Shown: piece after piece, positions 1-64,000 of the stretch
How the letters are laid out: each line of letters begins with the position of its first letter
How positions within the stretch are numbered: the stretch's first letter is position 1
DNA from: a virus
Length of the DNA: 64,000 bases
Reading direction: 5' to 3' (one strand)
Virus record (IMG/VR): IMGVR_UViG_3300036861_001052
Location: 64,001-128,000 of that record
Notes under the pieces: generated by a model
The model's input: the letters and a program-made list of their open reading frames with translations, nothing else
The model's database searches: none
What the model was told of the DNA's origin: nothing
Program-made: the position numbers and the translations under genes

Positions 1-2
1 AC

Positions 3-182
3 AGGAAGGCTTACTACGATCGCGAAGCGGCGACCGATGACGCCGAGCTCATCGTCGCGAAAGATCGCAACGGTCCGACCGGCACGGTGCCGCTCCGCTT
101 CGTCGACGAGTACGTGCGCTTCTACGAGCGCGCCGAAGAGACCTACGACGATCTCACCCAGAACTTCGCCGAGGACCGATGA
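3..182 (+). CDS. dnaB: Replicative DNA helicase, C-terminal fragment (gene begins before window)
   Basis: Frame 3 reads RKAYYDREAATDDAELIVAKDRNGPTGTVPLRFVDEYVRF, the typical DnaB C-terminal motif; not in ORF track. Confidence 0.9.
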   Translation, partial: RKAYYDREAATDDAELIVAKDRNGPTGTVPLRFVDEYVRFYERAEETYDDLTQNFAEDR

Positions 183-391
183 GCGCCGTCACATGTGTGC
201 TCGGATACATTCTGGTCGGCATCGTGATCTCGCTCGGGATGCTCAGCATCGACGTCGTCCAGCACTGGCGTGGCAAGAACGACGGCGAGCACGACATGGA
301 CTTTCTGGTGAACAACATCGTCATCTGGCCGGTCACGGTCGTCGTCGTCCTCCGCGAGACGTGGCGGATGCATCGCGAGAAGAATCGGTGA
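179..391 (+). CDS. Small membrane protein
   Basis: ATGA overlap with dnaB; two hydrophobic segments. Confidence 0.7.
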   Translation: MSAVTCVLGYILVGIVISLGMLSIDVVQHWRGKNDGEHDMDFLVNNIVIWPVTVVVVLRETWRMHREKNR

Positions 392-651
392 CGGGCAGGA
401 AACCGGTAGTCTTTCTCGCCGAGTTCGACGACGGCGAGATGCACGCTTGCCGTGCTGCCGACGACATGGAGATCGTAAACCGACCGATGTGCGGCAAGGT
501 CGCGGCCTACCGGTCCCAGGGCGAGAGCGGGACCTTCGTGTGCGACGCTTGCATCCCGCTTCTCGCCGCGGCGCTCGGCATCGATCCGGACGACTTCGCC
601 CGGAGGCTCGAAGCCGTGAAGTCGGGGCGTGACGATCCGGACGGTTCTTAG
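388..651 (+). CDS. Hypothetical protein (Cys-containing)
   Basis: GTGA overlap; VTGRKPVVFLAEF...CDAC. Confidence 0.6.
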   Translation: MTGRKPVVFLAEFDDGEMHACRAADDMEIVNRPMCGKVAAYRSQGESGTFVCDACIPLLAAALGIDPDDFARRLEAVKSGRDDPDGS

Positions 652-679
652 CCGAAAAAGACGGGGGCGCGCCGAAGGC

Positions 680-708
680 TTGAGCACGCCGCCCGTACGG
701 CGTACTCT
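680..708 (+). promoter_or_regulatory. Sigma70-like promoter
   Basis: TTGAGC-17nt-TACTCT ending 7 nt before GTG 716. Confidence 0.5.
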
Positions 709-715
709 CGTAGGC

Positions 716-2419
716 GTGTCAGACGAGCTCGAGCTGTACGACATCCCGCCGGCCTTCCAGAACCGGCTGCTCCGTTGGCTCGACAAGACCGGCGAGTCGC
801 TGACGATCACCGCGTTGTTCAAGGACCTGAGAAGCACGCCCTCGGTTCCGCACTTCCTGGTCACGCCGAAAGACGCGCGCGATGGATCGTCGGAACACCG
901 GAGTCTCGAGCACGCCCTGAACCACGCCATGGGCTCACGAGCCGAGACCAGGTACATCGGCAAGAAGTTCGAGAAGCGAGTGCACGCCTGGCTCGCCGAA
1001 CACGAGGGACGCATCGTGATCCGCGGCGCTGGAAACGAATTCAGGCTGACGCTGTCGGTCCCGGGAGCGAGCGTCGAGGTCTCGGACGAAGATCTCGAAG
1101 TCGCGCTCGTCATCGCGGAAGACGAGCTAGAGCTCCAGAGCATCGAGCCGGAGCCCGAGACGCGCGAGGCGATGACTCGCGCAGCGCCAACGCGCGCCGC
1201 GAGAACGCACCGGATGACGTTCGAGGACGAGCCCGAGACAGTTGCCGCGCCGACACGGATGGCCGAGACGCGCGCCACGGCGACGAAGCTCTTCGGCGGC
1301 GACACCGATCGCACGATGCGCGAAGCCGGCCTCGAGCCGAACCGTGACTACCCGGAAGAGTTTGCGCAGGGTGCGCGCTGCGGTCACCTCGAAGGCAAGG
1401 GCCGCGCGGGACAGTACGTGATCGGCGAAGAGATCCGGCTCGCCGAAGAAGCGACGGACGCGCAGGGCCTTCCGCGCGCCGCGGCGCGCGAGTGGTGCGC
1501 CGGCTACACGCACGGCTACCGGCGAGCCGCCGAGGGCTCCGAGCTCGAACGCGACTACTGCGAGCCGTGGCTCGAAGAGAATTCTCGCTGGTCTCGCGCG
1601 TACGTGAACAGCTTGCCGGACTCGGCGTTCTTGCACGTCGAGCCAGGCGGAAAGAAAGACCGCATCGGTCGCAGTCACCCGCTCTCGCTCCGGCACTTGC
1701 CGTACAAGAATCGCTCGGGTCGCATCGACCGCGCGCATCTTCGCGCGGCGCTCTCGCGCTCGCATCAGGCAAAGACGAAGCTCCCCGCGCGGGTGAAAGA
1801 GCAAGCGTTCCGGCGGGCGCAGGAGCTCTACCGGCGCGAGTACGGCGAGGCCGACTACGAACTTGCCGCAAACGCTTCCCGACTGCCTCGGCCACGGCCG
1901 AGCATGCGCGGCCGGGAGCTTCCGTCGACGACCGAGCTCGTCGAGCGCGAAGAAGCGCGCACTCGGCGAGAGCAGAGGCCGTTCGATCCGGAAGAGCGGC
2001 GGGAGCCCTACGCGCGCACGCACCACTTTGCCGTGAACCGGCATGCCGACCGGGACATGCTTCGCGAGGTAGCGCTCGGCGACACTGGCTACGTGCTCGT
2101 GCTCTGGGACACGCACAACGTCGACCGGATGGGTAAGAGCATCCTCGGCTATGCGTTCTACGCACCCGATGAAGAAGCACCGCTCTTCGAGGGCGAGGAC
2201 TACGGCGCCTCGCCCATGCACGCGATCGACTCGGACGAATCGGTGCGCGGTCTCATCGGCTTTCTGACGCTGAGGCCGGGCGACACCGATCGCGAATACT
2301 TCTCCGGCTACACGGAGCGCCAGCTCGACTTCGCGCGCGGTGACGCCGAAGGCCTGCAAGAGTTCGGGATGGAGCCCGAGGCCGGATACGAGCAGCCTCC
2401 GCTCGTCGACGTCCGATGA
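716..2419 (+). CDS. Multidomain protein with LPDSAF...RHLPY...DRAHLRAALSR module (DUF6582-like, tentative)
   Basis: Track ORF 629..2419; GTG 716 preferred because of the promoter; modules separated by LEPN, LEEN, LAAN, FAVN. Confidence 0.75.
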   Translation: MSDELELYDIPPAFQNRLLRWLDKTGESLTITALFKDLRSTPSVPHFLVTPKDARDGSSEHRSLEHALNHAMGSRAETRYIGKKFEKRVHAWLAEHEGRIVIRGAGNEFRLTLSVPGASVEVSDEDLEVALVIAEDELELQSIEPEPETREAMTRAAPTRAARTHRMTFEDEPETVAAPTRMAETRATATKLFGGDTDRTMREAGLEPNRDYPEEFAQGARCGHLEGKGRAGQYVIGEEIRLAEEATDAQGLPRAAAREWCAGYTHGYRRAAEGSELERDYCEPWLEENSRWSRAYVNSLPDSAFLHVEPGGKKDRIGRSHPLSLRHLPYKNRSGRIDRAHLRAALSRSHQAKTKLPARVKEQAFRRAQELYRREYGEADYELAANASRLPRPRPSMRGRELPSTTELVEREEARTRREQRPFDPEERREPYARTHHFAVNRHADRDMLREVALGDTGYVLVLWDTHNVDRMGKSILGYAFYAPDEEAPLFEGEDYGASPMHAIDSDESVRGLIGFLTLRPGDTDREYFSGYTERQLDFARGDAEGLQEFGMEPEAGYEQPPLVDVR

Positions 2420-3366
2420 CGGGCTACGCGCTTGGCCTCGTCGTAAACCCGAAGCTCGCGCGGCCCGTCCTCGCGTACTGGGACGGCCGCGAGATGGATA
2501 TCTTGGCGCTCGACGACGACGAGTGGCTTTCGATCGGCACGGGCTACTACGGCGACACCGATGATCCGGCAACGAGCGCGACCGGCTATCCTCGCTCGCA
2601 CACGCCGAGCGGCGTCCAGATCAAGAAGCAGGGCTACGGCACGTGTCTCTACACGGCGCTCTGCTTGGGCGCGCACCACAACGCCGACGGGGCGCTCAGG
2701 CTCTTTCGCTACGGCCCCGACGGCGACGGCATCTCGTCTGAGTCGAACAGCCGGAGCACGGAGGCAGATCACTGGTGGAGCCGCGCTAAGGAGCTCGGCC
2801 TGGCTAGCGAAGTGGTCGAAGATCAGACCGAGGAGGGCGTCGACGTCACGAGCGAGCTCTCGGACATCGTCTCGGGTCAAGAGGTCGACGGGAAGCTCGT
2901 GAGCTACGTGAACACGATCAACGTCGACGTCGAAGCGAGCGTGACGGCCGACGTGTACCCCTACGACAACGCCGAGGACCACGACCTAGTGCTTGCCGAA
3001 TTCGTCGCGGACATTCCGTTCACGGGCGTCGAGTCGCTCTGGACGATGATCCGAGACCGAGAGTCCACGGACTTGAAGCTTCTGGTGCACGCCGAGCGGA
3101 TCCTCGCGTGCGACGTCCGAGGCCTCTCGGTCTCCGCCATGAACCTCCTCGGCATCCTCGCCGAGCGCGGCGGCGCGCCCGAAGAAGATCTCCATGCGCT
3201 GCGTTTCCGGTGGGAGCACGGGCTCGACCCTGGGGCGCCCGTGAAGCAGATGCGCCTGCCGTTCAAGGCAAATAGCTCCGAGGCCCGGCAAGCGACTGAG
3301 ATCCTAAAGGCCACCAAAATGCTGCGGTCCGAGACCGGTTGGGACGACCTCCGCACGCTGCCGTAG
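2416..3366 (+). CDS. GNAT-like acetyltransferase domain protein
   Basis: KKQGYGTCLY resembles GNAT motif A; downstream S..A..WW pattern. Confidence 0.5.
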   Translation: MTGYALGLVVNPKLARPVLAYWDGREMDILALDDDEWLSIGTGYYGDTDDPATSATGYPRSHTPSGVQIKKQGYGTCLYTALCLGAHHNADGALRLFRYGPDGDGISSESNSRSTEADHWWSRAKELGLASEVVEDQTEEGVDVTSELSDIVSGQEVDGKLVSYVNTINVDVEASVTADVYPYDNAEDHDLVLAEFVADIPFTGVESLWTMIRDRESTDLKLLVHAERILACDVRGLSVSAMNLLGILAERGGAPEEDLHALRFRWEHGLDPGAPVKQMRLPFKANSSEARQATEILKATKMLRSETGWDDLRTLP

Positions 3367-3400
3367 ACAGACGGCGCCCCGGTCGGATATTCTCCGGGCC

Positions 3401-3994
3401 ATGGCATTCACGAACGTCTTCTACGAGAACGCCGACCTCTTCGCCCTGTCGTTTCCGGCGCCGGCCACGTCGCTCTTGGTCAAGACCGTAGAGGCCGCGG
3501 AAGCTCCGGTGATGGAAGCGCTCGTGCAAGAAGCGCTCGACGAAGTCACCGCCCAGAACGTACTCATCGCAGCGGCGATCCCGGACGAAGCCGGCGTGCT
3601 CCTGACGCTCGCCGACGCAGATCTCGCAGGAGCCGGTGACGGTCACACGTTCGTGACGACGCTCTTCTTCGTTCCCTCCGACCTGAACGGCATTCAGGAG
3701 ATCTTGGGCTCCGGAGCGCTGCTACCGAACCTCTTCCGGTTCAAGTTCGGCCTGGCGAGCGAAGACGAGTCTTTCGCGACCGAGATCAATAGCGCCATCA
3801 CGCGCAACATCGGTGAGTTCGATATGCCGGCGATCTTCCAGTTCACGCGAGGTGCTGCCAAGGGAACGCGGTTCATGTTCGGCGTCGGCGGGATCCCGGA
3901 AGGCATCAGCGAGTCCCGCCTCGGTAACCGCACCGGCCTCCGCGCGAAGCTCTTCGCTGCCGGGGTCGCCGCCAAGGGCGAGCCGACCGGCTGA
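3401..3994 (+). CDS. Stand-alone paralogue of the fibre N-terminal domain
   Basis: Shares LAGAGDG.xF, LAS.(D/E)(D/E) and GAxKG..FM with 38171 and 40991. Confidence 0.75.
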   Translation: MAFTNVFYENADLFALSFPAPATSLLVKTVEAAEAPVMEALVQEALDEVTAQNVLIAAAIPDEAGVLLTLADADLAGAGDGHTFVTTLFFVPSDLNGIQEILGSGALLPNLFRFKFGLASEDESFATEINSAITRNIGEFDMPAIFQFTRGAAKGTRFMFGVGGIPEGISESRLGNRTGLRAKLFAAGVAAKGEPTG

Positions 3995-4075
3995 AAACGT
4001 GCGCCCGGGCTAGCCCGGGGCCGTTCGGGCTTGAGGCAGAGCCGGCCTCTGCCGTATCCTTCGGGGACTCCGGGC

Positions 4076-4438
4076 ATGTCCGACCCCGTGAACCATCCGC
4101 GGCACTACAACGTGCACCCGTCGGGTCTCGAAGCGATCGAGATCTGCGAGCACCTCTCGTTCTGCGTCGGCAACGCCGTCAAGTACGTCTGGCGCGCCGG
4201 CGAAAAGGGCGACCGGATCGAAGATCTGAGAAAAGCCGAATGGTACCTCACCCGGCAGCGGTCGCAACGGTGGGGCCACGAAGAGCTCCAAAGCACATGG
4301 TTGCAAGACAGGCTCCAGCGCTTGTGGCAGCCGTACCCTGAGCACGACTTCCTCGGGAAGTTTCTCTGGTATCTCGTGACTCGCAGTCTCGAGGAAGCGC
4401 GCACGCTCGTGCGGGAAGAGATCAAGAAGGCGTCGTGA
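4076..4438 (+). CDS. DUF3310 family phage protein
   Basis: DPVNHPRHY...EAIEI...GNAVKYVWRAGEKG...EDLRKAEWYL. Confidence 0.9.
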   Translation: MSDPVNHPRHYNVHPSGLEAIEICEHLSFCVGNAVKYVWRAGEKGDRIEDLRKAEWYLTRQRSQRWGHEELQSTWLQDRLQRLWQPYPEHDFLGKFLWYLVTRSLEEARTLVREEIKKAS

Positions 4439-4749
4439 CGCGCAAGCTCTACGCCGCAATCGGGCTCTCGAACGCCGAGGCCGACGCGCTCGAGTGGGCG
4501 CTGCACCTCGAGAAGGGGCTCGACGGCGCCGCGACCGGTACGGGCAGAAACCTTCGCCTGAGGACGATGCGCGCGCTCGAGAAGCGCGGCTACGTCGAAG
4601 AGACGTATGCCGTGATGGTCGACGACGACGGCTTCCATCTCGAGCCAGAGCGTGAGCGGCGCTGCTTTCGGCTGACCGAGGCGGGTCGAGCAAAGGCGCA
4701 CGAGGCGCTGCGTGTCGACTCCGAGCGTTACCTCCGGAGCGCGTCGTGA
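4435..4749 (+). CDS. Winged-helix-like hypothetical protein
   Basis: TMRALEKRGYVE...FRLTEAGR. Confidence 0.6.
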   Translation: MTRKLYAAIGLSNAEADALEWALHLEKGLDGAATGTGRNLRLRTMRALEKRGYVEETYAVMVDDDGFHLEPERERRCFRLTEAGRAKAHEALRVDSERYLRSAS

Positions 4750-5138
4750 AGTACGAAGACGTCCCGCCGCTCTATCGCGACACATGGGCGACGTACGATG
4801 CGCTTAGGCGCCTTGGGTTTCGAGACGAGCAGATCAGTCACGTCGCCAGTAACGTCGTCATGGCCGACGGCAGGGTGCTCGACGGCGAGCAGATCGTCGT
4901 CGTGCTCACGGCAGACTGTCGCGACGTGAAGTTCACGATAGGGCCGCTCGATAGGCCGTTCGAGGAGGCCCGGGCCTTGCTCGAGGCTGTGCGGTGTGCG
5001 GTTGCCGACGGAAGCCTCGACGACCGTACGCTCCTCCGTCTCTGGGACACGAGCCCGCTCGGGCGGCTCCAGGTCTTCGAGGCGATGGTGCTCACGGTGA
5101 TGGAAAAGGGCATCACGATCCCTGTCTTCCAGAACTAG
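4746..5138 (+). CDS. Hypothetical protein
   Basis: GTGA-coupled ORF with protein-like composition. Confidence 0.65.
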   Translation: MKYEDVPPLYRDTWATYDALRRLGFRDEQISHVASNVVMADGRVLDGEQIVVVLTADCRDVKFTIGPLDRPFEEARALLEAVRCAVADGSLDDRTLLRLWDTSPLGRLQVFEAMVLTVMEKGITIPVFQN

Positions 5139-5140
5139 CC

Positions 5141-5395
5141 ATGCAGAACAGGCCCTACACCACCAGCTGGCTAATGCAGCTCCAGAACGGATTCATGGTC
5201 GTGTATTGCTTGGCGGTCATCGGCACGATGTACCGGAGGTTCGGGCTGGACGCCGCGATGGCACCGCTCGCACTCGTGTTCTGTGGGTTCGTTTTCGGTC
5301 AGCGGATGCGGTTCACGAAGTGGGAGCGCGATATGGACGAAGAGCTCGAACGAGCGAAGCGCCTCCGGGCGGAGGCAGAGGAAGACGACGAATGA
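5141..5395 (+). CDS. Small two-TM membrane protein
   Basis: MQNRPY...; two hydrophobic helices then charged tail. Confidence 0.65.
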   Translation: MQNRPYTTSWLMQLQNGFMVVYCLAVIGTMYRRFGLDAAMAPLALVFCGFVFGQRMRFTKWERDMDEELERAKRLRAEAEEDDE

Positions 5396-5862
5396 CCGAA
5401 GCAGCCGAGAAGCCAGAGCCGTTCGATGTCGCGGACTACTACGATTGTCGCGAGTCGGAGGAGCTCACGAGCGAGACCGTGGAGGAGGAGCTCGAGCAGT
5501 TCATCGACAGAAACCTTTCTCCGGAATGCGACGTCACCGAGGAGATCCGGAAGATCTGTCCGATCGAGGTGGTGGCGCTCTCGCGAAAAGAGATCACGGA
5601 GCACTTCGTCCGCAGGGTTGCCGAAGAGTGCTACGCGCGGCTCGCGGAGCTCTTCCACGAGGAGTACGGCGAGATCGAAGGCGACTATGTCGACTTCGAC
5701 AAGGAGTCCGCCGAGCAGGTCATGAGGGACTTCGTGCCCGTCGTCCGGAAAGCCGCCGCGCGCGGCCACGTGTGGCAGTGCGAGCAAGTTGGCAAGCGCG
5801 AGTACGACTTCGAAGAAGTGCTCCGGCTCATGCGGGAGCACTGCCCGGAGTGGTTCGAATGA
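5392..5862 (+). CDS. Acidic hypothetical protein
   Basis: ATGA-coupled; MTEAAEKPEPF... Confidence 0.7.
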   Translation: MTEAAEKPEPFDVADYYDCRESEELTSETVEEELEQFIDRNLSPECDVTEEIRKICPIEVVALSRKEITEHFVRRVAEECYARLAELFHEEYGEIEGDYVDFDKESAEQVMRDFVPVVRKAAARGHVWQCEQVGKREYDFEEVLRLMREHCPEWFE

Positions 5863-6131
5863 AGGACGAGCTCTCGGTCGAAGAGCGGGACCATCTGCGC
5901 CGCCGGCTCGCAGCGCGCGTGGCTGACGAGAACGCGGTGCTCACGGCGCTCGGAGCTAAGCTCGGGGCCATCGAAGACGCGATCGGAAACTACTTCGTGT
6001 ATTGGGGCGCCGAGCACGAGAACGAGGACTGCCCGCAAGACGACGGGTGCGAGTGCCCGCGCTTGACCGCCCTGAACGAAGCGCTCTCGAATCTACGCGC
6101 CATCGTGCGGTCGCTGAGGGACGACACGTGA
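5859..6131 (+). CDS. Hypothetical protein (H/C motif HxxxxCPQDDGCEC)
   Basis: ATGA-coupled. Confidence 0.65.
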   Translation: MKDELSVEERDHLRRRLAARVADENAVLTALGAKLGAIEDAIGNYFVYWGAEHENEDCPQDDGCECPRLTALNEALSNLRAIVRSLRDDT

Positions 6132-6397
6132 CCACCGAGTCGGACGACGAGCTCTTTCCGCACGGGCGCGGCCCGGGCATAGAGCAGTCGACGCCGGTCG
6201 AATGCGATCAGTGCGGCAGGGTCATGTATCGGGCGACGGCGACCGGGATCAAGTACGGCGAAAACAACATCCGTCCGATCAGGATCACGATCGGCCACAA
6301 GAGGTTCTTGCTGTGCACGCGCCGGTGCTTGGATCAGCTGGTCACGTCGCTGTCCGATTCTGATCTCAGGGAGGGCGGTTGGCCGCTCCCGTGGTAA
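6128..6397 (+). CDS. Zn-finger hypothetical protein
   Basis: CDQC...CTRRC; GTGA-coupled. Confidence 0.6.
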   Translation: MTTESDDELFPHGRGPGIEQSTPVECDQCGRVMYRATATGIKYGENNIRPIRITIGHKRFLLCTRRCLDQLVTSLSDSDLREGGWPLPW

Positions 6398-6627
6398 TGA
6401 GCGGGCCGCGGTCGGTCACTCGCGATCTCTTCGATCGGTTGTCGGCGCCTGGGCGGCTCGTGAAGAGCTTCATGACGCATCTCGACGCGCTCGAAAAGTT
6501 TTTGGCCGCCGCGAGCGGTCATCCGCGGTCTCTTCACACGCCGGACGATAACTGCGCGCAGTGCGGCGCTCCGGAGCGGACGTTCCGGGCTTGGCTCCGG
6601 CTCCTTGCGTACTCGGAGCGCGAGTGA
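6397..6627 (+). CDS. Hypothetical protein
   Basis: TAATG overlap; CAQC. Confidence 0.55.
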   Translation: MSGPRSVTRDLFDRLSAPGRLVKSFMTHLDALEKFLAAASGHPRSLHTPDDNCAQCGAPERTFRAWLRLLAYSERE

Positions 6628-6857
6628 GCCGTCGCCGTCTAAACTTCGAGGTCTGGGAGCTGACGTACCCGACGCATGGTCGGATTTGGTCTCTGGCCGC
6701 TCCCGACGCGCGCGCCGCAGCGCGCCTGTGCAAGAAAGTGATCCCCAAGAACGTGCCGTATACTATCGAGCGTGCGCGCCCGCTGCGCGTCGAGTCCGTC
6801 GACCGCGAGCAGGGTATCGTGCGCCTGTCCCTTTCGCAGAAAAGGAAAAGCCTATGA
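6624..6857 (+). CDS. Hypothetical protein
   Basis: GTGA-coupled. Confidence 0.55.
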   Translation: MSRRRLNFEVWELTYPTHGRIWSLAAPDARAAARLCKKVIPKNVPYTIERARPLRVESVDREQGIVRLSLSQKRKSL

Positions 6858-7036
6858 CAGGAAGGCTTCGTGTGCGGCGTAGCCGGTTCCAGATGTTCCT
6901 CAGCGACGCTGAACGTGAGGAGCTCGATCGTCGGGCCCGGGCGGCAGGGATCAGTCGCAGTGCGTTGATCAGGCTCTGCGTCTTTGCTTCAGAAGATTGG
7001 CAGCGCGTTGCCAAAGAGCGAAGGAAGCGACAATGA
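6854..7036 (+). CDS. Ribbon-helix-helix (CopG-like) DNA-binding protein
   Basis: RFQMFLSDAEREELDRRARAAGISRSALIR. Confidence 0.8.
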   Translation: MTGRLRVRRSRFQMFLSDAEREELDRRARAAGISRSALIRLCVFASEDWQRVAKERRKRQ

Positions 7037-7425
7037 ACATCATCATCCAGTATTGGCCGCTCCTCGAGCGAGTGACGGACTCCGAGGGTAACCTGATCCG
7101 ATCGGGCAAGGGCTACAGGCGCACCAAGGAGCCCGGAATGGATCGCGAGGTCGAGGTCTTGGAGTTCGTGTCGGCGGCGCGCGTCCAGATCTACTTCGGC
7201 ACCGGCGACAGCCGGCTCTTTAGTCTCCGCACGGGCCGCGGCGTGCAGCTCCCGGACTGGATCATCCGGAAGGACTCGCTCAGGGCTCTCCGCGACAAGG
7301 CGCGCGAGCTCTTTCCCGAGGAAGTGAAGGCGCTCGACAAGGCCCTGAAGGCTCTATGTGGCAGCGCCACGCCGGCCGAGGCGCTGTCCGCCTCCGCCTC
7401 CCCCGCGAACGACGTCGCGGGCTGA
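7033..7425 (+). CDS. Hypothetical protein
   Basis: ATGA-coupled; MNIIIQYWP... Confidence 0.65.
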   Translation: MNIIIQYWPLLERVTDSEGNLIRSGKGYRRTKEPGMDREVEVLEFVSAARVQIYFGTGDSRLFSLRTGRGVQLPDWIIRKDSLRALRDKARELFPEEVKALDKALKALCGSATPAEALSASASPANDVAG

Positions 7426-7475
7426 CGGGCGCCCGCGCGGCGTGATATGCTCGGACGCAAAGGAGCCCTCCGCCG

Positions 7476-8012
7476 ATGGCGATCGACAAAGATCTCGAGC
7501 AGGCACTGGAGGCGCTCGCGCGCCGCGAGGGAAAGTCCGGAAGTGAGCTCCTCGGAGAGCTCCTCGGCGGCCGCGCGAAGGAGGCAGTAGCCGAAAAGGC
7601 GCCGCTCGCGCGCTCCGGGCCTGACGACAGGGAGCTCGGGCGCGCCGAGGCCATCGAGCGGCACCACGCGAACGATTTCCCCGGAACGCCGGTCGTCCGC
7701 TACCGGGAAGACCCCTACGGCGAGACCGCGGAAGAAGCGAAAGAGCGCTGGCTCGCCGAAGAAGCGGAGCTCATCGACGGCGTCCACGGGCTCGGAGGGC
7801 AGAGTGCAGGCGGGATTTTCGGCGACGCGGCGGTCGCGACCAGCATTTACGACCCGGGGGCCGAGCACCGAGCGCTAAGCCAGGCCGGCCACGCAGGGAG
7901 CCTCCGCCTGGCGCGCGTTCTCGAGCGGATCGAGCAGCGGCTAGACGCCGCGGAGCCCGCTCGGGCGTTGCCTGGCGGAAAACGCCGCCAGCTTGGCCGC
8001 GGAAACCGCTAA
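7476..8012 (+). CDS. Hypothetical protein with possible N-terminal RHH
   Basis: AAGGAG RBS; IDKDLEQALEALARREGKSGSELL. Confidence 0.65.
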   Translation: MAIDKDLEQALEALARREGKSGSELLGELLGGRAKEAVAEKAPLARSGPDDRELGRAEAIERHHANDFPGTPVVRYREDPYGETAEEAKERWLAEEAELIDGVHGLGGQSAGGIFGDAAVATSIYDPGAEHRALSQAGHAGSLRLARVLERIEQRLDAAEPARALPGGKRRQLGRGNR

Positions 8013-8027
8013 GCCCCCGGAACCACC

Positions 8028-8435
8028 GTGAAAACCGGTATTCCACGTGAAGTCTGGCCGAACGTCCAGGCCGCGGGCACCCTGATTTTCGCCGCCGACA
8101 CGGGGCGCGTACTTCTGCTCGACCGGACGGACGAGGGAGGGTGGTGTCAGCCTGGAGGCCATCGCGAGCCGGGCGAATCGGCCTGGCAGACTGCGCAGCG
8201 TGAGCTTGAAGAGGAGACCGGCCTCGCCTTTACCGGCGAGCCGGCCGGCGTTTTGCCGATTGAGACGCCGGCAGGCTGGGACTACGCGGTCTTCGTGCTT
8301 ATTGTCCCGACAGAAGCGGCTCCGGTGCTGAATTTCGAGCATCGGGCCTACACGTGGGCAGATCCGGACGACTGCGGGCCGCATTTGCACCCGGGGACGG
8401 CGGCCGCGCTCGATTACGCCAGGAGAAACCGATGA
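8028..8435 (+). CDS. Nudix hydrolase
   Basis: Nudix box GGHREPGESAWQTAQRELEEETGL. Confidence 0.92.
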   Translation: MKTGIPREVWPNVQAAGTLIFAADTGRVLLLDRTDEGGWCQPGGHREPGESAWQTAQRELEEETGLAFTGEPAGVLPIETPAGWDYAVFVLIVPTEAAPVLNFEHRAYTWADPDDCGPHLHPGTAAALDYARRNR

Positions 8436-8899
8436 ACCCGTGGGTTATCACCTCGATAGTGCTCGCGATATTCGTGGCTTACGTCTACTTCGCGCGGAGA
8501 GCGCAAAAACGCTTCCGGAGGGAGCTCCTCCAGGTCGGAGAGCGCGCTCGTAAGCACGAGCGGCGCGCCGACGAGTACCTGGGGCTCATTTTGGGCCTGG
8601 AAGGAGAGCGAGACACGTGGCAGCGCTTCTACTTCGAGGCGGCTCACAAGTCGGGGGTCGCCCAAAACTGGCTTTTGCGAGATTTGCAGGGCGCCGTCCT
8701 CCGAGCGAACGCTTTTGCTCAAGAACTCCGAAAAAGAGGCGTCAAAGCGGCCGACGTTATCGTCGACCCGGCCCTAAAAGAGGTGCTCGGCGAGTACGCC
8801 CAGGAGCATCCGGCGGCTCCGGAGGCCGTTCCGAAGGCCCCAGGACTCGAAGAAGCGAAAAAACTGGACGCCGGGCTCGGAGTCGACCGGCCCGCCTGA
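8432..8899 (+). CDS. N-terminally anchored coiled-coil membrane protein
   Basis: AGGAGA RBS; MNPWVITSIVLAIFVAYVYF then heptad-like region. Confidence 0.75.
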   Translation: MNPWVITSIVLAIFVAYVYFARRAQKRFRRELLQVGERARKHERRADEYLGLILGLEGERDTWQRFYFEAAHKSGVAQNWLLRDLQGAVLRANAFAQELRKRGVKAADVIVDPALKEVLGEYAQEHPAAPEAVPKAPGLEEAKKLDAGLGVDRPA

Positions 8900-8942
8900 C
8901 GAAGTTGTGTACACAGGTGTGCTAGCAGGATAGCTACACACC

Positions 8943-8971
8943 TTGCCCCGGGCTAGCCTGGTGCTTAGTGT
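8943..8971 (+). promoter_or_regulatory. Sigma70-like promoter with GGCTAGCC palindrome in spacer
   Basis: TTGCCC-17nt-TAGTGT, 9 nt before ATG 8981. Confidence 0.5.
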
Positions 8972-8980
8972 GTGGCCTAA

Positions 8981-9739
8981 ATGTCCGATTCGGAGAAACC
9001 TCGCGATGAGGCGAGCCCCGACGCCGCGGAAGTGGCTCACAAGGCGACCGAGGACGCCGAGACGGAGTTTCACCCGTTCGACGAGCTCGACGAGGACTTC
9101 AAGCCGTCACCGGCGCTCAGGGTCTCGGGACCGGATGGCCTGCCGCTCACGGTCGACCAGACGACCCAGAGCGATATCCCCGCGCTCTCGAAGGACACGC
9201 TCATCTGCATGGGCGACTTTTCGTCGTTCGTGGTGAGGGACCAATGGCGCGCGGAGCTCTATGCATTTCCGCCGTCCGACGTCGAGCGCGCGCCCGACGG
9301 GCGCTGGCGCATCTCCATAGAGAAAGTCATCGAACGCTGTCGGCCTCTCATCGCGGAGTGTCGTGCCGCCCTCGGTGTCACGGTCGCGAACTTCACTGAC
9401 GAGCAGCTCATATTGAGCTGGTTCCACACAAACTATCACAGCGGGACGGCCGGCTTCCTCGTCGTCGAGCCTAAGCGTCCCCCGTGCCGGCACTACGTGC
9501 GCCAGGCGATCGACCGGGAGATCTACCGGCTCTGCGCGGCGAGGCGGACGACCGAGGGGACGTTCATGACGGTCAGGGATCTCTCGGTCCGCGCGTGCGA
9601 CATGCGCGATCCGTATGATCCGGCGCTCTCGGCGCGGCTCGACGAGTTCGATGAGATGAAGATCGAAGAAGGCGCCCATCGGGAATACTTGCCGATGTTC
9701 GGCGGCGGCATTTTCGATTCGAAAGGTGGAGACAAGTAA
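8981..9739 (+). CDS. Hypothetical protein
   Basis: 252-aa ORF, first of coupled operon. Confidence 0.75.
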   Translation: MSDSEKPRDEASPDAAEVAHKATEDAETEFHPFDELDEDFKPSPALRVSGPDGLPLTVDQTTQSDIPALSKDTLICMGDFSSFVVRDQWRAELYAFPPSDVERAPDGRWRISIEKVIERCRPLIAECRAALGVTVANFTDEQLILSWFHTNYHSGTAGFLVVEPKRPPCRHYVRQAIDREIYRLCAARRTTEGTFMTVRDLSVRACDMRDPYDPALSARLDEFDEMKIEEGAHREYLPMFGGGIFDSKGGDK

Positions 9740-10273
9740 ATGGCAGACGGAGCGACGGAGAAGGAAGAAGCGGAGATCGAAGAGGGCGTGAGTCTCGAGG
9801 AGGAGTGCCGGACGCTCTTCACTGAAGTGGAAGAGGCAAAGTCGCGGCTCGGAAAGCTCGCGACGGCTGCCGAGGGGAATAACCTCCCGAACATTGCCGC
9901 GCTCTATCGGGAGATGAGCGGCACCGTGCTTTCGATCCTCTCCGACCTCACGGCGACGGTCGGCGGAGGCTTCGCGGATATCGAAGAGGACGTGGAGCGT
10001 CTCTACACGCGCGGCGGCGGAGACGAGCCGACCGAATCCGTGCTCCTCGAAGAGGACGGCAAGCGCTACGTCGCCTACCTCGAGCAAGTCCGCCGCCTGC
10101 TCGAAGAGCTCGAGCGTCAGGCCTCGGGGCAGGCCGAGCAAGCGGAGGTCTTCAAGACTCTTCTCCGGCTGACGGACGAGCTCCTCACGTTCACGAAAGA
10201 GATTACTGCCGAAGAGGACGAAGACGAGCCCGAAGCGGGCGAAGACGACGAGCCCGAAGCGGACGAGGACTGA
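9740..10273 (+). CDS. Acidic helical protein
   Basis: GGAG RBS; E/D-rich termini. Confidence 0.75.
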   Translation: MADGATEKEEAEIEEGVSLEEECRTLFTEVEEAKSRLGKLATAAEGNNLPNIAALYREMSGTVLSILSDLTATVGGGFADIEEDVERLYTRGGGDEPTESVLLEEDGKRYVAYLEQVRRLLEELERQASGQAEQAEVFKTLLRLTDELLTFTKEITAEEDEDEPEAGEDDEPEADED

Positions 10274-12801
10274 TGACGGAGCAGGACGCGGCATTGCCGC
10301 ATGAAGGCGCGAGGGAAGTCGACCGGCAGCTTCTTGCCGAGTGCAAGCGCTACAGCGTCCCGTACAAGTCGTGGCTCGAGATGTCGGTCGGAGAGCGGGG
10401 AGCGGTCAAGGCGAAGTACACCCGTGGGCTTCGTCACGAAGCGAAGCGCCGCGGCATCGACGACGACGAGTTCGTGAAGATGACCGACGAGGAGCGCGAC
10501 CGGGTGCGAGAAGAGTACCCGGAGAGGCCGCCCGGAAAGAGAAAGCCGCGGACTGTCGATGAGGTTGCTCAGGCGCACGCCGCGCGCGTTGCGGACGTGG
10601 TGGATCAAGATCTCTCGTCGCCGGGCCCCTACTCGCCTGCATCCGAGGTGCCGGCGATCGAGGAAGACCCCGCGCGGCGCGACAGGCCGACGCTCGACGA
10701 AGTCGTGCCTGTCGAAAACAAGGATCTGGTCGGATGGGAGACACCGCGGAATCTTCGTGACGTCTTCGCGCGCTACACGATCGGCGACGGCCAGCACTAC
10801 ATCCGGGTCGAGCGCATCGAGCCGCGAGTCTTCCAGCAGATCGCTACCTCGGGCTACCTCGGCGAGATCCGGGAGCCGCTCACGGAGGAAGAGTTTCACG
10901 CTTTCTACGGCGGGCGGATCTACGAGCTCAGCGTCTACGGTCCCGACACGCAAGGCAGGCGCGATCCCGTGACGGGGCATCCTCTCATCAAACCGAAGAC
11001 GAAGCCCTTCCGGTACACGGTGCCGATGTATCCCCCGAATCTCGCCGTGCTTCCGGGCACGAATCCGACGAAGAAGAAAAACGGAGATCCCATGCATCCC
11101 TTCTCCATGTTCCAGTCGCCTGTCCTTCCGACGACGCCGGCGGACGCATCCATGCACAAGTCGAACCTCGACTTCGTAGCGCAGGTCATCGAGCGCTCGG
11201 CCGAGGAGAGTCGTGAGCTACGAAAAGAGCTTCAGTCGAAAGGATCGGCCGACGTGGACGTCCTGCGTGTGATTGGTGACCAGAGTAAGAGCGTCGTCGA
11301 GCAGGCAAACCGCGCCTCTGAGGCGCGCGAGCGAAGCCTCCTCGACCAGCTCGAAAACGAACGCGAGCAGCGGCGCGAGCTCGCCGCAAAGCTCGACAAG
11401 CTCCAGGAGCAGATGTCGGCCGAGCCCCGGCAGAGCCCCGTGAAGGACGCGGTCGAGCTCATGAAGGTGACGAACCCCGCGCAGACCGCCGAGCAGCATC
11501 TCTCCCGCCAGAACGAGTCGCACCGCTCCGAGGTCGCGAGCCTGAAGGAAAGCCACCGGGACGCCATCGAGACCTTGAAGTCGACGCATCGCGACGCGAT
11601 CGAGACTATGAAGAGCCGCCAGGAGGAAGAGCTCAAGCGTCTTCGCGAGCGCGCGGACGAAATAGAGCGAAGCTACGGGCGCCGGCTCGAGGACGCGGAA
11701 AGGCGCCAGCGAGAGGTAGCACAAGAGCACAAGGATCAGATGGAGCAGCTCCGGCGGGACGAGCGGGCGGCAGCCGATCAGCGTGTGAAGGACACGGAGA
11801 AGCGTTTCGAGGACAGGATCAGCGATATCAAGCTCCAGCAGGAGCGCGAGCTACGAATGCAGGAGGAGCAGCACAAGACGCGGGTCGAGACGACCAAGAG
11901 CAATCTCGAGCTCCAGCTCTCGAACCAGAAGGAGCGCGTGAAGCGTCTCGAGGACGAGGTCAGCGAAGCGCGCGCGGAGCTCGCCGAGGCGGGAGATCCA
12001 GTGGCGGTCGTCGAGAAGCAGGAGAAGATCGCAAAGTCTCTCGGCTGGAGGAAAGAAGAGAAGGACGGGCCGCAGACGGCCGGGGAAAGATTTGCGGCGA
12101 CGGTCGGCATCGGCCTCGGCAAATCACTCGAGGACATGGGGACGTGGCTCCCGAAGGTTGCTGAGGCGTTTCGAAAGCAGCCGCTCGGGGGCCCGCCGGT
12201 TGGCGTGCCGCCGGGTCTGCCCGGGCGAAGGCCGGGGCCGCCGGGGCAGCGAGGACCGGGACCGGGACAGCGGCGAGCGGTCGCGTGGGCGACGCAGGGA
12301 TCGATCCCCATCACCGATCACCGCCCGAGCATGCCGCCCGAAGCGCCGCCGGCCGCGCCGCCTCCTCAGCCAGAGGCAGCGCCCGCGCCGCAGCAGCAAG
12401 CCGCGCCTCCGCCCGAGGCGCCTCCGCCAGCGGCCGCTCCGGCCGAGCCCGCGCCTTCCAATGGTGCGGCGCCGTACCCGGGAGGGATCCCGGAAATTCC
12501 GATGGAGTTCGTGCAGGCGTTCCGGACGGAAGTGGAGATGTCGATCGACGGCGGACGGAGCCCAGACGAATTCGCACGGCTCTTCGTCGAGCGGTTTCCC
12601 GATCCCGCGCGCGAGCTCGTCACGCTCTACAAGGCCGAAGATCTCATGAAGCTCGTCGAGTCCCTCCCGAACGGCCCCTCGAGCAACATCCTCCGCCGTG
12701 ACGGAAAGCGCTGGGTAGAAAAGCTCTGGGCCGCGATCCCGATCGAGTACGCAAAAATGGCGAGCGCTGCAGCGGCGGCTCAGGCATCATCCGGCGTATG
12801 A
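10273..12801 (+). CDS. Large coiled-coil, Pro-rich protein
   Basis: About 300 aa of E/K/R/Q heptads, Pro/Ala linker, helical C-terminal domain. Confidence 0.8.
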   Translation: MTEQDAALPHEGAREVDRQLLAECKRYSVPYKSWLEMSVGERGAVKAKYTRGLRHEAKRRGIDDDEFVKMTDEERDRVREEYPERPPGKRKPRTVDEVAQAHAARVADVVDQDLSSPGPYSPASEVPAIEEDPARRDRPTLDEVVPVENKDLVGWETPRNLRDVFARYTIGDGQHYIRVERIEPRVFQQIATSGYLGEIREPLTEEEFHAFYGGRIYELSVYGPDTQGRRDPVTGHPLIKPKTKPFRYTVPMYPPNLAVLPGTNPTKKKNGDPMHPFSMFQSPVLPTTPADASMHKSNLDFVAQVIERSAEESRELRKELQSKGSADVDVLRVIGDQSKSVVEQANRASEARERSLLDQLENEREQRRELAAKLDKLQEQMSAEPRQSPVKDAVELMKVTNPAQTAEQHLSRQNESHRSEVASLKESHRDAIETLKSTHRDAIETMKSRQEEELKRLRERADEIERSYGRRLEDAERRQREVAQEHKDQMEQLRRDERAAADQRVKDTEKRFEDRISDIKLQQERELRMQEEQHKTRVETTKSNLELQLSNQKERVKRLEDEVSEARAELAEAGDPVAVVEKQEKIAKSLGWRKEEKDGPQTAGERFAATVGIGLGKSLEDMGTWLPKVAEAFRKQPLGGPPVGVPPGLPGRRPGPPGQRGPGPGQRRAVAWATQGSIPITDHRPSMPPEAPPAAPPPQPEAAPAPQQQAAPPPEAPPPAAAPAEPAPSNGAAPYPGGIPEIPMEFVQAFRTEVEMSIDGGRSPDEFARLFVERFPDPARELVTLYKAEDLMKLVESLPNGPSSNILRRDGKRWVEKLWAAIPIEYAKMASAAAAAQASSGV

Positions 12802-13577
12802 CACCGACCATCGCGATTCTGAACCGGACCACGATCCTCGACGACGCGGCCTTTCATCCGGTCGTCTCCGCGCTTCAAAAGCAGGTCTCGGGAGACTTCG
12901 CGCCGCTCTGGAGGCGAGACGCCTCGCTCGTGCACGTGGCTAAGAGCGAGACGCCGCCTCCGGGAGCCTGGCAGGTCGTCGTCTCAGACACGATCGCGAT
13001 GGCGGGCGCGCTCGGGTATCACGATTTCACGCATGCGGGCCTTCCGATCAGCAAGGTCGCGGCCAAGACTCACGGCAAGTGGACGGTGACGTTGTCCCAC
13101 GAGGTGCTCGAGATGCTCGGAGACCCCGACATCGTGAGGGCGGCGTTCATACAGACGAGCCCCTTTCGGGCGCTCGTCTACGCCTACGAGAATTGCGATC
13201 CGGTCGAGGACGATCGCTTCGGCTACGACATCGACGGCGTGACTCTCTCGGACTTCGTGACCGAGGAGTGGTTCGAGCCGGGCAGGTTTGGTGTGAAGTT
13301 TTCGTTTCGAGACACGGTCAAGCGTCCGCTGACGCTCGCGCCAGGCGGCTACATTTCTGTCTACAGGACGCCGGGCATCGGGCGCTGGATACAAGTCACG
13401 GCACGCGAGGACACGTACGCCGTGCACGAGGGCAATGTCAGCGAGATCACGCGCATGTACGCCGGGGAGCAGCACGGCTCCTACACGAATCTCTACCGGA
13501 ATCTCCCGAACGTCGGCTCCCGCCGCGAGCGCCGGAACCGGTCGCGCATCGAGTGGATGCGAAGCGACACCCCGTGA
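12798..13577 (+). CDS. Putative zincin-like metalloprotein (HExxE)
   Basis: LGYHD...SHEVLEMLGDP...AYENCDPVE...LSDFV. Confidence 0.55.
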   Translation: MTPTIAILNRTTILDDAAFHPVVSALQKQVSGDFAPLWRRDASLVHVAKSETPPPGAWQVVVSDTIAMAGALGYHDFTHAGLPISKVAAKTHGKWTVTLSHEVLEMLGDPDIVRAAFIQTSPFRALVYAYENCDPVEDDRFGYDIDGVTLSDFVTEEWFEPGRFGVKFSFRDTVKRPLTLAPGGYISVYRTPGIGRWIQVTAREDTYAVHEGNVSEITRMYAGEQHGSYTNLYRNLPNVGSRRERRNRSRIEWMRSDTP

Positions 13578-13597
13578 GCTACTCGGCGCGGCCTGCC

Positions 13598-13810
13598 ATG
13601 AAGCCCGAGACGCGGCAGCGTCTCATGCGGGACTACGCCTTCGCGCGAAAGCTCGTCGAGCACGGGCACCGCGCGGGCACGAGTAAGCACGGCGTCGTGG
13701 TTTCGTACAATGGCTACGTCTGGCGGGTCGTGGGTGGTGACGCCGTGCATCCTTCGCTCATGATCCTCCACGGCGTCCGCGAGGAGGACGTGTGCTGGAT
13801 GAGGCCGTGA
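13598..13810 (+). CDS. Hypothetical protein
   Basis: MKPETRQRLMRDY... Confidence 0.55.
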   Translation: MKPETRQRLMRDYAFARKLVEHGHRAGTSKHGVVVSYNGYVWRVVGGDAVHPSLMILHGVREEDVCWMRP

Positions 13811-13822
13811 CGGGCTAGCCCC

Positions 13823-13852
13823 TTGCCAGAGTCTCGGCCTCGGCAGTAAACT
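13823..13852 (+). promoter_or_regulatory. Sigma70-like promoter opening the structural block
   Basis: TTGCCA-18nt-TAAACT, 8 nt before ATG 13861; preceded by palindrome GGGCTAGCCC. Confidence 0.55.
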
Positions 13853-13860
13853 CCCGGGAC

Positions 13861-14394
13861 ATGTACCAGAGCACGGGACTTGGTCGCGGCGGCGGAGGTG
13901 GTGGGCACGGCGGCGGCGGTCATGGCGGGGGAGGCCACGGCGGTGGGGGTCATGGTGGCGGAGGCGGTGCTCGCGCGGGCGGTGGAGGCGGAGCGCGTGT
14001 CAGCGGAGGCGGCGGAGCGCGTCACGGCGGCGGCGGCCATCACGGTGGTCACCACGGCGGACGCGGCCGCGGTCCCACGAACGTTTTCGTGACCGACGGC
14101 GGCTGGGGACCTGGATGGGGCTGGGGGCCCGGCTATGCGGAGACCGTGTACGTCGACTCGTCGTGCGCTGTCGTCGACGACAGCGGCGTCTGTGTTTGTA
14201 AGTCTTTGAATCTCGACGGCAGCTGCGCGCGGCCCATCATCGGCTGGGTCGGCGGTCGCCCGGTCTACGGACTCGGCGCGGACGAAGAGAAGGCATCGGT
14301 CGCGCCCTGGATCGCCGGCGGGATCTTGCTCGCGCTTGCCGTCGGCGCGTACGCCCTCGATAAGAAGGGCCCAGCTCCGCTCCGTAGCTCGTAA
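13861..14394 (+). CDS. Gly/His-rich tail-anchored protein
   Basis: GGGGH repeats, Cys cluster, VYGLGA, C-terminal TM + KK. Confidence 0.75.
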   Translation: MYQSTGLGRGGGGGGHGGGGHGGGGHGGGGHGGGGGARAGGGGGARVSGGGGARHGGGGHHGGHHGGRGRGPTNVFVTDGGWGPGWGWGPGYAETVYVDSSCAVVDDSGVCVCKSLNLDGSCARPIIGWVGGRPVYGLGADEEKASVAPWIAGGILLALAVGAYALDKKGPAPLRSS

Positions 14395-14403
14395 TCGCGG
14401 ACC

Positions 14404-14655
14404 GTGCAGCTCAAGCGGTGCCGAGGAGTCTGCGGCGAAGAGTGGCCGATCGAGTCCTTCTCTCGCGATCCGGGTAACTCCGACGGTCGCCGGAACGAAT
14501 GTAACGCTTGCCGGCAGGAGCGGCGGGCAGCGCTCGCTCTGGGCGCAGCGCGGAAACGGCCGTGGCAGCACAAATTCGAGCGGGGCTATGACTACACGAC
14601 CGAGCGAGAGCGGCGGCGGGGCGAGGCTGCGGCGCGGCGGCGCATGATCGCATAG
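14404..14655 (+). CDS. Zn-finger protein resembling HNH endonuclease N-terminus
   Basis: CRGVC...FSRDPGNSDGRRNECNAC; no nuclease domain follows. Confidence 0.55.
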   Translation: MQLKRCRGVCGEEWPIESFSRDPGNSDGRRNECNACRQERRAALALGAARKRPWQHKFERGYDYTTERERRRGEAAARRRMIA

Positions 14656-14692
14656 GGGTTCTGGCCGGGAATTGCCCCGCCGGCGCCTCTAC

Positions 14693-14721
14693 TTGAGCTT
14701 CGGCCGGTGTCCCGGTAGAGT
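14693..14721 (+). promoter_or_regulatory. Sigma70-like promoter
   Basis: TTGAGC-17nt-TAGAGT. Confidence 0.45.
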
Positions 14722-14762
14722 GAAGGCTGCAGGGCGCTCCCGACGCCGGCCTCGGGAAAGTT

Positions 14763-15383
14763 GTGCGCTCGCTCCTCCACCATCAACCGGCGACCTTCAC
14801 ACCAGGCTATCCTGGTGCTCTCGGTTGGTATGGCGAGCCGATGGCGGGGACGCTCTCGAGAAATCCCCCGAACACGCTCGCGGGCTTTCAGGGGCACCCC
14901 GACACGCTTCGAGCGATGGTCCGCGCAGCGCACGGACCGCGGGGCGAGCAGAGCATCCTCGTCCGTAGCGTGACCGAGGAAGTGGTCGGGGACCTTCAGC
15001 CGAAGGACTACCTCGGTGAGATCTTGGCGATTCGCTACTGGGTGACCGAGCACATCCGGTACGTGAACGATTCTCTCCACGTCGAGATCGTGAAAGACCC
15101 GCAGCGAGTCATCGAAGAGATCCTCGCGCGCGGCCGCGCGGCGGAGGACTGCGACGGCATCGCTCTCATGATTGCCGTCATGTGCTTGCAGGTCGGACGC
15201 GTGGCGGAGTTCGTGGTGGTGGGCTTCGGCGAGCCGGGGCACTACAGCCACGTCTTCGTGAGAGTGAAGGAGCCACGGAGCGGCCAATGGATCGTGTGCG
15301 ATCCGGTTGCGGGCTCCGACGAGCGCGGCATGCTCGACCGCGTGACGACGTTTTACACGAAGAGCCTAGACGAGGCGGCCTAA
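14763..15383 (+). CDS. Transglutaminase-like (papain-fold) cysteine enzyme; candidate maturation protease
   Basis: WVTEHIRYVND, EDCDG (Cys), YSHVF (His), VCDP (Asp). Confidence 0.85.
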   Translation: MRSLLHHQPATFTPGYPGALGWYGEPMAGTLSRNPPNTLAGFQGHPDTLRAMVRAAHGPRGEQSILVRSVTEEVVGDLQPKDYLGEILAIRYWVTEHIRYVNDSLHVEIVKDPQRVIEEILARGRAAEDCDGIALMIAVMCLQVGRVAEFVVVGFGEPGHYSHVFVRVKEPRSGQWIVCDPVAGSDERGMLDRVTTFYTKSLDEAA

Positions 15384-16105
15384 TGTCGAGCAGGTTCCAG
15401 AGTCTCAGGCCTCCGTACCCGGTCTACGAGTCGCAACCGATCTTCGGCGGGGACTTGCCGACGATCGACGAGATCGGTCCGCCCGACGTCCGGGCTTCCG
15501 CCACGAACCCCTACTACGACATGTATCGTGGTGCGCACGGTCGGAATTTCTCTGGCCTCGGAGTAACCAACATGATGAGTGCAGACCGCGGTCTCCAGGA
15601 TTACCCGAACGAGCTAGATCTCCTGGCGGAGATGGACGACGTGCAAGGCAACGGCGTCTTCGATCCGCACGGCTCGCACGGAAACATCCATCCCGACGAG
15701 GGCGTCTTCGCCGATCACGAAAACCTCCCGGGCTATCTCGTCCGGGACGAGTACTACGCCCCGAGCCAGGTCATCGACGGCACGACGGGCGAGCCCGTGA
15801 TGTACGTGCCGGGCGGAGCCGTGGCGATCGATCAGTCGCAGCTCGACACCTACCGCGACCGGCAGCTCCTCTGGGAGATCCCGCCCGGGATGAGCGCTGA
15901 GCACCGAGAGGCGCCGCCGGACGGCGAGACGTGGATCCCACACGAGTACTCGTGGCCCATCTCGGGCATCGGCGAGGAGATTTCCCCGCCGGGGAGCGAC
16001 ACGGCGTCGCTTCCGGGGCAGAAGAGCAAGGTGCCGCTGATTGCGTCGTTCGCGATCATCGGCGTCGCCGTCGGAGTCTTCGTCGCAACACTGGTGAAGA
16101 AATGA
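15383..16105 (+). CDS. Tail-anchored putative virion protein
   Basis: FSGLG, ISGIG, C-terminal TM + KK. Confidence 0.75.
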   Translation: MSSRFQSLRPPYPVYESQPIFGGDLPTIDEIGPPDVRASATNPYYDMYRGAHGRNFSGLGVTNMMSADRGLQDYPNELDLLAEMDDVQGNGVFDPHGSHGNIHPDEGVFADHENLPGYLVRDEYYAPSQVIDGTTGEPVMYVPGGAVAIDQSQLDTYRDRQLLWEIPPGMSAEHREAPPDGETWIPHEYSWPISGIGEEISPPGSDTASLPGQKSKVPLIASFAIIGVAVGVFVATLVKK

Positions 16106-16512
16106 GCGGAGCCTACCAAAGCATTCTGCCGGAGTTCGATGTGTTCAGGTCGCCGGGTCCCGTGAGGGAGCCTCCCGGAGGTCAGATGCTCGGCGGCGTA
16201 AAGCCCCATCGCGCCGCCGCCTTCATCCTGAATCCCGGCGTTGCCGCGATGCGGGGCCTCGGGCAAACCGAGACGCCTGGCGCTCCGCCCGCGCCGGTCA
16301 TGCCGCCGGAGCCAAAGAAGCTTCCCGTGTGGGCCGCGGTCGGGATCTTGGGGCTCGTCGGATACCTCGGATACGAGATCGGGAGCGCGATGACGCCTTC
16401 CGGATCCAAGAAGACGACGTGGGGTCTCATCGGGATCCCCGTGACGCTTTTCACGGGCCCCTTGGGCCTCGGCGTGATGGGGATCGTCTCCAATCACCAG
16501 AGGAGAAGCTGA
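16102..16512 (+). CDS. Membrane protein, two C-terminal TMs
   Basis: MRGLGQ then TM segments + RRS. Confidence 0.75.
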   Translation: MSGAYQSILPEFDVFRSPGPVREPPGGQMLGGVKPHRAAAFILNPGVAAMRGLGQTETPGAPPAPVMPPEPKKLPVWAAVGILGLVGYLGYEIGSAMTPSGSKKTTWGLIGIPVTLFTGPLGLGVMGIVSNHQRRS

Positions 16513-16515
16513 GCC

Positions 16516-16797
16516 ATGAGAGGCATTGGAGCGTACTCACTAACCACGGCGAGTCATCCAGATCCAACCGGAATGCGGTGCGGAGACGGGAGGACCGCTA
16601 TCAAGGAGTCGAACGGTAGCATCTGGTGCTACTCCGATGCCGAGCTCGCTGCGCTCAGGGCAGCTGGTGCTGGCGTTACGGTGCGCAACGCGACTCCATT
16701 CGAGCGGTTTACCCATTCGCTCACGGAAGTTCCGTGGTGGGTCTATGCAGGCATTGGCGCTGGTGGACTCTGGTTCTTGTTGGGGAGGAAGCACTAA
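16516..16797 (+). CDS. Small tail-anchored protein
   Basis: Starts MRGIGA; ends TM + RKH; visibly more AT-rich. Confidence 0.7.
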   Translation: MRGIGAYSLTTASHPDPTGMRCGDGRTAIKESNGSIWCYSDAELAALRAAGAGVTVRNATPFERFTHSLTEVPWWVYAGIGAGGLWFLLGRKH

Positions 16798-17123
16798 TGG
16801 GCTGCGGTTGCTCGGCGCCTCTCGGTGACTCGATGAACACCTACCAGGGCCCTGTTCCGCCCGGCGTGCCGAATCCGTTCACGCCGATGCTGCACTCGTT
16901 TCCGACGCGCTACCACGGCCCGATCTACACGCGCCCCATGAACCAATTCCCCTGGCGCGAGCGCCCGAACGACTTCGCGCTCGAAGAGGGCATGCAGGGA
17001 CTCGGCGCGGACGACGACAAGGCAATCCCGCCGGCGTGGAAGATGGCCGTCGCCGCGGGCCTCGTGGGCATCACGATCTGGGCCGTCGTCAAATGGGCGG
17101 ACGCCCAGCCAAGGAGGGCGTGA
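16797..17123 (+). CDS. Tail-anchored protein
   Basis: MQGLGADD then TM. Confidence 0.75.
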   Translation: MGCGCSAPLGDSMNTYQGPVPPGVPNPFTPMLHSFPTRYHGPIYTRPMNQFPWRERPNDFALEEGMQGLGADDDKAIPPAWKMAVAAGLVGITIWAVVKWADAQPRRA

Positions 17124-17578
17124 TGTACAGGCGCGACGGTCAGCCGATGCCCGAGCACGAAGAGGGCGCCGCCTTCTTCAAGCCGATTGCGGGGCCCGAA
17201 GCGGAGACGGGTCAGATCTGGGGCGTCCAGAAGAATCTCCTCACGCACGGGTTCAATGTGCACGGTCTCGGCGTCCCGGCGATCGATCCCAACACGAGCA
17301 TGATCTCCGACGAGGAGGCCGCGCTCCGGAGCGGAGCGGAGACGCTCCCCGAAGTGAGGATCGAGGGCCAGCCCATGGGCGGCGCAGAGTTCTACGAGAG
17401 CTCCTTCTGGAGACTTCTCGCTGTCGCCGGCATGGCCGTCGGCGCCTACCACGGATACAAGCGGAACAATTCCGTGGGTTGGGGCATCGGCTGGGGACTT
17501 CTCGGCGGACTCGTTCCGATCATCGTGATCCCGATTGCACTCGCACAAGGGATCGGAAAACCCAAAGGCAGGTCGTGA
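17123..17578 (+). CDS. Membrane protein, two C-terminal TMs
   Basis: VHGLG; GAYHGYKRNNSVGWGIGWG. Confidence 0.75.
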   Translation: MYRRDGQPMPEHEEGAAFFKPIAGPEAETGQIWGVQKNLLTHGFNVHGLGVPAIDPNTSMISDEEAALRSGAETLPEVRIEGQPMGGAEFYESSFWRLLAVAGMAVGAYHGYKRNNSVGWGIGWGLLGGLVPIIVIPIALAQGIGKPKGRS

Positions 17579-18438
17579 TGGACGTCAATACTCGAGGCGG
17601 TCTTTTTGGTCCCGGCGGCTACGGCGGCGGGATCTTCGACGGATCCCAGATGGGCTTCGGAGGGCTCGGACAGTCCGAGCAGGCCGCGGCCGGCATCGGC
17701 CTCGGCGCGACGACCGGCGCCTTTCAGTGGTGCAGCAAGACGAGCCCGTGCGCGACCGGCGATCCGAGGGTGAAGTCTCTTCAGACGGCGCTTAACCGCG
17801 TGCTCGCGGCGCACGGCATGAAGCCGCTCGTCGTCGACGGGAAATTCGGCGCGGCGACGTGCGGCGCCATGGTGTGGCTCGCGGCCGTGCCGGTCGCCGA
17901 GTGGCAGAACGACCCCGTTCTCTCGTCGGCGCACGACTACATGATCGACGCGAGTGGCCACGCCGTGTGCCAGTCGTACACGGCTCCGACCCGGGTCGGA
18001 TCCACGACGCCGGTCGACATCAACAAGGAGATCGGGATCCAGCTCCCGAGCGTGTCGGCGCCCTGGATGCAGCCGAATGGAGATCTGCCGGGCCTGCAGC
18101 AGGGGATCAATCACGATCTCTCCGAGCACGGATTCGATCCGATCTCCGTGACGGGCATGCTCGACGCAGAGACCTGCGGAGCGATGCTCTACGCGAAGGA
18201 ACACTGGGGGATGAGCGAGTACCTCCAGCGCTACGGCCAGAACTGCCAGGCGTTCACGGCGCCGCACCAGCACGCCGTGCCGGTAACGCCCGGGCCTGCG
18301 CCCACGCACGACGAGGAAACGCCGCACGCGGCGGTCGGCGCGAAGAAGAGCGGCGTCTCGACGGCGTGGGTTCTCGGCGGCCTTGCTGCCGCGGCGGGCG
18401 TCGCGGGTCTGGTCGCCATGAACAAGAAGAGGCGCTAG
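17578..18438 (+). CDS. Tail-anchored protein with two peptidoglycan-binding-like domains
   Basis: VKSLQTALN...VDGKFGAAT and LQQGIN...VTGMLDAET; FGGLGQ; TM + KKRR. Confidence 0.8.
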   Translation: MDVNTRGGLFGPGGYGGGIFDGSQMGFGGLGQSEQAAAGIGLGATTGAFQWCSKTSPCATGDPRVKSLQTALNRVLAAHGMKPLVVDGKFGAATCGAMVWLAAVPVAEWQNDPVLSSAHDYMIDASGHAVCQSYTAPTRVGSTTPVDINKEIGIQLPSVSAPWMQPNGDLPGLQQGINHDLSEHGFDPISVTGMLDAETCGAMLYAKEHWGMSEYLQRYGQNCQAFTAPHQHAVPVTPGPAPTHDEETPHAAVGAKKSGVSTAWVLGGLAAAAGVAGLVAMNKKRR

Positions 18439-19049
18439 TGTCGAACTTCGGTCCCATCGCGTACGAAGACTTCTCCCAGCTGAACGCTCGGTGGGGAGAG
18501 GCGCGGCCTGCCGTTGCCGGTCTCGGCGTCGTGTCGGGGCCGCACGACTACGTCGATCTCTCCTACCTGAACGCCCACTACCGGCCGATCCAGCCGGCGG
18601 GCGTCGGCATGGGAAACGGGATCCTCTCCTCGAACTCGCTCGGCATGCTGTCGGGCGGAGGGCTCGGCGAAGATCCGAGCTATCCCTGGCGGGAGTACAG
18701 CGCGGACACGAAGGCGCTCCAGCAAGCGACCAACGAGGCCCTCCAGGCGCACGGCTACGCCCCGATCACGGCCGACGGAAAGCTCGGGCCCGCGACGTGC
18801 GGCGCCATCCGCGCCATGTGCCAGTACGCCGGCGCGGGCTGCGAGGCTCCGGGGACCTGTCAGGACTTCGCGGCGCCTGTGAAGGCTGGCGGCGGCTCGC
18901 TCCTCTCGAAGTCGACCGGGACGAAGACGACGACCGCGTCGCGCGCGAGCATGTTCGGGGGCGGCGGCACGAACTGGATGCTCATCGGCGGCGCGATCGC
19001 TGCGGTCGCGGTCGGCGGCGCCATCATCTACAAGGCGGCGAAGAAATAG
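18438..19049 (+). CDS. Tail-anchored protein with peptidoglycan-binding-like domain
   Basis: TKALQQATN...ADGKLGPAT; VAGLG, GGLGE; TM + KK. Confidence 0.8.
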   Translation: MSNFGPIAYEDFSQLNARWGEARPAVAGLGVVSGPHDYVDLSYLNAHYRPIQPAGVGMGNGILSSNSLGMLSGGGLGEDPSYPWREYSADTKALQQATNEALQAHGYAPITADGKLGPATCGAIRAMCQYAGAGCEAPGTCQDFAAPVKAGGGSLLSKSTGTKTTTASRASMFGGGGTNWMLIGGAIAAVAVGGAIIYKAAKK

Positions 19050-19421
19050 ATGCCGACTCCGATCGACGTCGTGCAGTCCCGGCTCGGTGTCCCGCGATCG
19101 GGACACTGGGATAGGACCACCGACGGGGCGATCCTCGCCTACCAGTCGAGCGGCAAGGGTCAGTACCCGATGCGGCCGACGGGGCATCCCGATCCGGCGA
19201 CGCTCGCCAATCTCGGCTACTTCGATCCCAAAGAGATGCTCCCCGAGCGCTGGGCGAACTACCTCGGGGGCGGGGCTAAACCGGGGACGTTCGGGAGGGA
19301 CGTCCGGACGGCGATCGATCAGGTCCCGCGCTGGGCGTGGGGCACGGTTGCCGCGGCGTTTTCGGTGTTCGCGATCATGGCGTACCGGACCGATCGAAAG
19401 CGCGAGAAAGGCGGCCGCTAG
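19050..19421 (+). CDS. Peptidoglycan-binding-like tail-anchored protein
   Basis: VQSRLGV..SG.WD..T..AI.AYQ...TG..D.AT...LG; TM + basic tail. Confidence 0.7.
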   Translation: MPTPIDVVQSRLGVPRSGHWDRTTDGAILAYQSSGKGQYPMRPTGHPDPATLANLGYFDPKEMLPERWANYLGGGAKPGTFGRDVRTAIDQVPRWAWGTVAAAFSVFAIMAYRTDRKREKGGR

Positions 19422-20302
19422 TGCTCGGAGATCTCGCCGACATGTACGACGAGCTCGCCGGAGCTCCGGGGATCCCGTGGGCGGGCCTCACGGCCGACGG
19501 CCACGGCATCGAGGAGAACGGCTACGACCCGACGTACATGGACTACATGCTCAAAGACGGAGCGGAGTTCTTCGGCGTCGTCGGAAGCCTCGGCCCGGAC
19601 TTCGTAGCGAAGTATCGGACGCTCCGTGAAGATGAAGGGCGCGCGAGCGTGACGCGCATCATGGCGATCATCGATCAGATGGGCACCGACGTCTGGCAGG
19701 CGGTGAAAGACGGCGACTGGGACGCCTTCGTGGCCTTGCCGCGAACGACGACCGTCGATGCGTTCGCGGCGCTTGCGGCCGCTGCCGCCAACGGCGCCTT
19801 CCTCCACTACGACGGCATCATGGAAGCGGCGATGCGGGCGAAGAAGCTCAAGCCCGCCGAGGTCGTCTCCCACGCGAACAACGTGACGAAGGTCTTTCAG
19901 ACGTTCGTGGACCTCGACAAGAACGGTCACTTCGCCGACTTGAAGAAGAAGCCGCCGCCCGTGGCGGGTCTCGGCCTCGCGCCGGCTCTCATTGCGGCCA
20001 TCGTCGCCATCGGCGTCGTGCTGCTCCTCGGGCTCTGCTATCTCATCTACGTCATAAAGCTCGCCGCCCCTGCGCAGCAGAAGGCGCTCGAGTGGTGCGA
20101 CAAGGTTGCCAAGGAGGGATCCAAGGAAGACGCGATGGCGTGCGCAAATCTCGCCGCCAGCATGGAGCAAAAGGGAAACCCGCTCCTCGGTAACATCTTC
20201 GCCCAGGCGCTCACTCCGATTTTCGTGGTGCTCGCCATCGGTGCGGCATTCTGGATCGCGCCGACGGTCATTCAGGGGATTCGCAAAACTCGAGCCGCGT
20301 GA
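19421..20302 (+). CDS. Membrane protein (two TMs)
   Basis: VAGLGL precedes first TM. Confidence 0.75.
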   Translation: MLGDLADMYDELAGAPGIPWAGLTADGHGIEENGYDPTYMDYMLKDGAEFFGVVGSLGPDFVAKYRTLREDEGRASVTRIMAIIDQMGTDVWQAVKDGDWDAFVALPRTTTVDAFAALAAAAANGAFLHYDGIMEAAMRAKKLKPAEVVSHANNVTKVFQTFVDLDKNGHFADLKKKPPPVAGLGLAPALIAAIVAIGVVLLLGLCYLIYVIKLAAPAQQKALEWCDKVAKEGSKEDAMACANLAASMEQKGNPLLGNIFAQALTPIFVVLAIGAAFWIAPTVIQGIRKTRAA

Positions 20303-20652
20303 TGTCGACGCTCATCTACTCGAGGTGGCGTCCGGACGAAGGTGGCTACGACTACTTTCAGTCCTCGCTCCGCCAGAACATCAACGACGATCTGCCCGCG
20401 CCCGAGCTCGTGGCCTCGAAGATCGGCGTGCCGTCGATCGAGGCGGGGCGGCCCATTCCGAATGACTCGGTGCCCATCGGAAGCGGCGAGGTGGCAGTGG
20501 GCCTCGTCGCCCCGGTCGACAGCTCGCGCATCGTCCGGAGGACGCGGTCCCTTTCCGGGAGCGATCCCATGAGCGTCTACAAGAGCCCGTGGTTTTATCT
20601 CGGCGGCGCGATCGCCGTCGGCCTCATCTATATGGTCATGAAGGACAAGTGA
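20302..20652 (+). CDS. Tail-anchored protein
   Basis: C-terminal TM + KDK. Confidence 0.75.
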   Translation: MSTLIYSRWRPDEGGYDYFQSSLRQNINDDLPAPELVASKIGVPSIEAGRPIPNDSVPIGSGEVAVGLVAPVDSSRIVRRTRSLSGSDPMSVYKSPWFYLGGAIAVGLIYMVMKDK

Positions 20653-21218
20653 TGACGGTCCGGGTCATAGAAACCAAGGACGTCGCTACGAAAACGTTCG
20701 AGACGTTTTACGATCGGCCAAGCAAGAGGGAGATCCCGCTCGAGTTCGGGTGGCCGAAGGAGCTCCAGGAGGTCGGCGTCGGCAAAGCGGAGATGTACAC
20801 CTCGAACAAGTGGAAAAAGAGCCGCTCGGACTTCGAGGACTACAAGCACGTCGCCGAGGGCCTTCGCACGGTGTACGCCGAGCCCGGCTTTCTGCGAGTT
20901 GGCGCGCACCCGGCGCGCATGATGCCGGTCTACGGACCGATGGCGAGCTTCGAGGAGCCGATGCCGAAGCACTTCGCGAGGCTCGGGCCGCTTCTCGGTG
21001 TGCAGGTCAGGCTCTACGACCGGGACGACAAGGGTGAGCTCTACGTGCCGGGCGGCGACGATCGGGTCTACGAGGTCGAGATTGCGCGCGCCTGGCTCGG
21101 CTCGGCCAGGCACCCAGGCACCAAAGAGACCTTCCTCTTCGTGTACACTCCGGATGGCGTCCACATGATCCTCACGGGAGACAAGCTCTCCATCGAAAAG
21201 GACGGCATTGCCGGGTGA
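20652..21218 (+). CDS. Soluble hypothetical protein in structural block
   Basis: TGATG overlap; beta-rich. Confidence 0.75.
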   Translation: MTVRVIETKDVATKTFETFYDRPSKREIPLEFGWPKELQEVGVGKAEMYTSNKWKKSRSDFEDYKHVAEGLRTVYAEPGFLRVGAHPARMMPVYGPMASFEEPMPKHFARLGPLLGVQVRLYDRDDKGELYVPGGDDRVYEVEIARAWLGSARHPGTKETFLFVYTPDGVHMILTGDKLSIEKDGIAG

Positions 21219-23143
21219 CGTATTCTCTCACGGCGTCTGGCCTTTACGTCCCGGAGAGACTCCGGGGCTTGGGCGTCACTCCGCCTCCGCGGATGCCGCT
21301 CCCGCCCGACGCTGGCACTTCGAATAATCCCGCCGACCAGGCGCGCGGCTTCATCCCGCCGGAGGAAGCCGCTGCGGCCCGCAATGCCTACCCGTCGGGG
21401 CAGATGCCGTGGGTACCGACGACGCCGACCGAGGTCGGGCCGTGGGCGAAGGAGCAGGCGAAGCTCTTCGCCTCGAAACAGATCCAGGAGGGCATCGAGC
21501 GCGGTAAGCGGATCTTCGAAGACAAGCTCTCGGGCGCGACCCCGGTCACGGTCGAGCCGTTTCCTCCCATGAAAGAGGACGAGATCGAAGCGTGGGTGAA
21601 GTTTTTCGTCCTTGCCCACGGCTACCCTACGAACGCAGCCGACGGCGTCCGGTTTGCGCGAGAGTTCGTGCTCGCAAACTGCGATCAGATCGGGCTTCCA
21701 CCGGAGTTCATTGCGGCGAGCGATCTGATTCAAAACTTCCCCGACACGCCCGAAGAGGCCGTGACCTGGGCCATTAACCTCGGCTCCTCGTTCCTCGCGT
21801 CGTTCGGCGTGCCGCTCGTGGACGTGTCGGACGCCTCGAGCTTCATCTCCGCGAGCGCGCGGGCGGCCGTTGCTCAGGTCGCTCCGGGCGTGCCGTTTGA
21901 CTTGTTCGAGACGACGTTCGATGCGCTCTCGGACGGGCGCGTGACCTCGGCAGAGGCGAAGGGCATCGTCATCGGCGCCGCGGGCTTCGTCGGCGCCGTG
22001 ATTGGGCAAGCGTTTGGCTTGCCAGCTCCGCTCGGCGCCCTTCTCGGTCAGCTCATCGTCGGAGGCCTGTCCGAGGCATTCGGGTGGGGACCGGACGATT
22101 CGGAAAAGCTCAAGAGCGCGCAGGACGCCGCGGCCGCCGCGGCTGCGACAGCGCACTCGCAGTGCCAAGATCTCTCCATCGCGCTCTGGCTCGAGTACCA
22201 GCACTACTGGGATGCGATCGCAAAGACTCTCGATGCCACCATTCGCCAGAACCAGTCCTGGCTCACGCCAGAAGGCTCCTGCCTCCGAACGAACGGCATC
22301 CGCCTCTTCGGCTCGACGACGCTCGACATCATCCGTGACGGCGCTGGCATGCCCCTCATCACGAACCCCGCCGAAGTGAAGAAGGGCGCGCGGCCGAAGT
22401 ACCGGACCTATCCTGTCAAGATGACGAGGTCGTGCGGCGATGCGCGCGGCTGCCCGTACCTCTCCATGCCGATGGAGAAAATGCTCAGTCGGGATAAGTG
22501 GCCGCTCGCTCCTGACGATCTCCGCCGTGTGCCGTCGATCTCCGCCGGCTCGGCGGGATGCGACGCCACGGGCGCGCTCCTCTTCTGGGGAGCTCGCCGG
22601 TACGTTAATCCCATGCATGTCTTTTACGCCATGCAAGGGAAAGCCAATCAGTGGGTCGAGCCCGACACGTACCGAGCGACCGAGCTCTCGAGCCGGAACG
22701 TCCGCCGCTGGGAAGAAATCGTGCACTCGGACTACGACTACCTCTCGTCGGTCGTCGGCTACGTCGGCACGATCAACTTCGGCACGGCCGTGAGCGAGTG
22801 TCCGGCGCCGGCGTGGGCGGCGTTCATGTTCAAGTCGCTGGAGCAAGCGGCGGCAGCGGTTGCGCTCGTGCAGCGGGATCTCGCGCGCACGGTCTCCGCG
22901 GCGACGACCGAGTACGGAATCAAGTACCACATGGAGCAGGCGGCCCAGGTAAACTGGGAAGTCGCGACCACAACGCAAAAGCGCCAAGCCGCGCGCCAGG
23001 TTGCCGCGCAGGCAGCGGGTCTCCGGCACGCGGTCGTGGAAGCGAAGCGGCGCGGTCGCGAAAAGTCCGACCTCTTGAATTACGGCCTCCTCGCTGCGGG
23101 CGGCGCGGCCGTCTTCGGGCTAGCTCTCGGGAGCAAGCGATGA
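21215..23143 (+). CDS. Large tail-anchored protein with internal Gly/Ala hydrophobic hairpin
   Basis: LRGLG near N-terminus; IVIGAAGFVGAVIGQAFGLPAPLGALLGQLIVGG; C-terminal TM + KR. Confidence 0.8.
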   Translation: MTYSLTASGLYVPERLRGLGVTPPPRMPLPPDAGTSNNPADQARGFIPPEEAAAARNAYPSGQMPWVPTTPTEVGPWAKEQAKLFASKQIQEGIERGKRIFEDKLSGATPVTVEPFPPMKEDEIEAWVKFFVLAHGYPTNAADGVRFAREFVLANCDQIGLPPEFIAASDLIQNFPDTPEEAVTWAINLGSSFLASFGVPLVDVSDASSFISASARAAVAQVAPGVPFDLFETTFDALSDGRVTSAEAKGIVIGAAGFVGAVIGQAFGLPAPLGALLGQLIVGGLSEAFGWGPDDSEKLKSAQDAAAAAAATAHSQCQDLSIALWLEYQHYWDAIAKTLDATIRQNQSWLTPEGSCLRTNGIRLFGSTTLDIIRDGAGMPLITNPAEVKKGARPKYRTYPVKMTRSCGDARGCPYLSMPMEKMLSRDKWPLAPDDLRRVPSISAGSAGCDATGALLFWGARRYVNPMHVFYAMQGKANQWVEPDTYRATELSSRNVRRWEEIVHSDYDYLSSVVGYVGTINFGTAVSECPAPAWAAFMFKSLEQAAAAVALVQRDLARTVSAATTEYGIKYHMEQAAQVNWEVATTTQKRQAARQVAAQAAGLRHAVVEAKRRGREKSDLLNYGLLAAGGAAVFGLALGSKR

Positions 23144-23289
23144 CCGACGCCGACGTGAAGAAGGCCCTCCTGGCGATCGCCGCCGAGCTCAAGCGCCAGG
23201 AGCACGCGGAGATCCGCCTCGGCATCATCGGTCTCATCGGACTCGGTCTCATCGGAACCGCTGGCTACTTCCTCTGGAGGAAGCGGTGA
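23140..23289 (+). CDS. Very small tail-anchored protein
   Basis: ATGA-coupled; TM + WRKR. Confidence 0.7.
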   Translation: MTDADVKKALLAIAAELKRQEHAEIRLGIIGLIGLGLIGTAGYFLWRKR

Positions 23290-24335
23290 CCTACAGCGGG
23301 CTAGGATTCGGCTTCTTCACGGAGCCGTGCGGCATCAACGTGGAAGGCACGGATCATTTCGTGGCCGGCCCGACCTATCAGGCGCTCGAGACCGTGGCGC
23401 AGGACACCGTCACCGTGCTCCTTTCGGGGCACGGCAACGTGCAGCTCTGCGGAAATCTCCTCCCCTACGTGGCTCCGGCTCCAGGAGTAGCGGCCGTCTT
23501 CGGGGCGCACGAGCAAACGGCGCGGCTGATTGCAGCGACCGTGCTCGCTTCGCTCATGGAGCAAGAGAGGAGGAAGGCCCACGGGACTCGAGCCTCGACC
23601 CGCATGCTCGCCGAGAGGCTCGTCCCGGAGATCGTGCAGACGCTGACGCACAACGGAGACCCCGCGGCCTGTCAGATCGAGTTCGAGGCGTCGTTTCGGA
23701 ACTGGTCGGGCCTCTCGGCGCTGAAAGTGCCGACGACGGTCTCGAAGACCGGCTGGTGCGAGAAGAGCCTCGCTCTGCCGTGGGATAGTGCCGGCCACAT
23801 CCGGTCGTGCGAGGCGCAAGCGATCTGCAAATCTGTCATCGGCGCGGGCGGGGCGATCCAGTACGTCACGAGCCCTCCGCCGGCTCCGACCGATCCGCGC
23901 GTGGCCGCGAGCGCGCCCGGGACGACGCCGTCGCCGCCTCCGACGAAAGCGGAGATCGAGGCGGAAGTCCGCCGGAAGATGGTGGCGAGCGGAGAGACCG
24001 TAGCGGACCGAGAGAACAAGCAGGAGTTCACAGAGCTCGCGGCGTACTTGAAGGCGCTCGGAGAGGCGCGGCGCTACCTCACGATGGCGCTCGGGATCCC
24101 GGACAAGTCGACCGACGCGGCCGTAGCCGCGGCGCTCGGTCACGAGGGGATCGCCACGGCAGAGGTGCTCGACTGGTTTTTGGGCTGTAACTTCGAGCCC
24201 GGCTGCTTTCGCGAGCAGATGAATCTCTCGCTCGGCGAGGCGAGGCGCTACTCGAGAGACACGCGCGCGAAGATCGCTGTCGCCGTGGGAGGAGTCCTCG
24301 CCGTGGGATTTCTCCTCTTTAGGTGGAGACGCTGA
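23286..24335 (+). CDS. Tail-anchored protein
   Basis: Starts xTYSGLG; ends TM + RWRR. Confidence 0.8.
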   Translation: MTYSGLGFGFFTEPCGINVEGTDHFVAGPTYQALETVAQDTVTVLLSGHGNVQLCGNLLPYVAPAPGVAAVFGAHEQTARLIAATVLASLMEQERRKAHGTRASTRMLAERLVPEIVQTLTHNGDPAACQIEFEASFRNWSGLSALKVPTTVSKTGWCEKSLALPWDSAGHIRSCEAQAICKSVIGAGGAIQYVTSPPPAPTDPRVAASAPGTTPSPPPTKAEIEAEVRRKMVASGETVADRENKQEFTELAAYLKALGEARRYLTMALGIPDKSTDAAVAAALGHEGIATAEVLDWFLGCNFEPGCFREQMNLSLGEARRYSRDTRAKIAVAVGGVLAVGFLLFRWRR

Positions 24336-24694
24336 TGCCGCCGCCACCACTCTTGAAGGCGCCGAGCTGGGAGCAGGGGCGCCCCGCGCGAAACCTCGCG
24401 TACGTTGCCGTGCTTTTACAGGAAGCACACATCGACCCGAAGAAGATCCCGAAAGGTCAGGTCATCTTTGCGCTGGCAACGCCGTACGAGCAGCGCGGCG
24501 TGACGGGCAGAGACATCGAGCGCTGGGCGCTCGAATGCGATCCGGCTAAAAAGCCCGCCTGGGATCCGGTCGAGTGCTTCCGAAAGAAGGCCCGGGCGGC
24601 GATGGCGCCACGGCCAGGGCTCGGCACCAAGGTCGCGCTCATCGCCGGAGCCTCGTTTGTGGCGGCTTTTGGCCTTGCGCGCTGGCTCCGGTAG
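24335..24694 (+). CDS. Tail-anchored protein
   Basis: C-terminal TM; W.L.C...P..CFR resembles end of previous protein. Confidence 0.7.
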   Translation: MPPPPLLKAPSWEQGRPARNLAYVAVLLQEAHIDPKKIPKGQVIFALATPYEQRGVTGRDIERWALECDPAKKPAWDPVECFRKKARAAMAPRPGLGTKVALIAGASFVAAFGLARWLR

Positions 24695-24722
24695 CCCTTC
24701 CGGCCCGAGGGAAACGCCGGTG

Positions 24723-24751
24723 TTGACGGCGTTTCGGGCAGAGGCTAGTCT
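24723..24751 (+). promoter_or_regulatory. Sigma70-like promoter of core/capsid operon
   Basis: TTGACG-17nt-TAGTCT in intergenic gap. Confidence 0.6.
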
Positions 24752-24815
24752 CAGTTCTTAGTTAGCGGGCGCCTTCCCGACGCCTCGCGACCCCTAGTGG
24801 TTTGCGAGAAGAGTC

Positions 24816-27272
24816 GTGAGAGGCAAGCACAAAGCGTACGGTCGAGCGTTTCCAATCCGGGAAGCGGACGTCGGCTCGTACAAGGTAGCGCGTCACCGTC
24901 CCTATCGAGCGAATCCGATGGGCGTGACGACGCTGTCGAGCGTCAACGGCCCGGGCGCGTATTCCGCGCGTGCGGCCTCGAGTGGGCTTTCCCGCGCCGA
25001 GCGTCTGCGGCGCGCGCGCCGGCTCATGGAGAACCGAAGCATGCAAGGACACAAGGTGCACAGGGCCAAGTTCGTACGGCGCATGAAGGCAAACAGCGGT
25101 CGGATGACCTCGAACGCTGCCCGACGCCGCGCGGGCAAACGCCTCGCTGCGTTTCAGGCAGCTCGGCGTCGTGGGCTTTCGAAGGAAGCGGCGATGCGGA
25201 GCGCGTCCCGGAAGTTTCCGAAGAGTCGCCGGCGTGGCTACCGCCGAAACGAGGGACCGGCTCAGGTCGCTTCCCCCGCCTACCGGTCGGGCCACGAGCG
25301 GATCTACGGGAAAAAGGCTCAGCGAAGGCGCGCCGCCGCGGCAAAGCGGAAAGCGCATCGCGCCGAGGTCGCCGCGCGTAAGCGCGCTCGTAAGGCTGCC
25401 GCTCGCGCGAAGAAGCGCGCAGCGATGACGCCGGAAAAGCGCGCTTCGCTCCGAAAGCGCCGCCGCAGGGCGAGCTTTCCTAAGCAGTACAAGAAGGTGC
25501 GGGGCCGAAGGGGCAAGATGCACCGAGTGCGAGTGGCGTACGGACCGTACCGCCGCGCGCGCCTTTCCGATCCGAGGTCAGGCCGAAAGCGCCTCTCCTA
25601 CACCTATCGAGGCAAACGCGGCAAACGCCGCAAGATTCCGCAGTGGGCCGTTGCCGGAGCAGTCAGTGCGCGCGACTACAAGACGTCGAGCGTGTACGGG
25701 CGCGCCCGGGAGCGGATCGCACGGCGTCGTAAACGTGCTGCCGCTCGCGTAGAGCGCAGCGGAGATGCGTTCGTTCCGAACGCGGGAGCAAGAAAAGTGG
25801 CAAGACGAAGAAAGCGAAAAGGGCACAAGCGTTCCCGCCGGGGACGTCGCAAGGTGAAACGGACGCGCGGTCGCGCGCGGCGCCGATCGGCGGGTCACAC
25901 CGTCCGCAGGCGCAAGAGGCGCAAGTCAGCGAGCCGCCGGACAGCCCGGAAGCACCGTGCGAGCCCGCATCGCCGGAAGAAGCGTCGTGCGCACGCGAAG
26001 AGGCGTTCCACGCGCCGCCGGTCCAAGCGCCGGTCGCACCCGCGTCGGATCGGTCGCCGCAAGGTGAGGCGCCTGAGAAAAGGCATCTACCTGGTCGCGA
26101 ACCGCCGTCGCCGTCGCTCGCGCCGCCGCTACGAGGAAAACCGCAGGGTCCGCCGGCATCGTCGTCGGAAGCTCGCGGCAAATCCGCGTCGCAGGCGTCG
26201 CTCGCGGCGTCACGTCGCAAACCGCAGGCGCCGAACGCATCGGCGTCGGAGCTACCGTCGTAACCGGAGCTACCGCCGTAACGGCTTCATGGGCGACTTG
26301 AAGACGCTCGCGAAGATGGGCTTCCTGGTCCTCGGCGGCTTCTTCCTCCACAAGGGGATCACGGGCGGAATCATTCGGGCGCTGACGTCTACGGACGCCT
26401 CGACCGGAGCGATGACGTTCGCCTCGCTGCCGATGATCGGAGCCGACGGCAAACCGACGGTTCTCGCGACTTGGCAGAAGCCGCTCGTCGGAGGCCTGTT
26501 CGGCGGTCTCGGCATCTTCGGGATCTCCAAGCTCCCGATGAAGTCGGACACCCGGAATGCGCTGTCAGCGGGCGTGGTGACGTCGTTCCTTCAGAGCCTC
26601 GTCCACACGATCCTGACTGTCGCAAACCAGCCGGAGGTCCTCTCCTATCTCGAGGGTTACCAGAACAGCGCAGCGTACTCGCTCCGCGGTACCCGAGGGA
26701 AACGGCGCCGTCACCCGATGCGAGGCCTCGGCGTCGCACGGAACGCGACGTCGATCATGCCGCACTACGCACCTGTCGGACAGTTCCAGCAGGCCGCAGC
26801 CGGCATGGGCGAGTACTTCGCGGCTCAGAGCGGCATGGGTGAGTACTTCGCGGGTCCCGGCGTCGAAGGCGTCGGTCACTACGAGAAGGCTGGCCCCTTG
26901 GCGCTTCAGCCCTCGACGAGCCGGATGGGTAACCTTCCGATCGACGACGGCATTCGCCCCGACTCGAACCTCGACCACGTGATGGATCTCGCGGAAAGCG
27001 CGGCCGGTCTCGGCCAAGGTTTCCGTCAGGCCGCCGCGGGAGTCGGGGCGGGCCCGGGTTACCGGCAGGCAGCTGCCGGTATGGGCGAGTACTTCTCGGC
27101 TGCCCCGCAAGACGGCGGCTACAAGGAGTTCTCGGTCCCGACGCAGTCGCAGTGGATCCCCTCGGGGCCCCTCTGGGCCGGCACGATGAGTGCCGACGCT
27201 GCGTACACGGAGAGCGAGCTCCCGGCTGGGATCCTCCAGGGTCCTGGCGGAAACGGAGTGCTCTCGGGCTGA
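24816..27272 (+). CDS. Protamine-like Arg/Lys-rich membrane polyprotein; candidate DNA-condensing core protein
   Basis: About 490 aa of R/K-rich sequence, hydrophobic segments, MRGLG, three GMGEYF repeats. Confidence 0.8.
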   Translation: MRGKHKAYGRAFPIREADVGSYKVARHRPYRANPMGVTTLSSVNGPGAYSARAASSGLSRAERLRRARRLMENRSMQGHKVHRAKFVRRMKANSGRMTSNAARRRAGKRLAAFQAARRRGLSKEAAMRSASRKFPKSRRRGYRRNEGPAQVASPAYRSGHERIYGKKAQRRRAAAAKRKAHRAEVAARKRARKAAARAKKRAAMTPEKRASLRKRRRRASFPKQYKKVRGRRGKMHRVRVAYGPYRRARLSDPRSGRKRLSYTYRGKRGKRRKIPQWAVAGAVSARDYKTSSVYGRARERIARRRKRAAARVERSGDAFVPNAGARKVARRRKRKGHKRSRRGRRKVKRTRGRARRRSAGHTVRRRKRRKSASRRTARKHRASPHRRKKRRAHAKRRSTRRRSKRRSHPRRIGRRKVRRLRKGIYLVANRRRRRSRRRYEENRRVRRHRRRKLAANPRRRRRSRRHVANRRRRTHRRRSYRRNRSYRRNGFMGDLKTLAKMGFLVLGGFFLHKGITGGIIRALTSTDASTGAMTFASLPMIGADGKPTVLATWQKPLVGGLFGGLGIFGISKLPMKSDTRNALSAGVVTSFLQSLVHTILTVANQPEVLSYLEGYQNSAAYSLRGTRGKRRRHPMRGLGVARNATSIMPHYAPVGQFQQAAAGMGEYFAAQSGMGEYFAGPGVEGVGHYEKAGPLALQPSTSRMGNLPIDDGIRPDSNLDHVMDLAESAAGLGQGFRQAAAGVGAGPGYRQAAAGMGEYFSAAPQDGGYKEFSVPTQSQWIPSGPLWAGTMSADAAYTESELPAGILQGPGGNGVLSG

Positions 27273-27447
27273 GCTGTAGCGCTTAACACCGCCGGCCCCG
27301 GTAGGACGAGCGCGCCTCACCGCTCTCGAGCCCCGGGGCAGCGGTGTCAGAACCGACCGGCGGAAAAGCCCCGAAAGGGGCCGGGACGACACCCGACCAA
27401 AACGGATCTTCCGGTCACCCACCCGTTTCCAAAGGAAACATACCAAC

Positions 27448-27483
27448 ATGGCAAAACTGACGAACGTCAGAGAGCGTGTGCAT
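27448..27483 (+). CDS. Putative major capsid protein, exon 1
   Basis: AAAGGAAA RBS; MAKLTNVRERVH, ends in T at the predicted 5' splice site. Confidence 0.8.
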
Positions 27484-28260
27484 CACGCGGACGTTCGGTG
27501 AAAGCGAAAGCTGGTGCCCCTCGGCGGTAACGCCGGGGTGATAACTGGGTGAATCAAACCGTTTCGTGATGAGAATGAGAACTTCAGACACAGACATCGC
27601 CTGGCTTGCTGGAATCGTGGACGGCGAGGGCTGCTTCTCCGTGAAGCGTCCCATCGTTCGCAAGACCTACAAGAAGGGGCGAGTGACGAGCTACCAAGTG
27701 TGGCTGGTCGTCTGTAATACGTCCGAGCCGATGGTACGTCGGGTCACGGAGATCTTCGGATCTCTCGGGATCGGGCACCAGCCGGTGAGGCGCGTCTGGA
27801 AGGGAAAGAAGGCAACTCGGTGGCAGTACTGGGTGCACGTCGCGCGAAAGCACGAGCTCTTGCGTCTGACGGAACTCCTCCTGCCTTTCCTCGTGGCCAA
27901 AAAAGACGAGGCCGAGATCGTGCGCTGGTTCCTATCGAGGGCTTGCAGCACGAGGCAATACGTTCCCACTCTTCTCGATCGTACCGCGCTCGAAGCGATG
28001 GCCACGATCAAGCGACACGGCGGGGAAGCCCCTGCTGAGGTGCGAGAGCTCCTTCGCGAGGTAATCCCGAGCCAAGCCGTTTCTGGGATCCGTGCGGCCC
28101 ACGGATTGGAGACGGAAGGCGTAGAGACTAGGTCGGTGACTCCCAAGAATAACCCGACCCACGAGTGCCCGGCGCCCCTCCACTTGGTGGGGTGATGAGA
28201 TAGCCCGACACTCCGGGAAACCGGAGAGCCCGCATAAACAGCGGGCATGACAGAAGCAAG
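27484..28260 (+). ncRNA. Group I self-splicing intron (777 nt)
   Basis: U before 5' site and terminal G; IGS GCTGGTGC (27510-27517) pairs with GCAT (exon 1) and CAGC (exon 2); core-like AATCCCGAGCCAAGC, GTAGAGACTA, GAGATAGCCCGA; GNRA hairpins for P2 and P9. Confidence 0.9.
27566..28195 (+). CDS. Intron-encoded LAGLIDADG homing endonuclease (single motif)
   Basis: IAWLAGIVDGEGCFS...VCNTS...LLPFLVAKK. Confidence 0.92.
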   Translation: MMRMRTSDTDIAWLAGIVDGEGCFSVKRPIVRKTYKKGRVTSYQVWLVVCNTSEPMVRRVTEIFGSLGIGHQPVRRVWKGKKATRWQYWVHVARKHELLRLTELLLPFLVAKKDEAEIVRWFLSRACSTRQYVPTLLDRTALEAMATIKRHGGEAPAEVRELLREVIPSQAVSGIRAAHGLETEGVETRSVTPKNNPTHECPAPLHLVG

Positions 28261-29028
28261 CAGCCGTTTTACGACACGCTCATCCGAACCTCCGGTCTCG
28301 GCGGTTCCATCCCCAAGGTGAATCAGCGGACCTCGCTGTTCACGAACCAGGCTCGCCAGGACGACATCAACGCCCTGACGAACCTGCCGAACGGTTCGAC
28401 GCTCCCGTCCGACCAGAGCCACGTGACGCTCGCGCTTCGCGTGTTCATCTGGTTCCGCAATCCGCAGATCCGCGCAAGCGGCTTTGCGAACGGTGCGATC
28501 AAGAACAACGGCGACTTCTCCCAAGCGGGAGCGGCGGCGTTCTTCTCGCAAGGCGGAGTCGACCCGAACGGCGCGACCGCGGGCCCCGGCGCCTTCAACT
28601 ACCCGGGCTCGATCGAGGACGTCTACCGCCTGTACTGGCAGTCGGAAGAGCAGCTTCACTGGAGCTACGGCACCGGTGACAAGTTCTCGATCACGAACAT
28701 GCCGACGAAGTACTTCCCGGACGGCGGTGGCCTCTGGGGTGACCTCGGTGGCTCTTCGGATCTCATCCACTTCAACAACGGCACGCCGGACCACACGGCA
28801 ATTCTCCGGCTCGCGCGCGCGATCCTTCTGCCTCCCCGGCAGAACATCAAGTGCGCCGCCGAGATCGTGCCCTTGCCCGACGGTGGAAACGCCCAGATCG
28901 CTGGATCGACCGTGACCGGCAACGGCCGGAACATGCTGTCGCTCCAGGACAACCTGAACGCGACCGACGGGATCAACAAGGTGATTCAGTTCACCTTCGA
29001 CGGTCTCTTCGCCCGCGACGTTCAGTAG
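28261..29028 (+). CDS. Putative major capsid protein, exon 2 (candidate single jelly-roll; 267 aa spliced)
   Basis: In-frame join gives RERVH/QPFYDTLIR; beta-rich; structured leader and 3' hairpin. Capsid role is inference. Confidence 0.65.
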   Translation, partial: QPFYDTLIRTSGLGGSIPKVNQRTSLFTNQARQDDINALTNLPNGSTLPSDQSHVTLALRVFIWFRNPQIRASGFANGAIKNNGDFSQAGAAAFFSQGGVDPNGATAGPGAFNYPGSIEDVYRLYWQSEEQLHWSYGTGDKFSITNMPTKYFPDGGGLWGDLGGSSDLIHFNNGTPDHTAILRLARAILLPPRQNIKCAAEIVPLPDGGNAQIAGSTVTGNGRNMLSLQDNLNATDGINKVIQFTFDGLFARDVQ

Positions 29029-29075
29029 CTTCGAACGCAGGTTGATCGCGCGCCTGAGCCAAGCGCGGTACGGCA

Positions 29076-29110
29076 CGGACGGCGGTTTCCCTCAAAAGAG
29101 CCGCCGTCCG
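29076..29110 (+). terminator. GC hairpin after putative capsid gene (stabiliser or attenuator)
   Basis: CGGACGGCGG / CCGCCGTCCG perfect 10-bp stem; no U tract. Confidence 0.5.
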
Positions 29111-29139
29111 GTACTCCTCACGGAGGCACGAAAAAAGAC

Positions 29140-30132
29140 ATGGCAAGTTGGGAACAGGTCATTCGAGACCTGCAGAACACGGCAGGCTTTGCCGCCGCAA
29201 AGGCGAAGGAAGCGATCGACAAGGCAGGCCGAAACGAGAGCGCCCTCGCGCTCGTCCGGCAAGAGCTCGAACGCGAGCAGCGCTCCATGCAAGCGCTCGC
29301 CGACGCGCTCGAAAAGGTCCAGGGCCGCGGCGCGGGCTACGGTAACGGTAACGTCGGCGTCGACGAGCGCGTGCGCTACATCGAGTCGATCCCGGGTCGC
29401 AGGATCCCGTTCGACTTCGTCGTGACGATTCCTATTTCTTCGAACTCGGTCTCGCAGGTCCAGGGCACGAAGACCGTGAGCCAGGACGGGCCGTTCGTGG
29501 CGGTTGCGCGCTACGCGGCGTTTCAGTCCGCGTTCCAGTTTCAACGGGTAGACCCCGTCACGCAGGAGAAGGCGGTCTTTCAAGGACGCTCCTTCGGCCG
29601 TTTTCGTCCGATGCACTCCATGTGGGACCTGAACGATGCCTCGACCGGCGTCTTTCAGCCGACGACCGGCATCGCTCAGCCGGGCACGGGCGCGCCGATC
29701 GTGGCGGCTCCCTCGAACATGTCGTCCTTCCGCACGATGGAAGGCGACTTCATCATCCAGATGCTGAATCAAGGCGCTGGCTACCCTCGCGACAATCAGG
29801 ACGGCGGCATTCCGAGCGCCTGGTACTCCGAGAGCATCAACAGCCCCTTCCAGCTCGGAGCCTTGGACTTCTTCGAGCGCGGCGAGACGATCCAGTGGAA
29901 GGTCACGCCGACGCACGTCAATAACCCGCCGGCAGGTAACCTTTCGGGTTACGCTGCGGGTGGCGTGTTCCCGTTCCTCGCGAGCCAGTACGACGTGCAC
30001 GAGGGCATCAACGACCAGCTCGATCCCGAGGCAACGAGCGATCCCATCACGAGGCTCCCCGACGGGATCTTGTGGATAGGGATGCACGGGATCAAGATCG
30101 TGCAGCCCCCCGGGCCGGTGAGGCTCACCTAA
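29140..30132 (+). CDS. N-terminal coiled coil plus beta-sandwich; candidate second capsid protein
   Basis: GGAGG RBS; PFDFVVTIPI, QDGPFVAV, DFIIQM, ETIQWKVT, LWIGMHGIKI strands. Confidence 0.6.
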   Translation: MASWEQVIRDLQNTAGFAAAKAKEAIDKAGRNESALALVRQELEREQRSMQALADALEKVQGRGAGYGNGNVGVDERVRYIESIPGRRIPFDFVVTIPISSNSVSQVQGTKTVSQDGPFVAVARYAAFQSAFQFQRVDPVTQEKAVFQGRSFGRFRPMHSMWDLNDASTGVFQPTTGIAQPGTGAPIVAAPSNMSSFRTMEGDFIIQMLNQGAGYPRDNQDGGIPSAWYSESINSPFQLGALDFFERGETIQWKVTPTHVNNPPAGNLSGYAAGGVFPFLASQYDVHEGINDQLDPEATSDPITRLPDGILWIGMHGIKIVQPPGPVRLT

Positions 30133-30140
30133 GGAGAATT

Positions 30141-31046
30141 TTGACCCTCCGATCACATTTGACGCCGCGGCAGGTCAAGGGGCTCGGCCTCGGAGCCCCG
30201 TCGCCGCCGGCGGAGCCCGTACGCGTGCTCGATCCGTGGCGAGGCGATCCGCCTCCTCCTCAGCCCTACGAGGGCGAGGGGATCAGCCACGGCTGCGACG
30301 CTTCCCGGGTCCAGCTCGCCGGAGGGGCGCTGAACACCCTCCTCGTCCATCCCGAGGTGACGCCCTTCGAGCAGCTCTACCGGCGCCTGCCCGAGGAGGG
30401 GATGTTTCTCGACTCGGTCGGCCCGGAGAATCCGTTCACGTTCGAGCTCGGGGCGTTCCGCGTGCCGGACACGTTCACGCTGCTCTTGTTCGATTTGAGG
30501 CCAGACATCTATCGCTTCAGCGGCGTGGATCCGGGAGACACGATCCCGGTCGAGGCGCGGCGCTTCAGCTCGGTTCTCGGCTTTCAGATCACGGTCGACC
30601 AGCGCCAGCCCGCCAATCTCCTCTACCAGCTCGATCCGGCGCCGATTCAGACGTTTCCCGAGGCCTTCACGAATCCGATCGGCGCTCCCGGCGAGCTCCC
30701 GCCCGCCATCGCGGCGGCAATCGGTTTCCAGAACGGATCGCGCTTCAACCTCTCTCAGGCGACGAGCGTCGCGACGGCTTCGGGCGCCGGAGACCAGCTC
30801 CAGCCACAGAGGCCGACCCGGTACGGGCCCTTGTCCGTGCCGTTTACGATGTACATCCGGCCCGGGCAGACGTTTCAAGTCCGCTGCGTGATCTTCAATC
30901 CGGTGCCGAGCCCGATTGCGTTCATCGAGTACGACATCGCTGGCATGCTCATGCCGGACACGTGGGTGACGACGATGACCGAGTGCATGAAGCCGCTCTC
31001 GAACGCTTCGCACGGTCCAGGCTCTCTCGGGGGAGGTCCACGGTGA
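30141..31046 (+). CDS. Beta-sandwich protein; candidate minor capsid or penton
   Basis: AAGGAG then TTG start; VKGLGLG; FELGAFRVP, MYIRPGQTFQVRC, IEYDIAG. Confidence 0.55.
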   Translation: MTLRSHLTPRQVKGLGLGAPSPPAEPVRVLDPWRGDPPPPQPYEGEGISHGCDASRVQLAGGALNTLLVHPEVTPFEQLYRRLPEEGMFLDSVGPENPFTFELGAFRVPDTFTLLLFDLRPDIYRFSGVDPGDTIPVEARRFSSVLGFQITVDQRQPANLLYQLDPAPIQTFPEAFTNPIGAPGELPPAIAAAIGFQNGSRFNLSQATSVATASGAGDQLQPQRPTRYGPLSVPFTMYIRPGQTFQVRCVIFNPVPSPIAFIEYDIAGMLMPDTWVTTMTECMKPLSNASHGPGSLGGGPR

Positions 31047-31048
31047 CT

Positions 31049-31173
31049 TCGGTGAAGGAGGCCAGCCGGCCGCCGTCGCGCTTCCAGCGGGTATGGACGA
31101 ACGCACCCCTATCGGACATGGGGGCTGTCGAGTCTTACTCGGGAAACGGCGGACGGCTGGCCTCCTTCACCGA
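31049..31173. repeat. 28-bp inverted repeat enclosing three small hairpins; candidate structured RNA
   Basis: 31049-31076 and 31146-31173 are reverse complements with 1 mismatch. Confidence 0.85.
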
Positions 31174-31191
31174 GCTCGAGGCGTCATGGTG

Positions 31192-31953
31192 ATGCAGAGC
31201 TACGTCGAAGGCGGCGCCTCCCAGATGGGGACGGCGTGGGACGAGATCGGGATCTTGCCTGCTCCCCCCGGAACGTCGCTCGGCCAGATGGACGCGATGA
31301 GTCTCTTCTCGGAGGTCTCGGACGCGCTCCGCCTGCGGCCCATCGGTGTCGTGACGCCCTGGGCAGCACGCGTCGGTGATCTCGAGTGGGAGGACATTCC
31401 CCATCCCGACACGAACGTGATGCTCTGGGAGCTCACGGACGCGGCCATCAATGCCGTGCCGGAGGTGACGTTCGGGAGTCCCTTGCCGTTCGTGGGGATC
31501 GTGACGTCGCGGCCGATGAGCGTCGCAGAGACGCGAAAGATGTGGGAGGGGACAGCCTACGCTCCGTACGAGACGCAAGCCGTCTACCGGCAGGACGACG
31601 CGAAGGATCCGCCGACTGCGCTCTTCTTGCACTGGGGCGAGCGCATCGACATCGCGAAGCTTCCGAAGGAGGTCTTGCTCCTCGGCCCCCGCGCTTCGGC
31701 CGCCGCGGGAAGCCTCGTCTTCGCGGCTCAGATCCCAGCGCAGAATTCGACCACGCGCGCAGCTCCGTCGAGCTCGTTTGCTTCGGTCCTCGCGCGGCAG
31801 GCGCCGCTTCCGCCGGAGCCGCCGCCGAATCCCACGCCGGGCCCGATCCCTCTCGGCCCTGTCAAAGAGGACAAGATGAATCTCGGCGTGCCGATCGCCG
31901 TAGGGCTAGGGGCAGCGGCTCTCGGCTTCTTGCTCTGGAAGAGGAAGAGGTAA
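31192..31953 (+). CDS. Tail-anchored protein
   Basis: Pro linker, TM + WKRKR. Confidence 0.75.
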   Translation: MQSYVEGGASQMGTAWDEIGILPAPPGTSLGQMDAMSLFSEVSDALRLRPIGVVTPWAARVGDLEWEDIPHPDTNVMLWELTDAAINAVPEVTFGSPLPFVGIVTSRPMSVAETRKMWEGTAYAPYETQAVYRQDDAKDPPTALFLHWGERIDIAKLPKEVLLLGPRASAAAGSLVFAAQIPAQNSTTRAAPSSSFASVLARQAPLPPEPPPNPTPGPIPLGPVKEDKMNLGVPIAVGLGAAALGFLLWKRKR

Positions 31954-31958
31954 GGCGC

Positions 31959-32333
31959 ATGTATACGGGCGTTGGACAAGACTCTGGCATGGTGTTTCTT
32001 CCTGGGAGCATCACTCCGCGCCCGACGGCGCCGGCCCCTTCCCAGCCGCCGCGCCTGATCCTTAAGCTCAAGCCGGACGGCGGCACGTGCGACTTCGCCG
32101 AGCAGTGCGCCGGTCACATTTGCCGGAACGGCCTCTGCCGCTCGGGCGTGATACTCAAGCAGCCATCGCGTCCCCCGGCCGAGTCGACACCAGCGCCCGT
32201 CCCGTCGCTGGTCGTCAGCGAAGGCGAGCCCACTACCGAGCCCGGAGCTCCGAAGTCATCGAAGCTCCCGCTCTACATTGCGGCGGGCGGCGTTGCCGTG
32301 CTCGGCATCGCCTGGCTCGTCATGAGAAAGTAG
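31959..32333 (+). CDS. Cys-knot-like tail-anchored protein
   Basis: MYTGVGQ; C-x5-C-x4-C-x4-C; TM + RK. Confidence 0.75.
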   Translation: MYTGVGQDSGMVFLPGSITPRPTAPAPSQPPRLILKLKPDGGTCDFAEQCAGHICRNGLCRSGVILKQPSRPPAESTPAPVPSLVVSEGEPTTEPGAPKSSKLPLYIAAGGVAVLGIAWLVMRK

Positions 32334-32344
32334 GAGATAGAGAG

Positions 32345-33172
32345 ATGTTCGTAGGACAAGGCATGGGCCGGCGCGCACAAGGCGGTCTCGGTCTCTATCA
32401 GCCGACGCCTACCGGCATCAAAGTGACGGCGCTTCCGACGTGCGCATTTCCCGCGGAGAAGGCGGAAGCAGCGAGCAAGTGTCAGACGATGAGTCTTCAC
32501 GGGCTCGGTCAGACGATGACGCGGGTCACGGGGCCGATGACGGGCAGGCTCGCCGGCTACTCGCCCTGCGACATCGTGAACTACCCCGTCTGCCCCGAGC
32601 CGAAGTGCATCGACGAGCAGACGGTCACCACGATCCTGAAGTGCGCCAACGGCCTACCGGTAGAGGGCGTCGACTGTAACACGCCGAGCACCGCTCTCTA
32701 TCTCTACTCGCTGTCGCTTCTGCCCTATTGCGGCAAGCCGAGCTTTTTGGCGCCGCCGCCCTCGTGTCTCTCGAAAGACCAGCAAGCCCTCATCGGGTAT
32801 TGCGACGCGCATCCCGACTTCAAGGGCCCGAACAAGTCGTGGAACAACATCTGCTGGGTCAACACGCACGACCCCGTGTACTGGGCGAAGCTTCGAGCGG
32901 TGAGGCCGTGCCCGGTGGCCGCGCCGGCCGCTCCACCTCCGGTGAGGCCCCCGCCGGTCTTGAAGCCTCCGCCCGCGGCGCCGCCGCCGGTTCGTCCTCC
33001 TCCATCGGCTCCGCCGCCCGTCACGGCGCCGCCGTCGGACATGGTCCCGCCGGAAGACATTCCGGACGAGCCGGAGCATCGAGAGTCCGCCATGATGGGG
33101 CTCTGGGGGATCCTCGCGCTCGTGGCCGTGGGAGGCGGGGGATACTACCTCTACAGGCGCTACAAGAGATGA
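32345..33172 (+). CDS. Cys-rich tail-anchored protein
   Basis: AGGAG RBS; GQGMG, GGLG, LHGLG; Pro stalk; TM + RRYKR. Confidence 0.8.
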   Translation: MFVGQGMGRRAQGGLGLYQPTPTGIKVTALPTCAFPAEKAEAASKCQTMSLHGLGQTMTRVTGPMTGRLAGYSPCDIVNYPVCPEPKCIDEQTVTTILKCANGLPVEGVDCNTPSTALYLYSLSLLPYCGKPSFLAPPPSCLSKDQQALIGYCDAHPDFKGPNKSWNNICWVNTHDPVYWAKLRAVRPCPVAAPAAPPPVRPPPVLKPPPAAPPPVRPPPSAPPPVTAPPSDMVPPEDIPDEPEHRESAMMGLWGILALVAVGGGGYYLYRRYKR

Positions 33173-33366
33173 CCATGAACCTCGTCGCCATCGCCGGAGT
33201 GCCCTTCGGGGAGAGCGTGACGCTGCCCCCGGGCTCGGGCCCCTCACAGCCCTACGTGGCGACGACAGAAGACAAGAAGGCGATGTGGATGGCGCTAGCG
33301 GCGCTCGGCGTCGGCGCAGTCGTGGGCTACGTCTTTCTCGGTGACATGGTGCGGAGGGGCGCGTGA
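33169..33366 (+). CDS. Small tail-anchored protein
   Basis: ATGA-coupled; C-terminal TM. Confidence 0.65.
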   Translation: MTMNLVAIAGVPFGESVTLPPGSGPSQPYVATTEDKKAMWMALAALGVGAVVGYVFLGDMVRRGA

Positions 33367-33587
33367 GAGATCCCGTCCGCACAGCCGCATCGGCTGCCGA
33401 GGTCCTCGGGCCCGCGATGGACGATGTGGGAGGCCCGGTCGGGCTCGTCGGGCGGGCCATGGGGCTCGGAGCCGACGAGATCGACGCCGGCATTCCCGGC
33501 TGGGGCTGGTTTGGCGTCGGCGTCGTAGCCGGCGGGATAGCCATGTACTTTTTGCGTGACCGGCTCCGCGCTTTCGCCGCGGACTGA
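33363..33587 (+). CDS. Small tail-anchored protein
   Basis: AMGLGADE then TM. Confidence 0.7.
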   Translation: MRDPVRTAASAAEVLGPAMDDVGGPVGLVGRAMGLGADEIDAGIPGWGWFGVGVVAGGIAMYFLRDRLRAFAAD

Positions 33588-33621
33588 GCCACGGTAGGAT
33601 TGACTCAGAAGGACCATCCAC

Positions 33622-34584
33622 ATGAACTCACTCGGCGCCTACTTCGGAAGCACGCGAATCGTTCAAGGGGCAGGTGGGCTCGGCGACGACTACCTCCAGG
33701 CCTATGCCGACGGCGTCGTCGGCGGGAGCGCCCCGAATGCGGAGATGCCGGGTCCGATCACGGCGTACCGCGACGGAAGCCTCGGCCGGATGTCGCACCA
33801 GTACGGCGGAGGCGACTCGGGCGAGCTAGCCGCTTGGGCTGACGGCGTCGTTGGTGGGAACGCCCCCGACGCGGTCCCGGGCGAGCTCTTCGCCTATCAC
33901 GACGGAAGCCTCGGTGCCGAATCGAACCCCGCGACGATCGGCGACGACATCTCGTCCTATCACGACGGCGTCCTCGGCGACCGCAAGAACTTCGTTGTCC
34001 CTGGCTTCGGACCGCTCCAGTCCTTTCACGACGGAAGCCTCGGCGCGTACGCGGCTGCGATCGGAGCGGCGGCGGAAAACGTCCTCGATCTCGGCGACGC
34101 CAATGTCTTGAAGGAACTCAAGGTGGCGATGAGCTTCATCGCTCCCGAGCAGACGCTCACGATGGACGGCCAGAAGGTGTACACGCCCGACTGGTACACG
34201 AACGGGATCTGGGATCCTCAGGCCTCGCTTCTCTGGCAGTACATCGTCAGTAAGACGAGCGCCTTCAAGGGCAAGAGCGTCTCGGTCGACATCGGCGCGC
34301 AGACCTACCCGAACGCGACCGGCATCGGCTTCATGGTGGCGGCTCTAGCCGCGCCGCAGTCCGGGACCTACGGCCCCGACTACGTGAAGAAGAACCTCCC
34401 CGCGCTCTACGCCTGGTTTACGGCCGGCGGAGGCACAGTGCTCGCTCCGTACCTGTCCCTCACGGACAAGACGAAGGGCGCGCGCGGCACGCCGAGCTCG
34501 GAGATGAAGATGAGCACCGTCGCGCTCTACGGCCTCGGAGCCGTGGCGCTCTTCGGCGTCGCACTCGTCTTTTGGAAGAAGTGA
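33622..34584 (+). CDS. Tail-anchored protein with six [YWF]xDG[SV][LV]G repeats
   Basis: Repeats in 33697-34045; TM + WKK. Confidence 0.8.
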   Translation: MNSLGAYFGSTRIVQGAGGLGDDYLQAYADGVVGGSAPNAEMPGPITAYRDGSLGRMSHQYGGGDSGELAAWADGVVGGNAPDAVPGELFAYHDGSLGAESNPATIGDDISSYHDGVLGDRKNFVVPGFGPLQSFHDGSLGAYAAAIGAAAENVLDLGDANVLKELKVAMSFIAPEQTLTMDGQKVYTPDWYTNGIWDPQASLLWQYIVSKTSAFKGKSVSVDIGAQTYPNATGIGFMVAALAAPQSGTYGPDYVKKNLPALYAWFTAGGGTVLAPYLSLTDKTKGARGTPSSEMKMSTVALYGLGAVALFGVALVFWKK

Positions 34585-34587
34585 GCC

Positions 34588-34824
34588 ATGTGGTTAGCAT
34601 TCACAGGAGCCGACAGAATCTGGCCTGCCTGCAATAGCCAGAGGTGCGGATTTGTAAAGGTTCCTGGCACAAACACGAGCCAGCCGGATCTCAATTGTGA
34701 TCCGGATGCGTGGCAGCACTGCGTCGACTCGTTGGCTCACGAACAACAGACCCAGCAGCGCATGGTCATAGGCGCCGGACTCGTAGCAGTGGTCGGCATG
34801 GCGTGGCTATTTTTCAGAAAGTGA
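34588..34824 (+). CDS. Small Cys-containing tail-anchored protein
   Basis: Four Cys; TM + RK; more AT-rich. Confidence 0.7.
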   Translation: MWLAFTGADRIWPACNSQRCGFVKVPGTNTSQPDLNCDPDAWQHCVDSLAHEQQTQQRMVIGAGLVAVVGMAWLFFRK

Positions 34825-34834
34825 GTTCGTCATC

Positions 34835-35350
34835 ATGATGAGCGGACTAGGAGCAATGCGGCAAGAGAGCCCGGACGTGGCGCGGCTCAGGCACGCGCTC
34901 ACGGCATGGGCGGCGAGCCCGAACGACCGCGCGGCGATCAACGGACTCTACGGCGCCGCGTGGATCTGGACGGCGAAAGTCAGGCCGCGGTTTACGGCGC
35001 TCGACAATGCGCTCGCTTCCGCTCTCGCCCAGTGGGGTAAGAGCCCGAGCGACGTCTCGAGCCAGCGCCTGGTGAGCGCGGCGGCCGCGCGGTGGATGGC
35101 GGGCGTGCACGCGCTCGGTGAATACTTTTCGGGCACTGGCGAATACTTCGCGGCTCAGGGCATGGGAGAGTACTTCTCTGGAACGGGCGAGTACTTCTCG
35201 GGTGCGGACGGGCTCGGAGCGGACATCGCCATGGTCTGCTCCGAAGAGTGCATGAAGTACGTCAAGGCCGACAAGAAGCGCCTCATGCTCATGACGGGAT
35301 CCATCGCGCTCGGCCTCGGGCTCTTCGCGGGCATGGTCGTCTTTCGGTGA
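34835..35350 (+). CDS. Tail-anchored protein with four GEYF repeats
   Basis: MMSGLGA; LGEYFSGTGEYFAAQGMGEYFSGTGEYFSG; DGLGAD; TM. Confidence 0.8.
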   Translation: MMSGLGAMRQESPDVARLRHALTAWAASPNDRAAINGLYGAAWIWTAKVRPRFTALDNALASALAQWGKSPSDVSSQRLVSAAAARWMAGVHALGEYFSGTGEYFAAQGMGEYFSGTGEYFSGADGLGADIAMVCSEECMKYVKADKKRLMLMTGSIALGLGLFAGMVVFR

Positions 35351-35371
35351 CGGAGAAAGGGCCTCTCCGTT

Positions 35372-35992
35372 TTGAAAGACATCTTCGCAACTTTCGGTCG
35401 TAAGGTTTCCCGGATCCCCTGGGGGGCCGTTGCGGGCGTTGTCGTCGAGCAGCTCCATGCGCAGGGCGGCGTCGCGGGGCAGGTTCTCGCGCAGCTCCAG
35501 GAGTGGGCGGGTCATCTCGCCGCGAACGCCGTCCGTGAGTGGCCCGGAACGATCGCGAGTCACGCTCCCTGCGCCTGCCCGAACGTAGCTTCCGGCACAC
35601 CGAAGAAGTGCCACGCCTCGGCCGTCGTCGTCTGCGACATCTGCAATCGCAAATGCTGCCTCGCGCACGCTCGGATCGATTACCTAGCCGGCGCCATCTG
35701 CGAGATCTGCATCGGCGAAGCCAAGGCGCGGGCACGGGCGGCGGGACCAAAAGCTCCGGGTCAGGCGGCTCCGAAAAAGGACGTCGACCGGGCGTTCAGG
35801 ATCTTGGATCTCGGTCGCACGGCGACCTGGGAGGAGATCAAGAAGCGCCACCGCGAGCTCGTCTTCAAGCACAACGCCGACCGGCCGCAGACGGACAAGA
35901 TGCGAGCCCAGAACACGGAGCGCCTGAAGAAGGTGAACTGGGCGCTCGAGGTCCTACGGAAGTTTCATGAGGACAAGAAGGAGGCCGCGTAG
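35372..35992 (+). CDS. Zn-finger plus J-like domain protein (HPD replaced)
   Basis: CDIC...CLAH...CEIC; AFRILDL...ATWEEIKKRHRELVFKHNADR...LKKVNWA. Confidence 0.75.
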   Translation: MKDIFATFGRKVSRIPWGAVAGVVVEQLHAQGGVAGQVLAQLQEWAGHLAANAVREWPGTIASHAPCACPNVASGTPKKCHASAVVVCDICNRKCCLAHARIDYLAGAICEICIGEAKARARAAGPKAPGQAAPKKDVDRAFRILDLGRTATWEEIKKRHRELVFKHNADRPQTDKMRAQNTERLKKVNWALEVLRKFHEDKKEAA

Positions 35993-36189
35993 TGGCCCTC
36001 TACAAGGTGAAGCTCCGCGTCGACTACGTCCTCGACATCCTCATCGAGAACGCCCCGAGCGCCGATGAGGCGAAGCGCAGAGCGGCATTCGAGGCCACGA
36101 AGGCCGTCGAGCGCGCGTTTCCTGAGAGCACGAGCATGATCGGGCAGGCTCAGCCCCTCTCCGCCGTCTGCGTGAACAGCCTGGAGTAG
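35992..36189 (+). CDS. Hypothetical protein
   Basis: TAGTG overlap, GGAGG RBS. Confidence 0.6.
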   Translation: MALYKVKLRVDYVLDILIENAPSADEAKRRAAFEATKAVERAFPESTSMIGQAQPLSAVCVNSLE

Positions 36190-36200
36190 AGCCCGATGAA

Positions 36201-36383
36201 CTACTTCACCCCGAACATGCGCTTGACCTCTTCGTGCGAGGTTCTGGTCTCCGGGCCCTCTCTGCGGCCTTGGGCGATCTGCTGCCAGAGCGCTTCGTTC
36301 GTCGCCCAGTACCAGTCTTCGTCGTCCATGTCCGCGACTGCGGTAAAAAGGTTTTGCGCGTCGCTGGGCTCGATTGGTTTCAT
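36201..36383 (-). CDS. Small antitoxin-like protein (tentative)
   Basis: Lone minus-strand ORF filling a gap; ends SHEEVKRMFGVK. Confidence 0.45.
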   Translation of the reverse strand: MKPIEPSDAQNLFTAVADMDDEDWYWATNEALWQQIAQGRREGPETRTSHEEVKRMFGVK

Positions 36384-36413
36384 GGGGTGCCCTGCTGTTT
36401 TAGCAGGTGCAGA

Positions 36414-36800
36414 ATGACGTACCACCCCGTAGGTGCCGGCCCTGGGCCCGTCGAAAAGTACAAGGTCGACGCGCCGTGGCCCTGGGGCGACAACACGGAG
36501 ATCGCGCTTCCGATCCAGGAGCTCGTGAGCGACGCCTGGGCTGCGGCTCGTCCCCGCATCGACGAGCTCGAGGCGAAGCTCATCGACGACATGGAAAACG
36601 AGATGTCTCTCTACGGGCCACGGCTCGTGAAAGACATCATGGACAACGTCGTCACTCCCGAAATGAACAAGGAGCTCGAGGTCGCGATGGCCGAGCTCGA
36701 CGTCATGAAAACGGACGTCACGAGGACTCTCTTTGCCGTGGGCGCTTCTCTCGTCATCGCTGTCGGGCTCGGCGCCTGGTGGCTGAAGAAGGGTAAGTGA
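36414..36800 (+). CDS. Tail-anchored protein, paralogue of 37087
   Basis: VGAGPG.V..Y.VD.P.PWG..TE..LP.Q.LV.DA; TM + KKGK. Confidence 0.8.
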   Translation: MTYHPVGAGPGPVEKYKVDAPWPWGDNTEIALPIQELVSDAWAAARPRIDELEAKLIDDMENEMSLYGPRLVKDIMDNVVTPEMNKELEVAMAELDVMKTDVTRTLFAVGASLVIAVGLGAWWLKKGK

Positions 36801-37084
36801 TGGGCAAGCGCGGCCCCGTCTTCTTTCAGATCCCCGTCGAGCTCAGGTTCGTGGTGACGGTGCAGCTCCCGGCCTTGCCGGAGTCGGGGCAGTACATGTC
36901 TCGGCCGTACGGTCTTTCGCCGGCCGAGGGGAAGGAACTGCGGGACGAGGCAGAGGCGATTGCGTGGGAGTTTTTGGAGCGGAAGATCGATGTGGGCGGC
37001 GGAGAAGCCATTGCGGCTCACGTGGAGGAATGGGAGCTCACTCGAGGCGGTCGCTCTGGCGTAAAAAGTCGAAGGGGCAGATAA
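36800..37084 (+). CDS. Hypothetical protein
   Basis: TGATG overlap. Confidence 0.6.
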   Translation: MGKRGPVFFQIPVELRFVVTVQLPALPESGQYMSRPYGLSPAEGKELRDEAEAIAWEFLERKIDVGGGEAIAAHVEEWELTRGGRSGVKSRRGR

Positions 37085-37086
37085 CG

Positions 37087-37320
37087 ATGTACCGAGCCGT
37101 CGGCGCTGGACCCGGAGACGTGACGACCTACCGCGTGGATCTCCCGCTTCCGTGGGGCAGGGACACGGAGGTGACTCTGCCCATGCAGGCGCTCGTCGAC
37201 GACGCGTACGCCGCCATGGAGCCTAACCTCACGGCCGCCATCAACAAGGGAGCGATCGTCATCGCTGCGTCCGTGGCCCTCGCCGTAGGCCTCGCAGCGA
37301 TGTGGATCAAGAAAGGATGA
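37087..37320 (+). CDS. Tail-anchored protein, shorter paralogue of 36414
   Basis: Same N-terminal motif; TM + KKG. Confidence 0.8.
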   Translation: MYRAVGAGPGDVTTYRVDLPLPWGRDTEVTLPMQALVDDAYAAMEPNLTAAINKGAIVIAASVALAVGLAAMWIKKG

Positions 37321-37321
37321 C

Positions 37322-37561
37322 GTGGCTTCTCTCTGGCGCTTCGTCGTCGACATCTACGAGCCCGGGACGAGCACGGCGTATCCGGTGCTCCGCCACGTCT
37401 TTTTTGGCCTCGACGAAGAGGAAGCCTACGGCACCTTCGAGGCGCACATGACGACGGACGAGTTTTTGCGCGGGTGCGTGGAAAAGGGCCGCTGGAACGG
37501 CCTCGACTGTATTGCCAAGGCGCAGTGGCTTGCTCCGGGAGAGCAAATCCCCGAAGATTAG
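37322..37561 (+). CDS. Hypothetical protein
   Basis: Fills gap; protein-like composition. Confidence 0.6.
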   Translation: MASLWRFVVDIYEPGTSTAYPVLRHVFFGLDEEEAYGTFEAHMTTDEFLRGCVEKGRWNGLDCIAKAQWLAPGEQIPED

Positions 37562-37570
37562 GAGACCCCG

Positions 37571-37879
37571 ATGTCCTACTGGAACGTTCCGGACCAAGAC
37601 TACCATGAGCTCCCCGTGGCGACGCCGTTCTGGCAGTCGGCGCCGGTGCCGGGCTGGGGCAAAAACCCGCTTCGCGCCGGTCCCCGGCGGGTCGGCATCG
37701 GCGGCGGGATCTGGGAAGAGGATGCGTTTCTCCCTCACTACATGTCGATCGGCGAAGATCCGGCGGCGAGCTACCGCGAGACGAGCTACGGCGTCGTGGC
37801 GCTGTCTGGCGCGGGCGGGATCATGCTCGGGATCTTGTTCGGCTACGCCTGGTGGGGGATGAAGAAACGGGCGGCGTAG
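37571..37879 (+). CDS. Tail-anchored protein
   Basis: AGGAG RBS; RVGIGG; TM + KKR. Confidence 0.75.
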   Translation: MSYWNVPDQDYHELPVATPFWQSAPVPGWGKNPLRAGPRRVGIGGGIWEEDAFLPHYMSIGEDPAASYRETSYGVVALSGAGGIMLGILFGYAWWGMKKRAA

Positions 37880-38169
37880 TGAACGGCTACGGATACGTCT
37901 CGTATCCGACGAGCACGGGACAAGTCGAGTCTCGGGTCGCCGTCGTCACGTGCCCCGAGTGCTCCTTTCTCAAGAACGGCGACTGCGTCGTCTGCATCGA
38001 CGGCGAGGATCATCCAGCCTGCAATGGATGCTCGGACGGTCAGATCGTCTGGTACCGGCGTCCGCTCTTCGTCTCGGTAGCAACGGCAATCGTCGTGTCG
38101 ATCATCGCGGGCATTACCGTGCATCAGATCGAGAAGCATTCCTCGGTGCTTCGAAGGCTAAGGTCATGA
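37879..38169 (+). CDS. Cys-rich tail-anchored protein
   Basis: CPEC, CVVC, CNGC; TM. Confidence 0.7.
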
Positions 38170-38170
38170 T

Positions 38171-40927
<2,757 letters not shown>

Positions 40928-40978
40928 GAATAGCAAGAGAAACGCTTTCTCGTAGAGGCCTCGGCGCGGGGGCTGTAG

Positions 40979-42457
<1,479 letters not shown>

Positions 42458-42464
42458 GGTTACC

Positions 42465-42770
42465 ATGGACGTAGCGATCATCCCCGGCACAGAAGACGAC
42501 AGGCGCGCCGCTTTCCTCGCGTTCTCGTCGGTCATCGGCGGCGGCATCATCGCTTACGAAGCTGCGCGCGCGATCCGGGACGGAGAGCTCCTCGGGACCG
42601 ACGAGGTAGAGAAAAATCCGAAGGCGGGTTTTTTCGCGATGGCCGGCGGCATCGCCATGCTCGGCGTCGCCATGAACGAGACCGCGAAAGAAGTCGGCTG
42701 GAAGCCGCTCCTACTCGGCGGCGCCGGCATCACGGCGTTCGTGATGGTGGCTCGGGCCGTGCGTCGGTGA
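42465..42770 (+). CDS. Small multi-TM membrane protein
   Basis: Three hydrophobic segments; GAGG RBS. Confidence 0.7.
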   Translation: MDVAIIPGTEDDRRAAFLAFSSVIGGGIIAYEAARAIRDGELLGTDEVEKNPKAGFFAMAGGIAMLGVAMNETAKEVGWKPLLLGGAGITAFVMVARAVRR

Positions 42771-42817
42771 CCCAGGCGGGCGCATCTCGTACGACATTTC
42801 GTCGATGATGTCGCTCA

Positions 42818-43090
42818 CTAGCCCGCGCTCCGTCTGCGCACGCGCTCGATGGCCTGCTCTCGGGCACTGACCTCGACGGCGCCCTCCAGGATGGCCGCGC
42901 GCCTCCGCCGCGGCGTGAGGTCGTAATGCGGCGCCGACGGGTGCTCCTGAAACCAGGAGCGCTTGAGACCAATCTTCCGCGCGAACGCGTGGAGAGCGTC
43001 GAGGGGGCCGTCGGTCGTGAGGTGACAGGAGCCGCGGTGGAAGGGCGGCGGAGCCCCGGGCCAAAGACGAAGCTCGTCGACCATGATCAT
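42818..43090 (-). CDS. DUF4031 family protein
   Basis: VD...CHL..D...LHAFARKIGLKRSWFQ...HYDLT..RR..AI..GA. Confidence 0.85.
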   Translation of the reverse strand: MIMVDELRLWPGAPPPFHRGSCHLTTDGPLDALHAFARKIGLKRSWFQEHPSAPHYDLTPRRRRAAILEGAVEVSAREQAIERVRRRSAG

Positions 43091-43274
43091 TGGCGGTCCA
43101 AGATGGCGACCCACCAGAGCCACCCGGTTTGCAAGTACCAGCCGCCCAAGCACCGATCGAAACTCAGCCACGGGAGCCACCGAAACCAGCCGTTATCGCC
43201 GCGACCGACGGAGAAGTGCATGGGGACGCTCCTTGACAACTTTAGCAGGACCGGCTAGCAGTGATAGCCACAAA

Positions 43275-43877
43275 ATGTCCGAAGACAAGGGCGAGCGCTC
43301 GACGCTCGGTGGCGCCGGCCCCGAGATCATCGTGAAGGGCGGGACTGTCCCGAGCTCTTACGAAAAGGAGCGAGAGGAGCAGCGGAAGGCCGCTCTACTC
43401 GGCCAAGAGCATCAGGACAAGCAGATGCGGGCGGCTGCGGCGGGCGACCAGCTGACCCCCGACGGCTTCGTGAGCTCGAAGCTTCACTCGCTCCGGATGA
43501 TGGACAGCGGTTCCCCTCGCCTGGTCCTCTACTACCTGAACCGCGACAAGACCGTGCGGCAGGAGTGCGTGAGCGAGCTCGTCGTGACTCCCGACGGCGA
43601 CGAAGTCTTCACGATGATCTGCCCCCGCTGCCTCGAGCGAGGCGAGCCAGCGGCGCGCGCGCAGATCATGGTGAGAAAGAGTCATCGGAAGTGGGAGCTC
43701 GACACGCGGGAAGAGGGGAAATTCATCATGCTGGTCGATCCCTACGGCGAGCCCTTCTCGGTCCGGATCTGCGGCACGGTGTCCTGTCAGGACACGCTCC
43801 GCTGCGCGAACTTCAACTGTAACTGGGCCGTGCGCGTCGAGAGCCGTGGCGGTCGCACGGAGGTCGTCGAGGTCTGA
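43275..43877 (+). CDS. Zn-binding hypothetical protein
   Basis: ATG 43275 downstream of TTGACA (43233); CPRC, CxxxxC. Confidence 0.7.
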   Translation: MSEDKGERSTLGGAGPEIIVKGGTVPSSYEKEREEQRKAALLGQEHQDKQMRAAAAGDQLTPDGFVSSKLHSLRMMDSGSPRLVLYYLNRDKTVRQECVSELVVTPDGDEVFTMICPRCLERGEPAARAQIMVRKSHRKWELDTREEGKFIMLVDPYGEPFSVRICGTVSCQDTLRCANFNCNWAVRVESRGGRTEVVEV

Positions 43878-44074
43878 TGATGCAGAGGATGAGCGACGAG
43901 GCGCGCCACAATCGAAAAGTGATCGATGCGCTCCGGGAGCTCCTCGGCATCGGCCCCCTCTACGGTCGCGAAAGGCCTGTAGATCTCCGGCCGGTATTTT
44001 GCGCGCCCATGGAGGCCTACCGTCACCAGCAAGAGCAGATCCCCGCCACAGGAAAGGACAGAAGCAGACTATGA
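43877..44074 (+). CDS. Hypothetical protein
   Basis: Coupled on both sides. Confidence 0.55.
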   Translation: MMQRMSDEARHNRKVIDALRELLGIGPLYGRERPVDLRPVFCAPMEAYRHQQEQIPATGKDRSRL

Positions 44075-44370
44075 AGATCATTCCTTTGCAAGACCGCGTG
44101 CTCGTCAAGCGTGACGACGCCGAGACCAAGATCGGCTCCATCGTCATTCCTGACACCGCCAAGGAGCCCGTCACGCGCGGCGTGGTCCTCGCCGTCGGCC
44201 CGGGTCGCATCCTCGAGAGCGGTAGCCGCCTCGAGCCGAGGCTCAAGGCGGGCGACAAGATCATCTTTGGCAAGTACTCCGGCTCCGAGTTCGAGAACGA
44301 CGGTGAGAAGCGGATCTTCATGAAGGAAGAAGACGTGCTCGCCATCCTCGTCGAAGACGACGCCCCGTGA
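44071..44370 (+). CDS. groES: Co-chaperonin GroES
   Basis: MKIIPLQDRVLVKR...GSIVIPDTAKE...GVVLAVGPG...LKAGDKIIFGKYSGSE. Confidence 0.96.
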   Translation: MKIIPLQDRVLVKRDDAETKIGSIVIPDTAKEPVTRGVVLAVGPGRILESGSRLEPRLKAGDKIIFGKYSGSEFENDGEKRIFMKEEDVLAILVEDDAP

Positions 44371-44537
44371 GCCTGAAGAAGCGCATCTCCGATCGCATCG
44401 AAGCGAGAGAGGTCGTGACGAAGTCTCCGGAGGAGGTCCCTCCGACGCACACGGAGAAGATGATGTTCGTGCCGCACCCGGCCCGGGTGCTCAGTCGGAA
44501 CAAGCGAAAGCAGAAGCGCCGCGCGGCGCGGAGGTAA
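44367..44537 (+). CDS. Small basic protein
   Basis: GTGA-coupled; ends LSRNKRKQKRRAARR. Confidence 0.55.
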   Translation: MSLKKRISDRIEAREVVTKSPEEVPPTHTEKMMFVPHPARVLSRNKRKQKRRAARR

Positions 44538-44540
44538 AGC

Positions 44541-44810
44541 ATGCCGAGATCACATCACCTCGACTGGGAGACTCGAGCCGAGTGTCTGGTCGCCATTGCC
44601 GACTCGTACGGCGAGTACCCGCCGGTCGGCGAGACGCCCGAGTGGTGGAAGGCGTTCGAGAAGTGGTACCAGGAAAAGAAGAAGGACGCGCGTGACGGCG
44701 TCGTCTCGGTCGTCCTTCGTACCGAAGCGCGTCCCTACGAAGACGAGGCCGAAGAGGAAGAGGACGAAGACGAGGACGAAGACGAGGACCCCGAGGACGA
44801 GCCGGAGTGA
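44541..44810 (+). CDS. Small protein with acidic tail
   Basis: GGAGG RBS; EDE repeats. Confidence 0.65.
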   Translation: MPRSHHLDWETRAECLVAIADSYGEYPPVGETPEWWKAFEKWYQEKKKDARDGVVSVVLRTEARPYEDEAEEEEDEDEDEDEDPEDEPE

Positions 44811-46174
44811 CGCTCCCCGGCGGATTCGAGGGTCTCGAGCGCTTCCGCGCCCCGAGCTCCATCCTGGAGGGCGACGGTAAGCCTCCGGATCCGACCGAGG
44901 CGGAGCTCGAGAGAGCTCTCGTCGCCCCTGGCGGCGACGCGCTCCTTCCCGCCGGCATCGTCTACCAGGCGGGCTACGAGCAGGCGGGAGACGGTCTCGC
45001 GCGCCACGCGCGCGCGCAGGCGCGCGCCCTCGCGCGCGCGGGGGTGGCCGTCTCTCTTCAGTCCCTTCCCACGTCACGCATGATGCTCGAGGACGAGATC
45101 GAGGAGAGCGTCCGGCGCGAGGTGCAGCACTTGCGCATGACCTCTGTTGGCTCGGCGCCCATCGCGATCCGGCAGATCATTTTACACAGCCACCGGTATC
45201 TCGAGAACGTGGTCGCGCCCGCGGGAGCGCGCCTCGCGGACTTCGACAACGAGATGAAGGTCTACCGATCGACCGTGGTCTACACGTCGTGGGAGCGGAG
45301 CACGGTGCATCCAGAGGTCGTGGAGATCTTGAACCGATGCGGCCGCGTCTGGGTCCCCTGTAACATGAACTACAACGTCTTCCGCAATGCCGGCGTTAGA
45401 AACGTGGACGTAATCCCCTGCCCGTTCGATCCGGAGACGTCGCTCACGGCCGGCGTCGCCGCGCCGCGCGGCAAGGAGACGGCGCCCTCGGGCAAGCGCT
45501 TCTACGCGATCGGAAAGTGGGAGCCGCGGAAAAACTACCACGCGCTTATCGGAGCGTTCCTGTCGGCCTTCACGATGGAGGACCGGGCGTCGCTCTTTCT
45601 GAAGACGCACGAGTGGGGCGCATGGAAGGACTACCCGTCGATCGGCGAGAGCGTCGAACACTGGCTGTCGGATTTCCTGGTCAGGGATAACGGCTGGACG
45701 CGGGACAATTACGGTAAACGCTTGCGCGTCGTGACGAAGAAGCTCCCGGACGAGAAGATCCTTGCGATTCATAGGGACAACAACATCTACGTCACGTGCT
45801 CTCACGGCGAGGCGTGGGATCTCCCAGCCTTCGATGCGCGGGTCGCCGGTAACCGCTTGGTCTACACGGGCTGGGGCGGAGCCGAGGACTACGCCGCCGC
45901 GGAGGACATCAGGATCCTCGTCGAGCACGGTAAGGTTTGTGAGCCAGTGCATCCGGGCTACGGGTGGGAGTCTGGCGCGGAGTGGGCGAGGTGCCCGGTT
46001 GCGGATATCATGCATGCGCTTGTGGAGGCGGAGCCGCCGGCCCGGCGGATGCTCCCTCCTGATCTCTACCGGGACTTCGGAAGCCACGCCGTCGGCCGTC
46101 GTATGCTCATGAGCCTTAATAACGTGTCGGCCGGCACGGTAGAGGATCTTCTCGTGCAGGGAGGGTTCGGGTGA
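44807..46174 (+). CDS. Glycosyltransferase, GT-B/GT4-like
   Basis: IGKWEPRKNY..LI.AF; YVTCSHGEAWDLPAFDA. Confidence 0.88.
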   Translation: MTLPGGFEGLERFRAPSSILEGDGKPPDPTEAELERALVAPGGDALLPAGIVYQAGYEQAGDGLARHARAQARALARAGVAVSLQSLPTSRMMLEDEIEESVRREVQHLRMTSVGSAPIAIRQIILHSHRYLENVVAPAGARLADFDNEMKVYRSTVVYTSWERSTVHPEVVEILNRCGRVWVPCNMNYNVFRNAGVRNVDVIPCPFDPETSLTAGVAAPRGKETAPSGKRFYAIGKWEPRKNYHALIGAFLSAFTMEDRASLFLKTHEWGAWKDYPSIGESVEHWLSDFLVRDNGWTRDNYGKRLRVVTKKLPDEKILAIHRDNNIYVTCSHGEAWDLPAFDARVAGNRLVYTGWGGAEDYAAAEDIRILVEHGKVCEPVHPGYGWESGAEWARCPVADIMHALVEAEPPARRMLPPDLYRDFGSHAVGRRMLMSLNNVSAGTVEDLLVQGGFG

Positions 46175-46275
46175 GGGGCGTGCTCGAGGGGTTCGTGCTA
46201 CAGCACGTGTTCGGGCGACAGGCCACCCTGGCATTCATCGCCGATGATCTCGAAGCAGCCATTCAGGAGAACAAC

Positions 46276-46596
46276 ATGAAGCAGAAACTGGAAGAGCACC
46301 ATAACCTCGACGCAGCTGGTAACCCGGCTGGAGGCCGCTCGAAGGGCGTCGGCTTCGACATCGAGTGGCAGGACGGCCCGCTCGGTCGAGGCGCCGATCG
46401 AAAAGACCCGAACGGCGCGTTCGTGGAAGGGATCGTCCAGGCAGCGATCGGGCGCCTGCACTTCTACCAGTCGTCGAAGTTTTCCTGCCGGGAGAACGCG
46501 ATTGCGCTGACGCACCTCGAGACCGCGCTTCTTTGGCTCGGCAAGCGCACTGCCGATCGGGAAGAGCGCGAAGTGGAGGGCACGAACGTCAAGTGA
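46276..46596 (+). CDS. tad1: Tad1-like immune-signal sponge (anti-Thoeris / anti-CBASS family)
   Basis: AGGAGA RBS; WQDGP...NG...RL.FYQ..KFSCRENAIALTHLETALLWLGKRTADREEREVEGTNVK matches my recollection of the Tad1 C-terminal pattern. Confidence 0.8.
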   Translation: MKQKLEEHHNLDAAGNPAGGRSKGVGFDIEWQDGPLGRGADRKDPNGAFVEGIVQAAIGRLHFYQSSKFSCRENAIALTHLETALLWLGKRTADREEREVEGTNVK

Positions 46597-46672
46597 ACCG
46601 CTGGGCGCTCGGGACGGTGGGCTGCGTCGCGCTCGCACGCAGCAATCGCGTACCATGCAGGGAGCATCCCCA

Positions 46673-46903
46673 ATGAATCCTCGCATGAAAAAAGTCTGGC
46701 AGTACGTGAAGGAGCAAAAGGTCGGAGACGTCGTCGACCAGCTCCGTGACTACCTCGACAACGTCCGAGACGGCGCCGATCCGATCGAGGCCATGTCCGG
46801 CCACCTCTGTGGGCCCGACTGCTGGCACTGGGACCACATCGACGAAGAGCGGAAAGCAAAGCTCCGGAAGGCGCCATGGAATCGGAAACGAAAGGATCCG
46901 TGA
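46673..46903 (+). CDS. Hypothetical protein
   Basis: GGAG RBS; HLCGPDCWH. Confidence 0.65.
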   Translation: MNPRMKKVWQYVKEQKVGDVVDQLRDYLDNVRDGADPIEAMSGHLCGPDCWHWDHIDEERKAKLRKAPWNRKRKDP

Positions 46904-47280
46904 AGGCCCGGGTCCTGGTCTACGAGGCCCTACGAGCTGCGTCGAGCGTGGCGCACGCTAGGCGCATTCTCGGGGTGACCCCGCTGGAGCTTCGGGCGCT
47001 CGTGAGAACGTATCGGCTGGACGCTGCGTTCGTGCGGCTCGAACGCGGCAAGTACTGGCAGCACCCGTGTTTCGTCAGCATGGACGGCAAGGAGCTCTTC
47101 GACGGAGTTCTCACCGTGGTCTCGCGCGCTACGAATTCTCCCCACGGAAATGCGCGGTGGGAGGTCAAGTTTCGGGCGTGCGGGCACACGGACGTCTTCG
47201 AGGGGATCAGGCTCCGGGAGAAGCGGGTGGCGCCAAAGTGCCGGGTTTGCGTGGCCCTGGGCCAGCCCGGTGGCGTTTAA
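46900..47280 (+). CDS. HTH plus Zn-ribbon-like protein
   Basis: AHARRILGVT; LTVV...ARWEVKFRACGH...CRVC. Confidence 0.55.
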   Translation: MKARVLVYEALRAASSVAHARRILGVTPLELRALVRTYRLDAAFVRLERGKYWQHPCFVSMDGKELFDGVLTVVSRATNSPHGNARWEVKFRACGHTDVFEGIRLREKRVAPKCRVCVALGQPGGV

Positions 47281-47321
47281 GGGTGTTTTACGTGCCGCTG
47301 ATATTGCAAGCTTCGAGGCCG

Positions 47322-47555
47322 ATGACCACCGAGCCGCCCGGCGACGAGGAAAAGTCCGAAGAGGAACGGATCTCGGACATTCTCGGCGAAAACCCCTTTT
47401 ACGACGATCGAGTGGACGTGCTCTTGAACTGCCTTGCGTTCGAGCTCGACGAGCTCGGCCTGCCGGAAGAAAAGTCGAGGGAGCTCTACCGGGAGCTCCG
47501 CGGCGTCATCGACAAGTACGAGCTCCTCTTGCCCGAGAAAGGCGCCACGAACTGA
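47322..47555 (+). CDS. Acidic hypothetical protein
   Basis: MTTEPPGDEE... Confidence 0.6.
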   Translation: MTTEPPGDEEKSEEERISDILGENPFYDDRVDVLLNCLAFELDELGLPEEKSRELYRELRGVIDKYELLLPEKGATN

Positions 47556-47827
47556 TGCCCGGTTTCTGTGACTCCACAATCGAAGATCTCACGGCCGAGA
47601 CGCTCGTGGATTGCCGCCGCTGCGGGCACTCGCTTGCGGTCCACCGAGGGACCGTCCAGGAGTGCGTGCTCTGTCACTGCGTGTCGTTCGTGGGGGAGGA
47701 CTGCCGGCCTCCGGTCGAGACGAAGACCGCGAAAGAGCTCGGCATGGTGGAGGCGAGTGGCGATGACGAGGCCGTATGGTGCGCGGTCGAGGACGCGGGG
47801 CTCACGGGAAAGCCGAAGAAGAAATGA
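47555..47827 (+). CDS. Zn-finger protein
   Basis: CRRCGH...H...CVLCHC. Confidence 0.65.
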   Translation: MPGFCDSTIEDLTAETLVDCRRCGHSLAVHRGTVQECVLCHCVSFVGEDCRPPVETKTAKELGMVEASGDDEAVWCAVEDAGLTGKPKKK

Positions 47828-48054
47828 GCGAGTGGCACGTCGTTCCCTTCGTTCAGAAGGTCCGGATGTACGCTCTCGCGAAGTTGAGCGGGCACGACCA
47901 ATATCAGCCGACCGGAGAATTCGTCTGCACCACATCGGACATTGCTCGCGTCACAGACGATGACTGGCGCTCATCGCGATGCAGGACATATCACCGGTCG
48001 CGTGCAGTGGCGGAAGCGCACGCGCGCAAACTGAATGCGCGGAATCAAAAATGA
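47824..48054 (+). CDS. Hypothetical protein
   Basis: ATGA-coupled. Confidence 0.6.
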   Translation: MSEWHVVPFVQKVRMYALAKLSGHDQYQPTGEFVCTTSDIARVTDDDWRSSRCRTYHRSRAVAEAHARKLNARNQK

Positions 48055-49160
48055 CGAAGTCCGTGCGGCTCTACGGCTACCTCCATGGCGAATCGTCCTT
48101 CGCGCAGGTAACGCGCGGTCTCCAGCGGACGCTCGAGGCGATGGGCGAGCTCGCCGGGCTCTATCCGGTCGATATGGACCCGGAGCTCGCACCGAGAGAG
48201 CTCCGCGGCGGCGAGAGCGCGCCTCTCTCCTTGAACTGCGGCTCCCCCGAGGGACTTCTCCGTGCGCACCGCTCCGGCGATCACAAGGAGCACTGGCTGC
48301 TTCTCGCCCCGAACAGCCAGGGCCTTCCGCATGGCTTCGTGGAGGGGCTCTTGAAGACGTCGGATATCTTGCCGCGCGGGACGCTCTCCGGAGGGATCCT
48401 CGCGCCGAGCCGGTGGGCGGCAAGCGTGTGCCAGGACGCGTTCCCCGAAAAGAAGGTCCTCGTCGCGCCGCACGGCGTCTCCCCCGAGGTCCACTCCGTG
48501 AATCCGAAGGATCTCGCGGCGAGCCGCCGAGACTTCAAGAACGGCCTCTTCGACGTCCTTCACATGGCGAGCACGGAGGCGGACAGGAAAGGCACTCGGC
48601 AGCTCATGCGCGCGTGGGCACACTTGAAAAGCCGACGGGAGCTACCGAGCGTGGCGCGCCTGCACATCATGATGAACCCGACGCACTGCTCGAAAGTGAA
48701 GTGGTGGGCAGCGGATCTCGGTCTCTCCGAAAACGACTACAGCGTGGCCCCTGGCCTCGTCCACGATCGCTACCAGGTTGCCAATCTCTACCGGGCCATG
48801 CACCTCGTCTGTCAGCCGTCGCGGGCGGAGGGCTTCGGCCTGGTCCCGCTCGAGGCGCTCGCCTGCGGGACTCCCGTGGCGATCACGATCTCGACGGGGC
48901 ACTCGGAGTACGCGTCGACGGGCCTTCCGGGCCTCATGGAGGTGCCCCACGGCCCCTTGGGTCCGATGGACGATTACCCCGGGTCGACGGCGCCCACGGT
49001 CACGGCGGAGGCGATTGTCCATGCCCTTTGGAGTGCGTACGATAGGTGGGAGAGTCTCTCGGCGCAGGCAGCCGACAACGCCGCCCCACTCGCCGAGGAG
49101 TGGTCCTGGGAGAAAAAGAACCGCCCTGCCCTCACGAAAATGATCGCGGAGAGCCCATGA
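48051..49160 (+). CDS. Glycosyltransferase, GT4
   Basis: RKGT..L..AW; PSRAEGFGLVPLEALACGTPV. Confidence 0.92.
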   Translation: MTKSVRLYGYLHGESSFAQVTRGLQRTLEAMGELAGLYPVDMDPELAPRELRGGESAPLSLNCGSPEGLLRAHRSGDHKEHWLLLAPNSQGLPHGFVEGLLKTSDILPRGTLSGGILAPSRWAASVCQDAFPEKKVLVAPHGVSPEVHSVNPKDLAASRRDFKNGLFDVLHMASTEADRKGTRQLMRAWAHLKSRRELPSVARLHIMMNPTHCSKVKWWAADLGLSENDYSVAPGLVHDRYQVANLYRAMHLVCQPSRAEGFGLVPLEALACGTPVAITISTGHSEYASTGLPGLMEVPHGPLGPMDDYPGSTAPTVTAEAIVHALWSAYDRWESLSAQAADNAAPLAEEWSWEKKNRPALTKMIAESP

Positions 49161-49390
49161 AAATGATTCTCAGCACCGGAGAGTTCGAGCAAGGAAAGAA
49201 GTTCTTCGAGGGACTGAAGACGGCTTTCATAGGCGCCGGGATCCCCAAAGAGCTCTGGTATGGGTATCTCGTTGGCTTCATCTACGGGCAGTTCCGACAG
49301 ACGATGAGCAAAGAAGAGGTCCGCAAGGCCTTCCTGGCGACGATCGCCGAGCTCGAGACCCAGTTCGACGAAAGTGCTCCGGAGGCGTGA
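49157..49390 (+). CDS. Hypothetical protein
   Basis: ATGA-coupled. Confidence 0.6.
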   Translation: MKMILSTGEFEQGKKFFEGLKTAFIGAGIPKELWYGYLVGFIYGQFRQTMSKEEVRKAFLATIAELETQFDESAPEA

Positions 49391-49602
49391 AGGTAACGAT
49401 GGCAGACAACGACCGAATCATCACGCTCTCGCACCGCCAGTTCCTCGAAGCGATCGGTGACTACCTCGCGAAGCACCGGCTGGCCCCGGACGGGCTCTAC
49501 CACTTCGCTGTGACCGTTGCGGCGGACAATGCCGTAATCGTCAAGATGATCAAGCAACCGGATCTCAGTGCGTTCGGGGACGATATCCCCACTACCGGGT
49601 AA
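49387..49602 (+). CDS. Hypothetical protein
   Basis: Coupled ORF. Confidence 0.6.
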   Translation: MKVTMADNDRIITLSHRQFLEAIGDYLAKHRLAPDGLYHFAVTVAADNAVIVKMIKQPDLSAFGDDIPTTG

Positions 49603-49604
49603 CG

Positions 49605-49868
49605 ATGGGAACGAAAGTCATTCGAACGACGCCCGACCGTTGGCATGTATCCGTCACCGTGAACCCGACGACGTTTGCTCCAGATGATCCGGCGCGAGCC
49701 ATGGCGCTGCATGTGGGGTGCACTTGCATCGTGCATGCGCAATACGTGCACGGCTCCGTTGTTGAAGTGGTCGAGCGGGCGCTTGAGGCGCTCGCTCTCT
49801 CGCCCGCGCTGGACAACCTCGGCGTTTACGCGGCCACCCAGGGAATCTCAGTCGAGCCCGAAAGATAA
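49605..49868 (+). CDS. Hypothetical protein
   Basis: Fills gap. Confidence 0.5.
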   Translation: MGTKVIRTTPDRWHVSVTVNPTTFAPDDPARAMALHVGCTCIVHAQYVHGSVVEVVERALEALALSPALDNLGVYAATQGISVEPER

Positions 49869-49883
49869 AGGAGAAAACAACAC

Positions 49884-50258
49884 ATGTCCGACCCAGAACC
49901 CGCGACGGAGTCCCCCGAGGCAACCCCGGCCCCAGAGAGCGAGAGCGGCTGGCTCATCTATCACGAGCGTCCCGTGATGCTCCAGCTCCGACAGCCGTAC
50001 ATCGGCGTCACCTACAACGCCAGGGCAGCGGACGGCGTCTACCGCGCGTCCATGAATGCCGAAGGGCACGTGCGCGCGAGTCCCATCCTGAGCGGAGTGC
50101 TCTTCGTGCGTCAGAGCGGAACGCCGAGCGGCGTCCTCTTGATTCTGAGAGTGCCAATTCCGGAGACGCACGACTTTACCCTCATCGCTCTTCATCCGGA
50201 CGATGTGCTCTACTGCACGCACATCCACCAGGCTGATAGCCGCATCGTCACTCCGTGA
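49884..50258 (+). CDS. Hypothetical beta-rich protein
   Basis: AAAGGAG RBS. Confidence 0.7.
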   Translation: MSDPEPATESPEATPAPESESGWLIYHERPVMLQLRQPYIGVTYNARAADGVYRASMNAEGHVRASPILSGVLFVRQSGTPSGVLLILRVPIPETHDFTLIALHPDDVLYCTHIHQADSRIVTP

Positions 50259-50884
50259 TCCTCGGCCGCACGAATTCGTTCCGGCGCTGGCTCTTCGATC
50301 GCGTCTCGAGCACTCCCTGGGCAACGAAGTCGATGTCGGATGCGGACGTCGAGCGCGCGGCCCACGAGCTCGGACTCGACGCGGAGTTTTTGCTCGAGGT
50401 GCGCGCCGAGACGAGGATCCGCCGGAACAAGCGCGGCTTTGCGGGACAGCTCAATGAAAAGAGGATGCTCTACCAGTACCATCTCTTCATGCCGGAGGTG
50501 GTCTGGAACGACTGGCACCGCGAGTGTGCATTCCGGGGCGTGGGAGGACCGATCCTACTTCGGAGTCTCATCCACGATTACCTTCTCGGCGACAGGGAGC
50601 CGCTCCCGGCAGGATCCTGGTACTGGAAGGGCAAGCGCTACGAGATGGGCGAGAACAAGAAGAGATGGAAGTTTCTCGAGCGCGCGGCAATGCCCCATGG
50701 GGCCAGGCGAGCTCTGCGCGCGCGTGCGGAGCGGCTCGGCACGATGCCTACGGCGGTTGCCCGCGCGCTCGTCATCGAGGCGATGAGCGGGCTTCACAGG
50801 GACGTGCCGCTCGTCGAGACGGGGATGATGTTCGATGACGAGAGGCGATATTTGGCCCGGGTTCCGGGGGCGCTTGACCGGTAG
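50255..50884 (+). CDS. Putative DNA-binding protein (tandem RHH-like)
   Basis: Two strand-helix-helix-like segments ending LLRSLI and VARALV. Confidence 0.5.
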   Translation: MILGRTNSFRRWLFDRVSSTPWATKSMSDADVERAAHELGLDAEFLLEVRAETRIRRNKRGFAGQLNEKRMLYQYHLFMPEVVWNDWHRECAFRGVGGPILLRSLIHDYLLGDREPLPAGSWYWKGKRYEMGENKKRWKFLERAAMPHGARRALRARAERLGTMPTAVARALVIEAMSGLHRDVPLVETGMMFDDERRYLARVPGALDR

Positions 50885-50903
50885 GGCCCCTGCCGGTTAG
50901 CCT
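50874..50903 (+). promoter_or_regulatory. Sigma70-like promoter
   Basis: TTGACC-18nt-TAGCCT, 7 nt before ATG 50911. Confidence 0.5.
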
Positions 50904-50910
50904 CTAGCGT

Positions 50911-51366
50911 ATGGCCATCGCCGTGGGCGACCGGGTACGACCGAGGCTGTCGAGCTCAGCGCTCGCCGCCTCCCGCCTGAATCCCCAGCCGCCGATACTC
51001 GGGGTCGTGACCAGGATCGTGGCGGGCGCCCCGAACCTGATCTTCGCGACCATCGCCGATAACGGCATCACGTGGTCGATCAACGCGAGCGCCCTCTCCC
51101 CGAACGGAGTCAGCGAAAGCTCGCTCGACCAGATCACGGCGCCCGATCCGACGATCCGCGACGCCTTCATCGACAAGGTCGTCGTCGGCTTTCGTTCGGC
51201 GATCTCAGATCCCCTCGATCTCTCCGAGCAGTACACGTCCGAGTACATCGGCATCGTCGTCGATGTCTACAACGTGAACGCCGTCGCGACCGTGCTCATC
51301 AAAACGCAGACGGGGGTCTTCTACGAGCTCCCCATCACGCGCGTCGCAATCCTGCCGTTTCGGTGA
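50911..51366 (+). CDS. Beta-rich hypothetical protein, paralogue of 51370
   Basis: L.PQ.P..G; LD.I..P; F...VV; E[YF].G.V...Y; G.[FY][YF]E. Confidence 0.75.
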   Translation: MAIAVGDRVRPRLSSSALAASRLNPQPPILGVVTRIVAGAPNLIFATIADNGITWSINASALSPNGVSESSLDQITAPDPTIRDAFIDKVVVGFRSAISDPLDLSEQYTSEYIGIVVDVYNVNAVATVLIKTQTGVFYELPITRVAILPFR

Positions 51367-51369
51367 ACC

Positions 51370-51852
51370 ATGGCAGACGTACAAAAGGTCGTTGCGGCTC
51401 GCATTCAGGCGACGTCGCTTTCCGCCGTCCAGCAACCGAGCCTCCAGCCCCAGGGCCCGCGCTTCGGTAACATCATCGCCGAGGAGTCTAGCGAGCTCCC
51501 CCCGAACGAGATCCGGACCGTCCTCTGGGACAATGGCCTGGTGGACGACGTGGACGCCGACAGCGTCGCGGCGCTCAATCTCGATGTCATCGAAAATCCA
51601 GCGGCCGACGTCATTTCGACCTTCGAGGGACAGGTCGTCCTTCGTATTGCGCCAGAGGGCGCCGTGCCGGGCGACGCGGCAGGCGGCACGAGCCGGGAGT
51701 TTTCCGGGCTCGTCCTCGCCATCTACAAGCGAACTCCGATCGAAGCGGAGGCGGGAAGCGGCGACGACTTCCTCCTCGTGCTCAATTCGTCGGGCACTTA
51801 CTTCGAGGACCTCGCCGGATCTTTCACGGTGCTCCGAAACCAGACGCCCTAA
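51370..51852 (+). CDS. Beta-rich hypothetical protein, paralogue of 50911
   Basis: Same motif order. Confidence 0.75.
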   Translation: MADVQKVVAARIQATSLSAVQQPSLQPQGPRFGNIIAEESSELPPNEIRTVLWDNGLVDDVDADSVAALNLDVIENPAADVISTFEGQVVLRIAPEGAVPGDAAGGTSREFSGLVLAIYKRTPIEAEAGSGDDFLLVLNSSGTYFEDLAGSFTVLRNQTP

Positions 51853-54800
51853 AACGGCGCTGTCATCGCCGTCATCATGCGGAGCGGGCTCGGCATGACC
51901 TCGCTCGCGCTCCGGATGGGGCGGAGCCCTGCCTCGAAGGCGTTCCGGGTGAGGAGGCGCCTCGGTGGGGCGTTCGGCAGGAGCTCTTCGTCCTCGTCCT
52001 CGCCGCCGACGGAGAAGTAGGTCTGGGGCGCTTTGGGCGCCTCGAGCACGGCTCTTCGTGGGCCCCCCTCCCGCGAGACGACCACGGTCGGCCGGCGCCG
52101 CATGACCTGAATATTGCCGCTCTCGACGGCAGATCGAGCGATGGCCTCGGTGACGTCCGGGCTCGGGAGGGCAATTTCTGCCCGGACGGAATCCTGGACG
52201 AGCCCTGCCTCGAGCACTTCGGCCGCTCCTGCCTCGTCGAGGCCCTCCTCGACGGCGATCCGGCGGAGGTCGTCCTCGCGGAGATCTTCGCTACTCCGGA
52301 GGATCCTGCGGGAGGCCTGCCGGAAGCCCGCCAGGTAGCGGAGGCGCGCCTTTTGTCCCGAGAGGCCGAGCTCGGCGGCGAGCCGCTTCTCGACTACCTC
52401 GGGGCAGGGAACGATCCAGGCGATGTAGGAGAGCATGACCGAGTAGAGAAGGCTGTACTCACTCGAGCGCTCGCCGCCGCGCAGGACGGGGATCCCATGG
52501 CGCCGGACGTGCTCCCACATGCCGCGCGCCGCCCTCCGCATCACGCACTCCGAGTCCCGCCCGTCGTAGCGGCGCCCGAACTCCTCTCGGAACGCCGCCG
52601 TGTGCACGATGGTCCGCTTCTTCGTGTCGATCCGGAAGGAGTCCTTGTCGAAGAGCGTGCTCCGGAGAATGTTGGCGTCGACGAGCTCGACACTAGCCGA
52701 TGGAAACGCCGCACGCAGGAGCGCCTCGATGCGGGCGTCGAGGGGCCTCGGGAGAGACGGCCGCTCCACCTTCGGATCGCCGACGCCGAGTGCGGCGAGC
52801 CTTTCCGTGATGAGCTTGAGGGTCTCGCGCTCCCGCTCGGCCTCGTCTTTTTCTTTGGCGCGCGACGCCTTCCGGAGCGACTCGACGCTCTCGTAGTAGC
52901 CCTTGAGGAGCTCGCGGGCTTCGCTGACTTGGATCTTCATCGCCTCCTCGGCGAAGCCGACTTCGGCGGAGCGCTCTTTCTCGCGCGCCACCGACAGATC
53001 CTGCCCCGTGATGGATCCGATCCATTTCAGAAACCAGGAAAACTCCTCCGGACTCTTGTCGTAGATGTCGCGCACGGGATCATCTGCGAGAAACCAATCC
53101 GGGAGCTCTTCGGCCGGGCTCACGCCGACGAGAGAGGCCTCGGCAAACTTCTCCATGAAGGCCGTCCACTCTTCGTCGTCCCGCTCGCTCCCACGCGGCC
53201 GCTCGATGTGCTCGAACGCCCGCACCGTCGTCGTGTAGCGCTCGGCGTTCTGCTCGAGCCAGCGGGCGAGGTAGTCGTCGTCGTGGGCGCGGATGTCTTT
53301 ACCGACCCGCGCTTCCGCATCGAACGGCACGAACCGAAACTTCCCCTTCGTGCCGCGGGATAGGCCCCGCTGGATCTCCTGGAACGCTCCCCACCACCGG
53401 TCGAGCCCGAAGGCTTTCGTCGGCGAGGTCTTCATCCACTCGGCGCGAAGAGCCTCGACTTTGGCAAACAGCGTGGGCGCTTTGATCTCCGAATAGAGCT
53501 GCTCGCCCGCGAAGACCGGCAAGGGGGGCACCGTGACCGTCTTCGTCTTCCCCTCCTTGTCCCGTACGGTGACCGTGACTTCTCCGTGCTTGGAGGCAGA
53601 GCCGCGCGCAAACCACGGAAGGAGCGAGAGCTCGCCGAGGCCGTAGCTCAAGGGCCACGGGTCGTAGTGCTCGCCGAGCCAGTGGTCTGCCTGCACCATG
53701 TCCTTGCCACGGCGCTCGTAGAGCGCGACCGTGCCAGGGCTCTTTCCCTGGCGGGGCTCGACGCGGGTGAAGTGGATCTTTTCTCGCGCTTCGTCGCGGT
53801 GCGAGCCCGGTGGGGCGCCGATGTCCGCGTACGCGTAGAAGGGGGAGCCGCGGGAGATGTCCTTCTTCGGCGGCGCGGGCGGCTCCTCGTCCTCGGCGAT
53901 CGCGACGAGGCCTCCCTCTGTCGCGGGCTCGGGCCCCATCTTCGGCGACTCGGCGACGAGAGTCGGATCGGCCTCTTCCCTGGCTTGGACGCCGTAGGTC
54001 TCGATGACTCGCGCGGGGGGAGGCACGGCCGGCGGCGTCCCGGCAGCCGCCCCGCCGGCAATGTACTCGAGGATCTCGTTTTGGCCGGACAGCACATCGA
54101 GCTCGCGTTCGTCTTCGATGTAGCCCTCGGTCACGACCACGCTCGAGTGACCGAGGATGCTCTGGATCTCCCGGATGGGTTTCCCCCGCTTCGACATCGC
54201 CGTCGCGGCGAAGTGCCGGAAGGCGTGGCTGTAGACGAGGCGGCTCTCCTCTGCCGAGAGGCCCGCTTTCTCGGCGATGCGCTTTAGAAGCGCCCGGAGA
54301 CACCACCTCGACATGGGCCGGCTGTGAGCGGGCCGCACGTTGGGTTTCATCTCCTGATACTGCGAGGGGGAGTTCGCTCCCCAGAAAGCGACCGGAGGAA
54401 AGAGCGGCGCGTCGGTCTCTTCGGAGAGCGCCCGGTAGCGCCAGGCTGCGCCCCCGCGCGGGACGTAGAGCTGCCCCTTCGGATCCTCGGACTGAGCGCC
54501 GGGGGGCGCCGCGCGCGCCGCGAGGGCCGACTGAAAGTCGTAGAGCGATCGGAGCGCGTACGGCGGGTAGGGAAGCCTGTGATGGACGCCGCCCTTCCGG
54601 ACGAGCTCGACCATGACGGGAGCTGTGCGCGGCTCGAGCCAGCCGGGCGTCCTCTCGAGCTCGGTCGCCTTCGGCTTCTCGCGAGTGAGCCGGCGGGCCT
54701 CGGTGGCTCGGACTCCCGTGAGGACCAGAAACCAGAAGATGGCGGCGTCGCGCTTTTCGACGAGCGAAGGCCCGCCGGTCGCGGCGAGGAGGCGCTCGAC

Positions 54801-55688
54801 TATCGCCGGGGTGAGCCTGGGGCGCCGTGCGCGCGCGGCGCGCTTGTCGGCAGAGAGGCCGCGGGAGACTCGCGCCGAGATCTCGTCGAAGACGTTCGTG
54901 CGAACGAGGGGCTCTACGTCCACGTCGGCGCGGGCGAGCTCGGTCCATAGGCGGGAGAGAGCCGCGAGCCGGAGCGCAATCGCCGAGCGTCCGAGCGGCC
55001 GCGGCACGGGCAGGCTGTAGATGAAGATGTCTTCGAGCGGGACTTCTTTCGTGCCGCCGCCGTCGCGCGGCACGGTCACGGTAAAGACGTCGATGCCGAT
55101 CTGGGAGTTCTCCTTACGGAGCTCGGAGAGGGTCGGCGACCGGACGAGGAGATCGTGGAGCACCATGCGGCCGAGCTCGCTCGCGAGCCAGGTCCGGAGG
55201 CCGACGCCGCCCTCGTGGGCGCGCGCGAGCCCCGCCGGAAGGCCGGCGAGGATGCTCTCGAGATCGGCCGAGCCGAGAGACTTCACTAGATCGTAGAGCG
55301 CCAGCCGCTCGGGCTGGTCACCGTCCCTGAGGCGCTCTCCCTCGAGCGTGAAGGATTTGGTCGCGAGCCACTCGACGTAGTCCTCGGCGTCCTTCCGGCT
55401 CACCTCCCGCGGCAGGACCACCCGGCGCTTGACCGTTGCGCTCCACTCGAAAAATTCCGCGATGGCGCGGCCGTACTCCTCCCTGGTCCGGGGTGAGTAC
55501 CTGCCCACATAGGAGCTGTAGCGGCCGCCCGGCGCGTCGGGGCCGGCGATGCGGCTCAAGATCTCCGCGTACCTCTCGGTGACCTTGCGGCTCCCCTCGC
55601 CAAAGGCCTCGGTCCACCGCTCGAGAGCCTCCGGGGTGCGCTTGCCCCTCGCGAGCGCAAGCTCCGGACGGTTCCGACCGAGCATCAC
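51849..55688 (-). CDS. Giant tyrosine recombinase/integrase (1279 aa)
   Basis: RDAAIFWFLVLTGVRATE, VRKGG, HAFRHFAAT, IQSILGHSSVVVTEGY: full R-K-H-R-H-Y set; long C-terminal extension. Confidence 0.92.
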   Translation of the reverse strand: MMLGRNRPELALARGKRTPEALERWTEAFGEGSRKVTERYAEILSRIAGPDAPGGRYSSYVGRYSPRTREEYGRAIAEFFEWSATVKRRVVLPREVSRKDAEDYVEWLATKSFTLEGERLRDGDQPERLALYDLVKSLGSADLESILAGLPAGLARAHEGGVGLRTWLASELGRMVLHDLLVRSPTLSELRKENSQIGIDVFTVTVPRDGGGTKEVPLEDIFIYSLPVPRPLGRSAIALRLAALSRLWTELARADVDVEPLVRTNVFDEISARVSRGLSADKRAARARRPRLTPAIVERLLAATGGPSLVEKRDAAIFWFLVLTGVRATEARRLTREKPKATELERTPGWLEPRTAPVMVELVRKGGVHHRLPYPPYALRSLYDFQSALAARAAPPGAQSEDPKGQLYVPRGGAAWRYRALSEETDAPLFPPVAFWGANSPSQYQEMKPNVRPAHSRPMSRWCLRALLKRIAEKAGLSAEESRLVYSHAFRHFAATAMSKRGKPIREIQSILGHSSVVVTEGYIEDERELDVLSGQNEILEYIAGGAAAGTPPAVPPPARVIETYGVQAREEADPTLVAESPKMGPEPATEGGLVAIAEDEEPPAPPKKDISRGSPFYAYADIGAPPGSHRDEAREKIHFTRVEPRQGKSPGTVALYERRGKDMVQADHWLGEHYDPWPLSYGLGELSLLPWFARGSASKHGEVTVTVRDKEGKTKTVTVPPLPVFAGEQLYSEIKAPTLFAKVEALRAEWMKTSPTKAFGLDRWWGAFQEIQRGLSRGTKGKFRFVPFDAEARVGKDIRAHDDDYLARWLEQNAERYTTTVRAFEHIERPRGSERDDEEWTAFMEKFAEASLVGVSPAEELPDWFLADDPVRDIYDKSPEEFSWFLKWIGSITGQDLSVAREKERSAEVGFAEEAMKIQVSEARELLKGYYESVESLRKASRAKEKDEAERERETLKLITERLAALGVGDPKVERPSLPRPLDARIEALLRAAFPSASVELVDANILRSTLFDKDSFRIDTKKRTIVHTAAFREEFGRRYDGRDSECVMRRAARGMWEHVRRHGIPVLRGGERSSEYSLLYSVMLSYIAWIVPCPEVVEKRLAAELGLSGQKARLRYLAGFRQASRRILRSSEDLREDDLRRIAVEEGLDEAGAAEVLEAGLVQDSVRAEIALPSPDVTEAIARSAVESGNIQVMRRRPTVVVSREGGPRRAVLEAPKAPQTYFSVGGEDEDEELLPNAPPRRLLTRNAFEAGLRPIRSASEVMPSPLRMMTAMTAPF

Positions 55689-55727
55689 GTTACCATAATC
55701 CTCGAGCCGCTCGATTCCTAGCGGCGT

Positions 55728-56180
55728 TTGGGCTTAGAGTCGGGTGTGCTCCATGCCTCCCGTATCACCGACGATCTCTGGGTCGGCTCCGCTCCGCCTC
55801 CCGGGCACTACTGGGGACGCTTCGACGTGCTGGTCCTCGTCTCGAGCGAGTACCAGCCGGCGTCCCGAGGCTTCCCCGGGCTCATCGTCCGGCGCTTCCC
55901 CTTCGACGACACGGAAGCCATGTCGAAGGCCGACGTAGAAGCGGCCTGGCGCGCCGCCGTCGCCGTCGCCGAGGATATCCTCGCTGGCCACCGCGTGCTC
56001 GTGACGTGCAACATGGGCCGGAACCGCTCCGCGCTCGTCGGCGCGCTCGCCCTTCACATGCTGACGGGCATGTCGGGTGAGAAGGCGGCGAAGATCGTCC
56101 GCTCTAAACGGGTCGACGCCCTCGGCGTCCGTGCCCTCTCGAACCCGACGTTCCGAGCGTTTCTTCGGAAACTGCCTTGA
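55728..56180 (+). CDS. Dual-specificity (CX5R) protein phosphatase
   Basis: ITDDLWVGS, FPFDD, VLVTCNMGRNRS. Confidence 0.9.
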   Translation: MGLESGVLHASRITDDLWVGSAPPPGHYWGRFDVLVLVSSEYQPASRGFPGLIVRRFPFDDTEAMSKADVEAAWRAAVAVAEDILAGHRVLVTCNMGRNRSALVGALALHMLTGMSGEKAAKIVRSKRVDALGVRALSNPTFRAFLRKLP

Positions 56181-56436
56181 GGGCGTAGCGGCCGGCCTGG
56201 ATGTCCGTCGCCCAGCGATTGTAGAGCGACTGCTCGATGAGCCGGTAGTGCCCGGACCAGGCTTCTTCGAGCCGGAAGGCGAAGAGGTCCCAGTCGATCT
56301 TTTCCGTGAGCCTCGGATCTCCTGGCCACGCGGCCTTGAGGTAGCGGGAGAGATCTTCTTCGTTGACGGCGAGCGGGTAGACGGCGCTCGTCCGGGTCAC
56401 CTTGTTGATCTTCGTGCGGTGCTTCGGCGGTCTCAT
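56104..56436 (-). CDS. Hypothetical protein
   Basis: Last gene of coupled minus-strand run; 3' overlap with phosphatase. Confidence 0.6.
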   Translation of the reverse strand: MRPPKHRTKINKVTRTSAVYPLAVNEEDLSRYLKAAWPGDPRLTEKIDWDLFAFRLEEAWSGHYRLIEQSLYNRWATDIQAGRYALKAVSEETLGTSGSRGHGRRGRRPV

Positions 56437-56600
56437 CGCTTCGCCGCCTCCGGCTTCGGGTAGATGCGGCCCGAGTACGTGTACTCGAGCACGGTGACCT
56501 TCTGGCCCTTGGCCCAGACGTCGAAGCCCTCGAGAGGCGCCTTCTCGAGCAGGTAGTGCTCACCGTTTTCGCGGATGATGACCCAGATGTGCTCGTTCAT
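56433..56600 (-). CDS. Hypothetical protein
   Basis: GGAG RBS; MNEHIWVIIRE. Confidence 0.65.
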   Translation of the reverse strand: MNEHIWVIIRENGEHYLLEKAPLEGFDVWAKGQKVTVLEYTYSGRIYPKPEAAKR

Positions 56601-56872
56601 GGGCGGTTCTCCTCCATGAGGCCGGAGGCGACAAGCGCCGCTTCGGTGGCAGCGAGACGCGCTTCCAGGCGTTTGATGTGCTGGTGAGCGCAGGCAATCT
56701 CGTGCCCGCGGGCCTCTATGTCGCTCAACCCGCGTCCGCCAAAGGCCAACTCGCGTCCGCACAAGGAACACGCGACTACAACGGATGGGGGCGGTGGCGG
56801 CGCACGCACTGGCCCCATCATATCCGGTGGCTGCTTCACGTGGCTCATGGGGTCCTTTCTGGTGCCGCTCAC
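56597..56872 (-). CDS. Hypothetical protein
   Basis: CSLC, coiled tail. Confidence 0.5.
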   Translation of the reverse strand: MSGTRKDPMSHVKQPPDMMGPVRAPPPPPSVVVACSLCGRELAFGGRGLSDIEARGHEIACAHQHIKRLEARLAATEAALVASGLMEENRP

Positions 56873-57337
56873 CTAGGCACCGGCTTTATGTCGCAATGCC
56901 TCCGCTAGCTCCTGGTTCTGCGGGGCCAGGAGAGCGGAGCGCAGGCGAAGCTCATCACTCGCGTCCGCCGCGCCAATGGATCGTAGAAAATCGATCATGA
57001 CGCCGATGACGAGTGCGTTCGTCGGCTCCGGCGTCTTACGGTAGTCGAACGCGCCCGCCATCAGCGTCACTTCTGCAAACGTTGCGTACGGAGCGAGCCT
57101 ATCCTCCAGGTCCTCTGCGCTCGTGTACCCGCGCGGAGAACGCACCTCGCGACCTGTGGCGGCGGCCACAATCGCGACACCAGCGAGAATCTGGCTCGGG
57201 TCCAAAGTCTTCCACTGCCCCACCGTCCGTTCCTTGGTGGAGGGCTTAGCCTTGCGCCTGATCTGGTGTTTCCGGTTTGCTGGCTTCGACTGCTTCAGTC
57301 CCAAATCGGGGTTCGCTGAACGTGATCCGCTCACCAT
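56873..57337 (-). CDS. Hypothetical protein
   Basis: Coupled ORF; start uncertain. Confidence 0.55.
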   Translation of the reverse strand: MVSGSRSANPDLGLKQSKPANRKHQIRRKAKPSTKERTVGQWKTLDPSQILAGVAIVAAATGREVRSPRGYTSAEDLEDRLAPYATFAEVTLMAGAFDYRKTPEPTNALVIGVMIDFLRSIGAADASDELRLRSALLAPQNQELAEALRHKAGA

Positions 57338-57570
57338 GACTCATAATCCGACACGTCGGCCTCCTTCCCGCAGCCCTGGCACTTCACGACGATCTTCGTG
57401 CCGATGCCCGTCGCTGTGAAGCGAAGCGTGAAGTCCAGCGCCGGACCGTGGTGCTTCTTCACGAACGCCGCGATGCTCTTGCGCTCGACGTCTGACACAC
57501 GGAACCAGTCTCGCTGGTCAGAAACAACCGGCGCGGCCTTCTTACGGCTCCGCTGAGTACCCTGCTTCAT
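57331..57570 (-). CDS. Zn-ribbon phage protein
   Basis: FTATGIGTKIVVKCQGCGKEADVSDYESW. Confidence 0.7.
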   Translation of the reverse strand: MKQGTQRSRKKAAPVVSDQRDWFRVSDVERKSIAAFVKKHHGPALDFTLRFTATGIGTKIVVKCQGCGKEADVSDYESW

Positions 57571-57788
57571 CTTCGCGACCCCTTCTTGGTGCTCCTGAGT
57601 AGCGATGCCTGTTTATAAAAAGCTAATTCCAGGATGCGCAGTGTTTCGTTGATCGACGGCGTGACCGCTCCAAGCGTCAAGACACGGGCCTCGTTCACTG
57701 CATGTGCGGCACGCAATGCCTGAATGGCGGACGTGCACCCGACTTGTCGAACGGCGTTCCGTACTCCGGTAGCGTCCTGCTTCATCAT
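57567..57788 (-). CDS. Hypothetical protein
   Basis: Coupled ORF. Confidence 0.5.
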   Translation of the reverse strand: MMKQDATGVRNAVRQVGCTSAIQALRAAHAVNEARVLTLGAVTPSINETLRILELAFYKQASLLRSTKKGSRR

Positions 57789-57790
57789 GA

Positions 57791-58021
57791 CTAGTTGAGT
57801 CCTCCACCTTCGCGCGGCGTGTCGTCGAACACGACCGGCTCGACCTTATGCGGACCGCCGGGACACTTCGCGTCGCGCTGTCCCTCGTCCCAGTGCTCGC
57901 ACCGCGTCGCAGCGGAATAGACCCCCGCGTCGCATTCGGCATCGCCGAGGTTGTGATACGGCAGGTGGCGACGTGCTCCGTCCGGGCAGACGATCTCCCA
58001 ACCGCTCGCGAGCTTGCTCAT
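57791..58021 (-). CDS. Cys-containing hypothetical protein
   Basis: MSKLASGWEIVCPDG... Confidence 0.6.
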   Translation of the reverse strand: MSKLASGWEIVCPDGARRHLPYHNLGDAECDAGVYSAATRCEHWDEGQRDAKCPGGPHKVEPVVFDDTPREGGGLN

Positions 58022-58071
58022 AGGTGTTCCGTCCTTCCGCGGATCAGGCCGCAACCGTGCTTCATTCTCGC

Positions 58072-58293
58072 TCACTCGTCCCCTGTGCTGACCCCGCTCA
58101 CCATCGGACACTCGTTGTCATGTTTGTTGCCTGGCGGCGACGTGTTGCAGAACAGACAATCCCCGGTGTCGCGCCACCAGTCGTAGCACGCCGCGTACAC
58201 CCAGCGTGCGCGCTCATCGCTGGGGATAGGTAGCGGCGCGACCGAAATAAACGCCGACTCCGTACTCTGCTCGTCCGTGTTTGCCATCATCAT
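58072..58293 (-). CDS. Zn-binding hypothetical protein
   Basis: GGAGG RBS; CLFC...H..ECP. Confidence 0.6.
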   Translation of the reverse strand: MMMANTDEQSTESAFISVAPLPIPSDERARWVYAACYDWWRDTGDCLFCNTSPPGNKHDNECPMVSGVSTGDE

Positions 58294-58312
58294 ACCTCCG
58301 TAGCGTCCTGCT

Positions 58313-58639
58313 TCATTCGCGCGGCTCCGATCCGTCTTTGATCCCGGCTGCCAAGCGCGCCCATCGCCGACCCTTTTGGGTCAGCGTAATCGTTGGGGGC
58401 CATGTCAGATTGTCTTTCGTTCCGTGCGACTCAATAACCAGTCCGTGCAGCCGCAAAATGCGCAGCGTGCGCTGCTCCTTCCGCGAGACCTGATGACCCG
58501 GGCTGAATAGCGTGGTGAGCAAAAGTCGCCACTGTGGGACCGTGAGCACTTTCCTTCGATCGCGCTCCGTTGAGGCGCGACGGTCGTCAGAATCGACCGG
58601 CGCGCCCGCCTCGGAATTCGACTGAGTCTCGTGCTTCAT
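58313..58639 (-). CDS. Winged-helix-like hypothetical protein
   Basis: TLRILRLHGLV...ITLTQKGR. Confidence 0.55.
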   Translation of the reverse strand: MKHETQSNSEAGAPVDSDDRRASTERDRRKVLTVPQWRLLLTTLFSPGHQVSRKEQRTLRILRLHGLVIESHGTKDNLTWPPTITLTQKGRRWARLAAGIKDGSEPRE

Positions 58640-58815
58640 CTGCGAACTCCTGTTCGCGCTCTCTTGGTTGTCGCCTCTTGGTAGCGGCGAGCGACGTGCC
58701 TATCGAGGTCATCACTAGGCTTACGGAACGCCCAGATGCCGCGGCCGACATGTACCAACAGCCCTGCCTTTTTCAGGCGCTCAACAGCCCGCAATTCGCT
58801 TTTGCTTGGCTTCAT
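58636..58815 (-). CDS. Small hypothetical protein
   Basis: VERLKKAGLLVHVGRGIW, wHTH-like. Confidence 0.45.
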   Translation of the reverse strand: MKPSKSELRAVERLKKAGLLVHVGRGIWAFRKPSDDLDRHVARRYQEATTKRARTGVRR

Positions 58816-58897
58816 CTCTTGCCACCGAGCCAGACCGCCAACGTACAGACGAACGTGGCTAACAGTCCGCCGACCAGAATTCCTAGGGCCAGGTCGC

Positions 58898-59428
58898 TCA
58901 TCGTCGCGCCTCGTAGTGCCTGAGGAAGTCGAAGAGCTCTCGGTTCCACCGCGCATCCGCGAGCGCGTTGTGCTCGCCCGCCAGCTGGGGCGGGTGCCTC
59001 GGATTGCCCAGCATGTAGGAAAGCTGCTTCAGATCCAGGCAGTACTTCGGGAAATGGTTCGGGAGGCCCATCATCGTGCCGTAGAGCTGGCAGAGCGCCA
59101 CCCAGTCGTAGTCGGCGTAGTAGGCCCAGAGCTCGACGTTCCGGTCGGTCGGGATGAAAGTGGCCAGTCTGTCGCGGATGGCCTCGCGGGGCATCCAGGC
59201 GGCGTCGCCGTAAGGAGGGAGCGAGGGCAGCACGTGATGGCGGACCCAGGACGAGACGAGATGGAGCTTCGCGTTCCGGTTCACGGCGTAAAACTCCTGC
59301 CCGTCGGACGAGACGACTCCGATCGAGATGAGGTCGATGGTCTCGCCGTCCTCGTAGAACTCCGTGTCGATGAAGAATCGCGTGAAGTCGTCGCGATACT
59401 CGATCTGCTGGCCTAGCGTTACTGTCAT
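58898..59428 (-). CDS. DEDDh 3'-5' exonuclease (Rv2179c-like)
   Basis: FFIDTEF...LISIGVV...YYADYDWV...HNALADARW. Confidence 0.9.
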   Translation of the reverse strand: MTVTLGQQIEYRDDFTRFFIDTEFYEDGETIDLISIGVVSSDGQEFYAVNRNAKLHLVSSWVRHHVLPSLPPYGDAAWMPREAIRDRLATFIPTDRNVELWAYYADYDWVALCQLYGTMMGLPNHFPKYCLDLKQLSYMLGNPRHPPQLAGEHNALADARWNRELFDFLRHYEARR

Positions 59429-59700
59429 GAGAGCCTTTGTCTTATCGCCCGCTGTAGGGTTTGCACGTCGGCCGGGATGGGCTCGTCCTTGGGCCAGGGC
59501 TCGCGCTGGAGAGTCTCTCCTGTGTAGACGGAGACGCCCCCGCACTGGATGCAGACGCTCAGATCTCCGGCGGCCGGGTAGCGCGTGTGGAAGCCGGTGG
59601 CCCGGTCTTGTTTGTCTCCACAGTACGGGCACGCGGCCTCAGGCACGCGCACGCTCGGCTTCAGCTCACGGCGGACGGGGTCGGACATGGTGGGACTCAT
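59425..59700 (-). CDS. Zn-finger protein
   Basis: CPYCG...CIQCG. Confidence 0.65.
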   Translation of the reverse strand: MSPTMSDPVRRELKPSVRVPEAACPYCGDKQDRATGFHTRYPAAGDLSVCIQCGGVSVYTGETLQREPWPKDEPIPADVQTLQRAIRQRLS

Positions 59701-59908
59701 TGAGAGCCAGATCAGCGAGGCGGCTTCTGACGCGCACAGCTAGTTTCAGTAGGTCGCTCCGGAGACCGTCCGGGAGCGGGAGCGCTGTCCGCTCGATTTC
59801 TTCGATCGCGGCAAGCAGGCCGAGCCGGTAGCCGGTTCGGAGCGCCTCGTGCATGACGGGCGGGTAGGCGTCCGAGAGGAGGTCGCCGAGGCTCTCCTTC
59901 GCGGTCAC
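59666..59908 (-). CDS. Hypothetical protein
   Basis: GTGA-coupled, GGAGG RBS. Confidence 0.5.
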   Translation of the reverse strand: MTAKESLGDLLSDAYPPVMHEALRTGYRLGLLAAIEEIERTALPLPDGLRSDLLKLAVRVRSRLADLALNESHHVRPRPP

Positions 59909-60435
59909 CCTGCCCTCCGGAGCGGCGTCACGCCGATCGTTTCCTTGCTGATGCCGCCGCGCTGGATTTCCACGATGACCTCTTCCTGCTTGAGCCTCGT
60001 AGCGATCTCCTCGCCGAGCTCGATCATCTGCTGCCGGAACTCCTTCACGGGCGAGCCCGCGAGATTCAGGATGATGATCTGAGAGCCCTGCTCGTCGACG
60101 ACGGACTGGTCACGCTTGCTCGTGTAGAGGCCGCGCTGGTAGAGAAACGTCGCGTCGGGGGTGCCGACCTGAGCCTTCCGGACGCGCTTGACGATACGGA
60201 CGACGTCACCCATCTTCCACCGCGGCTTCTCACCGACGTTGAAGCCGACGAAGATCCGCGCGGCGTAGATCGGCTGGCGGCTCGACCAGCCGGCGGGGTT
60301 TTCGACGTAGGCGTTGCTCCTGCCCTCGAGCGTCAGGCGGCCGTTCGGGCGAAAGAATCCGACGTCGCCGTTGGGGTTCTGCCAGGAGAACCGGCGCGTG
60401 TCGGCGGGGACTGTCATGTAGGCAGAGCGGGTCAT
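59905..60435 (-). CDS. DUF3574 / SAM-lyase-like ferredoxin-fold protein (tentative)
   Basis: ARIFVGFN...ATFLYQRGLY...VDEQGSQIII...IATRLKQEEVIV. Confidence 0.5.
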   Translation of the reverse strand: MTRSAYMTVPADTRRFSWQNPNGDVGFFRPNGRLTLEGRSNAYVENPAGWSSRQPIYAARIFVGFNVGEKPRWKMGDVVRIVKRVRKAQVGTPDATFLYQRGLYTSKRDQSVVDEQGSQIIILNLAGSPVKEFRQQMIELGEEIATRLKQEEVIVEIQRGGISKETIGVTPLRRAG

Positions 60436-60623
60436 TAGGGGACCTTCCAGTAAGGGCCGGCGAGCGCCTTCTCGAACTTGAATACGGCCTCGTCGAGCTC
60501 CGCGTCCACATGGCGTGCGATGGTCGTCGGATACTTCGGCGCGAGCTGAAACGTGATCTTCGCCCCGTGCTCGTCGAGCCAGGCCTGGAGCTCGGCCATG
60601 GTGGTTTCCGGTGTGACCCTCAC
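60435..60623 (-). CDS. Hypothetical protein
   Basis: Coupled ORF. Confidence 0.6.
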   Translation of the reverse strand: MRVTPETTMAELQAWLDEHGAKITFQLAPKYPTTIARHVDAELDEAVFKFEKALAGPYWKVP

Positions 60624-60862
60624 GAGTCCTCGAGCTCCGGAACGAGGTAACTACTGTGCTGGACGGGGACGCCGTGCGCGGTGCCGAGTCGGTAGACTTC
60701 CCTGGCAAGAGGCAGGTCGCTCGCCACCCAGCGGCATCGCCCGTCGGGCAATCGGTACACCAGGAACGTGTGACCCGGCTCGAGGCTTTCGAGCGCCTCG
60801 GTGTACGCCTGGTCGAACGCGTCGGGGGGCATCTGGTCTTCGAGCTCGGCCTGTTCGGTCAT
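60620..60862 (-). CDS. Hypothetical protein
   Basis: Coupled ORF. Confidence 0.6.
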   Translation of the reverse strand: MTEQAELEDQMPPDAFDQAYTEALESLEPGHTFLVYRLPDGRCRWVASDLPLAREVYRLGTAHGVPVQHSSYLVPELEDS

Positions 60863-61275
60863 GGATCTTCCGTCTTCTTTTCAGCCGTGTCGAGGTCTTT
60901 GCTCGGGATGTCGCCACGGGGATAGCCTGGCGCTCCGCGGAGCGGCCTGGCGTAGGCAGGGGGCTTGTCGACTTCTCGGAGGAGATAGTTCGGGGGGAAG
61001 GCCACGTAGGCGCGGCTCTCGTGCGGAGCGCCGCCGTCGTCGCGGTACCGGATGAGCCGGACCGCGAGAACAAACCCCTCGGTCCGAGCGCGCTCGAGGG
61101 CCCGCAGCGCGAACCTGTCTTCCGGCTTCATGAAGCGGGGGCTCTGAGCGCCGAGGCGCTTCTCGAGCCGGCGCTTCGAGGGAGCGTCGCAGATCTTGTA
61201 GTAGGTCGTCCCGGAGTCCCTCGTCAGGCGGTAGATCTTGCCGGGCTCGCACTCTTTCGCTGGTAGGGCCATCAC
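60859..61275 (-). CDS. Hypothetical protein
   Basis: Coupled ORF. Confidence 0.65.
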   Translation of the reverse strand: MMALPAKECEPGKIYRLTRDSGTTYYKICDAPSKRRLEKRLGAQSPRFMKPEDRFALRALERARTEGFVLAVRLIRYRDDGGAPHESRAYVAFPPNYLLREVDKPPAYARPLRGAPGYPRGDIPSKDLDTAEKKTEDP

Positions 61276-61544
61276 GTGCCCCCTGCTTTTGGGAAGTTTG
61301 GGAGCCTCGAGATTTCTACGTGCTCGCCAATGAACTCCTCGAGCTCTCGTACGCGCCGGAGGGCGTCGCGCCGCGAAGTCACCAGGCGATCGTAGTCCTC
61401 TCGCGGCACGCAGCAGACCCCGGCGACGCTCGTCACGAACTCGTCGGCGATCTCGAGCCAGTCGACCGCGTCCTTGTTCGGGACGGGCATCAGGCGGCAG
61501 AGCGCCCGGGCGATCGCGTAGTGCATGGGAATCGTTTCAGGCAT
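61272..61544 (-). CDS. Hypothetical protein
   Basis: GAGG RBS; MPETIPMHY. Confidence 0.6.
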   Translation of the reverse strand: MPETIPMHYAIARALCRLMPVPNKDAVDWLEIADEFVTSVAGVCCVPREDYDRLVTSRRDALRRVRELEEFIGEHVEISRLPNFPKAGGT

Positions 61545-61557
61545 GGCTGTCCTCGTG

Positions 61558-61625
61558 AAAAAGCCCCCGGCCGAGGCGGCAGCAGGATGAGGGAAGGACC
61601 CGCTTTCCTCGCCCCAGCCGGGAGC
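61558..61625 (-). terminator. Long stem followed by U tract; terminator or attenuator-like
   Basis: Minus strand GCTCCCGGCTGGGGCG...CGCCTCGGCCGGGGGC-TTTTT (16-bp stem with G-U pairs). Confidence 0.5.
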
Positions 61626-61632
61626 AAAAGTA

Positions 61633-62148
61633 CTACTTGAGCCGCACCTCGGGGGCGCTTGCACTGCCCTCGTGGTGCCCCACGAACTCGAAGCGCCGCG
61701 TGCCGACGGGCTCGCTGTCCTCGTCCCGTTCGAAAAAGATGATGTCGTTCCAGCCGTCGGGGTCGCCGCTGTGACCGAAGAGCGACCGCACACTCACGGT
61801 GCCGCGCTCGTGCGACAGGTAGACCACCATGGGTTGCCTCGACTCGTGGTGAAAGACGACGCCGAGCGCCGTGTACAGGCCGCCCTTGTAGTGGCGGTAG
61901 ATGCCGAGCGGCAGGCGGAGTGGCGCGCCCGAGCCAGGCTCCCACGCTGGCCATTTGCGAGCGAGCGCAATGCACTCGTCGAAGGCGGCAACGGCGGCAT
62001 CGCGAGCGAAGTCACCGTCGGTATCGCGAAGCGCCTGGAGCGCGACGCGGAAGGACTCGAACACTGCTTCGGGACGGGTCGAGTCGTCTGGGGGCGCCTC
62101 CGGTAGCGGGCCGTGGTGCTCGCCGATGTAGTCGTAGTCTTCGGACAT
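61633..62148 (-). CDS. DUF1653 domain protein
   Basis: GIYRHYKGGLY...HHES...MVVY...VR...RRF. Confidence 0.85.
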   Translation of the reverse strand: MSEDYDYIGEHHGPLPEAPPDDSTRPEAVFESFRVALQALRDTDGDFARDAAVAAFDECIALARKWPAWEPGSGAPLRLPLGIYRHYKGGLYTALGVVFHHESRQPMVVYLSHERGTVSVRSLFGHSGDPDGWNDIIFFERDEDSEPVGTRRFEFVGHHEGSASAPEVRLK

Positions 62149-62155
62149 TTGGATC

Positions 62156-62239
62156 TCACTTTCTGAACATCAGTCGGTACACCAGGGTCGCCACCACGAA
62201 CGCAATCCAGAACCCCACCCAGTCCCAGCCGATCGTCAT
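62156..62239 (-). CDS. Tiny membrane peptide
   Basis: MTIGWDWVGFWIAFVVATLVYRLMFRK; ATGA-coupled. Confidence 0.55.
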   Translation of the reverse strand: MTIGWDWVGFWIAFVVATLVYRLMFRK

Positions 62240-62709
62240 GGCTCGTCCCCCAGCCAGTCGACGTATTCGTCTTGGACCGTGAGGAGCCTGCGCTCCTCCT
62301 CGCCGAGGCGGCGACGAAGAAAGGCGATCTCCCGATGGATCTGGGCGGTCTTCGCTGCGAGCGGCGTTGGCGTTTCCGGGTAGTGTTTCTTCCTCCATCG
62401 GTAGAGGAGGAAGCGCCGTCCATCCGGGTGCTCGAGACCTTCGATCTCGCCGGTGCGGAACGCCCGGAGCGCGTAGCACTTCTCTCCTACGAGGGCGTCG
62501 AACTGCCGGCAGAAGAAGGCCGCTAACGTTTCTTTGAAGTCGGGGCCCGTGCTCTCGCTGAGAGCGAGCCCCCCGAAACTCTGTACAGAGCTGCCGGTCT
62601 CGCCGAGGGCGAGCGTGAGCGTGCACGTCAGGATCCCGTGGTCCTCGACACCGTAGAAAAAGTCACGGACCCAGGCCGGCTCCCGCGTCATGTCGTCTGG
62701 CTTTGCCAT
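62236..62709 (-). CDS. Hypothetical phage protein
   Basis: GVEDHGILTC.L...Q.FGG. Confidence 0.7.
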   Translation of the reverse strand: MAKPDDMTREPAWVRDFFYGVEDHGILTCTLTLALGETGSSVQSFGGLALSESTGPDFKETLAAFFCRQFDALVGEKCYALRAFRTGEIEGLEHPDGRRFLLYRWRKKHYPETPTPLAAKTAQIHREIAFLRRRLGEEERRLLTVQDEYVDWLGDEP

Positions 62710-63041
62710 CAGTGTTTGCTCCAGGTCTGTCCGCCGTCGTGGCTGTGGAAGCCCGCGGCGACGGCGGTGGGGTTCACCTTGCGGCCACTCATCTGCTCGG
62801 CGCGCATGACGGCTTGCTTGAGCGCCCAGGAATTCTCCGCGGCGAGCGTCCGGTACGCGCAGACGTCCGTCACGCTGTCGCGGTCGTTCCAGCCCATGAA
62901 GGCCACGGCGCCGTTCTGGGAGATGGCCACCTTCACGGTGCCCATTCGGAGCGACGCCTCGAGCCTCTGGAGCGCGGCCTTGACCTCGGCCATGCGCTCC
63001 TTCAGGGACTGGTTTACGCGGAGCTTCGTGTCGCAGGGCAT
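62709..63041 (-). CDS. Hypothetical protein in AAA ATPase operon
   Basis: TGATG-coupled; MPCDT... Confidence 0.75.
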   Translation of the reverse strand: MPCDTKLRVNQSLKERMAEVKAALQRLEASLRMGTVKVAISQNGAVAFMGWNDRDSVTDVCAYRTLAAENSWALKQAVMRAEQMSGRKVNPTAVAAGFHSHDGGQTWSKH

Positions 63042-63781
63042 CAGTGCACCTCGATATCGACGCGGCCCGCGGGGGCCACGGCCGGCGGAGCCGAGGGGAT
63101 GCTCTCCTCGAGCTCGAGGAAGGCGAAGCGCGCCTGCTCGATCGGCCCGCTCATGCTCTCGGCGACGGCCCGTACGGCCTCTGCGCCGTCGAGCTCGAGA
63201 TTCTTGACGATCTGCTTGGCGGCGTCCCTGGCGGCCTCGACGGCGCGGTTCACCTTAGCGGCCTGGTCGGCGTCGAGGATCTGACCGAGCTTCTTCGCCC
63301 GGCTCGCAGCGTCACGGATGGCCGTGACGTCGACCCGGCGAATGCCGGCCGTCATCTCGTCGAGGAGCTCCCGGACTTCCGAGGAGAGCGCCTTCACGGC
63401 CTCCTCGTCGGTCGAGGCGATGCGGCCGCGGAGGACGTAGATCCGGACCGAGGAGAAGTGCGCGGTCTCGTTGTGGGCGTCGATGAGCTGTCCGGCCTGA
63501 CGGATGGCGTCCTCGAGCTCGGCGCTCTTCGACTCCGGGCAGAGGAGGCCAAAGGCGGTGTTCACGCAGACGGAGCGGATGAGGGAGCCCGCGGCGGAGC
63601 GGACCTTGGTCGCCCGCTTGTGTTCGTCGGGGTCTTCGATCTTGCGGATCGTTTCCCAGCGCGCGATCTCCGCGGCGCCTTCCGGCCGCTCTGCGTCGAG
63701 GTCGATTCGACTGTACGAAACGCCCCCCGTTAGGCTCGTCTTCAGCGAGACTAGAAACCCTGGTTTCAAGAGTGTGGTCAT
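63041..63781 (-). CDS. Helical hypothetical protein in AAA ATPase operon
   Basis: AAAGGGAAAG RBS; 246 aa. Confidence 0.75.
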   Translation of the reverse strand: MTTLLKPGFLVSLKTSLTGGVSYSRIDLDAERPEGAAEIARWETIRKIEDPDEHKRATKVRSAAGSLIRSVCVNTAFGLLCPESKSAELEDAIRQAGQLIDAHNETAHFSSVRIYVLRGRIASTDEEAVKALSSEVRELLDEMTAGIRRVDVTAIRDAASRAKKLGQILDADQAAKVNRAVEAARDAAKQIVKNLELDGAEAVRAVAESMSGPIEQARFAFLELEESIPSAPPAVAPAGRVDIEVH

Positions 63782-63805
63782 CTTCTTTCCCTTTCAATAG
63801 AGAGC

Positions 63806-64000
63806 TCAGATGTCGAGCTCACGAGGCTTGCGGGGCGACTCGGCGACGGGCTTGGATGCGAAGCGCGCGCGGCCCTTTGCCCACTGGCGGAGCGCGAGGA
63901 TCTGCTCGCTGGCGGTCTCCGACAGCGGCACGACGTTCTTGGCGGAGGCGATGAGGTCGGCGGTCGTGATGGGCCGCTCGCCGTCGGCGAAGGCGAGGAA
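63806..64000 (-). CDS. Ycf46-like AAA ATPase, C-terminal fragment (gene begins beyond window)
   Basis: AFADGERPITTADL...VVPLSETASEQILALRQWAKGRARFAS. Confidence 0.8.
   Translation of the reverse strand, partial: FLAFADGERPITTADLIASAKNVVPLSETASEQILALRQWAKGRARFASKPVAESPRKPRELDI

Follow-up and report, generated by a model that had tools for sequence, protein, structure and literature searches.

The 818-aa protein and its locus

The window analysed here, a stretch of 64,000 nucleotides (positions 64,001 to 128,000 of IMG/VR record IMGVR_UViG_3300036861_001052), comes from an uncultured virus of 138 kb that has terminal repeats. Its genes, which overlap, use GTG/TTG starts and include DnaB, suggest by their style a prokaryotic host, and the virus genome has no match to terminase (PF03237) or to the HK97-type capsid family. 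Within a block of genes for small tail-anchored proteins lies an open reading frame (24816..27272, + strand) for an 818-aa protein, P0001, with a basic N-terminal domain and a second half in which membrane-type helices are followed by a tail of Gly-rich repeats. P0001 was assigned to no family in Pfam or PHROG and had no fold match in the PDB, but has 126 homologues at E ≤ 0.001 (460–830 aa long among the 120 listed) and syntenic orthologues in eight related virus loci.

The Arg/Lys-rich domain (aa 1–497; 24816..26306, + strand) contains 152 R and 47 K. A helix-plus-beta core inside it, at about aa 100–320, was modelled confidently (AF2 pLDDT 87–96 at aa ~100–310), and the family alignment contains a conserved block, GPYRR..DP..GR..SY.YR..IP.WA..GA. 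The hydrophobic helices that follow (aa 490–612; 26283..26651, + strand; model helices 490–523, 549–572 and 577–602, AF2 pLDDT 79–91) are presumed to be a membrane anchor, with a fold search of this segment matching only generic membrane-helix bundles (Z < 7). The likeliest role of P0001 is to condense DNA in the manner of a protamine while tethered to a membrane inside the particle; as such it would bind DNA and reside in the virion.

The Phi-x-x-N motif in P0001 and its family

A first-pass annotation had reported that 11 of the 13 Asn in the Arg-rich half carry Y, F, L or M three residues upstream, the exceptions being SSVN and HVAN, and both statements are exact for aa 1–497. None of the 7 Asn in the C-terminal 321 aa has such a residue at −3. 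Against a Y/F/L/M background of 48/497 (9.7%) in aa 1–497, 11/13 has a binomial p of 4.4e-10. A blind scan of this domain, covering every anchor residue with at least 8 copies, 10 offsets and 10 residue classes, returned (Asn, −3, YFLM) as its best association (−log10 p 9.45), a value reached by 0/1000 shuffles (shuffle maximum 5.28).

The sites, all on the + strand, begin with YRAN(-P) at Asn33 (24903..24914), within a conserved non-basic N-terminal peptide that most homologues having this N-terminus align as Phi-R-x-N-P-x-G-V-T, and SSVN(-G) at Asn44 (24936..24947), where the aligned Asn is conserved and the −3 residue is not bulky. LMEN at Asn73 (25023..25034) is followed by MKAN at Asn93 (25083..25094), MTSN at Asn100 (25104..25115), which starts model helix 100–118, and YRRN at Asn145 (25239..25250); in an alignment of 12 sequences Asn93 is invariant and Asn145 nearly so. 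FVPN at Asn322 (25770..25781) is a conserved F-x-P-N that closes the folded core and directly precedes model helix 323–356, with F319 and N322 invariant in the same 12 sequences. LVAN at Asn429 (26091..26102), YEEN at Asn442 (26130..26141), LAAN(-P) at Asn456 (26172..26183) and HVAN at Asn469 (26211..26222), the exception with His at −3, lead to YRRN at Asn483 (26253..26264) and to the last site, YRRN(-G) at Asn489 (26271..26282), directly before the membrane-type helices, whose Asn, alone among the residues of the basic half, is invariant across 41 sequences. Recent DNA duplication accounts only for these last two YRRN units (18 nt ×2 in tandem, 94%, Asn483 in the first copy), while YEEN and HVAN are connected as first and second copies of an older 46-nt repeat (D1, 74%).

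The conservation in homologues that had been suggested as a check was borne out for P0001, with a lineage-wide signal: in 121 family proteins, 52% of the 1830 Asn in basic domains have Y/F/L/M at −3, compared with a background of 10.7%. Enrichment at −3 was highest for M (7.3×), F (5.9×), Y (4.9×) and L (3.2×), weaker for V (2.2×), absent for I (1.0×) and reversed for R (0.4×) and K (0.2×). With other anchors the Y/F/L/M fraction at −3 fell from 0.52 for Asn to 0.09 for Ser, 0.10 for Thr, 0.09 for Gln, 0.13 for Gly and 0.17 for Asp, and thus generic helix-cap residues do not substitute for Asn; other offsets from Asn in the family basic domains gave no comparable Y/F/L/M excess. The signal persisted once shared ancestry was removed, with 82/166 vs 19.5 expected in 12 representatives whose basic domains are <30% identical, 7/12 of them individually at p<0.01. 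C-terminal parts of the family had 161/884 vs 148.8 expected, the motif being restricted to the basic domain. Among the residues of aa 1–497, invariant or nearly invariant positions comprise 5/13 Asn vs 28/484 others (Fisher p=8e-4, n=12 sequences).

Family proteins carry 7–25 motif sites each, with spacings of 1–4 aa avoided and clustering at 5–18 aa, and in several homologues tandem repeats multiply one unit. The residues most common after Asn are R, A and K, with enrichment of Pro (1.7–2.8×; 1.7× even without the conserved N-terminal site) and Gly (2.0×), and Pro is also enriched before Asn (3.3× at −1). In 21/121 proteins, forming one sub-lineage, Val replaces the −3 residue while K/(K+R) is unchanged, a shift that would fit a co-evolving pocket. 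Phi-x-x-N is a real short linear motif, in which Phi is M/F/Y/L, V in one sub-lineage and not Ile; it is specific to Asn and to the −3 position, occurs only in the basic domain, and has been both kept and formed anew throughout the lineage.

Possible functions of the motif

We tentatively favour, at somewhat under even odds, a reading of the motif as recognition sites, most likely for a cut after Asn, carried by a DNA-condensing protein that is protamine-like and tethered to a membrane; the cleavage we infer. Each Phi-x-x-N would be read by a partner with two pockets, one hydrophobic and one specific for Asn, and its likeliest form would be an endopeptidase that cuts after Asn, with Phi at P4 and Asn at P1, the positions that classically dominate recognition in caspases, granzyme B, subtilisins and furin. 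A cut at N489, which counts for this reading because it is invariant and lies at the basic/membrane junction, would free the basic domain from the membrane anchor, and cuts at the clustered sites would release protamine-sized Arg blocks. The cutting could be done by a Cys-His-Asp protein with a transglutaminase fold encoded nearby, by a viral enzyme that escaped recognition, or by one from the host.

The first of these candidates (180 aa; 14841..15383, + strand) provided the sole match with a protease-type fold when the 87 window proteins were compared with Pfam (Transglut_core, E 1.3e-4, 22.6 bits, cut-off 23), and PF01841 is present in about half of its listed homologues. C104, H137 and D154 do not vary among 36 sequences, the AF2 model has a pLDDT of 93.7, and Foldseek matches were the putative Cys proteases 3isr and 3kd4, the PNGase 2f4o, LapG and PeiP, fold neighbours that include amidases and isopeptidases besides proteases. 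This papain-like-fold enzyme is conserved ~10 kb upstream of P0001, within one module, and is the sole recognisable protease-like enzyme near that module, a candidate reader of the motif only. No match was obtained in the genome for Pfam C13 (legumain), C14 (caspase), S78 or C5 (adenain), protein 12798, which had been put forward as a possible cleaving enzyme, gave no protease signal, and an Asn-specific protease was not found among the genome's proteins.

Other observations also count against cleavage. The Pro excess after Asn is one, Pro after the cut site being disliked by many endopeptidases. Another is that 26/121 family proteins start M1-x-x-N4 (gene starts are uncertain), where a cut would take off just four residues. 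A further one is that no other protein of this virus has the motif above chance, although maturation proteases that are known act on several substrates.

A close rival, possible but rated lower, leaves the chain uncut and has Phi-x-x-N act as hinges, helix ends or DNA-contact units (a hydrophobic wedge with a base-contacting Asn), which would divide it into DNA-wrapping cationic helices. In the AF2 model 6/13 Asn (N73, N100, N322, N429, N483 and N489) sit 0–2 residues ahead of a helix start, an arrangement that a structural role would fit equally well, although most motif sites lie in regions with pLDDT <50, so that helix boundaries there are unreliable. The Gly and Pro enrichments after Asn also favour this role, as does the last site, Y-R-R-N-G-F, which under the Schellman-type rule resembles a helix end, but Pro at −1 does not. 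The site spacing recalls protamines, where neutral spacers separate Arg clusters, and the lack of a C13, C14, S78 or C5 match is in keeping with an uncut chain. Residue preferences argue the other way, since the usual capping residues (Ser, Thr, Asp, Gly) lack a hydrophobic −3, and an unenriched Ile beside a strongly enriched Met would be odd for simple packing.

Docking without cleavage seems unlikely, though it draws on the same pocket evidence as cleavage (Asn only, M/F/Y/L but not I, the lineage-specific switch to V). Repeated Phi-x-x-N units would bind a single kind of partner in multiple copies, for instance an inner-shell, membrane or packaging protein, tying the nucleoprotein to the particle or targeting it inside, and the number of sites per protein suits such multivalency. 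However, no partner was found, and other proteins are without the motif, which is thus not a general targeting tag.

Slightly less likely still is a chemistry of the Asn side chain itself, by self-cleavage through Asn cyclisation at N-P/N-G, a charge switch through deamidation to Asp, or cross-linking by Asn-Lys isopeptide bonds, one of which the transglutaminase-fold enzyme might catalyse. The strict Asn requirement, the P and G enriched after Asn, and the presence among the enzyme's fold neighbours of PNGase, an amidase whose substrate is modified Asn, and of the isopeptidase PeiP are in its favour, but N-P and N-G are in the minority, given that R, A and K are commonest after Asn, and thirteen Asp would hardly offset ~200 positive charges. 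Known Asn lyases require a folded catalytic environment, and those of capsids act at a single site in each protein, within the folded subunit, whereas P0001 has many sites with a required hydrophobic −3, in a low-complexity basic domain of low model confidence that is probably disordered. Passages on nodaviruses, tetraviruses, reoviruses and others do describe capsid asparagine peptide lyases that cut exactly after Asn without a separate protease (PMC3207474).

The remaining proteome and known systems

The first-pass annotation had extended the motif to a proteome-wide P4-hydrophobic/P1-Asn code marking every protein packaged alongside the genome (716, 2416, the recombinase, 59905, 14763 and others), a proposal now largely refuted and highly improbable. 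Every string claimed for the five named proteins is present, yet none is a signal beyond chance: the motif accounts for 4/10 Asn in 716 (p=0.08), 2/8 in 2416, 5/11 in the recombinase (p=0.025), 2/7 in 59905 and 1/3 in 14763/14841, and the pooled 14/39 vs 6.5 expected comes from proteins picked post hoc out of 238. The proteome without P0001 had 170/912 Asn vs 150.0 expected, and the resulting 1.13× at −3 is no different from −4 (1.12×) and −5 (1.13×), with 1.27× at +6. FRPN and YVEN-P of 59905 (3/3 each) and LLPN of the recombinase (4/4) are kept in all aligned relatives, but across the other proteins motif Asn were kept in 224/429 aligned cells (52.2%) vs 983/1994 (49.3%) for non-motif Asn. 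LSRN-P, the proposed leader of 14763, lacks conservation, its Asn being kept in only 2/6 relatives (N/Q/K/V/A/T at this position in 56 regex-anchored homologues among the 120 listed), and the gene more likely begins at 14841. Among 975 ORFs of eight related virus records, P0001 orthologues alone were enriched. There is no sign that 716, 2416 or the recombinase is virion cargo; 716 adjoins the gene for DnaB helicase, and the recombinase, of 1279 aa, is of the tyrosine type; neither is known as cargo. The idea of a functional recognition signal is supported for the Arg-rich protein, with its family conservation, strict Asn specificity and selective −3, but the motif is restricted to a single protein family and is not a tag common to other 'cargo' proteins. 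An origin by chance, or as a remnant of internal repeats and biased composition, is refuted: despite the two repeats in P0001 and the tandem units of several homologues, no shuffle reached the observed association, twelve nearly unrelated basic domains retain it, and the x-x residues and positions vary between sites.

The first-pass annotation had drawn a parallel with T4 and phiKZ. There a head protease with the herpesvirus-assemblin fold, gp21 in T4 and gp175 in phiKZ, trims internal or inner-body proteins that are packaged with the DNA, at short consensus sequences ending in Glu (L/I-x-E; S/A/G-x-E). The P0001 motif ends in Asn, and its virus has no match to Peptidase_S78, terminase or an HK97-type capsid.

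Adenovirus core precursors yield products that include very small basic peptides. According to passages on the viral protease AVP, they are cut at sites with a hydrophobic P4 (IVGL|G, and an M-R-G-G substrate; PMC4246237), which speaks for the cleavage reading. The precursors pVII and pre-mu (pX) are, as P0001 would be, Arg-rich DNA-condensing viral proteins, the adenoviral ones being precursors, and their sites resemble Phi-x-x-N in being short and in having a hydrophobic residue at P4, the cut itself being only proposed for P0001. The fixed residue is Asn in P0001 vs Gly in adenovirus, sites number 7–25 per protein vs one or two, P0001 is fused to the presumed membrane anchor, adenain is not found in its virus genome, its host appears prokaryotic, and the proteins share no sequence or fold similarity.

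Passages on the ascovirus P64 family describe large cationic virion proteins proposed to condense a 100–200 kb dsDNA genome, with no mention there of cleavage, an Asn motif or a membrane anchor (PMC6163548). That large cationic proteins may condense DNA uncut is a further point against cleavage in P0001. By that description this insect-virus protein is like P0001 in being large (not <15 kDa) with a long basic repeat domain. Motifs in hepatitis B core and baculovirus P6.9 are Ser/Thr phosphorylation sites whose reading enzyme tunes nucleic-acid binding, whereas the fixed residue in P0001 is Asn, for which we know of no modification that regulates a virus core protein in a comparable way. The SPRRR repeats of the former and the phospho-sites of the latter, as outlined in parts of two sources on basic nucleic-acid-binding tails (PMC7412469, PMC12159748), share with P0001 the recurrence of a short motif between blocks of Arg, its reading by an enzyme being proposed for P0001. 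The conserved hydrophobic-x-x-Asn signal of P0001 probably marks cutting or docking points.

The Phi-x-x-N motif in the 818-aa protein and its family

The basic half (aa 1–497) of the 818-aa protein (24816–27272, + strand) contains 152 Arg, 47 Lys and 13 Asn. As counted in the first-pass annotation, 11 of the 13 Asn have Y, F, L or M at position −3 (Phi-x-x-N), the exceptions being SSVN and HVAN; with Y/F/L/M making up 9.7% of this half, p = 4.4e-10. A blind scan over all anchor residues, ten offsets and ten residue classes, guarding against post-hoc choice, returned (Asn, −3, YFLM) as the best association with a −log10 p of 9.45, a value attained in 0/1000 shuffles (maximum 5.28), and chance was excluded as the source of the motif. 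None of the 7 Asn in the C-terminal 321 aa carries it. At the DNA level, only the final pair of YRRN units stems from a recent duplication, with YEEN and HVAN lying within an older repeat.

A family search with aa 490–818 recovered 126 proteins at E ≤0.001 (120 listed), 460–830 aa long and encoded on contigs as long as 134 kb, several exceeding 100 kb, and a search of viral contigs with the family alignment gave 8 loci. The basic N-terminal domain is present in all family members examined. Across the resulting set of 121 basic domains (57,245 residues, 1830 Asn), Y/F/L/M precede 52% of Asn at −3 against a background of 10.7%, rising to 65% against 18.2% when V/I/W are added. Enrichment at −3 is strongest for Met (7.3x), followed by Phe (5.9x), Tyr (4.9x), Leu (3.2x) and Val (2.2x), with Ile at 1.0x and with Arg (0.4x) and Lys (0.2x) depleted. 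The fraction of anchors with Y/F/L/M at −3 is 0.52 for Asn, 0.09 for Ser, 0.10 for Thr, 0.09 for Gln, 0.13 for Gly, 0.17 for Asp, 0.21 for His and 0.10 for Glu, and no other offset or anchor residue in the 121 basic domains gave a comparable signal. In the C-terminal parts of the family the motif occurs at 161/884 Asn (148.8 expected). The enrichment holds among 12 representatives whose basic domains are <30% identical (82/166 Asn versus 19.5 expected); the motif is weak (<35%) in 5/121 proteins, and Val is preferred at −3 in 21/121, with K/(K+R) unshifted.

In an alignment of 41 sequences, N489, just ahead of the first hydrophobic helix, alone is invariant within the basic half, and among 12 closer sequences 5/13 Asn are invariant or nearly so, compared with 28/484 other residues. 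Sites keep fixed positions in the Phi-R-x-N-P-x-G-V-T...V-N-G peptide, in F-x-P-N322, where the folded core ends, and in Y-x-R-N489. The first of these belongs to a conserved non-basic N-terminal peptide (aa 29–48, window 24900–24960) with the consensus Phi-R-x-N-P-[MIL]-G-V-T-x-[LIM]-[AS]-x-[VI]-N-G-R-G-A-Y, found in most homologues having that N-terminus. Between the fixed sites the number and place of motifs vary among homologues, and the motif has therefore been re-created as well as inherited. Spacings of 1–4 aa are avoided and those of 5–18 aa occur at about twice the expected frequency. Pro is in excess after the Asn across the family, Gly follows at only 170/1116 sites and is not enriched at −1, and 26/121 proteins start with M-x-x-N.

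An AF2 model of the 818-aa protein, built from the 41-sequence alignment (mean pLDDT 63), is confident for aa ~100–320 (long helices and a small beta domain) and aa 490–610 (three long hydrophobic helices) while its Arg-block regions and Gly-rich tail are poorly modelled; the majority of motif sites fall in regions with pLDDT below 50. Fold searches returned no solved structure resembling the model, with no Foldseek match at E ≤0.001 and only generic helical-bundle rows from VIA-align (Z ≤6.7, aa 480–615). Public gene calls keep only the last 327 codons of the open reading frame (P0244, 26289–27272, starting at M492, 100% identical) and our codon-usage caller made the same cut, so that the basic domain is largely invisible in annotated databases. 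A search for shorter forms returned 103 proteins of 64–436 aa covering the C-terminal half; 92 of these, at least 270 aa long, had their N-termini inspected, and most have as first residue a Met within or close to the basic/membrane junction, one of them being the gene of this window as called from M492. These short forms are gene-caller truncations or contig ends and therefore carry no weight on whether a natural break exists at N489. The Arg-rich domain is probably missing from many annotations.

The motif in other proteins of the virus

The first-pass annotation had also proposed that the motif marks DNA-associated and cargo-like proteins throughout the virus. The strings it listed for the 1279-aa tyrosine recombinase and for the proteins starting at 716, 2416, 14763 and 59905 are all present, yet with the 818-aa protein left out the proteome holds 170/912 motif Asn against 150.0 expected (1.13x), an excess at −3 equal to that at −4 and −5 and smaller than that at +6. 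No protein besides the 818-aa protein passes correction for 238 tests, the best being the recombinase (p = 0.025). Conservation was assessed by aligning five nearly whole related virus records and three further loci to the 238 proteins, 160 of which had a match. The expected conservation in homologues was borne out in the 818-aa family and failed elsewhere, where motif Asn are kept in 224/429 cases (52.2%) versus 983/1994 (49.3%) for other Asn, at an overall alignment identity of 55.8%. The LSRN-P sequence, taken as the leader of 14763, retains its Asn in 2/6 relatives, and among the 56 homologues (of 120 listed) that allowed anchoring, N, Q, K, V, A or T stands there; since homologues are 175–190 aa long, this gene more likely starts at 14841.

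A frame-by-frame scan of 975 open reading frames from eight related records placed the 818-aa protein's orthologues at ranks 1–7 and 10. The sole non-orthologues with a nominal excess were a 661-aa frame on L051, a piece of the related contig G002 (10036–12022, − strand; 10/18 Asn, p = 1.4e-4), and a 231-aa frame on the related locus L009 (19677–20373; 5/7 Asn, p = 3.7e-4), whose counterpart in the window (35372–35992) has the motif at 2/6 Asn. The proteome, conservation and per-frame results therefore identify the motif as the mark of one protein family and define no class of cargo proteins.

Genome setting and candidate enzymes

The virus record, of which the window covers bases 64001–128000, is 138,414 bp long with direct terminal repeats and 65% G+C. 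The codon-usage caller predicted 238 genes, and two frames that it had cut short, including that of the 818-aa protein, were restored. Gene style is prokaryotic, with GTG/TTG starts, overlapping stop-start junctions and a DnaB helicase. Known families are almost absent from the morphogenesis region; Pfam matched nine families in all among the 87 window proteins, and capsid, portal and terminase families were not among them. Whole-record searches gave no match to Terminase_6N, Phage_capsid, Peptidase_S78, C5, C13 or C14 and only a P-loop trace for Pox_A32, and Pfam, PHROG and profile searches yielded no portal, terminase (PF03237) or HK97 capsid family. The sole PHROG portal match among the 87 proteins (phrog_15528, 7968–8420) was rejected because the matched domain is promiscuous, being found in 14/14 control genomes as well; the match spans family positions 494–648 only. 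Pfam and PHROG gave no match for the 818-aa, 716, 2416, 842-aa, 12798 and 59905 proteins or for ten more proteins of the structural module; a near-identity search of 10273–15400 against a phage collection also returned nothing, and no relatives of the 842-aa protein were found in viral contigs.

Around 20 of the 43 proteins encoded in 13,553–43,090 possess a lone hydrophobic 19-mer lying no more than ~35 aa from the C-terminus and look, by sequence, like tail-anchored proteins. They flank the 818-aa gene and three highly conserved genes (28318–29028, 29140–30132 and 30225–31046) whose products are 55–92% identical to those of relatives; the 330-aa product of 29140–30132 matched only unnamed clusters in the ESM Atlas. 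Six further proteins share their first ~125 aa (window 38171–40927 and 40991–42457; genome 25225–26073, 34836–35873, 37251–38933 and 41172–42641). All six match one same stretch of the related locus L008, and five are collagen-repeat fibre proteins by Pfam, so the common start looks like a shared anchoring domain with differing distal parts. At least four glycosyltransferase-like genes (genome 44038–47468; window 44807–46174 and 48051–49160), comprising a GT2 with TPR, a GT2 with a methyltransferase domain and two of GT4 type, are an unusual number for a prokaryotic virus. Single Pfam matches among the 87 window proteins were to Cpn10 (GroES), DnaJ, NUDIX, DSPc phosphatase, an Rv2179c-like exoribonuclease and an Acb2/Tad1 hairpin (E 8.8e-5), the last a family linked to anti-defence sponges. 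Contigs carrying relatives of the 818-aa protein (L053–L056) were binned into MAGs labelled Pirellulales (two), Pseudomonadota and Pseudomonadales, the Pseudomonadota-binned contig (122,730 bp) probably being an entire virus genome. Such binning is a weak hint to hosts.

One candidate enzyme is a 180-aa protein (14841–15383) that every relative covering this place keeps in the same module. It has a Cys-His-Asp triad on a papain-like core, as in transglutaminase-like enzymes, with Cys104, His137 and Asp154 invariant in 36 sequences and an AF2 pLDDT of 93.7. Foldseek matched it to 3isr, 3kd4, PNGase and LapG (E 3e-5 to 1e-3), its fold neighbours including transglutaminase-like putative cysteine proteases and the pseudomurein isopeptidase PeiP. 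Its Pfam score for PF01841 (22.6 bits) lies just below the cut-off of 23, about half of its listed homologues carry that domain, and no PDB sequence matched the family profile below E 0.3. The predicted structure is that of an enzyme that could be a protease, amidase or isopeptidase, a candidate without a tie to the Asn sites; a complex prediction with aa 415–500 of the 818-aa protein (score 0.02, mark 0.32) weighs neither way. The 12798 protein was rejected as a protease, its ESM Atlas neighbours being unnamed viral proteins with no protease signal. In the virus record nothing matched the clan CD peptidases (PF01650, C13; PF00656, C14) at E ≤1, nor adenain (PF00770) at E ≤1 in all six frames of the 138-kb sequence, where a very divergent form could escape; the search for a head protease, which covered the Peptidase_S78 family, was likewise negative.

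Possible roles of the motif

Sequence preferences at the two positions point to a dedicated pair of pockets reading the motif rather than to generic helix capping or packing, because Asn is required, with Ser, Thr, Asp and Gly no substitute, because −3 is selective (Met far above Val, Ile without enrichment), and because Val has taken over at −3 in one lineage. In the model, six of the 13 Asn do sit 0–2 residues ahead of a helix start, mostly at pLDDT below 50. Helix caps accept Ser, Thr or Asp (N-cap) or Gly (C′) besides Asn, whereas none of these reaches more than 0.17 here against 0.52 for Asn (background 0.107).

Cleavage after Asn is the leading, though tentative, mechanism, because the conserved sites, and N489 beside the membrane anchor most of all, mark the joints between domains, and because the geometry is that of a P4-plus-P1 site. 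Legumain/caspase-type (clan CD) processing takes place at Asn or Asp with a P4 preference, and the likeness here is one of substrate pattern only, with Asn fixed and M/F/Y/L (V) at −3 in 52–65% of the 1830 Asn. Head proteases of tailed phages (T4 gp21, phiKZ gp175 and the HK97 type) are of the assemblin fold and encoded close to portal and capsid genes. The sites of T4 gp21 and phiKZ gp175 end in Glu (L/I-x-E or S/A/G-x-E), unlike the present motif, in which Glu as anchor reaches only 0.10. The composition of the 818-aa protein would suit an Arg-rich, genome-condensing protein of the adenovirus core-precursor type. The adenovirus protease consensus has Gly at P2 and P1 or P1′ (IVGL↓G and M-R-G-G are examples in passages of PMC4246237), whereas the fixed residue here is Asn. 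Cuts after Asn would yield protamine-sized Arg blocks, as those passages describe for the adenovirus protease acting on pVII and pre-mu (PMC4246237). Against cleavage stand the lack of an identified protease, the Pro excess after Asn, the M-x-x-N starts and the absence of further substrates.

A structural or DNA-contact unit that stays uncut is a close rival, somewhat less probable than cleavage. A docking site, which paired pockets would also accommodate, is unlikely. Chemistry of the Asn side chain is improbable. Asparagine peptide lyases self-cleave after Asn in a folded catalytic environment, and the mostly low pLDDT of the sites argues by inference against that family; N-P cleavage is known from reovirus and FlhB. 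N-glycosylation was rejected because Ser/Thr are not enriched at +2. The proteome-wide code is largely refuted and retains very little probability.

Building on cleavage after Asn, a speculative 'polyprotamine' maturation can be proposed for this prokaryotic virus, in which a membrane-tethered Arg-rich polyprotein would condense the genome and be cut at Phi-x-x-N during assembly or entry. Either the conserved Cys-His-Asp protein of transglutaminase fold or an enzyme not yet recognised would make the cuts; protamine-sized peptides would be freed and the nucleoprotein would leave the membrane at the invariant N489. We know of no virus with an Asn-directed Phi-x-x-N protease specificity, and to our knowledge the accepted view is that DNA is packaged essentially naked by bacterial viruses, whereas cores of protamine-like proteins bearing maturation sites typify eukaryotic viruses, adenoviruses among them. 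A full-text search of open-access papers and bioRxiv found no prokaryotic virus described with a protein or motif of this kind. A widespread uncultured virus lineage of 110–140 kb, with at least 120 homologues, encodes a protein of ~800 aa that has a presumed membrane anchor and an Arg/Lys domain of 400–600 aa, along which a two-position signal recurs, strictly conserved, and the exact Asn positions give precise, testable predictions. The motif may point to a protease specificity, or to a mode of DNA organisation within the virion, that is new, and polyprotamine maturation, if true, would be a counterpart of adenovirus core maturation in a bacterial virus.

Follow-up and report, generated by a model that had tools for sequence, protein, structure and literature searches.

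The window analysed here, a stretch of 64,000 nucleotides from a complete virus genome of 138 kb, contains between 13.8 and 38.2 kb a block of genes in which many unrelated proteins end in a membrane helix and share a short glycine motif, and the question raised by this locus is what reads the motif. An earlier note had suggested that a papain-fold enzyme encoded in the block processes or cross-links these proteins in an adenovirus-like manner. We tentatively propose, at a likelihood for the proposal as a whole that falls a little short of even, that the block is the module for particle building in an undescribed bacterial virus group, that about 27 of its proteins are anchored in a membrane through a C-terminal helix with a basic tail, and that the viral enzyme reads the motif, hereafter the tag, and cuts there. 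No published description of the virus group or of the tag was found in literature searches.

Tail-anchored proteins of the block

Gene calling gave 242 proteins in the 138-kb genome, and 38 of the genes lie within the block. When tail anchors were defined as a hydrophobic 17-mer at most 15 residues from the C-terminus followed by at least one Lys or Arg, 25 of the 38 called block genes encoded tail-anchored proteins, compared with 14 of the 204 in the remaining genome. Together with two tail-anchored genes skipped by the gene caller (16516..16797 and 34588..34824), the total is 27, in agreement with the estimate of the earlier note. Its statement that obvious signal peptides are lacking was also borne out, with a hydrophobic segment in residues 1-35 in 0 of the 25 called proteins, and the 14 pentapeptides that it had named were all found on the plus strand, which carries all genes described below. 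Outside the membrane helix, G[LIVM]G occurs in 15 of the 25 called proteins, and the strict motif in 11.

In several tail-anchored proteins, the motif lies ahead of the helix: VYGLG at residues 40-44 of the 82-aa protein at 14146..14394, a few residues before it; AMGLG at 32-36 of 33363..33587 (74 aa), about 12 residues before it and present in 4/4 orthologues; MQGLG at 66-70 of 16797..17123 (108 aa), between the PTRYHGPIYTRP module and the anchor; and PGLG abutting the helix in 24335..24694 (119 aa). The 240-aa protein at 15383..16105 has two sites, one (FSGLG) at 56-60 and one (ISGIG) at 193-197, the second of which precedes the helix by about 22 residues. Other proteins begin with the motif or nearly so, namely MRGIG in the skipped gene at 16516..16797 (93 aa), MTYSGLG in 23286..24335 (349 aa), MYTGVG in 31959..32333 (124 aa) and MMSGLG in 34835..35350 (171 aa, alternative start 34835), which also has GEYF repeats and ADGLG before the anchor. 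The motif is further present as LRGLG at 16-20 of 21215..23143 (642 aa), AGGLG at 17-21 of 33622..34584 (320 aa), MRGLG at 22-26 of 16186..16512 (108 aa), VAGLG at 26-30 of 18438..19049 (203 aa; VAGLG, MAGLG or MSGLG in 4/4 orthologues), FGGLG at 27-31 of 17578..18438 (286 aa, with weak PG_binding_1-like repeats) and LHGLG at 51-55 of 32345..33172 (275 aa), which is kept in 4/4 orthologues as LRGMG, LSGLG, LRGVG and IQGLG. The tail-anchored proteins at 19050..19421 (123 aa) and, in the 138-kb genome, 20302..20652 (116 aa) are without it. The remaining ones are encoded at 23140..23289 (49 aa), 31186..31953 (255 aa), 33175..33366 (63 aa), 34588..34824 (78 aa, the second skipped gene), 36414..36800 (128 aa, N-terminus MTYHPVGAGPG), 37030..37320 (a paralogue of the preceding protein, 96 aa as called, with MYRAVGAGPG inside), 37571..37879 (102 aa) and 37852..38169 (105 aa, Cys-rich).

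Two other membrane proteins carry the motif, a 151-aa protein (17123..17578) with VHGLG at 46-50 and a 286-aa protein with several helices (19442..20302), in which VAGLG at 174-178 abuts a helix and is replaced by VAGMG or MKGLG in orthologues. The 818-aa protein at 24816..27272 is rich in Arg and Lys (40% of residues 1-490), continues with hydrophobic helices and ends in a Gly-rich tail, where MRGLG and three copies of the GMGEYF repeat are found; orthologues occur in 4/4 relatives, and the motif sites are kept. A soluble conserved protein of 301 aa (30141..31046) has VKGLG at 12-16, with IAGLG or IKGLG in two orthologues. Another, of 188 aa (20652..21218), is present throughout the large-genome group and has no match in Pfam, PHROG or NCBIfam and no assigned function, and a conserved 330-aa protein (29140..30132), in which a coiled coil at the N-terminus is combined with a beta-rich part, is likely structural. 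The Cys-rich protein at 35372..35992 ends in a J domain, which matches Pfam DnaJ at E 3.3e-6 and 27.6 bits (cut-off 27.8) and NCBIfam DnaJ models weakly, and it is possibly a chaperone recruiter.

Enrichment and conservation of the tag

The tag was defined as [MILVFYW]xG[LIVM]G and counted outside hydrophobic segments, with 300 residue shuffles within segments for comparison. The comparison of block and remaining genome that the earlier note had proposed gave enrichment in the block only: 15 tags were observed against 3.4 expected, a number reached in 0 of the 300 shuffles, and elsewhere 11 against 13.5. GLG outside hydrophobic segments was likewise found 20 times in the block against 4.2 expected, and GAG, GSG, GGG and GTG showed no enrichment there in the same test. 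Since the composition-keeping shuffles fall so far below the observed count and the permuted controls LGG (4 against 4.1) and GGL (6 against 4.3) are at expectation, the motif is not due to Gly/Leu content. At aligned positions in relatives, the tag was kept in 80 of 108 orthologue comparisons, compared with 1534 of 3243 (47%) for control Gly tripeptides, and column identity in the alignments was 0.73 within the motif and 0.50 in the flanks. In a wider set of 24 non-redundant related virus loci (200 shuffles, genes split by side of the enzyme gene), 170 of 278 downstream genes were tail-anchored and contained 143 motifs against 29.4 expected (shuffle maximum 46), compared with 17 of 319 upstream genes and 23 motifs against 17.8. 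As a short linear motif, the tag is conserved and non-compositional.

Its form can be given as hydrophobic-x-Gly-(Leu>Val,Phe,Met,Ile)-Gly, commonly with Asp, Glu or Ala as the next residue, and it lies within poorly conserved linkers rich in Gly, Pro and Ser. Among the instances from 25 genomes, P4 was M, L, V, Y, I or F in 150/287, and the following residue was D, E or A in 114/286. The initiator Met may itself serve as the hydrophobic residue, in which case the tag begins at residue 1 (MRGIG, MRGLG, MAGLG). Its typical places are the extreme N-terminus and the stretch just ahead of the anchor, but 206 of the 287 instances are neither N-terminal nor within 30 residues of a helix, and chance would account for about one third of all instances. 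In 10 of 12 proteins with the PTRYHGPIYTRP module, relatives of 16797..17123, the module is followed by a tag of the form G-hydrophobic-G and then by differing C-terminal modules of at least four kinds, a sequence pattern which suggests that the tag marks boundaries between modules. In the alignment of the 15383 family (22 members), G[LIVMF]G stands at the pre-anchor site in 15/22, within an otherwise gappy linker, and at the first site in 13/22; one subgroup (8/22) has LAG[TSA][DENS] at the first site instead, and thus the last-position Gly is not always needed.

The enzyme and its small-genome relatives

The module always opens with a soluble Cys-His-Asp enzyme of the transglutaminase/papain fold, encoded here at 14841..15383 (180 aa, no membrane segment); judged by orthologues, this start is likelier than the 14763 given before. 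The Cys-His-Asp assignment itself stands, as none of C104, H137 and D154 varies across 28 sequences and the fold is confident. The enzyme matches Pfam Transglut_core at E 1.3e-4 and 22.6 bits, slightly below the 23-bit cut-off, and the best Foldseek matches of its structure model (pLDDT 87.8) are 3isr (E 9e-5), 3kd4, PNGase and LapG, with LapG structures at ranks 7, 30, 31 and 47. The matches also include PeiP and PeiW, cell-wall-cutting phage enzymes with this fold, and non-proteolytic enzymes (transglutaminases, PNGase, N-acetyltransferases). The gene was found in 5/5 relatives, in 17/17 IMG/VR contigs reached via the capsid-like protein and in 3/3 MAG records. The putative link between enzyme and motif is drawn from co-occurrence within related viruses, all of which carry the gene and share ancestry, so that co-occurrence cannot discriminate between readings.

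Related contigs are about 110 to 182 kb long, and a distant branch has genomes of 33-37 kb. Between a 35-kb virus of this branch and the 242 called proteins of the 138-kb genome, only the enzyme is detectably common (phmmer E 5.9e-15; next matches at E 0.0015 and 0.0024), with the limit that remoter homology could escape phmmer. In the 35-kb virus, the enzyme scores 16.3 bits against Peptidase_C93 (cut-off 27), and after it come four proteins with tail anchors, all of which have GLG within the first 45 residues. The enzyme of this branch is itself tail-anchored, and in two of the three enzymes examined (L085 and L086, not the 35-kb virus) a tag lies between catalytic domain and anchor, which is what a self-freeing protease would show. 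The motif is patchy in this branch, with none among the proteins examined in the relative L084.

The capsid-like gene and the predicted particle

By comparison with unsplit orthologues, the capsid-like gene consists of its first 12 codons (MAKLTNVRERVH) at 27448..27483 and a remainder starting with QPFYDT at 28261..29028, for which 691 relatives were found. The protein (267-271 aa) is the most conserved one of the virus group. Its model is beta-rich with moderate confidence (pLDDT 61.7) and gave weak jelly-roll-like matches in structure comparison; a protein-atlas lead to P2/P3 capsid families scored 0.76-0.77, below the trust level of the tool, and no structural protein family was found among the scanned proteins of the genome.

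Like PRD1 and PM2 (Varidnaviria), the block combines small membrane proteins with an adjoining conserved capsid-like gene of PM2-P2-like length, and the 138-kb genome gave no Pfam match to a terminase or HK97 protease. We infer that the virus may have an internal membrane and a tailless particle. PRD1 and PM2 have genomes several times smaller (10 kb in PM2), and the membrane proteins of the block also differ in being tail-anchored. Searches of the 138-kb genome for an FtsK/A32-type ATPase were negative, and hhalign gave no match of the capsid-like protein to PM2 P2.

Proposed mechanism and its alternatives

In the proposed mechanism, the enzyme would recognise the tag and cleave there during or after assembly. 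In this way, short N-terminal peptides could be trimmed off, soluble modules could be freed from their membrane anchors, and the Arg-rich, putatively DNA-binding part of the 818-aa protein could be split from its Gly-rich tail. The scissile bond could either separate the hydrophobic residue from the second Gly, as at adenain sites, or follow the second Gly; in the latter case P2, on which papain-like enzymes usually depend, would be the hydrophobic residue. Some observations count against cleavage. A protease would be an unusual tool for taking off no more than 4-6 N-terminal residues, the fold also houses non-proteolytic enzymes, and the last Gly can be dispensed with and the motif is patchy in the 33-37-kb branch.

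PMC4246237 gives the adenovirus protease consensus as (M/I/L)XGX|G, with the pVI site IVGL|G, and the tag, with a hydrophobic residue at P4 and with Gly at both P2 and P1', fits the consensus quoted there. As with adenain (AVP, Peptidase C5) and its substrates pIIIa, pVI, pVII, pVIII, mu, pTP and L1-52/55K, a single virus-encoded cysteine enzyme is accompanied by candidate sites across many unrelated putative particle proteins, and one candidate substrate (24816..27272) is Arg-rich, of the DNA-condensing type. PMC6260650 outlines an evolutionary model in which an ancestral PRD1-like phage had no maturation protease and the gene came from a eukaryotic transposable element. Unlike adenain, the block enzyme has the order Cys-His-Asp and a transglutaminase-like fold; the host is bacterial, the candidate substrates are mostly membrane-anchored, and their cleavage is a prediction. 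Searches of the genome for a further protease family (Peptidase_C5, C48, S78, rhomboid and sortase) gave zero matches. Of the adenovirus-like maturation suggested before, the fit to the consensus thus holds, but the enzyme is no adenain homologue; since it is of another family, the resemblance would be convergent and is used here as an analogy only.

The cleavage motif of LapG (BTLCP, Peptidase_C93), Ala-Ala, is unlike the tag. PMC3032545 describes LapG as a proven Cys-His-Asp protease of the transglutaminase fold that is site-specific and frees a protein from its anchorage, and the block enzyme has the same fold class and triad. Unlike LapG, a periplasmic enzyme with one giant adhesin as its substrate, it has no Peptidase_C93 match, no signal peptide and about 20 small candidate substrates. 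Sortase and exosortase signals resemble the pre-anchor class of tags in combining a short motif, a hydrophobic helix and an Arg/Lys cluster, but the block proteins lack N-terminal signal peptides, many tags are N-terminal or far from the anchor, and family searches for sortase, exosortase and rhomboid genes of the virus were negative.

Rather doubtful, in our judgement, is the alternative that the tag is a docking peptide (the earlier note had raised capsid binding), which would bind the shell, a scaffold or a chaperone and thereby recruit the anchored proteins into the membrane of the particle or tie that membrane to the shell, with the enzyme acting in cross-linking, deamidation or on the host envelope at entry. 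Exposed linkers and N-termini suit docking and cleavage equally, and exact recombination of modules at the tag would be expected of processing sites more than of docking sites, with which it is nonetheless compatible. The conserved N-terminal arm of the capsid-like protein contains a stretch resembling the tag, TSGLGG, but the second Gly of this stretch is variable over 28 sequences. The genome encodes both the J-domain protein and an AAA+ unfoldase; the enzyme, however, is the sole candidate reader detectably common to the 138-kb and 35-kb viruses. PeiP and PeiW set a precedent for action on cell walls, but the genome encodes a separate amidase lysin, and the transglutaminase-fold enzyme is therefore not required for lysis.

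It is clearly unlikely that a host factor (a protease, an insertion machine or a quality-control machine) reads the tag and that the viral enzyme is merely genome-linked. Such a reader would also account for conservation across unrelated proteins, and the host range appears restricted, with 4/8 bins containing relatives of the capsid-like protein labelled Planctomycetota, but in all loci seen the enzyme gene comes first in the module, and the small-branch enzymes are anchored, and in two of three cases tagged, like the other proteins.

Improbable, too, is a transamidase that makes covalent bonds via the tag, either cross-linking particle proteins, as the bacterial spore-coat transglutaminase cross-links proteins, or cutting with acyl transfer to an amine such as the new N-terminal Gly, Lys or a lipid head group. 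Transglutaminases and acyl-transferring N-acetyltransferases have this fold and triad, an acyl donor and an amine would both arise at each site, and trimming of 4-6 residues to expose Gly makes more sense if the new N-terminus is the nucleophile. However, Gln is enriched merely 1.3-fold after the motif and 1.5-fold at P3 in the 25-genome set, a classical Gln-Lys site is not evident, and such chemistry is not known from a virus particle.

The idea that the tag is a by-product of flexible Gly-rich linkers with no specific reader has next to no probability and is largely refuted, for although Gly makes up 9.6% of the block against 8.3% of the remaining genome, the shuffles, the tripeptide controls and the positional conservation all argue against it, and the enrichment is replicated across the 24 loci.

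Tail-anchored proteins of the block

Within the presumed particle-building block (13.8–38.2 kb), the codon-usage gene caller placed 38 genes, and 25 of them encode proteins whose C-terminal end is made up of a hydrophobic helix and a short tail with K/R, compared with 14 of the 204 genes elsewhere in the genome. Two further anchored genes, at 16516–16797 and 34588–34824, were not called and bring the total to 27, in line with the earlier note, which had put the number at about 27 and had described the proteins as lacking an obvious signal peptide. None of the 25 called proteins has a hydrophobic segment in its first 35 residues, and all 14 pentapeptides quoted in that note are present. The anchors were identified by a Kyte-Doolittle scan alone, not by a trained predictor, and more than one hydrophobic segment was found in 4 of the 25 called tail-anchored proteins. 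Having no signal peptide, the large N-terminal domains should be cytoplasmic, and the strongly basic tails would therefore lie on the far side of the membrane, which would run against the usual positive-inside tendency.

Other features of these and further proteins were also observed. A Cys-rich protein with a C-terminal J domain (35372–35992), conserved in three relatives, lies inside the membrane-protein block and may recruit host DnaK for handling the anchored proteins. An AAA+ ATPase of 515 aa, which is of the PAN/FtsH/Cdc48 type and lacks a protease domain (window 63806–64000 onward; genome 127806–129353, minus strand), could be an unfoldase or membrane-protein extractor. The paralogous anchored proteins 36414–36800 and 37030–37320 share another N-terminal peptide, [YH]-x-V-G-A-G-P-G, in the forms MTYHPVGAGPG and MYRAVGAGPG, which is conserved in relatives. 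The protein starting at 16797–16820 begins with MGCGCS (MGCGCA in the closest relative), and more distant orthologues carry an MAGLG or MRGLG tag at this place. Such starts resemble eukaryotic dual-acylation signals, and the likeness is probably a coincidence.

Enrichment and conservation of the tag

The tag, hydrophobic-x-Gly-[LIVM]-Gly, was counted outside hydrophobic segments. Its strict form, [MILVFYW]xG[LIVM]G, occurs 15 times in the block versus 3.4 expected from residue shuffles (0 of 300 reach 15), and GLG occurs 20 times versus 4.2 expected, while the permuted controls LGG and GGL come out at expectation. In the remaining genome, the strict motif is at or below expectation (11 versus 13.5). 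The enrichment in this block that the earlier note had proposed as a check was thus observed, and the Gly/Leu content that it had named as a possible trivial cause does not explain the motif. The tag is also retained during evolution. In comparisons with four relatives at 33 motif sites outside membrane helices, G[LIVMF]G was retained within three aligned residues in 80 of 108 cases; the figure for other Gly-containing tripeptides of the same proteins was 1534 of 3243. Column identity in the alignments with four relatives was 73% for the motif and 50% for its flanks.

The same pattern was found around related enzyme genes. A search with the enzyme profile gave 34 loci with 30–85% identity, of which 24 were non-redundant. 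Downstream of the enzyme gene, 170 of 278 genes encode tail-anchored proteins, with 143 motifs versus 29.4 expected (highest shuffle, 46); upstream, the counts were 17 of 319 genes and 23 motifs versus 17.8 expected. A logo of 287 instances has M, L, V, Y, I or F at the hydrophobic position (P4) in 150, with Met enriched 3.3-fold, Leu 2.2-fold and Val 1.9-fold, and Ser is preferred right after P4 and Asp, Glu or Ala after the motif. Between the glycines stand Leu (141), Val (48), Phe (37), Met (33) or Ile (28). Thirty-four instances lie in the first 13 residues and 47 lie at most 30 residues upstream of a helix. The inter-glycine residue appears to depend on lineage, being rich in Met/Phe in the related contigs L042, L045 and L047 and almost only Leu in L038 and L044, as in L042 (L2/M5/F2) versus L044 (L14/M1/F0), but this contrast rests on low counts and was selected once the data had been viewed. 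Should it hold, numerous proteins have shifted in concert, and a single reader would be indicated.

Three features of the tag point to a small, shared reader, namely that it can start a protein, outlives a gappy linker and marks the joints of modules. First, the tag can start at residue 1, where the initiator Met serves as its hydrophobic residue (MRGIG in this genome, MRGLG or MAGLG in relatives), or at residue 2–3 (MYTGVG, MTYSGLG, MMSGLG), so that nothing upstream is required. Second, in the family of the 15383–16105 protein, the tag before the anchor is kept in 15 of 22 members (16 with GYG), and the linker is otherwise gappy and unalignable. Third, in 10 of 12 proteins that contain the PTRYHGPIYTRP module of 16797–17123, the tag comes after this module, and the part beyond the tag varies with the virus: it may be a bare anchor, the 17123–17578 membrane module, a coiled coil or a PG-binding-like domain. 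The tag is also found in the 818-aa protein (24816–27272), which consists of 490 residues with 40% Arg+Lys, then helices, then a tail rich in Gly that carries MRGLG and three GMGEYF repeats, and its motif sites are kept in relatives. GEYF, GAYF or GEYV repeats also occur in 34835–35350, at the start of 33622–34584 and in distant relatives (as GEYVETGEYVETG in the contig L049); this peptide is thus the second one to recur, and it overlaps with the G-x-G tag.

The transglutaminase-fold enzyme

According to its orthologues, the enzyme starts at 14841 (14841–15383, plus strand; 180 aa). The earlier note had proposed a papain-fold enzyme with Cys-His-Asp, and this assignment is well supported: the triad C104, H137 and D154, in this order, is invariant in 28 aligned sequences, and the fold model agrees. 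The match to PF01841 (Transglut_core; 22.6 bits, E 1.3e-4) lies just below the cut-off of 23, and precomputed PF01841 assignments exist for many close homologues; the enzyme of a 35-kb relative reaches 56.1 bits. The AlphaFold model (pLDDT 87.8, pTM 0.86) matched 3isr, 3kd4, 2f4o, 4u65, 8z4f and 6g4h in Foldseek with probabilities of 0.99–1.0 and TM of 0.37–0.53. The best PDB matches are transglutaminase-fold hydrolases (the putative cysteine protease 3isr with E 9e-5, 3kd4, PNGase, LapG and TgpA), also including the pseudomurein endoisopeptidases PeiP/PeiW, with arylamine N-acetyltransferases next. Peptidase_C93 (BTLCP) had no match in the enzyme at E <= 0.1 and gave 16.3 bits, under the cut-off of 27, in the enzyme of the 35-kb relative, and a profile search against PDB sequences gave nothing meaningful. 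The enzyme has neither a membrane segment nor a signal peptide and would thus be found in the same compartment as the N-terminal portions of the tail-anchored proteins.

The enzyme gene is present in 17 of 17 IMG/VR contigs found via the capsid-like protein and also in three MAG records. Relatives that keep the motif without the enzyme, which the earlier note had named as contrary evidence, did not appear among the contigs found, and as no enzyme-less member was found, co-occurrence has no discriminating power inside the group. The link between enzyme and tag is best illuminated by the complete 35-kb virus, which by phmmer has only the enzyme in common with the 242 called proteins of the 138-kb genome (E 5.9e-15; next matches E 0.0015 and 0.0024). 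Its enzyme is tail-anchored, and directly downstream lie four tail-anchored proteins, each with GLG in its first 45 residues, followed by a small Arg-rich membrane protein. In two relatives of this virus, the enzyme itself carries the tag, placed between its catalytic domain and its anchor, an arrangement to be expected if a protease releases itself. Within this 33–37-kb branch the motif is more patchy, and one relative has none in the proteins inspected. The branch (contigs L052/L063–L064 and L084–L086) is a separate virus group with terminal repeats in the two members checked, and it encodes the tail-anchored version of the enzyme, an anchored SLT-type lysin, a small His/Arg-rich membrane protein and a P-loop protein without a Pfam match. 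A BLASTP comparison of 20652–21218 with a 463-aa protein of the 35-kb virus gave nothing.

How the tag may be read

Site-specific proteolysis at the tag by the enzyme is the reading that we tentatively favour as the likeliest. By this mechanism, N-termini would be trimmed, modules would be released from their membrane anchors and the Arg-rich 818-aa protein would be divided. LapG is an established protease of the transglutaminase fold with a C-H-D triad (PMC3032545). However, the transglutaminase fold also hosts non-proteolytic chemistry, the loss of merely four to six residues would be unusual, and LAG[TSA][DENS] replaces LAGLG at one conserved site in one subgroup (8 of 22).

The earlier note had also suggested an adenovirus-like maturation. 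The adenovirus protease consensus takes the form (M/I/L)XGX|G, with IVGL|G as the pVI site (PMC4246237), or (M/I/L)XGG|X. As judged from sequence, the tag fits this consensus, with a hydrophobic residue at P4 and glycines at P2 and P1'. This part of the suggestion stands, but the enzyme is not an adenain, because neither Peptidase C5 (PF00770) nor C48 (PF02902) has a match anywhere in the genome at E <= 1, its catalytic order is Cys-His-Asp unlike that of adenain, and it belongs to the transglutaminase-like fold family. Any likeness to adenovirus would be convergent. One published evolutionary model (PMC6260650) has an ancestral PRD1-like phage without a maturation protease and takes the gene from a eukaryotic transposable element. 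Should the enzyme cut at the tag, a bacterial virus that seems to contain a membrane would have a system for maturing its particle at a defined consensus site. The fold of the protease would differ from those of the adenovirus, poxvirus and asfarvirus enzymes, the logic of the site would be almost the same, and maturation would be coupled to a protamine-like core protein. The finding would also offer a simple code (five residues, one Cys) for the sorting or release of about 20 unrelated proteins in a virus particle.

Other readings of the tag were weighed against proteolysis. It is possible, if rather doubtful, that the tag is a docking peptide. A complex prediction of the enzyme with residues 165–218 of the 15383–16105 protein (score 0.01, mark 0.32) speaks neither for nor against binding. 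That the tag is read by a host factor is unlikely. Still less probable is that the enzyme acts on the tag as a transamidase or by cutting and joining. One specific form of this, a cut-and-join transpeptidase, is improbable to a high degree: the tag would be cleaved, the upstream part would be kept as a thioester and it would be passed to an acceptor, which could be a lipid amine, a Lys or the N-terminal Gly laid bare at another tag. If true, membrane, core and shell proteins would be welded into a covalent network in a bacterial virus, and sortase-like chemistry on a transglutaminase fold would build the particle. A by-product of composition is hardly credible given the shuffled and permuted controls. 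Two candidate signals were rejected, namely a classical Gln-Lys transglutaminase site, as Gln enrichment beside the motif is weak, and a sortase-like sorting signal, as the profiles for a cognate sortase, exosortase or rhombosortase (PF04203, PF09721 and PF01694) have no match in the virus and there are no N-terminal hydrophobic segments.

Particle type, host and relatives

The capsid-like protein (267–271 aa) is the most conserved protein of the group. Its gene (27448–29028, plus strand) is interrupted behind codon 12 (MAKLTNVRERVH) by an insertion of 777 nt (27484–28260) and is unsplit in the orthologues of four relatives. The insertion holds an ORF with weak LAGLIDADG matches below the cut-off (E 0.002 and 0.009), and no intron family was found by Rfam in 27200–28400 at E <= 0.01. 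The predicted structure is beta-rich with eight strands and moderate confidence (pLDDT 61.7). Foldseek matches to it, with jelly-roll capsid proteins among them, were weak (best E 0.32) and included capsid chains of picornavirus, iridovirus, HHIV-2, SPV1 and SH1, and VIA (best Z 6.6) gave generic beta-sandwiches and some capsid proteins, again weakly. A protein-atlas lead to the PM2 P2 and PRD1 P3 families was below threshold. Comparison of the capsid-like alignment by hhalign showed no similarity to PM2 P2 (probability 0.1) or to the 256-aa protein of the 35-kb virus, and a profile search against PDB sequences gave nothing meaningful.

Capsid, portal, terminase and tail families were absent from the Pfam, PHROGs and NCBIfam matches of 60 different proteins of the genome, and terminase and HK97-type protease had no Pfam match in the genome. 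The families matched among these 60 proteins were transglutaminase-like, PG-binding (weak), Synapsin_N (weak), collagen, glycosyl- and methyltransferases, TPR repeats, DnaB, AAA, integrase, transposase, amidase, DnaJ, LAGLIDADG (weak) and nucleotide kinase. Of the packaging ATPases looked for as a mark of membrane-containing tailless dsDNA phages (Varidnaviria), FtsK/HerA-type PF01580 reached only 14.8 bits, inside the DnaB gene, and A32-like PF04665 reached 10.8 bits, inside the DnaC/IstB-like AAA gene. Since the structural module holds 27 anchored proteins and tail genes are lacking, it is reasonable to infer a membrane-containing, tailless particle.

The record (138,414 bp) has direct terminal repeats and is rated complete. 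Its G+C content is about 65%, and the genes are closely spaced on one strand, where stop and start codons overlap and Shine-Dalgarno-like sequences are present. The host is a peptidoglycan-bearing bacterium, as follows from the genes for DnaB, a DnaC/IstB-like AAA protein and an Amidase_2 + PG_binding_1 lysin. Bins with relatives of the capsid-like protein (contigs L054–L061) were assigned to Pirellulales (2), Phycisphaeraceae, Planctomycetota, Pseudomonadota, Pseudomonadales, Deltaproteobacteria and Acidobacteriota; Planctomycetota (4 of 8 bins) is a host lead only, as binning can misplace virus contigs.

Related IMG/VR contigs of 35–140 kb were reached via the enzyme and a 330-aa, likely structural protein; gene order across the block is conserved in relatives, and 5 of 5 records carry the enzyme gene. 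Public protein collections hold 360 enzyme clusters and 691 capsid-like clusters, many on contigs above 100 kb, so this uncultured virus group is widespread in public metagenomes, with contigs mostly of 110–182 kb. No description of the group, the tag or a phage maturation enzyme of the transglutaminase fold was found in full-text searches of the literature. A blastn search of 27501–35500 against a phage collection gave no match, and 716–2419 gave nothing in the protein atlas or in a PDB sequence search.

Three further observations concern other parts of the genome. A transposase of the DDE type with a SWIM finger is encoded within it (genome 22961–24160, outside the window). The 1278-aa protein of 51849–55685 (minus strand) has a tyrosine-recombinase (Phage_integrase) domain at 454–525 and is longer than integrases usually are. 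At least five collagen-repeat proteins with GPTG-type triplets are encoded together with several glycosyl- and methyltransferases (window 38171–42457; genome 34836–42641), and these possibly form glycosylated fibres.

Follow-up and report, generated by a model that had tools for sequence, protein, structure and literature searches.

What role could an 818-aa protein with an extremely Arg-rich first half, encoded directly upstream of likely capsid genes, have in a large virus of bacteria? The gene is located at 24816-27272 of the window, by which we mean the whole 64,000-nucleotide stretch of DNA that was analysed, and belongs to an uncultured 138 kb bacterial virus from soil (complete genome 138,414 bp). 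All features described here are on the plus strand. The ORF begins with GTG and ends with a stop codon at 27270-27272, and its product is tripartite, with a polycationic arm, three hydrophobic helices and an acidic tail. We propose, with moderate confidence and from sequence evidence, that this is a structural 'core' protein of the virus that is anchored and is probably a precursor.

The ORF is a genuine gene. The third codon position has the highest GC content in 13 of its 15 sub-windows (the exceptions are two around 25566-25866), the databases contain relatives, and the gene is a single ORF of 571-905 aa, with a conserved N-terminus, in all 10 related loci compared. Locus L013, a duplicate of L012, was omitted from this comparison and from that of the exons of capsid protein 1 (see below), and L002 was omitted from alignment A6 as its first ATG lies too far upstream. 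Over 472 codons of the basic half, differences from the related locus L001 number 98, 90 and 208 at codon positions 1, 2 and 3, with 152 synonymous and 106 amino acid-changing codon differences. The C-terminal half has a similar pattern (59, 43 and 119). Because of the third-position excess of differences and the uninterrupted ORF in 10/10 loci, the evidence indicates that the Arg-rich half is translated. The earlier note had named a true start near 26289 as one result that would overturn its reading, and both lines of evidence speak against such a start. Arg-rich frames are frequent in 65% GC DNA, and about 25-30 of the 150 relatives listed are forms of about 300 aa with the C-terminal part alone, as would be expected if GC-rich DNA had given rise to an apparent Arg-rich half that is untranslated or lies in the wrong frame. 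However, the motif islands of the basic half are conserved down to about 25-30% identity, and no Shine-Dalgarno-like sequence was found at a working distance from the ATG at 26289. Together with the codon-position and ORF evidence, this makes an artefact extremely improbable. A nested or separate short form of the protein may exist, given the relatives of about 300 aa.

The 818-aa protein is a member of a conserved family, with 185 database representatives at E<=1e-3. Among the 150 relatives listed, 92 are at least 550 aa long. Alignment A4 comprises the window protein and 90 of these 150 (91 members in total); omitted were the 58 relatives shorter than 550 aa, and P0121 and P0128, in which the first hydrophobic stretch is near the N-terminus. 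Scans of the protein against Pfam-A (E<=0.1) and PHROGs returned zero families each, and a profile of the 91 members had zero matches to PDB sequences at E<=1. Foldseek searches of PDB and BFVD with the full-length AF2 model gave nothing at E<=0.001, with weak Cren7 rows at a probability of 0.08. VIA-align matched the full-length model solely on its three-helix part, with Z below 7, and the ESM Atlas returned only unnamed viral clusters (scores of 0.85 and 0.91). Thus, no known DNA-binding domain was matched to the basic arm by family searches or by fold searches that used the full-length model. In literature searches, neither the lineage nor a protamine-like protein of a phage was found to have been described. 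Four matches were to genome contigs: two are on MAG contigs labelled Pirellulales, one is labelled Pseudomonadales, and one is a weak 61-residue match in Zobellella. Binning labels are weak evidence, so the host is left unnamed. The sequencing runs listed are seven soil DNA runs and no RNA run.

The polycationic arm spans aa 1-489 (24816-26282) and has a net charge of +182; Arg and Lys make up 31% and 9.4% of aa 1-490. Across the 91 members, the median net charge is +136 for the N-terminal part and -11 for the tail. The earlier description of some 490 aa of extreme Arg/Lys content punctuated by [YFLM]xxN holds: 11 of the 13 Asn residues in aa 1-489 have Y, F, L or M at -3, compared to 1.2 expected from 300 shuffles, the two exceptions being SSVN and HVAN. 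In the N-terminal parts of the family, 638 of 1212 Asn fit the motif (113 expected), an excess that is partly due to tandem duplication and to the shared ancestry of the 91 sequences; there is no such excess in the tails of these members. We predict that the arm binds viral DNA non-specifically, and would neutralise and compact it.

Several parts of the arm are conserved. Near the N-terminus, a block at aa 8-50 (24837-24965) contains YGRAF, Y-R-x-N-P-M-G-V-T and V-N-G-x-G-A-Y motifs (alignments A2 and A4), and its Asn33 and Asn44 are kept in 64 and 71 of the 91 members, respectively. The best conserved part is an alpha/beta island at aa 225-322 (25488-25781), modelled by AF2 with pLDDT of 83-95. 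It has five strands at 225-273 followed by helices to 315, and ends in A-F-x-P-N; Asn322 is kept in 78/91 members and F at -3 in 67/91. The arm closes with five short Arg-rich modules of 6-14 aa each (aa 430-489; 26103-26282), of which four are closed by [YFLM]-x-x-Asn and the other by H-V-A-N. An 18-bp tandem duplication at 26247-26282 gave rise to the last two. At least one short Arg-rich module closed by the motif directly precedes helix 1 in 75 of the 91 homologues.

At the junction of the basic arm and helix 1, the sequence Y-R-R-N is followed by G-F, and the Asn of this site, Asn489 (codon at 26280-26282), is invariant in the alignment of 91. The residue at -3 is Y in 43 members, F in 23 and M in 17, and the residue at +1 is generally small (G 29, A 16, Q 12, D 9 and S 7). 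A recurrent conserved site motif is therefore found at module boundaries, namely the 91/91 Asn489, the 638/1212 sites against 113 expected, and the modules in 75/91 members. Our prediction is that the protein is most likely a precursor in which Asn489 marks where the arm detaches, and that the arm is perhaps cut at the other [YFLM]-x-x-Asn sites into small basic peptides.

Sites of 3C-like and caspase-type proteases have a hydrophobic P4, Gln or Asp at P1 and a small P1', and some capsid proteins undergo Asn-dependent self-cleavage. The Asn489 site resembles the former in its hydrophobic residue at -3, its amide/acid residue and the Gly, Ala or Ser that follows. However, Asn at P1 with a hydrophobic P4 matches no protease family found in this genome, and self-cleavage needs a folded context that most of the [YFLM]xxN sites do not have in the AF2 model. 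Searches of the complete 138,414-bp genome for adenain (C5, PF00770) and Ulp1 (C48, PF02902) gave no match at E<=10, and searches for C13 and C14 (caspase/legumain-type proteases), Trypsin_2, ClpP and S78 also gave none. The sole protease-like candidate is a transglutaminase-like Cys-His-Asp protein at 14763-15383 (PF01841, E 1.3e-4), a borderline match with 22.6 bits against a cut-off of 23. A counterpart in L014 is 65% identical over 174 aa. Instead of a protease, this protein could be an enzyme that forms cross-links.

Cleavage at Asn489 might instead serve DNA delivery, with release of a membrane-active peptide to breach the host envelope as the arm escorts the DNA. Peptides released after Asn in non-enveloped animal viruses provide an analogy, and the invariant Asn does lie directly before an amphipathic, hydrophobic helix. 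We consider a pilot protein of this kind quite unlikely, as the size and charge of the arm fit bulk DNA coating better and nothing that we found bears on entry.

The hydrophobic helices that the earlier note placed after the basic part are present, and number three in the AF2 model (aa 490-524, 549-572 and 577-602; pLDDT 85-93). The hydrophobic core of helix 1 (26283-26387) is short, and Gly508 and His512-Lys/Arg are conserved in this helix; its family medians are 12 uncharged residues and a best 19-residue hydropathy of 1.34. The Gly-rich helix 2 (26460-26531) is the most membrane-like segment, with medians of 19 uncharged residues and 1.75, and helix 3 (26544-26621), with a conserved G-A-G-M-V-x-S...Q, has medians of 22 and 1.58. 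These hydropathies, for the 91 members, are from a Kyte-Doolittle window and not from a trained predictor. Helices 2 and 3 thus provide conserved hydrophobic stretches in which around 19 residues or more are uncharged. The loop between helices 1 and 2 is nearly uncharged and variable in length. Helix 3 is followed by a basic cluster at aa 624-639 (26685-26732) that ends in M-R-G-L-G; the 36 residues downstream of the helix include 7 Arg/Lys, compared to a family median of 2, and the cluster is specific to close relatives.

We suggest that, through its three conserved helices, the protein is anchored in an inner layer of the particle, either lipid or hydrophobic. Insertion into a membrane is not certain, the hydropathies being moderate (1.3-1.75). 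That property would also suit an oligomeric helical hub in a soluble core or scaffold protein of a protein-only particle, and the three-helix region matches soluble three-helix bundles and three-span membrane proteins equally (all Z<7). The numbers of uncharged residues in helices 2 and 3 argue against a hub, as do the clear C-terminal anchors of several neighbouring proteins of the module, and we regard it as fairly improbable.

The remainder of the protein is an acidic, Gly/Ala-rich tail (aa 641-818; 26736-27269) with a net charge of -9, G-[LMV]-G motifs and a conserved C-terminal end. All motifs previously listed for this region are present between aa 635 and 760: MRGLG at aa 635-639, GMGEYF at 663-668, 673-678 and 755-760 (26802-26819, 26832-26849 and 27078-27095), EGVG at 683-686, AGLG at 730-733 and AGVG at 741-744. 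G[LMIVT]G is found at 7 sites within aa 605-818, compared to 1.1 expected. In the 91 members it occurs 493 times in the tails (115 expected) and shows no excess in the N-terminal parts (30 versus 34 expected). The claim of two conserved motif classes, each confined to its own half of the protein, therefore holds across the family. Of the 157 ORFs of at least 80 aa in the genome, that of the 818-aa protein stands out most for each of the two motifs (z of 5.7 and 6.6). The rest of the proteome has no excess of either (126 versus 123 and 64 versus 57), in counts where single cleavage sites would not register. A general motif 'code' across the proteome is thus not evident, the remaining ORFs being without enrichment. 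The pLDDT of the tail is mostly below 50 in the AF2 model, save for a helix at 719-729 and a hairpin at 760-773. We predict that the tail, with its repeated (Q/E)-A-A-A-G-[VLM]-G-E-Y-F, docks on other virion proteins or is trimmed. Complex prediction for tail residues 641-818 with capsid proteins 1 and 2 gave a score of 0.00 in a run without controls, and this speaks neither for nor against binding.

The GEYF repeats are shared with a second membrane protein, a 171-aa C-tail-anchored protein (34835-35350) that carries G-x-G-E-Y-F as four tandem repeats on its cytoplasmic portion (4 occurrences of G[LMIV]G, compared to 0.5 expected). This would be expected for a shared binding partner, and raises the prospect that the 818-aa protein stays intact, with [YFLM]-x-x-Asn as a DNA-contact or packing unit and G-x-G-E-Y-F as a linear motif for capsid lattice or sub-capsomer proteins. 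The predicted disorder of the tail is typical of linear-motif regions, and the genome searches identified no matching protease. Against an intact protein are the invariant Asn489 exactly at a domain junction and followed by small residues, the resemblance of the short modules to protease site grammar, and the G-L-G motifs that capsid protein 1 also has close to its N-terminus and that precede the anchors of other proteins of the module. The intact form is possible, at a likelihood that we rate as rather low, and a precursor seems more likely.

We predict that the arm and tail of the precursor are probably on the same side of the membrane, facing its cytoplasmic leaflet, because helix 1 is short of uncharged residues, seven positive residues follow helix 3, and the GEYF repeats of the 34835-35350 protein are cytoplasmic. 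If all three helices spanned the membrane, the arm with DNA would be on one side and the G-x-G/GEYF tail would reach the capsid on the other, with the motifs read by compartment-specific enzymes. Consistent with three spans are the confidently modelled helices (pLDDT 85-93), the strong charge asymmetry (+182 versus -9), the restriction of one motif class to each half of the protein, and the nearly uncharged, length-variable loop between helices 1 and 2. However, helix 1, with a conserved His-Lys/Arg in its middle, has just 12 uncharged residues as a family median, and the seven positive residues and the cytoplasmic repeats of the tail-anchored neighbour also argue against this topology. Further, no signal peptide is apparent by eye in the capsid candidates, which implies that capsid, arm and tail are all made in the cytoplasm. 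We regard a three-span topology as doubtful, though possible. What stands of the earlier interpretation is a real gene with a translated Arg-rich half, motifs specific to each half and membership of a virion module; the proposal that the motifs are compartment-specific and lie on opposite sides of the membrane is not supported.

In all 11 related loci, the gene immediately precedes the pair of genes that are best conserved in the module and that likely encode capsid proteins, in agreement with the position originally described. Likely capsid protein 1 (27448-29028) is encoded by exon 1 (27448-27483) and exon 2 (28261-29028), separated by an insert (27484-28260) that carries a LAGLIDADG ORF. 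In the relatives it is one uninterrupted gene, the product of which joins both exon products exactly, and its identity is 57-93% in 11/11 loci. Likely capsid protein 2 (29140-30132; 330 aa) has an N-terminal 60-residue helix, a Gly-rich linker and a beta-rich body. It occurs in 10/11 loci, the remaining contig ending before it, and has 583 homologues at E<=1e-5, none of them named. Its AF2 model has a pLDDT of 59 and the best fold matches are jelly-roll capsid proteins, all of them weak (e.g., EhV-201 with Z 6.7, rmsd 8.1 and 136 aligned residues; poliovirus VP1 with E 0.017). Several proteins of the module end in a hydrophobic anchor plus basic residues.

Terminase, portal, HK97 capsid and tail families are absent among the 25 Pfam families listed, of 35 in total, for 149 ORFs. 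A targeted search for Terminase_6N gave no match, and one for FtsK/A32 gave only Walker-A-level matches, beside and within the DnaB gene upstream of the window. Thus, neither the Pfam families listed nor the targeted searches revealed a recognisable gene for a tail, portal, terminase or FtsK/A32-type packaging protein. To our knowledge, the dsDNA viruses of bacteria that have been cultured fill preformed shells by pumping in naked DNA. Genomes condensed by protein are characteristic of adenoviruses, baculoviruses, ascoviruses and some viruses of archaea. An arm with a charge of +136 to +182, joined to a putative membrane anchor and encoded beside capsid genes in a genome where no packaging ATPase was found, points to a different route of phage building. 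A speculative scheme, which we consider unlikely in its entirety, is that a widespread lineage of bacterial viruses of about 116-140 kb packs its DNA without a motor. The anchored polyprotein would condense the genome on the cytoplasmic face of a viral membrane, an Asn-specific activity would detach the arm at Asn489 and chop it into protamine-like peptides of 6-14 residues, and the GEYF tail would recruit the capsid lattice. If true, such motorless packing would be a nucleoprotein-first assembly, a route known to date only for viruses of eukaryotes and archaea. It would concern a whole virus lineage, because the family is abundant in metagenomes, as seen from the 583 relatives of capsid protein 2 at E<=1e-5. 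Both the invariant Asn at the junction and the separation of the two motif classes lead to precise predictions for mass spectrometry.

The adenovirus proteins pVII and pre-mu (pX) are Arg-rich core proteins matured by the adenovirus cysteine protease. The 818-aa protein resembles these dsDNA-compacting virion precursors, which are cut at short Gly-containing motifs, in composition and motifs, and its M-R-G-L-G fits the adenoviral (M/I/L)-x-G-x-G pattern. However, there is no sequence relation (zero Pfam families), the genome lacks a homologue of adenain or Ulp1, and the Asn-based motif has no adenoviral counterpart. Adenovirus core proteins are small, soluble and without a membrane anchor, unlike the protein described here, and the host in this case is bacterial.

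The ascovirus protein P64 is, according to the passages that describe it, a cationic virion protein of 64 kDa and pI 12.2 with a basic domain that condenses a dsDNA genome of 100-200 kb (PMC6163548). By that description, P64 is similar to the 818-aa protein as an unusually large cationic protein. The condensing basic domain of P64 is C-terminal, whereas the basic part is N-terminal here; P64 is from an insect virus, and those passages make no mention of a membrane anchor, an acidic repeat tail or Asn-punctuated modules (PMC6163548). The particle of Sulfolobus polyhedral virus 1 (SPV1; Portogloboviridae) has a shell of two jelly-roll proteins, sub-capsomer proteins that span the gap, a lipid layer and VP1-coated DNA (PMC8459092). 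The particle that we propose from genes alone would share the shell, gap-spanning proteins, lipid layer and protein-coated DNA. SPV1, however, infects archaea, and its 20 kb genome encodes separate, small proteins (PMC8459092), whereas one chain would here combine coat, anchor and spacer, and capsid protein 2 has no significant fold match to SPV1 (6oj0_Z, E 0.036).

Upstream of the gene is a promoter-like element (24723-24751) that consists of TTGACG (24723-24728), a 17-nt spacer and TAGTCT (24746-24751), followed by a conserved leader and then the GTG start. A consensus scan of 24300-28400 returned zero sigma-70-like sites and did not call this element. TTGAC-N17-19-TAGnnT occurs 3 times in the genome, compared to 0.9 in shuffles, and was rejected as a general late-promoter motif. 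The 'good promoter' of the earlier note is thus only partly confirmed: the consensus scan does not support it, but the element and the leader downstream show conservation, with TTGAC and TAGnnT unchanged in all 6 aligned upstream regions of relatives.

The virus genome is a single record of 138,414 bp, of which the window covers bases 64001-128000; it has a direct terminal repeat of 127 bp and is classed as complete. The ORF at 24816-27272 (+), which has a GTG start, encodes an 818-aa protein with a basic half (31% Arg and 9.4% Lys in residues 1-490; net charge +182 for residues 1-489), hydrophobic Gly-rich segments C-terminal of it, and a Gly/Ala-rich tail (the final 178 residues, net charge -9). 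Every motif that the earlier note named was found at its place in the translation. That note had allowed that the Arg-rich half might not be translated, with the true start near 26289, but GC3, codon-position differences and the single ORF in relatives all agree that it is. GC is highest at third codon positions in 13 of 15 sub-windows (the exceptions are two around 25566-25866). Compared with the orthologue in the related virus locus L001, the basic half differs at 98 first, 90 second and 208 third codon positions over 472 codons, with 152 synonymous codon differences and 106 that change the amino acid. The C-terminal half follows the same pattern (59, 43 and 119), which is alike in three more relatives. 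All 10 related loci hold the gene as a single open frame (571-905 aa; the shortest is truncated by a contig end), and a conserved N-terminal block opens the protein in nine of them (in the tenth, a contig end cuts the gene). No Shine-Dalgarno-like sequence lies at working distance from the ATG at 26289. Judged by these coding patterns, the ORF is a real and fully translated gene. A nested short product may also arise from its C-terminal part, given that ~300-aa forms comprising only this part exist (about 25-30 among the 150 relatives listed). The upstream region (24694-24815) is strongly conserved among relatives and contains a promoter-like TTGAC...TAGnnT, followed by a nearly invariant leader with a short G-C-rich inverted repeat.

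An exhaustive HMMER search with the protein identified 185 cluster representatives at E<=1e-3, of which 62 reach E<=1e-30. The three-part build is common to 92 of the 150 listed relatives, those of at least 550 aa. Ten homologues that were looked up have only a metagenome source and either no name or the label "hypothetical protein". IMG/VR contigs with a relative measure 62-140 kb, and five of these span 116-140 kb; relatives are also present on a few MAG contigs.

The basic half and the tail carry different motifs. Tyr, Phe, Leu or Met occupies position -3 of 11 of the 13 Asn residues in the basic half of the window protein (1.2 expected). Across 91 aligned members, which share kinship and in which duplication inflates the totals, [YFLM]xxN accounts for 638 of 1212 Asn in the basic halves (113 expected; Met, Phe and Tyr are each enriched 6-8 fold at -3) and shows no excess in the tails (105 vs 86 expected). 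G[LMIVT]G has the opposite distribution (493 vs 115 expected in tails, 30 vs 34 in basic halves), with the extended form (Q/E)-A-A-A-G-[VLM]-G-E-Y-F. Thus, the separation of the two motif classes along the chain, as proposed in the earlier note, is real and conserved. The remaining proteome of this virus is not enriched (126 vs 123 expected for [YFLM]xxN, 64 vs 57 for G-x-G), so the counts mark the motifs as a trait of this protein (and, for G-x-G, of one or two neighbours) and give no sign of a proteome-wide code. Asn489, which directly precedes helix 1, is invariant (91/91), with Tyr, Phe or Met at -3 in 83 of 91 members and mostly Gly, Ala, Gln, Asp or Ser after it. Two more sites hold their position: Asn33 (Y-R-x-N-P; 64 of 91 members) and Asn322 (A-F-x-P-N; 78 of 91). 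Short Arg-rich modules with a terminal motif, one to ten per protein, lie just upstream of Asn489 in 75 of the 91 members. In the window protein there are five such modules (6-14 residues), four closing with the [YFLM] motif and one with H-V-A-N, and the last two are the product of an 18-bp tandem duplication. The short motif G-x-G-E-Y-F of the tail is also found in a 171-aa tail-anchored protein (34835-35350), as four tandem repeats, with G-L-G at residues 4-6.

The AF2 model, built with a 91-row alignment, has a mean pLDDT of 64, and fold searches with it returned no meaningful match. Within the basic half, residues ~100-315 (pLDDT mostly >90) are modelled as long helices of Ala, Arg and Lys plus a sheet of five strands (225-273). 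Good conservation in this part is limited to the sheet and the next helix (241-322); the long helices at 161-220 sit in gap-rich alignment columns. Residues 320-488 are disordered, as is the tail except for a short helix (719-729) and a hairpin (760-773). Helices 1, 2 and 3 (490-524, 549-572 and 577-602; pLDDT 85-93) have family median longest uncharged runs of 12, 19 and 22 residues and best 19-residue hydropathies of 1.34, 1.75 and 1.58, respectively. Helices 2 and 3, linked by a ~9-residue loop, resemble a hairpin in the membrane. Helix 1, with a conserved His-Lys/Arg halfway along it, may be positioned at the membrane interface. The earlier note took the protein for a trans-membrane linker, with the basic arm and the tail on opposite sides. 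Two features argue that they share one side: seven Arg/Lys within 36 residues after helix 3 (in close relatives only; the family median is 2), and the G-x-G-E-Y-F repeats of the C-tail-anchored 34835-35350 protein, which are necessarily cytoplasmic. In addition, an arm of charge +182 is unlikely to cross a membrane. The opposite-sides arrangement is therefore disfavoured, and we rate it as rather doubtful. Another alternative is that the protein is a hub outside the membrane.

The homologue of 28318-29028 is found directly 3' of the 818-aa gene in 11 of 11 loci (57-93% identity), so the position just upstream of a putative capsid gene, pointed out in the earlier note, is kept throughout. The next gene is the homologue of 29140-30132 in 10 of 11 loci (46-78% identical; the eleventh contig stops earlier). 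No other genes of the module are as well conserved, and the products of these two are likely capsid proteins 1 and 2. Capsid protein 1 is encoded by a 12-codon exon (27448-27483, +) and a main exon (28261-29028, +) that are joined in relatives; the gene is split here and uninterrupted in all relatives. The 777-nt insert contains a LAGLIDADG-type ORF (27566-28195), and its match to the Rfam group I intron model is weak (18.4 bits, gathering score 50; E 0.049). In the spliced product, residues 24-27 (28261-28340 region) read G-[LM]-G-G in eight of 10 aligned sequences, and G-L-S-A and G-L-E-S in the other two. The 583 relatives of capsid protein 2 at E<=1e-5 lack names and Pfam domains alike. 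Its model is poor (pLDDT 59), and the top fold matches are jelly-roll capsid proteins, none significant. A single N-terminal helix of ~60 residues, a Gly-rich linker (G-R-G-A-G-Y-G) and a beta-rich body are predicted; the helix and linker recall a removable assembly domain.

Pfam families identified among 149 ORFs (25 of 35 families listed) include peptidoglycan enzymes, DnaB, chaperonins, glycosyltransferases and collagen repeats; terminase, portal, HK97 capsid and tail families were absent from those listed. Terminase_6N has no match in the whole genome, and FtsK and A32 gave only Walker-A-level matches adjoining and within the DnaB gene, upstream of the window. From these absences, this is probably a large, tailless-looking, membrane-containing bacterial virus without a recognisable packaging motor.

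The most likely reading, slightly more probable than not, is that the 818-aa protein is a virion core protein. The basic arm would coat and compact the viral DNA, the helices would be embedded in a lipid or hydrophobic inner layer of the particle, and the tail would dock on other virion proteins or be trimmed as they are. The arm would be released, and broken into fragments, by cuts at Asn489 and where the modules end. By a rough count, the 138,414-bp genome carries ~277,000 negative charges; neutralising half of them would take some 760 copies, which is plausible for a particle with a genome of this size. A DNA-pilot role is an alternative function. No Pfam-level caspase, legumain, trypsin-like, S78, ClpP, adenain or Ulp1 protease was found in this virus, and the protein could alternatively be an intact tether that uses its motifs for docking. 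A conserved module protein (14763-15383; 65% identical in the distant relative L014) scores 22.6 bits against a cut-off of 23 for the transglutaminase core (PF01841), and its Cys, His and Asp residues follow the expected order. It is a candidate maturation protease and, just as well, a candidate cross-linking enzyme.

Among analogues, adenovirus pVII and pre-mu, together with their protease, come closest in function. Next come the large cationic condensing proteins of the ascovirus P64 family (PMC6163548). SPV1 comes nearest in particle plan, having a nucleoprotein core, a lipid layer and sub-capsomer proteins (PMC8459092). Searches of Pfam and PHROGs gave the 818-aa protein no link to the families of these analogues, and we found no cognate protease. 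Polycationic DNA-condensing virion proteins are a known kind, but none of these analogues unites coat, anchor and tail in one chain, as the 818-aa protein is predicted to do. The predicted membrane-anchored, Asn-punctuated, tripartite form in a bacterial virus is new; our literature searches found no paper describing such a protein.

Several other module proteins have a C-terminal hydrophobic anchor with basic residues, and G-L-G occurs just before the membrane anchors of several (e.g., 24323-24694 and 16626-17123). A 177-aa ORF (13861-14394) has a C-terminal anchor, a Cys-rich part and a long stretch rich in Gly and His (G-G-G-G-H repeats). Two large collagen-repeat proteins of 918 and 488 aa (38171-42457) match phage tail-fibre PHROGs via these repeats, and a 1279-aa protein (51849-55688, -) contains a tyrosine-integrase-like region (PHROG 1, E 3e-19).
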